DNA from: Leucoraja ocellata
Taxonomy: Eukaryota
NCBI GenBank assembly: GCA_036785375.1
Contig: JAWMAR010004301.1
Coordinates: forward strand, 1 to 54,656
DNA length: 54,656 nucleotides
Direction: 5' to 3'
Shown here: positions 1 to 54,656 of the stretch, piece after piece
How positions within the stretch are numbered: position 1 is the first letter of the stretch
Layout: each line of letters begins with the position of its first letter
Notes under the pieces: generated by a model
Seen by the model: only the letters and a program-made list of their open reading frames with translations
The model's database searches: none
What the model was told of the DNA's origin: nothing
Made by a program: the position numbers and the translations under genes

Positions 1-33
1 CATGACAATAAACTCACTTGAACTTGAACTTGA
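1..33 (+). mobile_element. 3' tail of a Rex1/Babar-type LINE (window edge)
   Basis: TGACAATAAA followed by (CTTGAA)n, the same tail architecture as the Rex1-like copies elsewhere in the window. Confidence 0.5.
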
Positions 34-44
34 GCTAATATGAA

Positions 45-225
45 TGAACTGCAGATACCGGTTTATACCAAAAGGTAGGCACGAAGTGCTGGAGTAACTC
101 AGCGAGTCAGGCAGCATCTCTGAAGAAAATGGATAGGTGACGTTTCAGCTTGGGACCCGTCTGAAGAAGGGTGATGTCCCGAAATGTCACCTACCCTTTT
201 CACTCCAGCACTTTGTGCCGATCTA
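45..225. mobile_element. Short Penelope-type element, head-to-head inverted pair, with degenerate hammerhead motif
   Basis: Antisense arm GAACTGCAGA...GGAGTAACTCAGC...GGTGACGTTTC, then sense arm CTGAAGAAGGG...CCCGAAATGTCACC. Confidence 0.7.
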
Positions 226-769
226 CAATATTCTTCCGTTTTGTTGGCCCGATTTCATGGAATTATAACCTGCGCCATATTTTTAAAGTATTTTTCTAGT
301 GATAAATGTTGAGGTGACAAATCAACTAAAGCCAGAAAAAGAAACATATGTTCCTCCATCATATGTTTTTCAGTGGCAGCTCAATCATCATTAGCCTCTG
401 TGTTAAGATCTGGAAAGGCACTCTTCAAAATCTGCCACTTTAGGCAAAAGCTCGTGGTGAACTGTTTTGATATCTCCCTCTCTCCCCGGCGGCTCAGTGA
501 TGAATGGTGTTAAAACTTAGTGTGTGCTAATAATCTTATGAGACACAATGTTATTGTTGGTAAGAACTAGCACGGAACTCAGTTCTTAAACAGACTTTAT
601 CCAATCTTCATTCAGTCTAGATCACACTTCAGCTGAAAGGATTAATTGCTGATCATTTTCTCCAGAATCAACCATATTTCCTTCTGGTACAGCTGGAGCC
701 CGTGGAGTCTTTGGAAACACACACAGTCATACCATCCTCCACTATTTTTTCTTTACACTCCTCACATTT

Positions 770-900
770 TTATTAACTCTTCCCCAGATTCTCTGCGACA
801 ATTTACAGTAGCCGATTAATTGCGATTAATCTCTGGGATGGGAGGGGGGAGGACCAGAGCACCTGGAGGAAACCACAAAGTCACACGGAGAACATGCAAA
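770..900 (-). mobile_element. Degraded V-SINE fragment
   Basis: GAGCACCTGGAGGAAACC...CACGGAGAACATGCAAACT is the reverse complement of the V domain seen in intact copies. Confidence 0.6.
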
Positions 901-990
901 CTAGTGTAGATGGGGCATGTTGGTCGACGCCTGCAAGGTGGGCCAAAGGGCCTATTTTCCACATCGTATGACTATGTTGGGCCTGTGAGA

Positions 991-1430
991 AGTCAAGTTG
1001 TCAAGTCAAGTTTATTCGTCACATACACATACGAGATGTGCAGTGAAATGAAAAGTGGCAATGCTCGCGGACTTTGTGCAAAAAGACAAACAAGCAAACA
1101 ACCAAACAAACTACAAACGGAATCACATATTCCTTTACATATTAAATATTGTGGGCAGAAGGAAAAAGGTTCAGTAAAGTTAGTCCCTGGTGAGATAGGA
1201 GTTTACAGTCCGAATGGCCTCTGGGAAGAAGCTCCTTCTCAACCTCTCCGTTCTCACAGCATGGCAATGGATGCGTTTGCCTGACCGTAGCAGCTGGAAC
1301 AGTCCATTGCAGGGGTGGAAGGGGTCTCCCATGATATTGTTGGCTCTGGAGTTGCACCTCCTGATGTATAGTTCCTGCAGGAGGGGGGCGAGTGAAGTTC
1401 CCATAGTGCGTTCGGCCGAACGCTCTACAG
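991..1430 (-). mobile_element. Rex1/Babar LINE, 5'-truncated 3' fragment
   Basis: ORF 1180-1404 reads IMGDPFHPCNGLFQLLRSGKR...RTERLRRSFFPEAIRTVN (Rex1 ORF C-terminal pattern); tail GACGAATAAA(CTTGA)n. Confidence 0.85.
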
Positions 1431-1496
1431 GTGCAACACCGAGCCTCCCATTCCCACCATCTCTGCAAAAGTCTGGAAGGTTGCAATAATGTCATT

Positions 1497-1818
1497 GGGC
1501 AGCCTAGTGGTGCAGCAGTAAAGTTGCTGCCTTACAGATGTGGAATAAAAGGAAATTGGGTAACACAGTGGCAGTGTTGCTGCTTCACAGTGCCAAAGAC
1601 CCAGGTTCGATCCTGCTTATGGGTACTGTCTGTGCAGAGTTTGCACGTTTCCCGGTGACGACGTGGATTTCCTCCAGCTGCTCCAGTTTCCTCCCACATC
1701 CCAAAGACGTGCAAGTTTGTAGGTTAATTGGTTTCTGTAGATTGTCCCGAGTCGAGGATAGAACTAGTGTTTGGGTGATCGCTGGTCGGTATGTCCACGC
1801 TGTATCGCTAAGCTAAAT
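1497..1818 (+). mobile_element. HE1-type V-SINE with a partial extra head
   Basis: tRNA-like head (TGGTGCAGC; GGTTCGATCC), V domain GAGTTTGCACGTT...TTTCCTCCCACATCCCAAAGAC, tail GCTGTATC..TAA. Confidence 0.85.
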
Positions 1819-2297
1819 AATTTTACCTCAAATCATCTGCACCTTTGTATGGTAAAGTCAAATTCCTGCTCAGAATGGTCCCATAGTGATGTAGCTAGGG
1901 TCAGAAATACAACAGTGCTGGTTTTATACGGTTTATGAGGAGATTTGTACCCTACAGTGAGAGGGTGAGGTCACTAAAGCTGCTTAGCAGAAAACTAGTC
2001 ATGTGGTTGTAAATACTCCGCCCCCACCCTCTTCAGAGTGAGCTATAATCTGTTGTCAATGGAAACAGATTATTGTCTCTTAAACCTAAATTAAAAGGGC
2101 TACTGTGATGCAACATCGCACAAGAAAAAACATACCACTTGGGTTAAAACATGCAAAAATAACTTGACTGCTTAGAAACGGATTATGGAGTCCCGTTTAT
2201 GGCTTATAGTTTCCAACTGCAATGATAGTAGAGTATTTAGGAAAATCGAGGGTTAATTGCAAATTGCAGAGTCCATGAGTTTCCTTCTGGGTCAGTT

Positions 2298-2800
2298 CAT
2301 AGAGTCATAGAGTGATACAGTGTGGAAACAGGCCCTTTGGCCCAACTTGCCCACACCGGCCAACGTGTCCCAGCTCCACTAGTCCCACCTGCCTGTGTTT
2401 GGTTTATATCCCTCCAAACCTGTCCTATCCATGTACCTGTCTAACTGTTTCGTAAACGTTGGGAGAGTCCCAGACTCAACTACCTCCTCTGACAGCTTGT
2501 TCCATACACCCACCACCCTTTGTGTGAAAAAGTAACCCCACAGATTCCTATTAAATCTTTTCCCTTTCACCTTGAACCTATGTCCTCTGGTCCTTGATTC
2601 CCCTACTCTGGGCAAGAGACTCTGTACATCCAACCGATCTATTCCTCTCATGATTTTATACACCTCTATAAGGTCACTCCTCATCCTCCTGCGCTCCAAG
2701 GATTAGAGATCCAGCCTACTCAACCTCTCCCTATTGCTCAGACCCTCTAGTCCTGGTAGCATCCTCATCTTTCCTATAACATGGCACCCAGAATTGAACA
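2298..2800 (-). mobile_element. CR1 (HER1-like) LINE 3' fragment
   Basis: ORF 2379-2699 ERRRMRSDLIEVYKIMRG...RTRGH...FFTQRVVGVWN is the CR1 ORF2 C-terminus; 3'UTR GGGCCTGTTTCC and (CATAGAGT) tail. Confidence 0.92.
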
Positions 2801-2874
2801 CAATCTGATACATTATCACATGAAAGTATCTGGACGCATGCAGTGCTGTTCCAACAGGACACGTCTCACACCAC

Positions 2875-2964
2875 AGATAGACAGAAAAAGCTAGAGTAAC
2901 TCAACGGGATAGGCAGCGTCTCTGGAGAGAAGGAATGGGTGACGTTTTGGGTCGAGACCCTTCC
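2875..2964 (-). mobile_element. Short Penelope-type element
   Basis: GAGTAACTCA..GGCAGCGTCTCTGGAGAGAAGGAATGGGTGACGTTTTGGGTCGAGACCCTTC. Confidence 0.7.
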
Positions 2965-3024
2965 CCTCATACCACATCCTGCCCCTCCCTCAACCTTCAG
3001 GAATGGTAGGATTAGGATTATGCA

Positions 3025-3195
3025 GGTCGATTTAAGAACCTGAGAGCTGTCAGGTAGTAGTTGTTCCTGACCTCAAATCGTTTGCTATGTCGCTCTTCCA
3101 GGGAGATGCTAAATGCATTTCGTTGTCTCTGTACTGTACACTGACAATGACAATTAAAATTGAATCTGAATCTGAATCTGAATCTGAATCTGAAC
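3025..3195 (+). mobile_element. Rex1-like LINE 3'UTR ending in (TGAATC)n
   Basis: CATTTCGTTG...ACAATGACAATTAAA followed by a hexamer tandem tail. Confidence 0.6.
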
Positions 3196-3235
3196 CTATT
3201 GGTGGAATGTGAGTTTATACCAGGTGAAATATACC

Positions 3236-3465
3236 AGGGTGGTGAATCTGTGGAATTCATTGCCACAGAAAGCTGTGGAGGTCAAGACAATGGATATTTT
3301 TAAGGCAGAGATAGATAGATTCTTGATTAGTATGGGTGTCAGGGATATGGGGAGAAGGCAGGAAAATGTGGTTGAGAGGGAAGGATAGATCAGCCATGAT
3401 TGAATGGCAGAGTAGACTTGAGGGGCTGAATGGTCTAATTCTGCTCCTATCACTTATGAACATGA
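3236..3465 (+). mobile_element. CR1 3' end
   Basis: GTGGTGAATCTGTGGAATTCATTGCCACAG...GGATATGGGGAGAAGGCAGG...GATCAGCCATGAT. Confidence 0.88.
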
Positions 3466-3474
3466 ATATTCTAG

Positions 3475-3575
3475 AGATAGATGCAAAACGCCAGAGTAAC
3501 TCAGTGGGTCACGCAGTATCTCTCGAGAAAGGGAATCATGATGTTTTGGGTCGAGGCCCTTCTTCATACAGAGTA
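3475..3575 (-). mobile_element. Short Penelope-type element (degenerate)
   Basis: GAGTAACTCAGTGGGTCA...TTTTGGGTCGAGGCCCTTCTTCA. Confidence 0.65.
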
Positions 3576-4264
3576 GACTAAGATATTCAATATTTCCCAT
3601 ACCCAAATTCTGAAAGGGGGGAGAGTTTCATCTAAGTTTAGTTCTACCACTATTAGGTAAGATTAATTTACACAGACTTCAACCCTTTTTGTCAACAACA
3701 GCTCAGTTAAAAAAGATTAAGAATTTAAATGAACTTATTACTGAACTTAATCACAAAAATTGCAGTGTTTAAATTACTGACATTTATAACTCACATTCAG
3801 TCGTGCAAAGCAGCTTACTGCGATAAAATCTAAAGCACCATTGAGAATCATAAAATCTCTCAATTAGAGAAAACTATGAACACCTTCAAGACTTGTAATC
3901 CTCCTGCATACCGACTAAGAATCAGAAGATCAGTCTCAACAAGGTTCATTGCGTCTCCAATCACTGTCTGTAGCTCAGGGTGATTCCAAGGGAAAAGAAA
4001 GTAATGCAAATATTAGTATTTATCTTTGCCATTTAACGATTAAACTACGATTTGCTTGTTGATAGCACCTTTCACCACCTCGGGTCATCTCAAATTGCTC
4101 CGCAGTTGCTTTGTGAAGTCTGATCTCTGTTTTATTGCAGCAATCTTCAATTAATTATTGAAATGTGTAGGCAGAATCTACAACAGCCATTGTCGATATC
4201 AACACGACTCTTCCCCCCCCCCCCCCCCCCCCATCCCCGTCCCAGTGCCCGTCCCCCCGACTTA

Positions 4265-4575
4265 CAGAATAGGCGACTTACATTAACTCGCACTTATCTA
4301 ATCTATGAGTTTCATAGTCTGTATAACTCGTTATCACCTAGCCCACAGCCAACAATGGACCATTGTGGGCCCCACCTTTCCTTGATCATTGTTACTTTTT
4401 GCATATCTTTTGTTCATTTGTTCAACGTCTCTCTATAACACCGTCTATGTCTCTCATTTCCCTTTCCCCTGAATCTCAGTCTGAAGAAGGGGTTCGACCC
4501 AAAATGTCATCTGTGCCTTTTTTCCAGAGATGCTGCCTGGCCCGCTGAGTTGCTCCAGATTTTTGTGTCTATCTT
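4265..4575 (+). mobile_element. Longer Penelope-type terminal-repeat fragment with hammerhead-like motif
   Basis: ACAATGGACCATTGT hairpin, then CAGTCTGAAGAAGGGGTTCGACCCAAAATGTC...GAGATGCTGCCTGGCCCGCTGAGTT; shared with 30905-31190. Confidence 0.7.
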
Positions 4576-5529
4576 ACCTAAACAATCCTGTGCTCAGTCC
4601 CTAGTGCAAACAAGGCAGTCTGTAATTTCCACAACATTGTGGTTTACATTGGAAACAAGCCGGCAATGGCGGTGGTGCTTACCCAGAAGGCCGTGCTTCC
4701 CAGAAAGTGCCCTGGACTCAGCTGGACGACACTGAGACAGTTAATACTCAGTGTGTTTTGTTCCAGGCAGCAGATGGGGATGGTGATTCCGACTTACGTA
4801 ACATCTCTCAGAATGTAACACTTAAGTGATTCGGAGAATGCCTGTGTAAGGCTGTTTGCATGCATGGGAAAATAACAAAAATTCAAAAACAAACTCAATA
4901 TTGCAGTTACTGGAAATCTGAAACAGAAAATTTAGGAAACACTCAGCAAGTCTTGCAGAAGTTAATATATTTCAAATATAAACCTTCACTGGGACTTGAA
5001 TCTGGTGCAGAGTTACAGATGAAGCTTTCACCAGTCACATGCCATGCCTAATTATCGCTGTTTCCAGTATTTCGTAGACCAGCCTTGGCAAATGAAAAAT
5101 AAATTAAAGAATGCAGTCTCTAAAACAGAAATGGTTGTAAAGTCTGGTTACTGTCTGTCAGTCAGATGAGCGCAGTCTGTTATGTGGAAAGTTGCAGAGT
5201 GAGTTTAACTTGGTGTTTTTGGTTTGGCACAAGGTTTTGAGAATCAGATATCTTTATGCCAAGTGTAAGTGCCGAATGGAAATTTAGACTCATACTGTGG
5301 ATTATATATCCACACTGTTTAACGTAATGGACATTGCATTTTTGTGCCACTCAAGTGGTTATTTGATGTTGATCCTTGTTAGTGAGGAGACTGAAGCTAG
5401 AAATTAACTGCTTCTATATTTTGGTTAAAAGGTTCTGTCTAATCCTTACCCGATTTATTGGGATATTTGCACTGCTGGACAGGCCTATTTTTAAATTCCC
5501 ATTTTAAAATGCCCACGAAAGTATAGTGG

Positions 5530-6008
5530 TTCACCCATATCCCTCTAAACCTTCCCTGTCTATATACCTGTCCAAATGTCTTTTAAATATTGTTATAGTA
5601 CTGGCCTCAACTACCTCCTCTGACAGCTCATTCCACATACCCACATACCCTGTGTGTGAAAAGGTTGCCTCTCAGTTTCCTATCTCACCCTCCTCACCTT
5701 AAACCTATGTCCTCTGGTTCCTGATTGCCCAACTCAGGGTTAAAAACTGTGCATCTACTATATTTATTCCCCTTATGACCTAGTACACTTCTATAAGATG
5801 ACCCTTCATCTTCCTGCACTCCAAGGAATAAAGTCAAGTCAAGTCAAGTCAAGTCAAGTCAAGTTTATTTGTCACATACACATACGAGATGTGCAGTGAA
5901 ATGAAAGTGGCAATGCTCGTGGACTAGTCCTAGCCTGCCCCACTTCTACCCGTAGCTCAGGCCCCCAACATGCCTGACAACGTACCTGTAAATCTTCTCT
6001 GCACTCTA
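5530..6008 (-). mobile_element. CR1 3' fragment interrupted by a Rex1 tail
   Basis: Colinear with 2298-2800 (CACCTTAAACCTATGTCCTCTGG, CAACTACCTCCTCTGACAGC). Confidence 0.85.
5832..5925 (-). mobile_element. Rex1 tail insertion with (GTCAA)n
   Basis: Near-identical to 1000-1073 (TTTATT.GTCACATACACATACGAGATGTGCAGTGAAATG). Confidence 0.8.
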
Positions 6009-6684
6009 CTGAGGCTGCATGAACAGAAGTGTAAAATCTATTTTTCCACACGACACACGCCTTTATTATTTGTTATGGGAGGTGATTCTGGGGGTGTGAT
6101 TTGATTCGGTTTCTTGGTGTAAGAATTTTTTCTCTTCTCGAAGCGAGAATGCTGCATTTATTAAACTTCCTTCTTCGATGTTAATCACAGGGGTAACTCT
6201 TAGACAGGAGAGATAGTTCCCTTGATTTAAAAACTTCCAATTTAAATAATTGTTGAAGATCAAAAGTAATTTTTCTGAAGAGCTAAATATTCAGCTGGTA
6301 ACGTAATGAGTAAAGAAATGTATTGTCGAGGCTGTCCTAATCCCTTTCAACTTTAATTCATCCACACTGCATACGGAGCATCTGAGATCTGTGCGGCAGG
6401 AACAGTGTTTGTGCTGCCTTCTGCTTTTTGGGAGCAGAATTAAATTGCATTTTTAAAAATAGCTTTGGGTATTTCAGAAGTCACAAGTAGTGGTGATTGT
6501 GGTCCCCGTCGCTTTGCTTGTGTTTTGCCGATGGGTTCAGTGTCGGGGCAGGGCTGTGGGTTCAGACAGCTTTAATTAATCAGCCACTATGCTAACCAAC
6601 TGAAAGCATTGCGCTACTGGCCATGTTGCAAGAGCAAGCTGTTTACAGTTTGGTTGAAAACCAAATAGCCATTCTGAGTCACAA

Positions 6685-7015
6685 ATTCACATGTTCACAA
6701 GTAATAAGAGTGGAATTAGGCCATTTGGCCCATCGAGTCTACACCGCCATTCAATCATTCAATCTTTGCCTCCTAATACCAATTTCCTGCCTTCTCCCCA
6801 TAACCCTTGACACTGGTTCGAATCAAGAGTTTGTCAATCTCTGCCTTAAAAAGGTCCACTGACTTGGCCTCCACAGCCCTCTGTGGCAATGGGTTCCACA
6901 GATTAACTACCCTCTGACTGAATTCCTTTCTTAAAGAGCGCCCTTTAATTCTGAGGCCATGACCTCTGGTCCTAGACTCTCCCACCAGCGGAAACATCCT
7001 GTCCATATCCACTAT
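6685..7015 (-). mobile_element. CR1 3' fragment
   Basis: ORF 6773-7012 RMFPLVGESRTRGHGLRIKG...QRVVNLWNPLPQ. Confidence 0.88.
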
Positions 7016-7249
7016 CTCATATTTTGGACGTTTTCAATAGCAGCGCTGCTTATCTCCTCAGGAGAGCAGGCATCACCGGACTATGAACGTACTGCAGAAT
7101 GGATACAAGTTATCTTGCCACATCAATTGCTAGTTGCAACGTTCAACATAATCCTTTTTTTATCAAGATATTTCATGTGAAAACAAAATAATTTTTTTTT
7201 GCAAAATGAAATATATTCTTTTCACGGGTGAAACAAAAGAGCTATCACT

Positions 7250-7465
7250 CCAGAATACAAAGCGCTGGAGTAACTCAGCGGGTCAGGCAGCATCTTGGAG
7301 AACATGGATACATGATGTTTCGGCTCAGGACCCTTCTTCAGACTTCAGTCCCGACACGAAATGTCGTCTATCCATGTTCTCCCAAGATGCTGCCTGACCC
7401 GCTGAGTTACTCCAGCACTTTGTGTCCTTTCGTGTAGACCAGCATCTGCAGTTCCTTGTTTCTAT
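7250..7465. mobile_element. Short Penelope-type element, head-to-head inverted pair
   Basis: GCTGGAGTAACTCAGCGGGTCAGGCAGCATCTTGG at 7264 and its reverse complement at 7382-7417. Confidence 0.75.
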
Positions 7466-7574
7466 CATTCCTGGGTAATTTAGCATTGCTCGGAAACTTC
7501 AACAGGTGCCCTCTGTCATGTCAGGGGATCAAAGAACGGCATTCCGACCTCTCCCCAATTCCCACATATTAAAC

Positions 7575-7870
7575 AAGATTACTGCAGATGTTAGAAACCT
7601 GAAATAAACATGGCAAACACAGGAACACTCAGCAGGTCAGACTTGTTACAAAAAATATAGAGCAGAGTTTGGGTAGGACAAAGGGATTATCTGAAATAGT
7701 TTCTGCAAGGAGAAGCTGTAAAGGTCAAATGGGTTAATGGGAACACTTTTATTCCCCTTATCCTATCCATATTTCCCCCACCACCTTATCTCTGATGTGA
7801 AATTCACTTATTTTGATGAAGGATCTTCAACTTGAAACTTTAACTCTGTTTCTCTTTTCATTTTCCAATG
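7575..7870. mobile_element. Older subfamily of the Penelope-type element (decayed)
   Basis: ACTGCAGATG...ACACTCAGCAGGTCAG and TGATGAAGGATCTTCAACTTGAAACTTTAACTCTG; a similar relic at 4895-4990. Confidence 0.5.
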
Positions 7871-8104
7871 TTTGAAGTTGATAAGTTCCTGAAATCTGGG
7901 ACAATGATGTAATGGCAACTCTTATCCATTTTTACACGGTGGTGCAGCGGTAGAGTTGCTGCCTTACAGCGGCAGAGAACGCCAGGTTCAATCCCGACTA
8001 CGGGTGCTGTCTACACAGAGTTTGAACATTCTCCCTGTGATGGCGTGGGTTTTCCCCGGGTGCTCCAGTTTCCTCCCACACTCCAAAGAGTAGGGTTTGT
8101 AGGT

Positions 8105-8243
8105 GATGTAGGAAAGAACTGCGGATGCTGGTTTAAATCGAAGGTAGACACAAAACGCTGGAGTAACTCAGCGGGTCAAGCAGCATCTCTGCAGAGAAGG
8201 AATGGGTGACGTTTCGGATCGAGACCCTTCTTCAGACTGATCA
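8105..8243 (-). mobile_element. Short Penelope-type element with 10-bp TSD and hammerhead core
   Basis: GTTTGTAGGT at 8095-8104 and 8244-8253; minus strand reads TCAGT-CTGAAGA-AGGGTCTCGATCC-GAAAC-GTC. Confidence 0.8.
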
Positions 8244-8313
8244 GTTTGTAGGTTAATTGGCTTTGGTAAAGATTGTAGATTGTCCCTAGTGTATAAGATT
8301 GTGTTAGTGTATG

Positions 8314-8450
8314 ATAGAAACATAGAAACATAGAAAATAGGTGCAGGAGGTTGCCATTCGGCTCTTCGACCCAGTACCGCCATTCATTGTGATCATGGCT
8401 GATCGTCCCCAATCAATAACCGGTGCCTGCCTTCTCCCCATATCCCTTGA
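8314..8450 (-). mobile_element. CR1 3'UTR inserted in the V-SINE
   Basis: (CATAGAAA)n tail, ATCATGGCTGATC, CCTGCCTTCTCCCCATATCCC. Confidence 0.85.
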
Positions 8451-9789
8451 TGCATGGGAATCGATGGTCAGCTTCGACTCAGTGGGCCGAAGGGCCTGTT
8501 TCCGCGCTATATCTCTAAACTAAACTAAACTAAACTACACAATGTAACATTTTAAGAAAAAGTAATCCTGGAAATGTTGTGCAATGTATTGTAAACGAAA
8601 CGTGAACAGTTTACTACCTACGTTAACTTCATACAGCAACCACCATTCAAGGTAGAAAGTGCTGAGTCAACATGTCTGGGAATAAAAATCTTCAACCGCA
8701 CAAAAATAATATGCAGCAAACCGTACTTCTTTCATATGGGGAGGAGGAAGAGGATTGGTTGGAGATGAGCCCTGAGCTCAATTAAAATAATTGCGTTCAG
8801 TCTGGAAACCCAGTGAATTGATTAACGCCAGCCATCCCGCCACTAACTCAAATAGTCCACAGTTTCTCATCCCTTGACAGTCAGCTCCAACCTAAAAACT
8901 CAGACAGGAAACATTGTACCAATCGGTCATGCTCACATTACCAGCTTTAAAACAGCCACAACCATTTAACAATATATTTCTTGGCCTAATCGCGGGCAAT
9001 AATTAAAAAAAATGTTTGATTCAGATGACAGACAATTTTTTATGTAATCTTCCTGGAGATTGGTTTTCAATTAGTTTAATAAATCATCTCCTGTGCTGAA
9101 ACTCATTCCATGTAGAATGGATTATGTTTTCACTTCATTCATTTTTCAGGATCTGGCCATCGTTGGCAAGGCCAGCATTTTCTCCCCACGCCTAGTCAAC
9201 TAGTAAGCTGCTTTCTTGAATCTCTCTGGTTTTCGGCTACAGATGCTCCCTCAATGCTATTTCAACATTGTTTTAATCATCACATATGCAACTGCACAGT
9301 AAAATTAAATTTGCATATACAGTACCACACATTCAGGAGCCGACATGTTTTACCGCCATTATTCAAAGTCCAGTCGCTTGTTGTACGGGAGCAGTTCCTG
9401 CAAAGTGACATCCCTCTCCTCTCCCGGCCATCCTTGTGTCACGGGACGCTTCCTGCAGCCGACCTTAAAGGCGCTGGAGGAATGACCCCGGTTCACCCTC
9501 CCACCGGCCCACTCCTTGCACCCAACGACTCCGGCTCCCTCCCGGTTACACTGTCCGACGAGCCTTCGGGCGGGTTCCTGGTCCCGTCGATCAATGTGGC
9601 AGGACTAGCTACTCATGGTTACAAAAGAACAGCAATATATTTTCAAATCTGGATGGTGAGCAACTGGTGAGGGGAACCAGCTGGCGGTGGTGCTCCATTT
9701 CACTGTTGCCCTTGTCCTTTGTAAAGGTTGGGAGGTGCTGTTGGAATGATCTAAGCAAATAACTGCAGTGCAATTCTGAATGGTCATCA

Positions 9790-9882
9790 GACACAGGAGT
9801 AGTATTAGGCCATTCAGACCATCAAGTCTACTCTGCCATTCAATCATGGCTGATCTATTTCCCCCTCTCAATCCCATCCTCA
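9790..9882 (-). mobile_element. CR1 3'UTR fragment
   Basis: AGTCTACTCTGCCATTCAATCATGGCTGATCTA, reverse complement of the 3236-3465 type. Confidence 0.8.
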
Positions 9883-9962
9883 ATGATTAAGGCTGCAGAC
9901 AATGAATGGTGGAGGAATTAATGTTTAGGGTGATTATGGGATGCCAATCACACTTGTTGATT

Positions 9963-10058
9963 AGCACAGTGGTGCACCCGGTAACGTTGCTGTCCAGCAG
10001 TGCCAGAGACCCGGTTTGGCTCTGACCTTGGGTGCTGTCTCCGAGGAGTTTTCACCCA
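9963..10058 (+). mobile_element. V-SINE head fragment
   Basis: GCACAGTGGTGCA...GCCAGAGACCCGG...GGTGCTGTC. Confidence 0.7.
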
Positions 10059-10178
10059 TGGAACCTGGCTCCCTACCCCAATCTGACCACTGGACGTTTT
10101 CATGAGTTTGATTTGACATCAACATTTAATTTTTGCACAGTTGCATTATAGAAGTTTCTTCAAAAACGAGACAATTTA

Positions 10179-10557
10179 GGGTGGCACATAAGCACATAGG
10201 CACATAGGGTGGCCTAGTGGTGCATAGGGTGGCACAGTGGTGCAGCTAGGAGATCCGCTGCCTCACAGCGCCAGAGATCTGGGTTCGATCCTGACATCGG
10301 ATGCTGTCTGTGTGGAGTTTGCACGTTCTCTCTGTAACCATGTGGGTTACCTCCAGGTGCTCCCGTTTCCTCCCACATCCCAAAGACATGCAAATTTATT
10401 GGATAATTGGCCTCTTGTAAATTGCCCCTAGCGTGTAGGGAGTGGATGCGAAAGTGGGATAGCGTAGAACTGGAGAGAACGGGTGATCGATGGTCAGTGT
10501 GGACTCAACGGGCCAAAAGACCAATTTCTATGCTGTATCTCCAAACTAAACTAAATC
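10179..10557 (+). mobile_element. V-SINE with stuttered 5' end
   Basis: Repeated GGGTGGC(A/C) heads, B box GGTTCGATCC, V domain, (TAAAC)n tail. Confidence 0.88.
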
Positions 10558-11769
10558 AAGCTTCTGGAGAATTGCTGGCCCAGCACTCATCTGACTTGTG
10601 CCTTGTAGATAGTGGAAGGACTTTAGGGCGTTAGGAGGTAACATCCAACACATGATACTGGGACAATGATCGCTTGATATTATGGAAAAATGTAGAATGT
10701 TCATGATGATGGACTCAGCCATCAAATCTGAAGGACAAGAGGTCAGAATCTTATGGGTTTGGGATGATCACTTCCTGGCTCTTTGAGAGGACAAATGTAG
10801 TTTCCACTTTTCAGTGTTCGGTTGAAAGTTATCTAGTCTTGCTACATTTAAGCTTGGGCTATTTCCTGTGAAACTGCAAGTTGAATTGTGCACTCTGCAA
10901 TCATCAGCCAATATCACCTCTGACATTATAGCACCAGGGATAAAATGGATGAAGCAGCTGAAGATGGTTGAGCCCAGGACACTGGCCCGAGGATCTCCTG
11001 CAGGGATGTTCTCACGTTGCAACAATTGCCGTTGCCTACCTCGATGCCACACTCAGTGAAAATGCCGCAATGATGTCAAGGATGATCAGTGACATCTTAT
11101 TGTTAATTATGTTATAACAAGATCAGGAGCCAAGTGGTTCATCAAAACCCAAATTGAGCAATATTGAGCAGATTATTGGCGTACAAGTACACTTACTAGC
11201 ACCATCAACAACACGTTTCACCACTTTATCAATGGCAGAGTAGATTGGGTGGTAATTTGGTTGATTAAAATACAATAGAATAGGCAATGGAAGATATCAA
11301 TGGATAAATCAGTCTCCTGTCCCTTTAATGGCCATAAAGAATTTTCATGTTGCTCTATTTTCAGGGAATGATTTATTGCAGCAACCACTGGAAAATATTA
11401 TCTTACCTTTGAGGAAGTTACAAAGTTTGAGTTGGAACAAGCTGCAGACCCTCACTAGAACCAGGTGCCCAGAACCATTGTCTTTGAACAGAAGTGATGA
11501 TGGTAGCCTGCCAGATGGGCGTTAAACGGGCATCTACCATGAAGAGAAGGCTGGATCTGAAAGGAGGTGACTTCAACCAGAGAAGCTGTTGCAGCTGGAT
11601 CAAAGGGCAACTGATATTGCAGTGATAAAGGACCGGAGCTTTGTGGGCTGCAGGTTCAACCTGCCTGACTTTGACCTCCCCGATATACCTGTGACAGACA
11701 ACATTACTTGGAGTGGCTTAGTGAAGAAAAACACCCTTCTCATCACCAAGACACACTCAGTCGCATGAG

Positions 11770-11935
11770 AAGAAACAAGGAACTGCAGATGCTGGTTCAC
11801 AAAAAGAGACACAAAGTAAGTGAAGTAACTCAGGGGGTCTGGCAGCATCCCTGGAGAACATGGATAGGTGACGTTTCGGGTGAGGAGCCTTCTTCAGTCC
11901 TGGCCCGCTGAGCTACTCCAGCACTTTGCATCTTT
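11770..11935. mobile_element. Short Penelope-type element with partial inverted arm
   Basis: GGAACTGCAGATGCTGG...GGTGACGTTTCGGG...CTTCTTCAG then CCCGCTGAG.TACTCCAGCAC. Confidence 0.7.
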
Positions 11936-12164
11936 TCTCAGTGGTATTATGTAGCATCACAATAATTCTGAATATGCTGGACTCAGACAGGTCCCATGAG
12001 TTGCTGTGGATCTTCAACAGCAGCAGAATGATACCCTGCCAAAACCTGAAAGGTATGGCAGATGATGTTTCTGACATGTCGTTTCGCCCTCCTCTTGTTT
12101 GGAAACATGATAGAAATAATTATAAAGGGTCAGATTTTGGTCTTAGAAAATCCCAGCCTTGATT

Positions 12165-12340
12165 AGTATAGAATGCCTTTTATTGTCATTCAAACAACTA
12201 GGTTTGAACGTAATTTCATTTTCTACAGTTTTTACATTACAAAAAAAACCAAGACACACACTTAACACAGTTTACATAAACATCCATCACAGTGAATCTC
12301 CAACACCTCCTCACTGTGATGGAAAGTAAAGTCTTATTTC
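12165..12340 (-). mobile_element. Rex1-like 3'UTR fragment
   Basis: TTTATTGTCATT tail signature; internal 12-bp hairpin CCATCACAGTGA/TCACTGTGATGG. Confidence 0.55.
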
Positions 12341-12485
12341 TATCATGTTATATAGCTGAAAGAGGAGGGTGGAACAACATGTCGGAAACATCATCTATCA
12401 TACCATATAATGCAGTGCCTATCTGATGAAGCCCCAGTGGTTGAATGGTTGAACTCTCCCTGTGTGCTGGGCCAGAAGATGATCA

Positions 12486-12770
12486 TTAGTTTAGTTTACA
12501 GCGTGGAAACAGGCCCTTTGGCCCACTGATCCACGCCGACCAGCATCCCCCGTACACTCACACTGTTCTACACACTACGGACAATGTACATTTTTTACTG
12601 AAGCCAAATTAATCTACAAACCTCCACGTCTTTAAGTGGGAGGAAACCCCAGTACCCACGCAGTCACAGGGCGAATGTACAAACTCTGAACAGACTTCAC
12701 CGTAGTCAGGATCGAACCCAGGTCTCTGGCACTATAAGGCAGCAACTCTATCGCTGCACCGTTGTGCCGC
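12486..12770 (-). mobile_element. V-SINE
   Basis: TTAGTTTAG tail, GGAAACAGGCCC, GGATCGAACCC, GCAGCAACTCTA. Confidence 0.88.
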
Positions 12771-13775
12771 CTCGAGCTTTCGTACCAACATGTGATTTGA
12801 CCGGATTGCATGAAGAACAAGTATTTTATTATAGCTCTGTATAAGTGACAATAAATAAGCCGTTGATGCTCCAACACAGGACTTCACAGAATTAAGTTTA
12901 TCAACTGATCAGATCTAAGCTCTGCAGTCCTGCCAGAATTGTGAAAGGCATTAGACAATGAAACAGCTAACAAAAGGACAAGTCCCCAAGGAGATCCTCA
13001 ATCCTCATTCTCAAGCATTTGTAGATTCAATCTGAATGCTAGAGACAAGGCAGAAGTATCTTATGTTCCGTCGTAAGTACTGAGATGATCGTCTCCACCA
13101 TCACAGAAGCTGGCATTCAGCCAGTTCGATTTACTCCAGGTGATATCAAGAAATGGCTGAGACATTGGATTCATATCTACCGAGATACAGCCAAGTCTAC
13201 AAGACCAGCCAGTAGTGGTACTGAAGACCTCCACTACAGATGTATTGTGCATACAGGCAAACTGTTTCAATACATTAACCTGACGACATGGAAAATTGTC
13301 CAGGCATGACTTGTTCACAAAAACCAACGTGGTTAATTACTGCCCAATCTGCACAACCATCTTCAGCAAAGTGGCAGAAGGTGCGGTGGGCATTGCCATC
13401 AAGTGGTACTTACTCACACATACAGTGGCTGCAATGCTCACCATGTACAAAGCACACTGTAGTTATTCAACCAGCCTCCTCCAACAGCTCCTCCCATGAC
13501 CTCCACCACCAAATAATTCAGGTGTGCCAGGCACATTGCAACATCATCACCTATTTCAGGTTCACCAGCCTGATTTGAAAACATATTGCTCTACCTTCAA
13601 CATCGCTGAATCTATATCCTGCAATGTCCTACCCAGCTGTAGGCTTAACGTCACCAGAAGGTCTGCAGTGGTTTAGGAAGGAACTCACCATCACCCCTTC
13701 TCAACTGCACTAGGAATTAACAATAACTGATGGCCTTGGCAACAATGTCCAAATCCCAATAAATGAAAAAGAAAG

Positions 13776-13892
13776 CCTGAAGAAGGGTCCCAACCCAAAT
13801 CAACATCTATCCATGTTCTCCAGAGATGCTGCCTGGGTTACTCCAGCATTGTGTGTCTATCTTTGGTATAAACCAGCATCTGCGGTTCCTTT
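13776..13892 (+). mobile_element. Short Penelope-type element
   Basis: CTGAAGAAGGGTCCCAACCC...CCAGAGATGCTGCC...AAACCAGCATCTGC. Confidence 0.7.
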
Positions 13893-14348
13893 ATATTATA
13901 TTACATTAAATGAGAATTCAAGTCGCCATAATCTGATTATGATCTCATTTTATAAAAGCAGAATAATTCCAGAAGGATATATTTGATCATTTGTAGATTC
14001 GCTTTGATTAATTTTTAACAATTCAGGATTAAATTAGTACTTAATGACAGGGAATTAAGAGAACTATTAGCATCAGCACTAATGGTGATAACATCTATAA
14101 GAAATAAAATCTAAATGTGTTTCAGATGGTAAACTCCAACTTTCCGATTGTGAAACTAGCCTTTGTACAAACAAAGCAGTTGGGAAACTTTTGAAACGTT
14201 GCAGTGGATATGTATCTGGTCTTTAAAAGGTGTTCTTCATTGTGGCCACTGGGTATTACCAGCAATGTCACTTTTAAACCAAGTTGTTTCTGAAAACCTT
14301 TGTCATTTTTCTTTGTTGGAAGTACATTAAGAAATGTAATATTGTAAT

Positions 14349-14670
14349 CAGGAACAGTTTAATTCCCAGAGCTATAGCGGCTCTGAACCGGCCCTGCTGA
14401 GTGCCCCCCACCCACCCCCCCCCCCCCCCCCCCCCCACCCCCTGGACTGTCTCCCTCGGATGGTCACGTCACACAGACACATCTGCACTTTAGTCTGTTT
14501 GAACTGTTTTGACTATTTTACTGTTCTTGTTACAATCCATGTTCTCGGGGTATCTAAATCTAAATTTTATTAGTTATTTATGTTATGACATCGGATGGAA
14601 GCTGCAGACCAAATCTCGTTGCACTTATGTGCAATGACAATAAAATATATTATTATTATTATTATTACTA
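14349..14670 (+). mobile_element. Rex1-like LINE 3' end with poly-C tract and (TAT)n tail
   Basis: AGGAACAGTTT..CCCAGAGCTATAGCGGCTCTGAAC (RNSF.P.AI.ALN), tail GCAATGACAATAAA. Confidence 0.75.
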
Positions 14671-14748
14671 TCTGTGGATTCAAACCTGGAACATTCAAAA
14701 TTCAAAACAAATGTGTTTGGGAACATTTCAATTCACTCTAACGGTGTT

Positions 14749-15052
14749 CGGCACAGTGGTGCAGCAGTAGATGTGCTGCCTTGCAGCGCCAGAGACCCTG
14801 GTTCGATCCTGGCTGCGGGGTGCGGTCTGTACGGCGTTTATACGTTATTCCCATGACCATGTGGGTTTTCCCCGGGTGCTCCGGTTTCCTTCCACACTCC
14901 CAAAGACGTACAGGTTTGTAGGTTAATTGGATTTAGTAAAGATTGTAAATTGCTCCTAGTGTATAGGATAGTGCTTGTGTATGGGGATTGCGGATCGCCA
15001 TGGACTCGGTGGGCCAAAGGGTTTGTGCCTCTAAAGTATACTGAAACTAAAC
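14749..15052 (+). mobile_element. V-SINE
   Basis: Complete head, V domain and tail. Confidence 0.9.
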
Positions 15053-15057
15053 AAGCA

Positions 15058-15332
15058 AGTTTAGTTTTAGTTTTCGTTTAGAGATGCAGCAGGGCAACAG
15101 GCCTTTCGGCCCACTAAGTCCGCACCGACCACTGATCACCCTCACACTGGCTCCATGTTATCCCACTATTGCATCCTACACACCAGGGGCAATTTACAGA
15201 AGACAATTAACCTGCAAACCTGCATGTCTTTGGAATGTGGAAGGAAACCGGAGCACCCGGAGGAATCGCATGCAGTCACAGGGGGAACGTATACACTCTG
15301 CACAGACAGCACCCAAGTCTCTGGCGCTGTAA
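15058..15332 (-). mobile_element. V-SINE (5'-shortened), tail-to-tail with the previous copy
   Basis: GGAAACCGGAGCACCCGGAGG, CAGACAGCACCC, TCTCTGGCGCTGTAAG. Confidence 0.88.
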
Positions 15333-16829
15333 GATGTTTTGTTTGTGAATTTTAAGGATTTTAACTTTACCTTATTTTCTGCCCAAGTAAACTTCATGGA
15401 TATTTGTGAACAGAAATATTCCATGCAGACCCATTGCTAATTCTGGAGGATGGCATTGACACATTGCCCTTTATTTCATGTGCAAGATATCGAATACAGA
15501 TTGCAATGCTAAAGTCATGTTAAACTGAAAATATTTCCAGCTACTAATTCAGTCATTAAAATACAATAATTAATGTACCACCAAAATAATACATTATAAT
15601 CAATGCCTGACATAGCTCAAATCTGCGCACTAATTGCCATTTAAGGGACATGACGAGATACAAAGGGAATTCAACATCTGCAAAGTAGCATCTGGAATTA
15701 ACTGATACCACGTGATTGTACTGTTGGTAGCTCGTTTCTCAATACACAGCACCTTATAGATTTCCCTCGCACTTGTGGAACAGTTTAGTTTGCAGCCAAC
15801 AATTTATATTCAGTGAGATGCAGAGACTCAGCGTTGAGAGTTACTGTTAGTTAAAATCCACAAAATGGTGTATTACAGCAGTGTTTCAGGAGCTCGGAAA
15901 CAGTAGCCAGTGAGATCAGGTAGGCATATTTTTGCTAAGATCTAATTAAGCCCAAAAGTCAATTCAATATTTATTATTTTGATAAGAGTGTAAATACCAA
16001 GTAAATTACTGTCCAGCTAGTGACACTAAACACGCGTTGAAATCTGCCTCCATAATGTAATTCCAGTCAATGGACTGGATTTCAGTAGCAAACTGCAATG
16101 TACCAATGTGGCAATTACAGGCTCAATGCACACTACTGATATCCACATCTGCTCTCAGCTCTGATCCCACACCAATACATTGTCCAGACCCCTGTATCTA
16201 ACAATCACTTATGAACTATCTTTCCGATTCACGACTTTTCTTGTCTGATTAAAAAATCAAAACAGGTGTTTCACAACTTCCAGGCATGTGGTTTTATTAA
16301 GCAGTATGAAGTCAACGCTGAGATAGCACACTGCACACGTTAAAGACTGCACAATTTGTACCTTCCTTAAATCTTGGACTAAGCTTGAAGACACTGCTTA
16401 AGAGCCTTCTTTTCTGTTGCGTGATGTAAAGGTTGAAGATTGGAGATGGGCCCCAGCTAATCATTATGAAAAATCTTCCACTGATTCAGTGTCTGAGTAA
16501 GTCCAGCCTTGAAGAATCAAGTCCCCACAAAAGAAGGTATGGATGCCCAACCTACTCTGTCTCAGGGTTTGAATTTCAGGACAGGAATCACATTTGCTGA
16601 TCACTTTTAAAATCAGACAATCTTGGGATCAAATCCCGCAAACGTCCCCACAGGGTAACACCAAACCAACGAGGCATCAAGCAAAGATTTTAAAGGGCTG
16701 GTGTAATAGATAGAGAAAATGTAGGTGTAGCTCATCATTCGTTTGAATTTGCTTATAATCTTGGCATCTAAAAATCACCATTGCACCACAATTAGAAGAA
16801 GAAAATAAAGAAAGAAGATCTTTGCGTCT

Positions 16830-17080
16830 AAATCTGGCGTCTGAATAGCGCCTGTGCACAATCTCAGGATGTCCCAAAACGCTTCACTGCCAATGAAGTT
16901 ACTTGAAACACAGTCACCTTTGAAATGTAGGAAAATTGCAGCAACCAGCACAAGCAGCCCAAAGCAGTAAAAATCACCTGAAACCCTTGTTGCTGAATGC
17001 CTGTCCGTTGAGAGATCAACATGAAACCCGTGACATTGCAGCGTACACCCACTGCTTATTTGACAAGTGGCACAGGATCC
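16830..17080 (-). mobile_element. Old DeuSINE-type (AmnSINE1/SacSINE1-like) relic
   Basis: TAGCGCC...TCAGGATGTCCCAAAACGCTT.ACTGCCAATGAAGT...AGTCAC...AATGTAGGAAA resembles the reverse complement of the DeuSINE 3' region, as recalled. Confidence 0.6.
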
Positions 17081-17724
17081 ATAGGGAATAAAATGCCAGG
17101 GACTCATTTGAAAGTCCCACCTCACTTATGGCACACATCCAGGACCACAATGAGCACATTAAACAATTAAATAAATATTAAAGAACAAAGAAATCAATCA
17201 TTCAGCCACTGATCAATTTTTAGCCCTGTGACCACTACAGCACATTTTTTTAAAGAATGCTATGCAACTAATATTCAGTATTACATATTGTTGACTGGAA
17301 TCATACAGTGATTTCTTTGTTCATATTTTGATTCCATCGAGTGACATTGAAGGAATTAGAATACCACCTGTTTTTAATAGCAACTTCTTTGAGTTCAACA
17401 TAGCATCTTTGTTATTCGGACTGAAACCTGTTGGCATCTTAAACTCTAGCTGTGATAGTGATAAGTTTTATGCTTGTTATAAAAAGAACTGTCTAACACT
17501 GTTTTTCCTCATTGAATCTATATTTTATCAACTGGAAACAATCACAAAAGAGTTTATTCAGTCCATTTCTATGTTGTTGTATTTTAGCAAAAATTTCCAT
17601 CTCAGAGTAAAAGGTTTTTCCCCACTGCAAAAAAATGCAGAGGTTTCCTTGGCTGAGCTTAACATGCACGGCATGTAATCGATACACAGGCAGAATGAAG
17701 AAATGGGAACAAAAGTTTCCTACC

Positions 17725-18150
17725 TTGACGAGTTGGCTGCACCTCATTTAGAAAAGAAAGGACAAGTTTTCTGGACGTGACAGTGATATTTCTTCTGGAT
17801 GCTTCACTCTGTGGGTTTTTGTGGAGAGCAAATAGCACTTGCTCCTTCGCAGTTTTCAACTCCTAGCTTCCCAGTGGAGAGAGTGNNNNNNNNNNNNNNN
17901 NNNNNNNNNNNNNNNNNNNNNNNNNNNNNNNNNNNNNNNNNNNNNNNNNNNNNNNNNNNNNNNNNNNNNNNNNNNNNNNNNNNNNNNNNNNNNNNNNNNN
18001 NNNNNNNNNNNNNNNNNNNNNNNNNNNNNNNNNNNNNNNNNNNNNNNNNGTCTGCCAGGGGCATGCATGTATGAGTGTTTATGAGAGTGTGTGTGTGTGT
18101 GTGAGTGAGTGAGAGCGCGCTACTTCACAAGCTGTTTAATGGGCTAGGCT
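17725..18150 (-). promoter_or_regulatory. Candidate first exon / promoter-proximal region of an unidentified gene
   Basis: Unique sequence; minus strand has (CA)n/CT-rich leader, then ATG AGG TGC AGC CAA CTC GTC AAG|GTAGGA (donor-like); interrupted by an N gap. Confidence 0.3.
17886..18049. other. Assembly gap
   Basis: Run of N. Confidence 1.
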
Positions 18151-18944
18151 GAGATCAGCTTTGGTTTTTTTTGAATATGTTCCAGCTGAGAATTGTTTCT
18201 CAGGTTCTAGGATACAAAGGACCATGTTTGTAGGGTTGGGGGAGGGGAAAGAATTGTTGAGGACTTAAAAAAATAAATAATAATTTCTGGATTTTATAGA
18301 TATTCGCCCTTCTGACTGTGCTGCCGGCAAAAGCATTCACAGCCTTTTACTTTTATTATTCCTTTTTGAATCTTTCCACAGGAAATGTTGGTCTAAATAA
18401 TTAATAAATCCACAGGTACACTTGCAGGTTTCACAGCTAACAGCAGCTCGGAAGGCAGATAATTGGGAACAGTATTATGAAGCACAGCAGATAGGATTTT
18501 AATATGTTTGTTTAAATGGAATAAAATAGATTTTTTTTTTTACTGTAAGGACTGGAATAACTTAAATACAGATCTGCTTCACGAAGTAGAAACAGATGCT
18601 CCATATATCCCAGTGGAGCACCATGTCCAATAGCACGTGGAACTTCTAAAGCATTTAGTGTATACTGTCTGGTGCAGTCCATGTTCACATACACATGAAG
18701 CTCATTGAGTGTTCAGTGCTTATTGCCCAGTACAAGTTACAATGACTAACATACTTAAGCCATGCACCCTTCAGTGTTTTCACTTAACATTACATAAACA
18801 TCAAGACCCGGAGTTTCCAACCGATTAGGTTGCTCTCTCTTCACACAATCCATCTGACACTACAAGAGCGAGCGTTGTCCATGTAAATTGTCTTCAGTGC
18901 AATTTGAGCCTTTGCACTCATTTTGAAAATATACTGCCAGAAAC

Positions 18945-19120
18945 GTGAGTGATTCTACACCAAACGCTGGCAAGTGGGACTGGCATAGATGGGTCCTCTT
19001 GGTCGGCATGGGCAAATTGGGCCGAAGGGCCAGTTTCTGTGGTGTGTGGCTCTATAGCTCTATGCCAAATGTGAGCAGCTGGGACTAACGCAGATGGGGC
19101 ATCTTGGTCTTATGACTCTA
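18945..19120 (+). mobile_element. Two tandem CR1 3'UTR fragments
   Basis: CCAAACGCTGGCAAGTGGGACT...GGGCCGAAGGGCC then CCAAATGTGAGCAGCTGGGACT. Confidence 0.7.
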
Positions 19121-19336
19121 AACAGGTCATGCCCCCCAAGATGGCCACACCACTCGGGACCTCAAGCCTGGGCCACCTTTCATGACTGAGGTGATTGCAA
19201 CCTCTACCTCACATTCGTGTCTTCGTAGAACACCTTCCCAGTCATCCCCATGGGGAGATTCCATTCACTGGAGTAATCTGTGGCCCTGCAAGGCTGAAGC
19301 TGAACATTATAACCACTGGAACACGAAGAAGTAAAT

Positions 19337-19878
19337 AATTTAATAATAATAATAATAATAATAATACATTTTATTTATGGGCGCCTTTCAAGAGTCTCAA
19401 GGACACCTTACAAAAATTTAGCAGGTAGAGGAAAAACATGTAAGGGGAATGAAATAAATAGTAGAGACATGACTAGTACACAAAGTAAATACAGAATTCA
19501 ATACAAAACACAGTATGAGGCAATTAATGCACAGATGAAAAGGGACGGCACGTGGGGCTAAGGATAGGCAGAGGTGAAGAGATGGGTCTTGAGGCGGGAC
19601 TGGAAGATGGTGAGGGACACGGAATTGCGGATCAGTTGGGGGAGGGAGTTCCAGAGCCTGGGAGCTGCCCTGGAGAAGGCTCTGTCCCCAAAACTGCGGA
19701 GGTTGGACTTGTGGATGGAGAGGAGACCGGCTGATGTGGATCTGAGGGACCGTGAGGGTTGGTAGGGGGAGAGGAGGTCAGTGAGATATGGGGGGGGCCA
19801 GATGGTGGAGGGCTTTGTAGGTGAGGACCAGGATTTTGTAGGTGATCCGGTGGGAGATGGGAAGCCAGTGAAGTTGTT
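19337..19878 (-). mobile_element. L2 LINE 3' fragment (relatively young)
   Basis: Minus strand encodes GDRAFSRAAPRLWNSLP; tail CCTTGAG...AAAGGCGCCCATAAATAAAATG(TAT)n. Confidence 0.9.
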
Positions 19879-20699
19879 GATTTAATGAATTTTATTTATG
19901 ATTTATGATTTAATGAATTTAATGAATTATATTCATCTAAAGCATCCAGAAAGTGACACTGTACCCCAATCTGACCACTGGACATTTTCATGAAATTGAA
20001 ACAAAGTATTGATTTTACATCCAAACCTAACTTGTTTATTGTCTTATGATTATACTCATGCTCAGTATATAGTATATCTCCTCCATTTAATGTCGAGGTC
20101 TTTTAGTTATAAAGTCTAACATTCCATTAGTCCTTTTGCTTTCTGTTATATCTGATTACATTTGGTGATCTATGTTCCAGGAACCTTACATTTCTTTACA
20201 ACTGCACCATTCATCCTTTTCATGATAGACATCAACTCCAAACCATCAATGAAACTTCAACAGCAAGTTTATCCAGCTCTGCACCATTACTAAAAGAACT
20301 ATTTATACAACCTTAGTGAATGAAATATCTTAGTGTGTAAGTAACGTTTTAATGCCATGCTGTCAATAGTCACAAGATCTACATTCTTCGCAATCACCAC
20401 ATGGAATTGAGGGCCACAGGGAACTGGCAAGGAAGAGATTTTGAGCCTGGGATAGATCTGCACTGATCATTTTCAAGGGACTGGTGGCCTACTGCTCCTG
20501 TGTTCTTGTGTATTGTACATTTAAACATGACGATGTTTTTCTTCGAATGGCTTCTCTTGACAACATCATGGCCATGCTTTACTGTAATCCTGATTAAATA
20601 ATTCCACTTACTAGGGCTCCAGTTCTTGTTGGGGCCCGTTGGGGCCCGTTGTTTCCACATCCTCTCCCACCGACCCATGGCCTCCATTTCCAATTCTCC

Positions 20700-20998
20700 T
20701 TTAGTTTAGTTTAGAGATACAGCGCGGAAACAGGCCATTCAGCCCGCCAAGTCCGCACCGACCAGCGATCCCCGCACAACAATACAATAGTACACTAGGG
20801 ACAATGTACACTTATACCAAGCCAATTACCCCACAAACCTGTACGTCTTTGGAGTGTGGGAGGAATCCGAAGATCTCAGAGAAAACCCACGTAGGTCACG
20901 GGGAGAACGTACAAACTCCATACAGACAGCACCTGTAGTCGGGATCGAACCTGGGCCTCTAGCACTGTAAGGCAGTTGCTCTATCGTTACGCCACCAT
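20700..20998 (-). mobile_element. V-SINE
   Basis: Complete reverse-complement copy. Confidence 0.9.
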
Positions 20999-21892
20999 GA
21001 CTCCCTTACAAATCGTCATGGCCCTGGTTCCTTTCTACCCACCGGAGCCCCTGGTTGCAGCACTCCTTCTAACTCTCCAGGACTCGCATCTCATGCACCC
21101 TTTCACTCAACAGGACCCCAGTTCACACTTTAATTTCTTACTAACCCCCCTCCCCCCTCACAGAGCACTGGCTCCCACGTTTCCATCCAATTCACCCCGT
21201 GGGATTCTCATGCTCCTTTCAACTCATTGGGCCCCTGTTTCTATGTTCCCGTGTTCCCATGAAACTCACCAGGGCTCTCTCTGAGTTGACTAGCATTCCC
21301 TTCCTCACATTTGTTTTAAATGTACCCAGTTTACAATATCAGTTAAATCTAAAATCATTGACTTAAAATGCATTGGGATATCAGTATGACTAATATCCAA
21401 TAGTCTGGAAAATTTGCTAAGTCCCGAGGTGTGTCAGATTAGCTGTTCCGGTGCTTCTGCTTGTAGTGGTATTTTTTCAGCAGTGTGTTAAATAGTAGCC
21501 ACCCTCTCCCTTCATCGCAGCGCAAGTGTGTGACTTTTGTCATAATAATGGCTATAACTTCTAGGAAAGACAAGTCTGCCATTAGCTAATATGATCGTAA
21601 TGCAGCTGAAGTTATGTTCTTGAATTGCACCATGATTTTGTTCAGGTTTAATCTTAGCTTTCCAAGTATAAAACTGTATAAAATGTTGGCACTCGGCATA
21701 TGAATGGTTTGCCTTTGTGTTTATGTTCTCTCTTGCTTGCTGATGTTCCATTACAGATAATTTCTTACAATAAATAGACTGCCTTCACTAAGCATAAGCC
21801 ATGATCTCTATTCCGCATCTTATTTATTTAAAAACATTTATTATCATGCTAATTATAGAGAAGGAGACTAATAACTGCATCAGAATTATTGG

Positions 21893-22110
21893 TTACACAA
21901 AAAAGCTGGAGAAACTCAGTGGGTGCAGCAGCATCTATGGAGCGAAGGAATTATTGGCATGGGCTGACAAATCCTATGGTTCTGAAGAAGAATCCCGACC
22001 TGAAACCTCACCCATCCTATTTCTCCAGAGATGCTGCATGAACCTCTGAGTTACCCACGTACTTTGTGGTTATCTTTGGTATAAACCAGCACCTGCAGTT
22101 CCTTTCTATA
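21893..22110. mobile_element. Two Penelope-type fragments (second-subfamily antisense piece plus sense copy)
   Basis: 21893-21950 matches the 43229 palindrome arm; 21981 CTGAAGAAGAATCCCGACCTGAAACCTCACC. Confidence 0.7.
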
Positions 22111-22339
22111 CACTACGGCTTAATTTGCCTGAAATACTCCAAAATAGGTACATCAATGCAATTTGAACTAAAATTCTCATTATTGACGCAAACGGCAAAA
22201 ACAATGTTAGTCCAATAAGATTTCAATTATTTGAGTCATAATTTCACATTTATTTCATTTCGCTGATATATTTTTGGTCTTGACAAGACCTGTTCATGAG
22301 GTTTAAACTTAATACAAGCAATTGGATATTTTAAATGAA

Positions 22340-22887
22340 GCCTCGTGAAAATCTGGCCATTTTTTTATCACAGTAACTAATCTCGAACTGATAGGTTTGC
22401 AAGAGTCATTTCAGAGGGCCATTAAGGGTTAAGGCATCTCTCTCCATCACCATCTATACATCACCATCTATATCTCCCGATTCCCTTTCCCCTGACTCTC
22501 AGCCTGAAGAAAGGTCTCGACCCGAAACGTCACCTATTCCTTCTATTCAGAGATGCTGTCTGACCCGCTGAGTTACTTCAGCTTTTTGTGCCTATCTACT
22601 AAGGGTTAAGCACACTTCTGTGGATTGTGTGGAATTATATTCTAGGTTCAATGGCAAATTTCTTTCCCTGATGGACATTAGCAAACCAGATGGTTCTTTA
22701 TCATCAATCCAGTAGTTTCATGGCCAATTTCTACTGATACTAGCATTTTCTTCCAGATTTATTTAATGACTTAATCCCAATTTAAATTCACCATTTGTTG
22801 TGGTGGGATTCAAACTCACATCTCCAGGTCAATAGTCTATACCTCTGGATACCAATTCCATAACTTAACTATTGTGCCACTATACCT
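22340..22887 (-). mobile_element. Old tRNA-derived SINE (non-V type)
   Basis: Minus strand GGTATAGTGGCACAATAGTTAAG...GAGTTTGAATCCCACCAC (A/B-box-like), then body. Confidence 0.55.
22434..22599 (+). mobile_element. Short Penelope-type element with 11-bp TSD and intact hammerhead core
   Basis: TAAGGGTTAAG at 22423-22433 and 22600-22610; CTGAAGA-AAGGTCTCGACCC-GAAAC-GTC at ~22504-22531. Confidence 0.8.
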
Positions 22888-23007
22888 CTTTGAATGATGT
22901 ATTTCCTTTCTTGGCAGTATGTTTTAATGCTGTTTAAACTTTCTGATGTATAATGCAAACTAAATCTAACAAATCCACCATTTATGGTCAAGATTATGTG
23001 GTTTAAC

Positions 23008-23390
23008 TATAGTCATAGAGTCATACAGCGAGGAAATACGCTAACCAGCATTCTCATCTACGCAAGTCCCTCCCGTCTACGTTTGGCCCATATTCCTCTA
23101 AACCTATCCTATCCATGTAACTCTCCAAATGTTTTTCTCAAACATTGTGATAGTACCTACCTCAACTACCTTCCCCGAAGAAACAGTAGACACAAAGCTG
23201 GAGTAACTCAGCAGGACAGGCAGCATCACTGGAGAGAAGGAATGGGTGACGTTTTGGGTCGAAACCCTTCTTCAGAGACTGCTCTGCACTTCAAGTCCTG
23301 GCCTGCTCAACCTCTCCCTACAGCTCAGGCCCTCGAGTCCTGGAAATATCCTCGTAAATCTTTTGTACACTCTCTCCAGTTTAACAGCAA
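23008..23390 (-). mobile_element. CR1 3' fragment interrupted by a Penelope-type element (23185-23276)
   Basis: AGTCATAGAGTCATA tail, CTCAACTACC, CTCAACCTCTCCCTA; insert GGGTGACGTTTTGGGTCGAAACCCTTCTTCAG. Confidence 0.75.
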
Positions 23391-23649
23391 CCATGATTTG
23401 GTTTGGTTTATGCTTTGCTTCATTATTATTGTCATATGTATCGAGATCCAGTGAAAAACATTATATTGTGTGTTATCCAGGGAATTTATACCATACATGA
23501 GTACACCAGGTAGTGTAGAGTATAATGTTACAGCTACAGATAAACAGCTGAGTTTAAAAAGTGCAGGCATGCAGTGAGGTGGATTGGAAGATTAGAAATT
23601 CATCCTTAGCATATGAGAGGTCACATATGATGCAACACAACCTTGGAAA

Positions 23650-24255
23650 TTAACTGTTTCAGAACCGAGCGAGGGGTGTGTAAAGATACGAAGCAGGTAT
23701 ATCCCTTTTAATTTTTCTTTTTTTTTCTCTTCTCTATCCTTTTTTTTCTTGTTTCATCTCTCCCTTTTGTTTTCTCTCTCGGGCTTTATAGCTTCATGGG
23801 CTCTTTCTCTCTATTTCTTCATGAACTATCAATATCACTACTGAGATGAGAAGAACTTTTTTCACACAGAGAGTGGTGAATCTCTGGAACTCTCTGCCGC
23901 AGAGGGTAGTCAAGGCCAGTTCATTGGCTATATTTAAGAGGGAGTTAGATGTGGCCCTTGTGGCTAAGGGGATCAGAGGGTATGGAGAGAAGGCAGGTAC
24001 GGGATACTGAGTTGGATGATCAGCCATTATCATATTGAATGGCGGTGCAGGCTCGAAGGGCCGAATGGCCTACTCCTGCACCTAATTTCTATGTTTCTAT
24101 GTTTCTATTTTATTTAATATTCTCTCTCTTTTTCTTGCTTTTGTTACTTTTTTTATTACTAAACTTAAAACAAGAAGTTGTACATGAAATGTATTATGCT
24201 ATTCATGTTTTATATTATTGTACATTGCTTCTAATAAAAATATATATTTTTTAAA
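23650..24255 (+). mobile_element. T-rich LINE 3'UTR (L1-like) interrupted by CR1
   Basis: T-rich tract ending CTTCTAATAAAA. Confidence 0.4.
23839..24107 (+). mobile_element. Young CR1 3' end
   Basis: TEMRRTFFTQRVVNLWNSLPQ; tail (TTTCTATG)n; near-identical to 38998-39257. Confidence 0.92.
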
Positions 24256-25754
24256 ATGCATAAGAGAGGTCCATTCAAGAGTCAGATAACAGATCAGATA
24301 AACTATCCTTGAATCTGGGGGCACGTGCTTTCAAGCTCATGCATCTTCTACCCACGGGGAGAGGGGAGATGAGAGAATGACTGGGGTGTGAGTGGTCCTC
24401 GATCATGTTGGCTGCTTTCCCCAGGCAGCGTGAAGTGCAGATGGAGTCAACGTTGGGAGACGGGGTGAGGACTATTGTAGTCTGCAGATGAAGTGGGCAT
24501 CATTCTGCAATTTCTTGCAAACTTGGGCAAACCGAGCTGTGACGCATTCGGTTTTCGGATGCTTTAAACCATTTAACCATATAACAATTACAGCACGGAA
24601 ACAGGCCATCTCGACCCTTCTAGTCCAACACTTTCTATGATGTATCTGTAGAAATTGGCAAGAGTTGATGGGGATATTCTGAATTTCCTCAGTCTTCGCA
24701 GCTTTCTTAGTTGTAGTGTAAAAACGTCCAAATTTACTGGTTATATTTTCTTAATTATTTCGATCAAATTTCCAGAATACCCCAAATTAACGCCAGCTGT
24801 TCATTGGATATACATTTAAAAATTACCTAAAGAAAACTTTCATCAATATTATTCATAATCATTTCAGCAGTGACATTTCCCACTACATTATTCCGTAAGT
24901 TTCTGTCAACCACTTTCTGCAGCTTTCTTATTCTTATTGTGCGAGTGTGATTGTACCAAGTTTCTGTTATCAGCTTATGGTTACATTTCACAGTGGGTTG
25001 TGAGTCTGACAACATTTTGGGGGTGGGTGGGTGAGAAAATTAAACTCCATTGAAAACGGATCTGCCTACTTTTCACACGGTGGCTTGTGGCTGCAAATCA
25101 CTGCCTAGTGCACAATGAAATGAGGACAAAACAGATCATCATTTCAGCTGAGACCACCATTTGTCATCCTGAATCCTGTCCTACATTCCTCATCTCACAT
25201 GGAATTTGACCATTGCAACTCCACCCCTGGCTTCAAGCCACAGTCAATTCAACTTGTGACCTCACCAAACCCGTAAAGCAATGATTGGTTTTGATACCGC
25301 TACATAACCAGGGCAATTATGATATATGATCCTCTGTGTTCCTAAACAAACACCATTACACCAAAAATCCATCACAGACAAATCACTTCCGTTCGTCTAC
25401 ACTTTAAATCACTTGTCAGAGGTCCAGAAAAAGTTTTGCTGCACGTTTGAAGATAAAAGGGCTTGCCTAACAATGCAGAGTGGAGTTTTAAATTAACCGT
25501 TGAACGAGAGTGAACCTAACAAATTTCCAAATAAGCAAGAAAGGTTTTAAAGAAATATGGAGACTTGATTCATTTTGTGAAGTTTCTGATTTGGGTTTGT
25601 TTGTATGAGGCAGATTTGGATGTTTCCGTCCCAATAGAAACTTGTGACACAAGGACAACTTTCCCATTTGGATCTGTTACATGTACAAGGTAGCAACATT
25701 TCTGGCAGTTAGTTACCTAAAGGAGCTCTTGTACCTTTGCATGTCTCTGCCTGC

Positions 25755-26365
25755 AGGTACTGACCTGCCCACAATTGAAACGATCTATAGGACGCGCAGC
25801 GATAAAGTTGCTGCCTTACAGCGCGTGCCGCGCCGGAGACCCGGGTTCGATCCCAACTACAGGTGCTTGTCTGTACGGAGTTTGTACATTCTCCCCGTGA
25901 CTGTGTGGGTTTTCTCCGAGACATCCCACACTCTAAAGACGTACAGCTTTGTAGGTTAATTGGCCTGGTGTATGTAGGATAGTGTTGATGTGCAGGGATC
26001 GCTGGGCCGAAGGGCCTGTTTGCACGCTGCATCTCTAAACTGAACACTCTCAGTTCGCTGATACCAGTGGGAAGAAGGTACAGGAGCCTGAAAATCATGA
26101 CCATCAGGGAGAAGAACAGCGTCCTCCCAACAACCGTTAGGCCCTTGAACACTGCTCATTAACCTCAGCGGCGATGATCTTCTATGGACCTTCGGGCCTC
26201 TGTTTGCACTCTTATGGTATTAGTATTACGATTGTTAATATGTTGTATTTTTGATCCTTTTATATGAACACTGTGTTATTGTGTTTTACGGGCCTGTTAA
26301 ACTGCGGCAAGTGAGAATTTCATTGTTCCGTTTTTGGTAAGTATGGCAATTAAGCACTCTTCACC
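25755..26365 (+). mobile_element. Older Rex1-like 3' fragment interrupted by a V-SINE
   Basis: GTDLPTIETIY before the SINE; GGAAGAAGGTACAGGAGCCTGAAA (GRRYRSLK) after it. Confidence 0.7.
25793..26045 (+). mobile_element. V-SINE
   Basis: GAGACCCGGGTTCGATCCC, V domain, GGGCCGAAGGGCCTGTTT. Confidence 0.88.
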
Positions 26366-27229
26366 TTTTCGTTACTCATCTCCAGGATATAGATCGTACA
26401 AACCGAGCCAGCATTTATTATTCATTCTTAATTGCCACAGAGAAGATGAGTCTTATTTAACTGCATAGACTGCGAGGTTTGAGAGGTTCCCACTGTCCCC
26501 AAGGTGTGGTGTTCCTGGGTGTTTGTGATACATTTCCATGTTAAAATGCTGTGTGACTCAGAGGAGATTCAGAGCTGGGTGATGCTCCGACTGGTCTTAC
26601 AGTCAAAACATCCTCAGTATATTATTAACATATAGGTAGTGCACACTGCAACGGTGATGCACAATAGGCAGAAGCAGTAACCTTTTAAGGTGTAAAGCTT
26701 GCTATTCAAATGATCAAGTCACAAAGCTGTTACTTAATTATGCACTACATGTCTTCTGTTTTACAATTTGTAAATACCTAGTCGTACGCTCCATCCAATT
26801 CCCAGAACTGTTAGAGCACAAACGTTTGACCTGTATTCCTACAATGTTTAGTGGGATCTGTGTGTTTCAATTTTATTACAGGCATAGTGAGCCTTGAGTC
26901 CAATATCCCTTGTAGTTAGTCTGTAGCTCTGACTTCTCTGGTGGTCCGCTAAGTCTACATTTCCAAATTTCCTGGCATTCTGAAAGCTCTTCCCATTCAT
27001 ACATCAGCAATTTTATTTTTAATAGTATTTGGCTGGGCAGAGTTTCAAATCTATGTCCAACTTCTGACTTCATTCAAATTCACATCCAGTGTTATAATGC
27101 AGAATTAGACATGTGTACCTAGTTTTGATTGATGTTGCGATCCAGAGGGCAGGACTCGTTGAATAACGAACAATGGGGTATGTGTAAAATGCTTCAATAC
27201 ATTCAGTGACTTAAAGGCAATGCATACTC

Positions 27230-27655
27230 CAGGAACTGCAGATGGTGGTGTCCACCAAAATAAAACACAAGGTACTGGAGTAACTCAGCAGAAGAGGCAG
27301 CAGCTCTGGAAAACATGCATAGGTGACATTTTGGTTTGGGACCCTTCTTCAGACCCAAGAAAAAAATCCAGTCTGAAGAAGTCTCAACCAAAACGTCACC
27401 TAACCATAAATAGACACAAAAATGGTGGAGTAAGTCAGCAGGTCAGGCAGTATCCCTGGAGAAAATGGATAAGTGACGTTTCAGGTTCGTTAGATCCGAT
27501 CTGAAATGTTGCATCCATTTTCTCCGCAGATGCTGCCTGACCTGCTATTACAACATTTTGTGTCTATCTTTGGTGTAAACAACATCTGCAGTTTTTTTTC
27601 ATTATATATCACCTATCCATGTTCTCCGCAGATGTTGTCTGATCTAGCATTTTGC
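27230..27655. mobile_element. Nest of about five Penelope-type fragments (-,+,-,+,+)
   Basis: Repeated GGAGTAA.TCAGCAG / GACCCTTCTTCAGAC / GTCTGAAGAAG / CAGATG.TG.CTGA blocks. Confidence 0.75.
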
Positions 27656-27814
27656 GTGCGACTCAGGATGCATTTCCACACCCTTACTCTGGAGGGCAAC
27701 TCTGGAAGTCACTTTCTAGTCCTTTCAGACTGACTGCGTTAAATCTTTCATTGGCATGGATTACATGGAGATCACGATGATGAATATCACCAAAGTGTAA
27801 ATATAACAGAAAAT

Positions 27815-28470
27815 TCACATAGTCATACTGGGTGAAAACAGGCCCTTTGGCCCAACTTACCCATGCCGTCCAACGTGCCCCATCGACACTAGCCCCACTT
27901 TCCTGTTTTTGGCTCTTATCTCTCTAAATCTATCTATCCATACATCTGTATAAATGTTTCTTAAGCATTGTCAGGGGTTGTGGGGAGAAGGCAGGAGAAT
28001 GGAGCTAGGAGGGAGATATAGATCAGCCATGATTGAATGGCAGAGTAGAACTTGATGGGCCGAATGGCCAAGTTCCGCTCCTATCACTTATGACCTTATG
28101 TCCTTATGATTGCGATAGTACTTGGATCAACTACCTTCTCCGGCAGCTTGTTCCATACACCCACCACCTTTTGTGTAAAAAAGTTATCCTCAGGTTCCCA
28201 ATAAATCTCCCGCCCACCCCACCCCCCACCCCCTCACCTTAAACCTATGTCTTCTTGTTTTTGATTCCCCTACTCTGGGCAAAAGACTCTATGTGTTTAC
28301 CCAATCGATTCCTCTCAAGATTTTTTATACCTTTATAAGGTCACCCCTCATCCTCCTATGCTCCAAGGAATAATGCCCTAGCCTGCTCAACCTCTCCCTA
28401 TAGCTCAGTCCCTCGAGTCCTGGGCGACATCCTGGTAAATCTTCTCTGAACCCTTTCAAGCTTAAAAACA
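27815..28470 (-). mobile_element. CR1 3' fragment with an opposite-strand CR1 3'UTR inserted (27970-28100)
   Basis: Colinear with 2298-2800; insert GGAGAAGGCAGGAGAATGG...GATCAGCCATGATTGAATGG. Confidence 0.85.
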
Positions 28471-29765
28471 TCTTTCAAGGGTTCAGAGAAGATGTGCAGT
28501 TCTACACAGACATCAGGCTGCCTTGCCGCTCCAGAAGCAACAAGGCACTCACAATTCATGTGATGGGTAGACACTAAATACACTCGGGAGCATTGGAGAC
28601 AGCTCATTCAAGTGCAAGTGGATTTTAACTACGTGGTAAATCTAAATTGAGGAAAAGCCCACAGAAGTGAGCAGGTTACAAGTGCGAAGAATGACTCGTA
28701 CCATCTGTTCATTGGTGTTGTTCAAAAGCTTTCAGTGCATTAAGACACACTCAGTGATTCGAAGCAATTTTTACTTTTTTGAAATAAATTATGCTAAAGT
28801 TGTTCCTGGGTCAAATCTGTTCCATGTGTAGTCCTTTCAATGGTCGTCACAAAGACTCTGCAGCTTTATTGATTGTACAAAAAGAAAATAATAACAGCCT
28901 CCGCTCAATTGTGGATGTATGCAATGTGGAGATTTTTTTCCTTTCGAAAAGTGCTTAAAGGTTTGCAGCAAAGAATGTGTTGCGCAGGCAGATTCAGTGA
29001 GGTTCAATGATCACTTTGGAAGTTTTAAAGCACCCGTGTGATCAAACCTCGGCAAGAATGCCTGTGACCTTTACAGGTTGCTGAGGTTTCACTGGCGTCC
29101 TCGGGAACCCTTGGGGCCACCAATGTGGGGCACAGTGAAAGAATCTGAAATGAAAGTTACCAATTGTGCGTGAATGCCCTGAGCTGGCAAGCTATGAAGA
29201 AAAGCTTTTCAATATTGCATTATGTGGGTTGATGAAAGAGCCTGCAGGAATCTTGTCTGGAGCCTGATCCCATTGGGAGGAAGGAGCTTAATCATATTTG
29301 TTGGATTTGGATTCTTCTGTCACTAACATTAATTCTGTATACTATTTTTTCTGAAATTAGCAATTCCTCAGTTGGATTTTGTTCACTTTCCCATCGGCTA
29401 GACTCTGCTTGTTCTCACAGTCTTTGAATACTCATTTCATTATTCTAATGGTCTTACCATTTTTCTTACTATAATCCCGTTAGAAAGCCACATAACATTG
29501 CACCGTGCAATGAATCTACACATATACATATATACTGTATAGGAGAGCAAGGGAGGGGGAGGGGGAGGGTCAGTGAGAGAGAGAGGGAAGGGGAGAGGGA
29601 CAGTGAGAGAGAGAAAAGAGAAACAGTGAAACTGAGAGACAGAGAGCGTGAAACTGAAGTGATTAACTTTCTGAATTTTGATTTACTTTTCCCAAATTTA
29701 AAGGAAAACTAAAAATTAATTGCACTTTGATAATGCTTTTCACAATCTCCCTGGTCTCGAAGACC

Positions 29766-30047
29766 TTTGGTTTAGTTTAGAGATACCAGCGCAGAAACAG
29801 GCCCTTCGACCCACCGGTCTCCGCACACATACTATCCTATATACACTAGGGACAATTTTACCAAAGATAATAAGCCTACAAACCTTTACGTCTTTGGAGT
29901 GTGGGAGGAAACTGGAATACCCGGAGATAACCCACGAAGGTCATGGGGAGAACGTACCAAAATGCATAGACAGCGCTCATAATTAGGATCGAACCCGGGT
30001 CTCTGGTGCTATATGGCCGCAAATCTACCACTGTGCCACCGTGCCCC
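29766..30047 (-). mobile_element. V-SINE, probably inserted in a DeuSINE-like relic (29730-30125)
   Basis: SINE tail, V domain and head; flanks GCTTTTCACAATCTC and GTACTTT...AGTCACTG...TGTAGGAAA resemble 16845-16935. Confidence 0.8.
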
Positions 30048-30309
30048 AATAGCTTTCAAGGTACTTTCAGAGTGAAGTCACTGAAATGTTGTAGGAAATA
30101 AAAAGGACAATATTTGTGTATATGCATCAAGTGTGGACATAACTAGGTTTGGGTTCACTTGCAATCATGTTGACCAGCTTACTGATACTGACTCGACTCC
30201 CACATGAACCGTCGATCACCAGAGTGGTGCAAGAGAGGGTTGCTTGTCTCACATTGCTGTAGCAAATGTATCAGCTATTGGGGACAAAAACAGGGGGGAA
30301 AAACATAGA

Positions 30310-30372
30310 AATACTCGACCTCTAAGGGGAGAGCAACAAAGTTAACGTTTCAGGTTGATGACCTCTCATCAC
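30310..30372 (-). mobile_element. Older Penelope-type relic with hammerhead-like motif
   Basis: Minus strand GTGATGA-GAGGT-CATCA-ACCT-GAAAC-GTTAAC. Confidence 0.5.
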
Positions 30373-30904
30373 CTTCAGGCACAGAATGTGTATTTGAACA
30401 AGGTTTGAATTTACGTTATTGGAAACTTTGTACGAATGACCCAGGTTCAAGTCAGCAGCAATTTTAACCTCATTGAAAAAAGAGCCGAGATTGAATGGAC
30501 TTTTTCAAGGTCACGGTGCAAGAATATTTACAAGTGTTATATATAGACCAATATTCTGCAGGGATACATTACTGCTTCATTTTATCACCCATTACTTTCT
30601 TAGCGACAAAACCATATGGAATTCTAGTGCATTTAAGGATAACACAATGTTGTGCAGTGGCCTGAGTCCTGGACTTCATCCAGGTTACTGTTACTCAGCT
30701 GTGAGTGGCAATCCAGTGTCACAAATGCCTCATGTCATGGGAGGACCCAAAGCAATGTCACCTCACATTGGCCGAGGTGGAAGAGGGAAAGAGGGCAAGT
30801 GAACAGCAGGCAACAATGTCTTGTGGAGCCATTAGCTCAATTCCGACCTCTTCCAAAATCAGACAACACAGGGTCGTCCTGCCGAGTTTCACGGGTTGTA
30901 TCAC

Positions 30905-31190
30905 TCGTCATCACCTTCTCCACAGCCAACAATGGACCATTGTGGGCTCCACAATTCCTTGATCATTGTTACTGGCTTTGATTTTGTCCTTTTGCATACG
31001 GTTCATCCGTTTGTTATTTGTGGCTTTTCATACCTCTAGTTTCCCTCTCCCCTGACTCTCCGTCTGAAAAAGGGTCTTGACCTGAAACATCATCTATTCC
31101 TTTCCTCATGAGAGGCTGCCTGACCCACTGAGTTACTCCAGTTTTTAGTGTCTTTCTGTGTAAACCAGCATCTGCAGTTTCTTCCCACGC
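30905..31190 (+). mobile_element. Longer Penelope-type terminal-repeat fragment
   Basis: CCACAGCCAACAATGGACCATTGTGGGC shared with 4343; CTGAAAAAGGGTCTTGACCTGAAACATC. Confidence 0.7.
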
Positions 31191-31721
31191 AGATACTTTC
31201 AATGGTCTCAGGGACCTTCTTGCGAGTAGCTGCCAAAGGTCACTCTAAGGTCATTCTAAGGTCAGCTAGCTAGATTGCACAGGCCTGTGCAAAATACCAG
31301 TAAGAGCTGATACATTATCACCTTGTCCAGTTGGAAATGAATGCTGGATCTACATTTCAGTAAGAAATTCTCTGATCTGGTACCTAGTCATGAAGGGTCT
31401 CTTTAGACGATGCTGTGGCAGCCTCACAGAGCACCGGGTATCTGCTTCTGTAGAAATTGCCACAGATTAAACTGGCAGTTTGTGTATGAACAAAACATCC
31501 TGGAAGCCATCAGGTGGCACCACATATGTTGTAGATCCCTCAACCATTAGATATTAGATGGACCTTTGAAAAATAGAACACAGAAACATTGGAACAGAAA
31601 TAGGCCTTTCAGTCTTCAAACCTGCTCTGCATTTCCATACAATTATGGCTGATCTTCAAACTCAATATAACGTCCCTTCTCTTTTCCCCACACATCCATA
31701 GAATTTGGTCTCCTGCTTAAA

Positions 31722-32185
31722 TATAGAAACATAGAAACATAGAAAATAGGTGCAGGAGTAGGCCATCCGGCCCTTCGAGCCTGCACCGCCATTCATTATG
31801 ATCATGGCTGATCATCCAACTCAGTATCCTGTACCTGCCTTCTCTCCATACCCCCTGATCCCTTTAGCCACAAGGGCCACATCTAAAGCCCTCTTAAATA
31901 TAGCCAATGAACTGGCCTCAACTACCTTCTGTGGCAGAGAATTCCAGAGATTCACCACTCTCTGTGTGAAAAATGTTTTTCTCATCTCGGTCCTAAAAGA
32001 TTTCCCCCTTAACCTTAAACTGTGACCCCCTTGTTCTGGACTTCCCCAACATCGGGAACAATCTTCCTGCATCTAGCCTGTCCAGCCCCTTAAGAATTTT
32101 GTAAGTTTCTATAAGATCCCCCCTCAATCTTCTAAATTCTAGCGAGTACAAGCCGAGTCTATTCTTTCTTCATATGAAAGTCCTG
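31722..32185 (-). mobile_element. Young CR1 3' fragment
   Basis: ORF 31821-32072 GHSLRLRGKSFRTEMRKTFFTQRVVNLWNSLPQ; (CATAGAAA)n tail. Confidence 0.93.
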
Positions 32186-32206
32186 AGAAATATATTTAAT
32201 TAATTG

Positions 32207-32509
32207 GTGGCACGGTGGTGCAGCAGTGCTCCAGAGACCAGGCATCCTTCCTGACTACGGGTGCTTGTCGGTGTGGAGTTTGTACGTTCCCCCACGTGAT
32301 CTGCGTGGGTTTTCTCCAGGTGCTCCGGTTTCCTCCCACACTCCAAAGACATACAGTTTTGTAGGTTGATTGGCTTTGGTTAATTGTAAAATTGTCCCTA
32401 GTGTGCATATGATATGTTAGTGTGCAGGGATAGCTGGTCAGTGCAGACTCGGTGGGCTGAAGGGCATGTTTCCGCGCTGTATTTCAGAACTAAACTATAC
32501 AAAACTAAA
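32207..32509 (+). mobile_element. V-SINE
   Basis: Head with internal deletion, V domain, tail. Confidence 0.88.
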
Positions 32510-33149
32510 TGACCTGGCCTCCACAATATCCTATGTTAGTAAAATCCACATGTTTAACACCATCTAGATAAAGAAGTTTCCTCTGAATGTTCTAAATCAT
32601 TTTCTGAGCATGACCACTCAATCTAGACTGCTCAGCTGAGGAGAACATCCCACCCATCCCACAACCTATAGAGTTCAGTCAGCATTTTGCATATTCCAGT
32701 TCATTAAACCTGAAGAGAAAAGACCTAATTCACCAAGTTTCCTCTCAAATGACAATCCTGTTATTCCCCAACAATGAACCTGGTAAAACAGCTATACTCC
32801 CTCTATGGCAGATGTCTCCTTTCGATGGCAAGAAGATAAAATCTATAAACAATAGTCCGACTGGTAAATTGCCAAGGACCTGTACAGTTGTGGAAATCCT
32901 TCCCCTTGTACTCAACATCTTACAGTGAAGACCGTTACACTATTTGGTGTCCTAACTGCTTTCTACACATTCATGTTTTCTTTCAGTAACTGACGGACTA
33001 GGACATCCTTTATATATCAACATTTCCCAATGTTTTTAATTTGAAATTGTCTATGATCCAAATTCACATGAAAATCAGACATTTTGCAATGCACTTAGTG
33101 AGTGTCAGATTTTTGAAATGGGTTCACAGTGGTGTACAATATGATGCTA

Positions 33150-33280
33150 TGTGATGGATAGGAAAAGTGTAGAGGGATATGGGCTAAATGCGAGCAGGTG
33201 GGACTAGTGGAGATGGGCCATCTTGGTTGGCATGGGCAAGTTGGGCTGAAGGGCATGTTTCCATGCTGTACAACTCTATA
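33150..33280 (+). mobile_element. CR1 3'UTR
   Basis: GGATAGGAAAAG...GGGATATGGG...GGTGGGACTAG...GAAGGGCATGTTTCCATGCTGTA. Confidence 0.8.
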
Positions 33281-33837
33281 GGTAGTTTCCTCACTTATTT
33301 GTCTCCTCCACCTCAAAGCTTTCCTTTCTTATCCTGCTTAATGACCATTCGTGGCCTCTTGCACGTTATTTTCTGTATCATTCACCAGCTCCTTCTCAAG
33401 GCCAAATGCCTGGTTCATTCAATTGAGTGATTAATGTGTGCGCAAAATGAGAAGGTAGTCAAAAAAGCTTCCACTGAAGAATTGAGGTGCGGTGAAAGTA
33501 ATGGAAGGAAAGCCAGCTGCCTTCTTTGAAATGCCTGTGCAAAATCTGTGAGAGCAGGATTAGACTCCAGTGTAATGCCTCCCAGAATTAAATAGCCCCT
33601 GTGGTGCTTGTGTGTCAAACTCTCGGGTGAAGAATGAGCATGGCTGAGGGAGAATGGGAATGAAGAACAGAGTGTAACAGCACAAGTCAAGGCAGGAGGG
33701 GGAAATAAAGTGCATTCAGAAAATACTGCACAAAGGTGAATATGTGCAATCCAAACGGGTGCTCTCGCTCTCTGCCTTACAGCTTCAATGAACAGCAGGT
33801 GAATTGTATCACCTCTAACAATAACTCATGCAATAAC

Positions 33838-34055
33838 TGCTCCCCGTGACCTGCCTGGGTTTTCTCCGAGATCTTCAGTTTCCTCCCACACTCCAAAGCC
33901 GTTCAGGTTTGTAGGTTATATTGGCTTGGTGTAAATGTAAATTGTCCCTAGTGTGTGTAGGGCAGTGTTAGTTTGTGAGGATAGCTGGTCGGTCCGGACT
34001 CGGTGGGCCGAAGGGCCTGTTTCCGCGCTATATCTCTAAACTAAACTAAACTAAA
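33838..34055 (+). mobile_element. 5'-truncated V-SINE
   Basis: Starts within the V domain; tail (TAAAC)n. Confidence 0.88.
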
Positions 34056-34580
34056 TTATTGAATGAGCCTATTACTGCAGTGAAGTGTCATTCTGTGCTC
34101 AATGCATTGAGGGGCAGTGACTGTGATAATATGGAAGGAAATCCTGGCAACAATTTTGGAAATTACTGGATAGAAATTCATCCTCGGTCACTTGGGTTAA
34201 ACGTGTAATGTTGCAATGGCTCCAAGTTGTATTCCGCTCCCCAAATCATGTTCATGGACTTTGACAGAGCCAAACCTCAGAAGCTGGATACAATACCCAG
34301 CCTCCACTTTATTCCGTGCCGAGGACAAGTTTCTATTACATTGTCTGACCACCTAAACTCTGAATAATACAGTAACGCAGTAATCAACAAAATTCACTGT
34401 CTCAGCTCACAAACCCAACCAACGTTATTGTTAAATGGCTGCTTGGTGACTTTTATTCACTCACGCACAAGGCATAACATTGACAGCTACAGGTACTTTA
34501 CTATCTCAGTAGTAGCCATATATCCCATGGAAGTAAAAGTATTCCGAATAAGGAAAAGTTTTACTGCATGGGTCCTGGAC

Positions 34581-34891
34581 CACACGGTGGTGCAGCGGTG
34601 GAGCGGCTGCCTTACAGCGCCAGGGACCCGGGTTTGATCATGACTACGGGTGCTGTCTGTACCGAGTTTGTACATTTTTCCCGTGACCTGCGTGGATTTT
34701 CTCCGAATTCTCCGGTTTCCTCCCACACTCCATAGACGTACAGGTTTGTAGTTTAATTGGCTTGGTATAATTGTAAATTGTCCCTTGTGTGTGTAGGATC
34801 GTGTTAGTGTGCGGGGATCGCTGGTCGGCGCGGACTCGGTGGGCCAAAGGACCTGTTTCCACACTGTATCTCTAAACTAAACTAAACTAAA
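34581..34891 (+). mobile_element. Full-length V-SINE
   Basis: Head, V domain, CR1-derived tail and (TAAAC)n. Confidence 0.92.
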
Positions 34892-35239
34892 TGATGTATG
34901 GGAGGATACACTGCAGGGCAACAGTAAAGATCCAAAATCCAACCTGTAACTACAAGTTTCACAAATAAAACCTATAGTTACAGGATGGAAGTAATTTCCT
35001 AGTGTGCTGGTGATGGTACGGGTAAATTCCTCTCTGTCAATTAAAAGAAGACTTCAGGTTAACAGTCTGAAAAGTAGCTGGATGCAGGTCAATGTTTAGA
35101 GCATCATGTTGCACTGTCCATGTTAAAAAATAAGCAAGTTGCAACAATAATAGTTACGGGAACGACTAAAGAAACAGCAACCTCGCTGTGCACAGTGGCC
35201 ATCACATGTCCTGTTTCACACAAACATTCCGTTCACCAC

Positions 35240-35500
35240 TTGCACAATGTGTATCATGCACAACATGCAATTTCCCCTCCAAGCTCCACACCATCCTGAC
35301 TTGGAAATTTATTGCCGGTCCTTTGCTGTTACTTGATTGAAATCCTGAAATTCCATCGTGGGAGCGTCTTTATCAGAGGTTCTGCAGCGGTTCCAAAAGC
35401 TGGCTCACCACCAAGTAATGAAAGCCAATTAGTAATGGGCTATAAATGCTCGCACTGCCACCGACGTCCAGACAACAGAAAAGGAATAAATAAAATTAAT
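35240..35500 (+). mobile_element. 3' end of the ancient CR1-group family
   Basis: CCATCCTGACTTGGAAA...CTGCAGCGGTTC...GCTCACCACC parallels 13560-13770. Confidence 0.6.
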
Positions 35501-37078
35501 TACGCCTTCAGAAATTTGACTCCAACATTTGGCCGGACGCTCTCGAAAAATGTACAAAGTGCTTCGAAAGCAATCCTTGTGAAACTGGACTGTGGAAATT
35601 GCATCTGTGAAAGCTATCGTACATTCAAAGGAAATCAGCCCGGGCTAGGGTATCGGGATGTAAGTGTTGCAGCGTTCAATGAGCACGTTTGACAGATCAG
35701 AGTTCACGAAAAAGCAAGCAGCCTATTAATCTAGCCATGTGAAGATTTCCGCTAATATAATTTGAAGGGGATTTGCTGATTGTAGATGATTAGGAGAATC
35801 GACAGTCCGCAATTTCCATGCAATCACACGTTTTTAGCCCTAGTTTTTGACCATGTCACTAATCACCTCTGCAGAGCTACAAGTTTGGGATCTATACATT
35901 TGCGAAGTGAATATATTGCATTTAGGATACAAATCGTCCCAAGCCCTCTCTGCAAATCATCCATGAATCAAGAAACTTTTCTGACAGCCTCTTAGTTCTT
36001 GGGTGTCTGATTTCATTTGGCTCTATTGTTGTTCAGTAAATCTGGATGTAGGCCCGAACTTTGTAACTTCAGCATTTATCAATTTGGGAGGTTAACTGTG
36101 GTTGCAGACTCTGTTTTGCCACATTCTTGACTCTGGGCTTTTAACATTGATTCGATTTCAGTTTACTACAGCAATCTAAGGTTTCCATCTAAAGGCAAGG
36201 AAAATACATTTTGGAAAATTTAATTTATAACTTAGAAAAGGCCAAAGCCTCATTAGGCCAAATCAAATTAATATTGTGCTTTTTGGCACAATCTTTCTAA
36301 CTTAAAAAATGGATTGATTTCTTGAGTGGGTGGGATTGTTTAACTGAAGGGTAACGTGGAAAGCCATGTTCATCTCGGCTTCAGCCAGCAGCAGGGAAAA
36401 ATCCCAGGAATTGAAAAAGATCTCATTCAGGGGAGACACAATGATTCAATTATAAAGGAAGGTGAGGCCAGAGTTTAAAACTGTCCTGATTTCAATGCAA
36501 CAATCTGACAACATCACCAGAGCGCTAGGCAGTTGGGTACGACGCATCCGTGAAATAAAGTACATTGGAGCTGTAACAAGGGAAAAATACATTCAATGAG
36601 AATGGAAGCAAAGAGGCAGAGTAAGCCAAACCCAAGCCTGAATTTTGAGGACGGCTGCCAGTTAATTATTCCACAGGCCAGACGTCTTTGATTCTCACAC
36701 TTGTTTGTGGGAATGGATGCGGTTCAACTTTTTCTTACCGAGACACTCATTACTATCAAGCGATTAGCCTGTTGCTTCCAATTTATTTACTTACATTAAT
36801 TTTCTGGTCATTGAAGGAATTCTATGTTAACTAATGGAATGAGCCATTTTGCAACACTTGAGCCAAGTCATTCCACTTCTTTAATAGATTCTATTTTAGT
36901 TTTGTGTAACATTTAGTTTTTAGTAGGTGTTCCTCTCAAATGCACTGTCCAACAGAAGGCCTTTGATAAGGGGCCACACGTGAGGCTGCTAAACAAGATG
37001 AGAGCCCATCTAATAGAGGGAAGATACTAGCATGGATAGAAGATTGACCGAATGACAGAAGGCAGTAAGTGGGAATTT

Positions 37079-37579
37079 AAGGGGCTGTCCCACTTGGGCG
37101 ACCTAATCCGCCAGTTCTGGCGAGTTTGCCCTCGACTCATAGTCACAGCATGGTCGACACGAGGTCGTAGGAGGTTTTTGTAACTCAGCTCAATGCTCAA
37201 GAGTAGTCCCCGTGTACTCGAGGCCTCAGCTAGGTCGCGGCGTATTTTTCAACATGTTGAAAATTGCCCGCAAGTAAAAAAAGGTTGCATAGAAAAAATC
37301 GATACTTTTTTTACTCGTAGGTTTAGTCGTAGTAGGTCGGCAAGTTAGCCGTAGGTAATCGAGGGTAGTCGAAGGTAGTCATAGATAGTTTTCATCATAT
37401 TCAAAGGGAGGTCGTCTTCACTCTGTATTATTCGGTGTCCTATTTTCCCGAAGTTAGTCGTAGCTAGTTGAAGCTAGTCTTCTACATAGTCAAAGGAGGT
37501 CTCCAACATGACATTTTTTAAAACTTTCCTAAACTCTTCTAAACTCGCCAATTAGGTCGCCCAAGTGGGACAGCCCCTT
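37079..37579. mobile_element. MITE / non-autonomous DNA transposon (probably PIF/Harbinger)
   Basis: Perfect 29-bp inverted ends AAGGGGCTGTCCCACTTGGGCGACCTAAT; no coding capacity; TSD not clean. Confidence 0.85.
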
Positions 37580-37597
37580 GCTGGTTGGCTGCCAGCG

Positions 37598-38146
37598 ATA
37601 GACATAGAAACATAGAAACATAGAAAATAGGTGCAGGAGTAGGCCATTCAGCCCTTCGAGCCTGCACCGCCATTCAATATGATCATGACTGATCATCCAA
37701 CTTAGTATCCTGTACCTGCCTTCTCCCCATACCCCCTGATCACTTTAGCCACAAGGGCCACATCTAACTCTCTCTTAATTATAGCCAATGAACTGGCCTC
37801 AACTACCTTCTGTGGCAGAGAATTCCAGAGATTCACCACTCTCTGTATGAAAAAAGTTTTTCTCATCTCGGTCCTAAAAGATTTCCCCCTTATCCTTAAA
37901 CTGTGACCCCTTATTCTGGACTTCCCCAACATCGGGAACAATCTTCCTGCATCTAGTCTGTCCAACCCCTTAAGAATTTTGTAAGTTTCTATAAGATCCC
38001 CCCTCAATCTTCTAAATTCTAGTGAGTGCAAGCTGAGTCCATCCTGTCTTTCTTCATATGAAAGTCCTTCCATCCCAGAAATCAGTCTGGTGAACCTTCT
38101 CTGTACTCCCTCTATGGCAACAATGTCTGTCTTCAGATTAGGAGAT
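37598..38146 (-). mobile_element. Young CR1 3' fragment
   Basis: ORF 37702-38073 LSYEER...LEFRRLRGDLIETYKILKG...GHSLRIRG; (CATAGAAA)n tail. Confidence 0.93.
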
Positions 38147-38464
38147 TAATAATGTTCTGCAGGGGTCAGTGTTGGGTCCGGGACTTTCCGCGTTATATAT
38201 TGGTGATTTGGATGATGGAATTGAGGGCTTTGTTGCAAAGATTGTGGATGATATGAATATATGTGGAGAAGCTGTTAGTGTGGAGGAAGCAAAAGTTCTG
38301 CAGAAGGTCTTGGACACGTTGGGAGAGTGGGCACAGAAGTGACAGATGGAATACAGTGCAGCAAAGTACGCAGTCATGCACTTTGGTAGTAGGGATAAAG
38401 GCCTAGACTATTTTCCACATTTCGGAGAGGATTCGGAAATCAGAGATGCTGGTGTAGTATTTCC

Positions 38465-38668
38465 TAAAGGCTGATTTGCAGGTTGAATCTGCAGTAAGGA
38501 AGGCAAATGCAATGTTACCATTCATTTCGAGAGGACTAGAATATAAAAGCAGGGAGGTAATGTTGAGGCTTTGTAGGGCACTGCTTTTATATTCTAGTCC
38601 TCTCGAAATGAATGGTAACATTGCATTTGCCTTCCTTACTGCAGATTCAACCTGCAAATCAGCCTTTA
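38465..38668. repeat. Perfect 88-bp inverted duplication with 28-bp spacer
   Basis: 38465-38552 is the exact reverse complement of 38581-38668; ORFs on both strands start MQVESAVRKANAMLPFISRGLEYKS. Confidence 0.97.
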
Positions 38669-38709
38669 TCTTTCATGAAACATTCATGTTGACTAGATTT
38701 GATTATATT

Positions 38710-39257
38710 CAGTACAGTTTTGGTCTCCTAATCTGAGGAAGGACATTCTTGCCATAGAGGGAGTACAGAGAAGGTTCACCAGACTGATTCCTGGGATGTC
38801 AGGACTTTCATATGAAGAAAGACTGGATAGACTCGGCTTGTACTCGCTGGAATTTAGAAGATTGAGGGGGGATCTTGTAGAAACAAACAAAATTCTTAAG
38901 TGGTTTGACAGGCTAGATGCAGGAAGATTGTTCCCGATGTTGGGGAAGTCCAGAACAAGGGGTCACAGTTTAAGGATAAGGGGGAAATCTTTTAGGACTG
39001 AGATGAGGAAAACATTTTTCACACATAGTGGTGAATCTCTGGAATTCTCTGCCACAGAAGGTAGTTGAGGCCAGTTCATTGGCTATATTTAAGAGGGTTA
39101 GATGTGGCCCTTGTGGCTAAAGGGATCGGGGGGTATGGAGAGACGGTAGGTACAGGATACTGAGTTGGATGATCAGCCATGATCATATTGAATGGCGGTG
39201 CAGGCTCGAAGGGCCGAATGGCCTACACCTGCGCCTAATTTCTATGTTTCTATGTTT
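38710..39257 (+). mobile_element. Young CR1 3' end
   Basis: VQFWSPNLRKDI..., ORF 38796-39068, tail (TTTCTATG)n. Confidence 0.93.
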
Positions 39258-39767
39258 CCTAAATGGTTAGCTATTTCCTCTACAATTATTGACGATAGCA
39301 TCTTGAGAATCATCGATGTTAAACTAATCCTACACCCCAAGATGTTTTTTCTCTCTCTCATTACCAGAACACCATGGATGCAGAGCGTATTATGTACAAG
39401 ATACAACGCTGTGACTCATGATGGTTTCCTCAAAGACACCTCACAAACTGTAGGTATAGTTTTCTCAGCTTGAAATGGAATAAACAGATTCTAGAAATGC
39501 TGCTAATATCATGATACTCGGAACACAATAGAGTCATTGTTGATAAATGGTGCTGGCATCGAGGCATTTGCTGACAAGCATGTTTTTTTAAAGACAAATG
39601 ATGTTTAACTAACTATTGAGCAACAGAGGAGAAATGAGGGAAATATAAATACGTATATGGAAATACAGTTTTTGTAATCATCAAGACTGAGGGCGATAAA
39701 TAAAAAGAGTTTGGAGCAGCCTTGGAAGAAAATTGGCCATGTAAAAGGAAACATAGAGTAGCTGTGG

Positions 39768-39860
39768 AAGGTAGACAAAAAATGCTGGTGAAACTCAGCG
39801 GGTGAGGCAGCATCTATGGAGAGAAGGAATTGGCGACATTTCGGGTTGAGACCATTCTCC
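39768..39860 (-). mobile_element. Short Penelope-type element
   Basis: AAACTCAGCGGGTGAGGCAGCATCTATGGAGAGAAGGAAT..GCGACATTTCGGGTTGAGACC. Confidence 0.7.
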
Positions 39861-40149
39861 AGCTGCGGAAGATTGGATTGGAGGGAAGTGTACAAATGAA
39901 TTCCTCGTAGGCCAGTACAAAGAAATATTAATCATTTATACTCGAGGTAACAGCAGACAATTTGGAAGTGACATAATACTTGGAGATAGAGTGGATTGCG
40001 AGGAGGATAGTAATAGGTTTAAAGGAGATATACGGTGGATAGATAGCAGATGTGATTCAATAATTAGAAAAGTGTCATGTGACATTTTTGTAGGAGAAAT
40101 GAGAAGAGGCGCACAATACGTTGAGGTGAAGACATACGGTTCACATTAG

Positions 40150-40320
40150 GGATCTTTGATCTATCTTTAATCGGAGTTTATCATGAACTAAATGTCTGTG
40201 CACTGTGGGCGGTTTGATTGCAATCATGTATACTATTATTTTTTACTGGTTAGCACGCAAACAGTAGCTTTTCACTGTACCTTGGTGCATGTGACAATAA
40301 TTAAACTAAGCTAAACAAAA
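40150..40320 (+). mobile_element. Rex1-like 3'UTR
   Basis: TTTCACTGTACCTTGGTGCATGTGACAATAA tail; related piece at 50120-50250. Confidence 0.55.
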
Positions 40321-40826
40321 CTGTACTGAAGCAAGATACATCTGCAACAGACAGTACCAATGTAGAAGGTGAGACTGCGTGCATTCTGGATACTGCTTGT
40401 TCTCTACCAAGGGTTTGTTGTTTATACAATTACCAAAGAGCCTGAATCAAGTGCAGATTCAGGTGGCTGCTTTAAGGGAGGACTGCATTACAATGTGGAT
40501 GCAGCTCAAATGCTCCAAAGATCCTGTGAGAGATATCACAGTGTGGATTTACTGATGTCGACCCAATACAGTGCAGCGGAAGGCGAACAGGAGCAAGTGA
40601 AAACTGTTATGTTGGGACCAAGACCCTCAGACACAATCCATAAAGGGAAATGCTGTATGGATGATTGTGTGCCTTTGAAGGGAAAAAAATGAAAGGTTCC
40701 ATTGTCAGCAGGAAATGAGAGTGGAAGTCAGGAAGCAACACAGTGTGAAAGCAATGCATAAATATGCAGAACCTTAAAATGTAACCAACGTAGATGGTAT
40801 TATAACTGAGCGGGTGACTTCAGTAA

Positions 40827-41268
40827 AGGGCCTGTCCCACGAGCATGCGACTCCATGCGGCAAGCGCGACCTAAAGGGCCTGTCCCACCAGCATGCGCCT
40901 GCACGCGGCAAGTGCAACCAAACCAGAAGCGGGGGCCGCGCGGAGGTCGAGTGAGTGACATGAAGTTCGAGCGAAGTCCGCGGGAAGTTCGTGCGTGACA
41001 TACGCCGTTGAGGTGGCTGCGGGCTGGCAGGCCGTTGGCGCGCAGAATTTTTGAACACGGTCAGTTTTTCGGAGCCCCGTGCGATATCGGGACCAGCTCC
41101 GCACAACTCCATACGGCTCCGGCGATCGAAGTGGGACCAGCGCCACGAGGCCATACGGCTCAAGCGACCACGTTAGGTCGCGCTTGTCGCATGCAGGCGC
41201 ATCCTGGTGGGACCGGCCCTTTAGGTCGCGCTTTCCGCATGGAGTTGCATGCTGGTGGGACAGGCCCT
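40827..41268. mobile_element. PIF/Harbinger-type MITE with doubled TIRs
   Basis: TAA TSD (40824-40826, 41269-41271); ends AGGGCCTGTCCCAC...GTGGGACAGGCCCT; ~47-bp terminal unit present twice at each end. Confidence 0.9.
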
Positions 41269-41992
41269 TAATGCACCAAATACAATGTAGAACCTGAGCT
41301 CCAATAGTAATTAATAGTTACAAAGTCAAATTGCTCTGCCATTTGCTTCAGTAAGTAACAACACCCAATAATCTACAGATACAATGAGCTTCTTATCAAA
41401 ACGAAGCAAATTGCATTGATGTCATTGAAAAGAGTGACCCATTCTCTGAGCACAACACCGAAACAGAAAACCATGGGAGCACATATTATTCCACAGAGTT
41501 TGCCATATTGTCATGTCCTTGATATAAATAGTCTCTGTGTATCACAGCTGAGATACGTTGTTATTAAAAACAACATCCTCCAGGAACGATTAGTGTTTGG
41601 CCTGACTGTAAAAGAGCATTTTTAAATGAACTACTAAATAGGTGACATACTTGCACAATAAGTTTCATGTGTTAGATGGAAAATTGAGAAATGGAGATTG
41701 GAAGACACCTGTTTCCCATTTCCCTTCCATATGAATTTATGTGTGCGTGACTTGCCTTAAAAAAATTTCGACTAGAACCATTTATGTTGAAGCCCAGCGT
41801 GGGCTTTACCACATTGCGGTATGAATGATTGTTATGCTATCTTAAAATGTCGTAGCCATGTGCTACACAAGTGTATTTCATCGAAAAGAGTGCCACGATT
41901 GAACAAAAATCCAAAACAATGTCATAATTATGAGTTGGCTTTGCATATTAACTCAATTGCAGAGCAATACAACCATAAATATGCATTTGTGA

Positions 41993-42294
41993 TTTAGTTT
42001 AGTTTAGTTTAGTTTGGTTTAGAAGTGCGGAAACACCCTACAGAGCGCACATTGCCAACCAGCACATTAACACTATCCTACACACACTCGGGACAATTTA
42101 TAACTTTACCAAAGCCAATGAACCTACAATCCTGTACGTCTTTGGAGTGCAGGAGGAAACCGGAGTTCCCAGGGAAAGCCCACGCATGCCACGGGGAGAA
42201 AGTACAAACTCCGTACAGACAGCAACTGTAGTCAGCATCGAACCCGGGTCTCTGGCGCTGTAAGGCAGCAACTCTACCGCTGCGCCACCGTGCT
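41993..42294 (-). mobile_element. V-SINE
   Basis: (TTTAG)n tail, V domain, well-preserved head. Confidence 0.9.
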
Positions 42295-42502
42295 GCATTT
42301 GTACTGACTGTTAACGTAAATACAAAAAAACAAAGATTACCTACATTAAGAAAGTCTTAATAGAAATACCAATGATATAGTACATCATAAAGAACTCACA
42401 GCTGACATTCAATGAAGCATAGGATTTTGTCAAGACCAGTTTCTAAACGCCTGAAATTTACACCAATTCCAACTAACTTCTCCAGACTGTAAAGAAAGAC
42501 TT

Positions 42503-42800
42503 TACTTTAGAGATACAGCGTGAAACATGTCCTTCTGCCCACCATGGCCGTGCCAACCAGCGATCACCCGGTACACTTGCACTATCCTACGCACTAGGGA
42601 CAATTTACAATTTTACCAAAGCCAATTAACCTACAAACCTGCACGTTTTTGAAGTGTGGGAGGAAACCGGAGTAGCTGGTGAAAACTGACGCGGTCAAAG
42701 GGAGAACGTTCAAAGTCCGTACAGACAGCAGCCATAGTCAGGATGGAACCCGGGTCTCTGTCGCTGCAAGGCAGCAACTCTACCGCTGCACCACCGTTCC
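42503..42800 (-). mobile_element. V-SINE
   Basis: TTAGAGATACAGCG tail, V domain, head GCAGCAACTCTACCGCTGCACCACCG. Confidence 0.9.
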
Positions 42801-43107
42801 GCCTGTAATAACGTGACTTGTGAAGGTGCAATGCAACACCTACAGCAGATGTAAGGTGTTTACAGCAAGCTACACATGAATATCCCAACGTTGCTGTCAA
42901 TTCCATGTAGTAGTAATGGCAGTAGACACATGTTTCAGCATCATTACCATTTCCAATCATTCAGTCGGTCCGTTTCACCCCATGAAGAAAGGGTTGGAGT
43001 ACATTTTCACCATTGCCATCCCATTCCAATTCCTCAATAAGATGGGCATTTTTCTCCAACAATTTAAACCTAAATTGGACGGACACTACAAGTAGACAAT
43101 GGATCAC

Positions 43108-43432
43108 AGCAGAAGGGTCTCGGCCCGAAACGTCACCCATTCCGTCACTCTCCAGAGATGCTGCCTGTCCCGCTGAGTTGCTCCAGCATTTTGTGTCTAT
43201 CTTCCGAGTAAACCAGCATCCTCAGTTACACAAAAATGCTGGAGAAACTCAGCGGGTGCAGCAGCATCTATGGAGCGAAGGAAATAGGCAACGTTTCGTC
43301 CCGAAACGTTGCCTATTTCCTTCGCTCCATAGATGCTGCTGCACCCGTTGAGTTTCTCCAGCATTTTTGTGCACCTTCGATTTTCCAGCATCTGCAGTTC
43401 CTTCTTAAACAGCATCTGCAGTTCCTTCCTCA
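43108..43432. mobile_element. Penelope-type element with a nested second-subfamily palindrome (43229-43371)
   Basis: GAAGGGTCTCGGCCCGAAACGTCACC at ~43111; 70-bp arms with 3-nt loop and one mismatch. Confidence 0.8.
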
Positions 43433-43547
43433 ACATGACATCAGTTTATTCTGCTAATTAATCTAATACAAAAAGGACAGTGTGATTCTAGTGCAGCCAG
43501 TGCTATCTCCACTCTTGATTCTCTGCATGAATCACCAACGACCCAAC

Positions 43548-43835
43548 ATTTAGTTTCGCTTAGAGATACCCCATGGAACAGTTCCTATGGTCCATTGAAT
43601 CCAGACCAACAATCGACCACCCATTCACACTCGTTCTATGTTATCCTATTTTATCATCCACTCCTTACACACTATGGACAATTTTTATAGAGGCCAATAA
43701 ATCTATGAACCTTGCATGTCTTTGGTATGTGGGTGGAAACCGGCGCACCTGCAGAAGAAACTCACGCAGTCACATGAAGAACGTGCAAACTCCACACAGA
43801 CAGCACAAAAGGTCAGGATTGAACCCAGATCCCTG
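43548..43835 (-). mobile_element. Older V-SINE
   Basis: GGAAACCGGCGCACC, GAACGTGCAAACTCCACACAGACAGCAC, GGATTGAACCC. Confidence 0.8.
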
Positions 43836-43990
43836 AATCCAGCAAGGATAACACAGGTGACAATTTACCAGCAGCCAAGGCCCCATAGGAGTCCCGCTGC
43901 TGATGAATTGGATGAGAAGATCAATGGACAAGGCTTGAGACGACGGTTGAAAAACAAAAGGAAAACTGCCTGAAAGAATTGCATTAGTGA

Positions 43991-44136
43991 NNNNNNNNNN
44001 NNNNNNNNNNNNNNNNNNNNNNNNNNNNNNNNNNNNNNNNNNNNNNNNNNNNNNNNNNNNNNNNNNNNNNNNNNNNNNNNNNNNNNNNNNNNNNNNNNNN
44101 NNNNNNNNNNNNNNNNNNNNNNNNNNNNNNNNNNNN
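43991..44136. other. Assembly gap
   Basis: Run of N. Confidence 1.
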
Positions 44137-44329
44137 CATGGTACAATGAAATTTAAAAGTCAATCCCACGGTGCGATTCACAACAGTTTAAATATATAAG
44201 ATAAGGTAAAAATACATACATATAATAAAAAAATTAAAAAATTACAGATAAATAACAATAGCAGCTGAGGTAGAGCCATTCAGTTGAATGTGAGTGTTAT
44301 TTCTTATTTTGCATTATTAAGTTCACGTA

Positions 44330-44425
44330 TGGCTATGGGGTAGAAGCTGTCTCTGAGTCTGTTTGTGCGAGTTTTGAAAGACCTGTACCGTCTGCCAGAG
44401 GGCAGCAGGTGGAACAGGTTGTGTC
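44330..44425 (-). mobile_element. Rex1-like fragment
   Basis: Minus strand encodes HNLFHLLPSGRRYRSFKTRTNRLRDSFYPIAI. Confidence 0.8.
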
Positions 44426-44963
44426 CTTAGTATAACACAATCAGTAGAGAGAGAAACAGAGTCACCATTTCTGGTTGATGATGCTGATGAAGGGAAACAG
44501 AGGTAATGTCTCCAATCAATGTTAACTTCATCAGGGTTATCAGCCTGAAATGCTGAGTCTGCTTGTTTCTTCATCGATGCCGCCTGACCAGGTGAGTATT
44601 GATAACATGGTCTGTTTTTCTAGCACAAGAAGAGTGTTGATGTGTATAACCATTGCAATTGGATTTGGTGGAGATTTTTAGGTGGTAATCAACATTAGTG
44701 ATGGAATCCAGGGCATGGAGCAAATCTTTCCAGCTTGATATTTCTGGTCATCTCCATCTACACAATTGTAACCAAGTCCATAGAATATCCTCACAAATGT
44801 TGTCAGTGTATCGTTTTTGAAGTTATCAGGTAGAGGTTAAACATTTTTAACGTGGTAGCTGCTATGTTCTTGACTTGCATTGACTTTACTGTGAACAGAG
44901 TTTGGAAGTTAGAGCAGTGAGGACTGAAGCAGGTTCTGATCACAGAGTCCACGCTCAACATGT

Positions 44964-45274
44964 TGGGGCAGCGGTAGAGTTGCTGCCTTGCAGCGCTTAT
45001 AGAGCCAGGGACCCGGGTTCGATCCTGGGTACGGGTGCTTGACTGTACGGAGTTTGTACGTTCTCCCCGTGACCGCGTGGGTTTTCTCTGAGAACTTCTG
45101 TTTCCTACCACACTTCAAAGACGTACAGGTTTGTAGGTTAATTGCTTTGCTATATATGTAAAAATTGTTCCTAGTGTAGGATAGTGTTAATGTGTGGGGA
45201 TCGCTGGTTGGCGTCAACTCAGTGGGCCGAAGGCACTGTTTCCGCACTGTATCTCTAAACTAAATTAAACTAAA
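44964..45274 (+). mobile_element. V-SINE
   Basis: GCAGCGGTAGAGTTGC, GGGTTCGATCC, V domain, tail. Confidence 0.9.
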
Positions 45275-45504
45275 TGCGTAATATGGAGGGCTGAAAGGAG
45301 ACAGAAGGTAATAAATGGAAACATATCACATTTGCTTAAATGAGCTGTTAGATTAGTGGAAGACAGTTCCCAAATATTAAACATGTCTTATGAGCATGTA
45401 TAGAAGTGAGAATTTTATTTCTCTTTATTAATAAATCTATTATTTGAGATTTTATTATGGATCTGAATTTTGCTTCGTTTTGACAAAATAAACAAATTTG
45501 TTTT

Positions 45505-45890
45505 AATGACGAATATTAATTACACGTAATCAAAGCACGATTAGTAAGTTTGCAGACAGCGCTAAAGTGGGTGGTATTGCAGATAGTGAAGATGGTTGCC
45601 AAAAATTGCAGCAGGATCTCGATCAGTTGGGCAGGGTGGGCTGAGGAATGGTTGATGAAATTTAATACAGAAAAATGCGAGATGTTGCATTTGGAAAGTC
45701 TAACAAGAGCAGAATCTACACAGTGAATGGTAGGGCCCTGGGGAGTGTTGTGGAGCAGATGAATCTTGGAGTACAGCGTTCCTTGAAAATGGCATCACAG
45801 GTTGTTCGGGTGGTCAAAAGGCTTTTGGCACTTTGGTCTTCGTAAGTCTGAATATCGAGTATAGAAGTTGGGACGTCATGTTACAGTTAG
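45505..45890 (+). mobile_element. Decayed CR1 RT fragment
   Basis: ISKFADSAKVGG...LQQDLDQL...FNTEKCEMLH pattern with frameshifts. Confidence 0.8.
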
Positions 45891-46221
45891 ACTACATGGA
45901 TTAAAATTCAGCTGTTAACTTTCACCCAGAACAAGCTTGTGGGGTAGTCAGGCAGTAAATATACTGCATAGTGTGTGAATCGAGCCTGACAGTGCAGGAA
46001 GAGTCCAGAATAACACTGGTGGTCTGGGTTGAATTAGTCGATCACAGCTGGGCAATGGTAGGTGAGAGAAAGAGCTGAATAATCAATGGAGGGTTAGTGC
46101 TCACACGCCGAGAGTAGGGACCTCTGAGGAGAAATTCTGATGTGTGTGACAGAGAGTCAGTATCGCCCATGTTAGAACAATCTGCTCAAATTCACTGTTC
46201 TGGCTCATGAGAAGATCAACA

Positions 46222-46430
46222 ATCCAAGGGGTAACTTTTTCACACAAAAGGTGGTGGTGTATGGCACAAGCTGCCAGAGGAGGTATCCCATCGTTTAAGA
46301 AACAGTTAGACAGGCGCATGGATAGGACAGGTTTGGAAGGATATGGACCAAGTGCAGGCAAGTGGGACTTGTGTAGCTGGGTTGGGCCAAAGGGCCTGTT
46401 TCCACACTGTATCATTCCATGACTATGACT
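46222..46430 (+). mobile_element. CR1 3' end with internal deletions
   Basis: FKKQLDRRMDRTGLEGYGP; GGGCCAAAGGGCCTGTTTCCACACTGTATC. Confidence 0.85.
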
Positions 46431-47239
46431 AGTCGGACAAGTAGCAAATCAAGATGGTAGTTATTGGCCAGACGATACATGCATCTTTTGAGGCCTGAGA
46501 AATTAAAAAGCATTTTAGTGCATTCCAACGTTATTCCATTATTAATAAATGTTGCCTTCAGCGCATTAACAATTTCAAATCAGAAAATAACTAAGAGAAC
46601 CAAAAAAACTGTACTTCAACTGTCAAATAGTTCCTTCTTACCCACGGGTGCATTCTAATGCTCCTCCCTTAATCCATTCATCAAACATCAGCACTCCCCA
46701 ATAATTGGAAGAGTGCTTGTTCACATTGCGGTTTGTCCCTTTGAGGGTGGGCATTCAACTGCTTAGCTAGTTGCAAAATCTGGCAATAGATCAATAAAGT
46801 AACACTGGTGTATAAACTGACTCGTGTCACACTGTGAAAGGGAACAATATTGTTCTGGAAGCTGTTTAATTAAAGACTGAGATCTTTTGCAACATTTTCA
46901 AATGATGGTAATTTTCAAGACCATTTAGTTTTTGTAACCAGGTGTAATCTGCTTTACTTTGGTGCAAAATTCCTAACCCACTTGGGAAAGTGTTCAAATT
47001 CTTGCCATAACTGATTTGCAAATTCCACTACGTAATCATAAGAGATTAACTGCATGCAAACAAACATCAAGGAAGATTAATTTGCATTAGAAACATTGAG
47101 TGCTTTGGAATGTGGAGCCAGATCATGAGACCTGCCTGGGCAGCAATGGCTGTGACCCTTTCCACAAATTCAACCCATTCTACAAAACGAGAGATAACAA
47201 ACAGGATTTAGTTAAAGTTTCAAAGCTGGAAATGTTACT

Positions 47240-47392
47240 GTAGAAACGAGGAACTGCAGATACCGGTTTACAAAAGAAGACATAAAGTGCTGGAGTAACT
47301 CAGCGGTTCAGGCAACATCTCTGGAGAACACGTCACATATCCATGTTCTCCAGAGATGCTGGCTGGCCTGCTTTGTTACTCTGTGTATTCTT
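47240..47392. mobile_element. Short Penelope-type inverted pair (centre deleted)
   Basis: CATCTCTGGAGAACA / TGTTCTCCAGAGATG arms; another relic at 47545-47645. Confidence 0.7.
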
Positions 47393-47832
47393 CTGGAAAT
47401 GCTGATGTTTGTTTTACTTGAATTAATCCAGCAAATGGAGAGAGAATTAGCGGATGGGCGGCCATCACTTTGGATATATCAAGGGAACTTGAAGCGGTTT
47501 ATACAACAATGCAAAATCAAGCGTGGTAAAAGCACAAGAGATAGAAGGCACAAGAAACAGCAGACACGGCAATCTTGAACAAAACACAAAGTGCGGGAGT
47601 AATGCACAGGTGGTCAGGCAACACCTGTGGAGAGAATCTTGGGATATTGGATTCAAAATCAGTTTATGCTATAATGACAATGGATTGGTCAGTGTAAAAG
47701 ATATTTATGGTATGAGGTGATTATAACGTTGGTATCTCTCAGTTTATAAATGTTATACACACATTTAAATAAGGTTTGGAGAGCAGATGAGTGAGACGCT
47801 GAGCCAAAATATAACTTAACCAATGCACACAG

Positions 47833-47965
47833 AACATAGAAACATAGAAACTTAGAAACTTAGAAACATAGAAAATAGGTGCAGCAGTAGGCCTTGAGTA
47901 TCTAGAAAGGCGCTATATAAATCCCATCCATTATTATTATTATTATTCGGCACTCCGAGCCAGCA
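47833..47965 (-). mobile_element. CR1 tail with a plus-strand L2 tail inserted (~47891-47947)
   Basis: (CATAGAAA)n...GTAGGCC [TTGAG...AAAGGCGCTATATAAATCCCATCC(ATT)n] CGGC. Confidence 0.8.
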
Positions 47966-48134
47966 TTTTTGGCTTTAAGGCATTAAAAAAAAAACCTTAG
48001 ACATTATCCTGAACAAAATAGCAAAATGTTAACATATTTTGTGGAAGTGGCCTTCCGAGGCCAAACATTTGATTCAACCATTAATCTTTCCGATAGAATA
48101 ACATGATCATTAAATCAGAAGACTTTGGATATAT

Positions 48135-48305
48135 TAGAAACATAGAAACTTAGAAACATAGACAATAGATGCAGGAGTAGGCCATTTGGCCCTTCGAGCC
48201 AGCATCGCCATTCAATATGATCATGGCTGATCTTCCAAAATCAGTACACCATTCCTGCTTTCTCCCCACATCCCTTGATTCCGTTAGCCCTAAGAGCTAT
48301 GTCTA
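48135..48305 (-). mobile_element. CR1 3'UTR
   Basis: GCAGGAGTAGGCCATT.GGCCCTTCGAGCC...GATCATGGCTGATC. Confidence 0.85.
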
Positions 48306-48635
48306 CCTATAACATGAGACGGTGTGTGTGGAGTTAATGGAGTCGACCTGTGATTGGTATTCAGGTAGGTGGTGAGCGGAAGGAGCCTGCATGGAGGCAC
48401 ATGCACGCTGGTCCTCTGTTTAAAACCAGGCGGTAAAATTGCCATATTGAACAGAAGTCCAATCATCAAAGATGTGAAGCATCAAGGCTGTTAGTTAGAG
48501 CGCCAGGCTTCATTGAGCAAAATCTACAGGAGGATGTGCGTTAGTACTACGTGTTCCCAGTGCGGACAATCCTGGATACAGTTTGTAACTTTGTTGCTGC
48601 CCTTTATGTGGCAACTCTTTACATACCCTGGGTAT

Positions 48636-48831
48636 NNNNNNNNNNNNNNNNNNNNNNNNNNNNNNNNNNNNNNNNNNNNNNNNNNNNNNNNNNNNNNNNN
48701 NNNNNNNNNNNNNNNNNNNNNNNNNNNNNNNNNNNNNNNNNNNNNNNNNNNNNNNNNNNNNNNNNNNNNNNNNNNNNNNNNNNNNNNNNNNNNNNNNNNN
48801 NNNNNNNNNNNNNNNNNNNNNNNNNNNNNNN
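48636..48831. other. Assembly gap
   Basis: Run of N. Confidence 1.
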
Positions 48832-48984
48832 GAGAGTCTTAAATTTTCACTGGAATGGCAGCTCCCAAACTTTCATTTGCATGTTGCAGCAGGGTTTTGC
48901 AGTGGCGAGACAAGGTGAAAAAACAAGTGACATCAAGGGTCTCTGCTTCACTTACATTCATCACATGGTAATTTGCAGAGATGT

Positions 48985-49355
48985 TATAGAACATAGAACA
49001 GTACAGCTGAAGAACAGGCCCTTTGGTCCACAATGTCGGTGCCAAACATGATGCCATCTCTTATCTACCTGATACTTCATCTATCATATCCCTCCATTCC
49101 CTGTATATCTATATGTCCATTCCAAAGATCTCTAAAATGCCACTATCTTATCTGCCTCACCACCTCACCAGCAGTGCATTCCAGACACTCAGCACTTTCT
49201 GTATAAAAAAGTTGCCCTGCACATCTCCTTTATACTTTGCCTATCTCACCTTAAACCCATGCCCTCTAGTATTTCCTTTTTCCATCCTGTGAAAGTTTTC
49301 TATCCTATCTATGCCGCTCATAATTTTATATCTTTCTACCAGGTCTCCCCGCAAC
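48985..49355 (-). mobile_element. Older CR1 3' fragment
   Basis: (CATAGAA) tail, GAACAGGCCCTTTGG, CACCTTAAACCCATGCCCTCTAG. Confidence 0.8.
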
Positions 49356-49849
49356 ATGTATTTATCTGTATGAAATTTCTTCAGTGCCTTAAAAACTCCT
49401 TCCAGAATTCCAGTCTTCTAAATGTAACATAATCTTCTTCAGGTGCATTTGTACACCCAGGACAGAGATGCCATTTGATTGCCCAGTCCACCATTTTGTG
49501 GCATTCTAAATATTAGATTGCATGAAAGAAATGAACCAAATTAACAGAAATATGGTTTTCATCCAGAGAGCTCCAGGCAACTTCCTGCATCTGCATTCCT
49601 TCCCATGCCACGCATTTAGAAATATATTGCCATTCTTTGACATTAGGTCTAAATCTTGGAACTCTGTTGCAAACAGCACAGTAGGAAAACATTCTCGAGG
49701 ACAATCGAGGACACCAAATAAACGGTAACCTTCCCAGCATTGTCCACAGCCTCTAAATGCATGAAAAAGGCAAACTCCCAGTTGAACTGCCAACTGACTG
49801 TATTGCAGTTAAAATTAGGTAAGTAGACATGGTCATCAAAGAAATAGCT

Positions 49850-50026
49850 GTTCACGGGCTCCCTGGGGGATTTCCGGGACCTCTGGACACCGCGGGGAGT
49901 GGAATGTATCCTCAATGGGGATGGGGAAATAGTAATTTCATATTTATGAATATTTGCTTTATTTTGTATTATGGTGGTGGGTTTGTTTGTAAATAGTTGA
50001 TTATAATTATTTTTGGTAAAAAAAAG
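49850..50026 (+). mobile_element. L1/Tx1-clade 3' fragment
   Basis: GSLGDFRDLWTPRGVECILNGDGEIVISYL* then short T-rich UTR and A tail. Confidence 0.5.
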
Positions 50027-50029
50027 GTC

Positions 50030-50092
50030 GTCAGAACCCGGGTCTCCGACGCTGCAAGCGCTGCAAGGCACCAACTGTACCACCACGCCATA
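50030..50092 (-). mobile_element. V-SINE head fragment
   Basis: GAACCCGGGTCTCCGACGCTGCAAGCGCTGCAAGGCA. Confidence 0.7.
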
Positions 50093-50499
50093 GTACCGCC
50101 CATCCAGGTGTATCTGGTGCACTCCTGCACCACTACAGCTGAACTACTATCTACCTCATTGGTGTCCCTTGGACTATCCTTGATTGGACTTTGCTGGCTT
50201 TACCTTGCACTAAACGCTATACACTGCAATGGCTCGATTGTAATCATTCACATTCAAAGGGAAGCTAAGAATACAACTTGGAAAATAACTTCAGTTTATT
50301 CTTGTGTATCCTTTTGCTTTGGATTTGAAATATCTTCTCCCAATATGTCTTATGTGTTCTTCCTTTACTCCTCAGAGACGTGCAATGCAACCTTAGACTC
50401 AGAACGTAGATGGTGACAATATTCTGGTATTTACACCTGCCAACTTCTGCATAATGTGAACCAAAGATCCTTCAGGATACTGGCTCCAGCTGCCATGAT

Positions 50500-50620
50500 A
50501 TCAACCACCATTATATGGCAGAGTTATCATAGTGAAGCTATTAAGACGGTGAAGGAGATATTGGAGCTGATGTCCCAAAACGTCTCCGGAGAGAAGTCTC
50601 AATAACATCTTAAATATGGA

Positions 50621-50652
<32 letters not shown>

Positions 50653-51030
50653 AGGAAATGGGGAGGTTTACGGAATGAACTCCGAAGCTTAGGAGCTTAG
50701 CTATTGAATGAATGATGGAGTGATCTTAAGGAATGGTCACACAGCCAGAATGAAAGGAGCGCAGATGTCTCAAAGGGTTACTGGGCTGAAGAAGGTGACA
50801 GAGAATCGGAGGGATTTGATCAGGAGGGATGAGGTGTTTAATATCAAGGCATTGTCCCACCAGCAGCCCCTGTAGGTAAGCAAGCACACTGCGTAACAGG
50901 AATCAACGAATATTGGTGAAAGTCCACAGCAGTTTTGGATAGTCTTGGGTTTATTGTGCTCTAAGTGTATAATATAAGCACAGACATTGACCTGGGAGTG
51001 GGGAAGAGTGGTGATGCACCGTTGAGGCAA
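50500..51030 (-). mobile_element. Ancient L2-like relic
   Basis: GGGAGGTTTA.GGAATGAACTCC.AAGCTTAGG (reverse P.L.SS.P) and GCAGTTTTGGAT (IQNC) patterns. Confidence 0.45.
50618..50653. repeat. (GAAA)n microsatellite
   Basis: Direct reading. Confidence 0.95.
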
Positions 51031-51214
51031 CCCTTCCTCATGTTCATGTTCAGGCAGATTCCTGTGTTTCATCCCAGTGTGTGTTCCCTTTGCCAAGGTC
51101 AGTTTGTGAACACCCGTTCTTGCAACCATCTAAATAACAATGCAAAGTGAGCAAGAGATATATTTTCCATAATATTTTGTGTTCAAACATTGCAGCCTAG
51201 AGATGAGATCAAGT

Positions 51215-51363
51215 AGTTAAAAATAGCGGAGTCAGGGGATATGGGGAGAAGGCAGGAATGGGGGTACTGATTGGGGATGATCAGCCATGATCACATTGAG
51301 TGGCGGTGCTGGCTCAAAGGGCCGAATGGCCTACTCCTGCACCTATTGTCTATTGTCTATTGT
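51215..51363 (+). mobile_element. CR1 3'UTR with (CTATTGT)n tail
   Basis: GGATATGGGGAGAAGGCAGG...GATCAGCCATGATC...GGCCTACTCCTGCACC. Confidence 0.85.
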
Positions 51364-51514
51364 CCAAATACCTCAGATTTGCACACCTCACGTGATTTGT
51401 ACATCACAATATATCATTCTCCGTTCATTTCTCCTTTCGGCAGTAGACCGCATCCTAGGAGTGAATAATGGTGACACACCCAGATAAATCAGATCTTCAT
51501 CGCACAGTTGAAAC

Positions 51515-51642
51515 TAGGAACTGCAGATTCTGGTTTACAAAAAACGACACAAAGTGCAGGAGTAACTCTACGGGTCAGGCAGCATCTCTGGAGAAATGCT
51601 GCCTGACCCGCTGAGTTATTCCAGCACTTTTATGTCCTTCGT
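51515..51642. mobile_element. Short Penelope-type inverted pair (centre deleted)
   Basis: CGGGTCAGGCAGCAT / ATGCTGCCTGACCCG arms. Confidence 0.7.
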
Positions 51643-52194
51643 AGCATAATGCCAGTCTGAATGACTCACCAAATTGTCCATTGTTCCCCATCTCCTCCTC
51701 CGAAAGTACAAGCCCAACAAACCCTATCCCGCTGAGACCCCCACTGACCAACCCAAGCCATGATCTGAATGTTAATCAAGCTCCTCTCCAATGGACCACC
51801 TCCCTGACTCTCTCACCCACCATTCATCACTCACCCACTGACTCCCTCACCCACAGATAAACACCCACCTCCTCACACTATCCATGGTTCAAGTCCCACC
51901 TTCCTCACATGCCAACCTGCACCACCCCCAAACTCCTGATTCGCCTGGAGCCCCAATCTCCATCCATCATCTTGTTCCATGTCAACCCATATCCTGATGA
52001 TCAACCCAACTCACACCCAACATTCACTGGCCACATACCCAACCACCAACAAGGCCCACAACAGTCAGCTGATTTCAGACCTATCACCTGGGAGACACCA
52101 AGGCTCGTTGCTCTGCATGGGCACGTCACTAGCAGACTGTAGGCCAGTCCATCTATCATATTCTCCAGGGTACACTAGAACTTCCAGACGTACT

Positions 52195-52350
52195 TACAAT
52201 ACAACATTTAAAAGACATTTGGGCAGGAAAGGTTCAGTGGGATATGGACCAAAGTTGGGCAGGGAGGACTAGCATACTTGGGGCACCTTGGTCTGCATGG
52301 ACAAGTGGGGCTGAGGCATTGATTCCATGTTGTAATACTCTATCTATGTC
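52195..52350 (+). mobile_element. Older CR1 3' end
   Basis: CATTTAAAAGACATTTG...GGGATATGGACCAAA. Confidence 0.7.
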
Positions 52351-53283
52351 TGTAGCAGTGGATCCTATAATGCCTCAACACTCATTATTTTGCATACCCA
52401 AGGTTTCTTTTCTTTTTTTATCCGCAGATCATTCGCAAACCTTTGGGGCCTAGTAACTCTTATAAACTGCTGGAGACCGCAAAGCAAAGTTATATCTTAG
52501 CAACCTGAGCTTTGCTACATTCTTTGGAAATCCAGAGACTCTGGGGCAAATACAAAGAATTGTCAGGTATGTTGGAATAGGCAAGTCCCAACTCTGCTAC
52601 CATGTGGAGTTAATAAGTCGATCAGGCAAAACATATCCAAACTTGGCCGTTTCCTGGAATATTAAAATATAAAATGCAAGTGGTGTACATATTAATCTGT
52701 GATAAATCTTGCCTTTTGTAAGAAACGTCCGATGGTCCAACAGTCCTGATGTGAATGCTGGTTAACAGTAAATAAAAGTGACAAACACTTGAAACGGCTT
52801 CAGGTGGAAAGAAAACATTACTTTGCCGTCCATAACAAAGCCGTTAATCTCTGCATTCCGTCGTGATGAGACGTGTTACGCACTGGAAACTGATCACTGG
52901 CATTAAATAATGTGAGAAAATCCCGCTGGTTTTATTGAGCTCCATACATTCACTGGATGATTGGAGCTGGCTGTACACATTAGAACGCAGCAAGCCAACA
53001 ATATTTCTGCATCGGATCTGTGACCAAAGACAAAAAAAATCACTACTGACAACTTGATGTCAGCGGATGAGTTAGAGCTGGGGCAGAGCATGCATCCGCA
53101 CTCACGGAAAACTCAAATCAAGCTCAATTTCCTCCGACAATTGTAACAGACCTGATGAGAGGAACTACAGCAGCTACTCCCAACAAAAGCTCAGTAAATG
53201 TGCCAGAGAGAATAAAAAATAGTGAGTGAGACAGACTCACCGACTGTGGGCTGCTATTCAATCAATGTCACTTAGAACAAGGA

Positions 53284-53879
53284 GGTCTGAAGAAGGGTCC
53301 CGACCCAAAATGTCACCTATCCATGTTCTCCAGATATGCTGCCTGCCTCACCGAGTTACTACAGCATTTTGTGTCCTTTTGTGTAAACTAAGTAAGTAAG
53401 TTTATTGGCCAAGTATTCACATACAAGGAATTTGCCTTGGTGCTCCGCCCACAAGTAACAACAAGACATACAGTGACAGTTACGAATGACTCAGAAAACA
53501 CTAAACATTAATAATAATAAAACATTAATGATAAAACACCATTGATCAAGCATGTGAACCAACAAATTACCAGATCAAAGGGAGGCTACAGATTTTTGGC
53601 TGTTGAGTAGAGCAACTACTCGTGGATAAAAACTGTTTTTATGTCTGGCTGTGGCAGCTTTGGCAGTCTGGAGCCGCCTTCCAGAGGGAAGTGGTTCAAA
53701 GAGTTTGTGGCCAGGGTGAGAGAGGTCAGAGATGATTTTGCCTGCTCACTTCCTGGCCCTAGTGTACAGTTCATCAATGGAGGGAAGGTTGCAGCCAATA
53801 ATCTTCTCTGCTGATCGGACGATTCGCTGCAGCCACCAGGTGTCGTGCTTGGTAACATCTGCAGTTTCTTGTTTCTATA
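53284..53879 (+). mobile_element. Short Penelope-type element split by a Rex1 insertion
   Basis: CTGAAGAAGGGTCCCGACCCAAAATGTCACC...GTGTAAAC, resuming AACATCTGCAGTTTCTTG at ~53853. Confidence 0.75.
53389..53835 (-). mobile_element. Rex1/Babar LINE 3' fragment
   Basis: Minus strand LQRIVRSAEKIIGCNLPSIDELY...IISDLSHPGHKLFEPLPSGRR...KNSFYP; tail CAATAAA(CTTA)n. Confidence 0.88.
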
Positions 53880-54469
53880 GGTCATCAAGCTTGGTTGATT
53901 CTTAAATTTCCCAATCATCTCCGTGCTGTTTGGGAACAACATATTAACCTATGGTGCAATTATCTTACTGCCGTTTTAACCAAATAGAAAATAAAACCTA
54001 TTCAAATTATAGTACAAGGGAAAATAGTTTACATTCTCGCTCACTCTCTATCAACTCTTATTCCATTTATACAAAGGTGCGTTGATTTAGTCTTGCCACA
54101 CTAGTTCGAGTCAGCTTCATTGTCCAGACAATTTCTCAAGTTATATTTTGTTCTATGGTGCCATAATCAACAAAATCAGAGGAACTGTGAGAATATGAAC
54201 AACACATTCAGCTATGTATTGCACGCGATTTTAATCCCCGCAAGATTAATGGGCCAGATCTGCTGAAATAAATAACAGTCTGTTAATGATGCACGCTGTT
54301 CTTAATGTGCAAATCGTCCATTATATCAGAGGGCTGAGAGAGAGACTTTGAGTTGTTAACCTTCAGGGTTTGGATTAACTCAACTCCACAGTTTCTTTGC
54401 ACAAAAGACATTTGAACTTTACCCTCCCGTTATTTTTAACAAATTGCTGCGTTTGCCGACAGTCTTTCT

Positions 54470-54656
54470 GTTATTTGTTTTTAAATCTCTGAATGGGCTC
54501 GCCCCGCCTTACCTCTCTGAGCTGCTCCACTCATACGCTCCTGCCCGGTCCCTCAGGTCAGCTGGTCAGCTGCTCCTGGAGGTACCGAGGTCTAGTCGGA
54601 GGCTCAGAGGGGATAGAGCCTTCTCTGTTGCTGCTCTGGCACTCTGGAACACCCTG
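54470..54656 (+). mobile_element. L2 LINE ORF2 C-terminal fragment (runs off the window)
   Basis: KSLNGLAPPYLSELLHSYAPARSLRS...RGDRAFSVAALALWNTL. Confidence 0.88.

Follow-up and report, generated by a model that had tools for sequence, protein, structure and literature searches.

Minimal type-I hammerheads are known from the pseudo-LTRs (pLTRs) of metazoan Penelope-like elements (PLEs) such as Xena, Poseidon and Neptune, and thousands of them have already been reported in truncated PLE ends of fish, coelacanth and Xenopus (Cervera and de la Pena 2014, PMC4209133). The available parts of the 56-motif alignment and Table S1 of that study contain no cartilaginous fish; PLEs have been reported as expanded in the whale shark. 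The Pen families of Adineta show inverted pLTRs, junction palindromes, target-site duplications (TSDs) of 8-10 bp and, optionally, a tail of 31 bp on one of the inverted pLTRs (PMC3846280), and a tail of 30-40 bp, often at only one end, has been described for PLEs (PMC8557442). In Poseidon of Anolis (PAc), two internal reverse transcription starts define the tail, both target strands are cut and extended, and the hammerhead is protein-assisted and dispensable for insertion (PMC11167929). The defining features of non-LTR retrozymes are a head-to-tail tandem arrangement of units and a circular RNA (PMC7229834; 10.64898/2026.07.22.740005).

Here we describe a repeat in a 54,656-nucleotide stretch of the skate Leucoraja ocellata (contig JAWMAR010004301.1, assembly GCA_036785375.1), referred to as the window. 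It is a known kind of element with one oddity, which is that most copies begin at the upstream edge of the ribozyme. A family profile was built from five window seeds and found 28 segments in the first round. The second-round profile found 33 segments at E<=1, one of which is weak (7581-7642, E=0.68), while the reversed-window control gave none. This bears out the claim of a sequence-only reading that the window holds a dispersed non-coding repeat family. The segments sum to 3,470 bp (6.3% of the window), span positions 39 to 53879, the last piece being the tail of the copy at 53285, and represent about 22 insertions, or one per ~2.5 kb. The earlier inventory was right about the family and its core but had not noticed eight head-to-head pairs, two 3' end positions, flanking direct repeats and at least three sequence groups, of which only group C is well supported (96/95).

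We numbered positions from core nucleotide C3, taken as 0. The family majority has the motif proposed earlier, namely CUGAAGA, a bulged A, a 4-bp helix II (GGGU/ACCC), GAAA, the palindrome ACGU, a predicted cut after GUC and a 2-bp helix I. The core descriptor CUGANGA..GAAAN(S)UH matches the window 5 times, compared with a mean of 0.15 over 100 shuffles, which bears out the hammerhead-like core. It therefore contains CUGANGA(H), a helix II with G10.1-C11.1, and GAAAN-palindrome-NUH, and shares the core, the bulge after A9, G10.1-C11.1 and the palindromic 15.2/16.2 with the published metazoan PLE consensus (PMC4209133, Fig. S3 text), which supports a minimal type-I hammerhead architecture. Compared with those motifs, the 4-bp helix II and 2-bp helix I lie at the short end of the published range. 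A helix I of 2 bp is also known from Drosophila virilis and Culex (PMC4209133). In D. virilis Penelope the 3' end of an intron lies at the 5' end of helix I, and a pyrimidine tract and CAG, a candidate acceptor, sit likewise in the skate repeat; however, helix II is longer in the D. virilis hammerhead, which also has a small helix III.

The best motif lies at 8208..8235 on the minus strand (C3 8235, helix II 8227-8216, GAAA 8215-8212, helix III palindrome 8212-8209), with a predicted cut between 8208 and 8207 and a 2-bp helix I formed by 8237-8236 with 8207-8206. Among three copies previously singled out as best, this one keeps the core, helix II (with one G-U pair), the palindrome and helix I, whereas 22504-22531 lacks the G10.1-C11.1 pair and CUGA is missing from 43111-43137. 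Of the 17 copies that span the core, 6 have it intact and 1 has every feature intact. Across copies, 75% of helix I cells are paired, and the predicted probability of this helix is ~0 in the copies folded.

Turning to insertion anatomy, we found that the 5' ends are ragged, with starts running from -190 to +56, while the 3' ends are fixed in two groups, +89..+100 (tail-less) and +121..+135 (tailed). Eight true head-to-head inverted pairs were present, and in 8/8 a tail of ~35 bp is found on exactly one arm (one pair was scored via its split distal piece). The minus arm is tailed in the pairs at 39..230, where the tail-less plus arm (core at 161) has an internal deletion; at 11768..11936, where the minus arm has an intact core (C3 11897) and the tail-less plus arm is short; at 47241..47392, which has no core and a 10/11 flanking repeat; and at 51508..51636, whose arms join via a near-palindrome at ~+39. 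The group B pair at 7252..7461 has a tailed plus arm and a 9/10 flanking repeat (7242-7251 / 7462-7471). An older pair at 27231..27656 has a tailed minus arm and a tail-less plus arm that is split (27369-27407 and 27609-27656) by a second, nested pair at 27408..27608, with a tailed plus arm and an 11/12 duplication (27396-27407 / 27609-27620). The young group C pair at 43228..43435 has arms 94% identical, a plus arm with a duplicated tail, and no first core box in either arm. This younger pair landed at the 3' end of a solo tailed plus-strand copy at 43107..43228, whose first core box is damaged with no CUGA, giving one tail-to-tail contact at 43228. Within-pair arms were mutually closest of all copies in only 2 of 9 pairs tested, which is neutral, neither supporting nor excluding a one-event origin.

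The other copies are solo. Tailed ones lie at 8105..8243 (minus strand, group A, start ~-5, inside a SINE, with a perfect 10-bp flanking repeat at 8095-8104 / 8244-8253), 13774..13894 (plus, start ~-3), 21981..22112 (plus, start ~-1, helix II damaged) and 30884..31190 (plus, a long copy with C3 at 31064, a mutated core and the acceptor-like AG lost), together with an old fragment without core at 47552..47637 (minus). A plus-strand copy at 53285..53879 (start ~-2) is split by an insert of ~460 bp (53391-53852), its tail resuming at 53853. Tail-less minus-strand copies lie at 2875..2965 (start ~+5, 9/10 flanking repeat), 3468..3573 (start ~-6, decayed core), 23186..23276 (start ~-1) and 39771..39860 (group C, start ~0, 10/11 flanking repeat). 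Two tail-less plus-strand copies are longer, at 4307..4585 (~175-190 nt upstream of the core, C3 4481, pyrimidine tract 4446-4475, CAG 4477-4479) and at 22434..22599 (C3 22504, pyrimidine tract 22469-22498, CAG 22500-22502, perfect 11-bp flanking repeat 22423-22433 / 22600-22610). A tail-less group C fragment at 21894..21948 (minus) has its own 10-bp flanking repeat and so was not paired with the copy at 21981; this candidate pair (21895/21981), in which the arms belong to different sequence groups, was dropped even though the one-tail pattern fitted there too.

Flanking repeats of 10-13 bp were found at many insertions. Scores of at least 8 were obtained at 5 of 21 loci, compared with 2.9% of 380 mismatched flank pairs; at 11 hand-picked loci the matches range from 8/10 to 11/11, and about half of the loci have no clear TSD.

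This anatomy independently matches PLE hallmarks (PMC3846280, PMC8557442) and supports the Penelope origin proposed from the core. In common with endonuclease-positive PLEs, including Adineta Pen, the skate repeat shows 5' truncation, head-to-head inverted pLTRs, junction palindromes, TSDs of 8-12 bp, a 30-40 bp tail on one end and insertion into existing copies. It is unlike them in that the inserts are only 55-310 bp, carry no ORF and have 5' ends clustered at the ribozyme edge. As in PAc (PMC11167929), two 3' ends bracket the tail ~90-135 nt downstream of the hammerhead and none lies at the cleavage site; however, the PAc ORF begins within helix II, while the skate repeat has no linked long frame. 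Most hammerheads of PMC4209133 are likewise single and dispersed and were assigned to truncated PLEs, and inverted neighbours are described there too. The likely explanation, in our view, is that an endonuclease-positive Penelope-like retrotransposon, whose terminal repeat carried a minimal type-I hammerhead, left these segments behind as dead 3' ends (pseudo-LTR pieces) that are truncated on the 5' side.

The link to a Penelope-like RT + GIY-YIG ORF that had been anticipated did not emerge from the window frames or the protein searches. Among 237 window frames of 62 aa or more, Pfam searches found no GIY-YIG domain and a single weak RVT_1 match (E=0.006), located in a LINE region, with nothing for a PLE. 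Two word-index protein searches with translations of the 22434 copy returned no PLE protein, and a phmmer search with a 68-aa frame gave three matches, two being proteins that merely end in this repeat in translated form and one an unrelated repetitive protein. The longest copy extends only ~190 nt upstream of the core, and the window contains no long element in which a partial direct tandem (pLTR-ORF-pLTR) could be seen. Since no RT/GIY-YIG ORF was found, PLE membership rests on the non-coding hallmarks. A GTDB scan gave one match, in a bacterial MAG with unrelated flanks, which was taken as chance, and the motif string was found neither in the literature search nor in one supplement.

From published PLE work and the anatomy of these copies we infer how the insertions may have arisen. 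The RT/GIY-YIG protein would cut both target strands ~10-13 bp apart, and reverse transcription would begin at one of two internal sites, giving a tail-less or a tailed 3' end. Synthesis would usually halt early, most often just beyond the ribozyme core. If both nicks were extended, the tailed and tail-less cDNAs could join at their truncated ends, often via short near-palindromes, to give a head-to-head pair; otherwise a solo insertion would result.

The tight 5' clustering departs from simple random truncation and stands against the reading of the segments as truncated PLE 3' ends. We found that 14 of the 17 arms reaching +5 (the core-reaching arms) stop in -6..+5, where the expected fraction is 0.11 (P ~1e-11), as do 9 of 14 solos. 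This stop zone coincides with a short palindrome and a splice-acceptor-like AG. The upstream flanks of edge-starting copies have nothing in common except partner arms, and the TSD abuts the edge start in several copies. These observations would fit a short non-autonomous element of ~135 nt that starts at the 5' edge of the ribozyme, gave rise to most copies and relies on a PLE protein for mobilisation in trans. However, the edge starts are spread across 12 nt and are found in each of the three sequence groups, neither a promoter nor a fixed 5' end was observed, and three copies of one group reach 80-190 nt further upstream, so that we regard such an element as unlikely. The related proposal of a non-autonomous family is possible: the range of starts is as for truncated copies, though most cluster at the core edge. 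A spliced-RNA footprint was also rejected; there is not one splice junction, the starts scatter and the AG is kept by several copies. In the literature reached by a limited search we found no description of such a 5' hotspot.

Another reading, which we hold to be improbable, is that the hammerhead serves mainly to bring two RNAs together in an insertion complex rather than to cut, with two uncleaved transcripts held at the ribozyme. Contact would be made via the ACGU palindrome and a UCAG-N-CUGA palindrome at -5..+3, and the latter pairs in trans in a predicted co-fold. One reverse transcription would proceed from the tailed site and the other from the tail-less site, at opposite nicks, and both would halt just past the core. 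Such a complex would account for the restriction of the tail to one arm per pair, for the 5' hotspot and for the lack of ends at the cut site. In a variant of this reading, the acceptor-like CAG at -4..-2 would make the ribozyme splice-gated, with an upstream exon completing helix I.

We judge it very improbable that the segments derive from the 3' terminus of an ordinary LINE or SINE whose likeness to a hammerhead is one coincidence multiplied by copying. Consistent with that idea, the excess of descriptor matches comes from copies of one family and counts as one independent observation. Rfam support and compensatory change in helix II, both put forward as checks, did not materialise: the whole window and two sub-regions gave no hammerhead family at E<=10 (the motif is helix-III-less and the models may not score such a motif), and 0/4 helix II pairs show a double change in 16 copies. 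The helix II covariation score was equalled or beaten in 192 of 500 shuffles, a comparison of low power among close relatives. These negatives also count against the reading of the segments as truncated PLE ends but, like that on the ORF link, they carry little weight, since the copies are closely related and decay neutrally and the searches covered no eukaryotic DNA collection. The hammerhead fold was also absent from prediction in 6 of 7 sequences folded. Against coincidence, the match extends at once to all eleven letters of the core, to the bulge, to G10.1-C11.1 and to the palindrome, the two defined 3' end positions lack poly(A) or a microsatellite, and the arrangement of overlapping head-to-head arms, tailed on one side, is that of PLEs.

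With the segments read as truncated PLE ends, inner core positions deviate from group majorities 6 times compared with 15.6 expected (P=0.005), as expected if the source lineages kept the core, and the ribozyme was probably of importance to the source elements, acting as a dimer, with the aid of protein, or both. The present copies of the ribozyme decay neutrally and would seldom fold. CpG loss dominates the decay (CpG sites were observed 98 times, 50 of them intact and 42 as TG/CA), and G12 is lost in 8 of 23. In the predicted fold of the monomer the core is buried, at -10.1 kcal/mol compared with -4.8 kcal/mol for helix II alone. A designed inhibitory hairpin, or switch, was rejected, as 25% of downstream shuffles fold as well. 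A double-hammerhead dimer (-0.9 kcal/mol, compared with -26.9 kcal/mol for the best co-fold) was likewise set aside, having no thermodynamic support without protein. The 3' region has a conserved 8-bp pairing between ~+47 and the tail, with compensatory pairs at 0/8.

The label retrozyme-like, applied earlier, is not supported because non-LTR retrozymes are head-to-tail tandem repeats and the window has none: Tandem Repeats Finder lists no array of this repeat, and among copies that bear a core and share a strand, the nearest are separated by 522 and 894 bp, the intervening DNA being unrelated. For a retrozyme, tandem units would cleave themselves to yield circular RNAs, which would then be reverse-transcribed and inserted again. 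Retrozymes share with the skate repeat a non-coding type-I hammerhead unit related to pLTRs, and a preprint reports them in its single sampled chondrichthyan (10.64898/2026.07.22.740005). However, 0 of 30 segments start at +26..+30, where cleavage would put them, the ribozyme is minimal rather than canonical, and within inverted pairs it would be hidden in long hairpins (-54 to -139 kcal/mol), which leaves a retrozyme origin extremely improbable. Hardly any probability attaches to the palindromic forms being a MITE (a non-autonomous DNA transposon) with the solos as broken halves: although eight loci form near-perfect palindromes (130-210 bp) that are flanked by repeats, the outer ends differ (tailed and tail-less) and hence are not terminal inverted repeats, the solos carry their own TSDs, and the reading is largely refuted by a central junction that differs in all 8 pairs.

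As a discovery the repeat is modest; it is useful as a data set. A density of one insertion per 2.5 kb makes it likely that the genome contains a very large number of tiny insertions in which both junctions can be read, and these could test how PLEs integrate, including why inverted pairs form, why one arm has a tail, and what role a poorly active hammerhead plays.

Separately, we observed that the palindromic pairs, as long hairpins, were the top Rfam matches; these are miRNA-like and far under gathering scores, and such weak matches to miRNA models could mislead annotation.

A profile built from five seed copies recovered 28 repeat segments in the window, which is eukaryotic DNA of 42% GC, rich in repeats and with three N gaps. 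Once rebuilt, the profile matched 33 segments (E ≤ 1), and the reversed window, used as a control, gave no match. Together they cover 3,470 bp (6.3% of the window) in about 22 insertions between 39 and 53879. For start positions we used 30 segments, excluding the weak match at 7581, one split piece and one duplicated tail; these are divided evenly between strands (15 plus, 15 minus). Identity to the window majority, taken over 30 segments, averages 83% (range 70-90%). A tree of 23 segments suggested three sequence groups, A, B and C, with good support for C only. The repeat is a genuine feature.

The element is polar. Counting from C3 of the hammerhead core, its 3' end falls at about +89 to +100 or about +121 to +135, and we refer to the difference of about 35 bp as the tail. 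Head-to-head inverted pairs make up eight of the insertions, and each of the eight has the tail on exactly one arm; with independent tails and even odds this would have a probability of 0.5^8 = 0.004. For one pair the scoring relied on a piece that a nested pair had separated from its arm. A ninth candidate, 21895/21981, was not counted as a pair, since a separate flanking repeat belongs to its left arm. By eye, about 12 nt at 53274-53284, directly upstream of the 53285 copy, look like an inverted tail end; this is possibly a tiny second arm, making a tail-plus-tail pair and an exception to the one-tail rule. At the end of a young group C pair a 24-bp tail block is tandemly duplicated (43386-43435). 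No two pairs share the same junction, and some junctions lie in near-palindromes. Flanking direct repeats score at least 8 at 5 of 21 loci, compared with 2.9% of 380 mismatched pairs, one of the five being a duplication around the nested pair. At 11 hand-picked loci they are 10-13 bp long, with matches from 8/10 to 11/11.

We found that the 5' ends cluster at the edge of the hammerhead. Among arms reaching +5, 14 of 17 end within -6 to +5 after boundary correction, against a fraction of 0.11 predicted from how often arms stop between +60 and +6 (P about 1e-11, and below 1e-9 even with a 50-fold penalty for the choice of interval). Of the 14 solo copies, 9 start in this interval. An incomplete model does not explain the hotspot, because the upstream flanks of hotspot copies have nothing in common except partner arms, and target-site duplications adjoin four of the starts. 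A 9-nt imperfect palindrome lies at the site, as does a CAG that follows an 80%-pyrimidine tract; the tract is present in all three long copies and the AG is kept in two of them. The hotspot may reflect a stop by reverse transcriptase (RT), annealing of the palindrome, a splice-related block, or a short master element.

The most likely reading, and one we consider fairly probable, is that the segments are abortive insertions of a Penelope-like element (PLE). The observations directly behind it are the polarity, the two 3' ends, the one-tail pairs, the target-site duplications, the motif and its decay. A PLE enzyme would mobilise the repeat, nicking both strands of the target; RT would start internally, and two cDNAs would then be joined to form a pair. 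Work on the Anolis element PAc shows that both strands are cut and extended and that RT starts at two internal sites, which define the tail (PMC11167929). Arkhipova et al. offer another account, in which junction palindromes arise by self-priming, with an antisense strand as template (PMC3846280). The window does not separate self-priming from a PAc-type scheme, because the arms are mutually closest relatives in just two of the nine pairs tested.

The repeat resembles, in how it works, the 3' terminal repeat of an endonuclease-positive PLE with a minimal hammerhead. Five non-coding features of PLE membership were found, and the Penelope origin proposed in the sequence-only reading is upheld. 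That reading also framed the repeat as retrozyme-like; the repeat does not fit the retrozyme definition, and this part was not upheld. Nor does it fit that of a MITE, which we rejected. Literature searches found no description of this repeat sequence, which is weak evidence.

A hammerhead descriptor matched five times in the window compared with 0.15 expected, the five being copies of one family and thus one independent observation. The family majority has the motif first described from sequence alone: CUGAAGA, a bulged A, helix II GGGU/ACCC, GAAA, the palindrome ACGU, GUC and a 2-bp helix I. The core is kept in 6 of the 17 copies that span the motif, and core, helix II, palindrome and helix I are all kept in one, 8208-8235 (minus). 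This copy is one of the three named as best from sequence alone; of the other two, 43111 lacks CUGA and 22504 lacks G10.1. Decay of the motif is driven by CpG loss, with 42 of 98 CpG observations now TG or CA, and G12 is missing in 8 of 23. The inner core is more uniform than the downstream sequence (6 changes compared with 15.6 expected, an expectation that unresolved subfamily structure could inflate), consistent with constraint in the source lineages. Helix II had no double changes among 16 copies.

Searches against Rfam gave no hammerhead match. In six of seven sequences the predicted fold hides the core within a different hairpin, though no more than shuffled flanks do; a predicted double-hammerhead dimer lies far above the co-fold minimum. 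None of the 30 segments starts at the predicted cut (+26 to +30). Taken together with the long hairpins predicted for inverted pairs, these results make ribozyme activity of the window copies unlikely. The PAc study shows a hammerhead that is protein-assisted and dispensable for insertion, with RNA ends absent from the cleavage site (PMC11167929).

We detected no protein linked to the repeat. No GIY-YIG domain was found in the 237 frames of the window, and two word-index searches with repeat translations returned no PLE protein. With phmmer we found one unrelated match and two predicted proteins, P0002 and P0003, whose C-termini are translations of the repeat, as at exonised or mispredicted gene ends. 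These two show that the family is present in other sequence sets too. A single GTDB match was attributed to chance. No tRNA genes were found in the window and no host exons were recognised, none of the 237 frames having a Pfam family above the curated cut-off, though short exons could escape.

Other repeats are also present. A second abundant family, SINE-like and about 330 bp long, which we take to resemble elasmobranch HE1/V-SINE, comprises 20 BLAST segments (3.5 kb, 68-79% identical): 10206-10556 and 19 others, such as 1579-1751, 7935-8529, 34583-34886 and 43548-43835. Twelve LINE 3' fragments, presumably CR1-like (37601-38160, 38710-39258, 31723-32184, 23840-24108 and others), are up to 94% identical and end in an 8-bp tandem repeat; a 147-aa frame at 37705-38145 (minus) matches RT-type proteins, the best named being from Chiloscyllium punctatum (63% identity). 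A cartilaginous fish is the likely host, perhaps a skate. Reverse-oriented inserts at 53391-53852, 990-1073 and 5826-5925 open with short microsatellites of 4-bp or 5-bp units; they probably derive from the 3' ends of further LINEs, and one of them interrupts a Penelope-end copy. A GC-rich element of about 445 bp, single-copy in the window (40824-41269), has inverted ends of about 98 bp, each with two 48-bp units, and looks like a non-autonomous DNA transposon. Folding predicts long hairpins for the inverted Penelope-end pairs, and two palindromic pairs, 43242-43358 and 7298-7381, gave sub-threshold Rfam matches to the miRNA precursor models MIR1507 and mir-5595. Such pairs are a likely cause of spurious miRNA annotation or a likely source of small RNAs.
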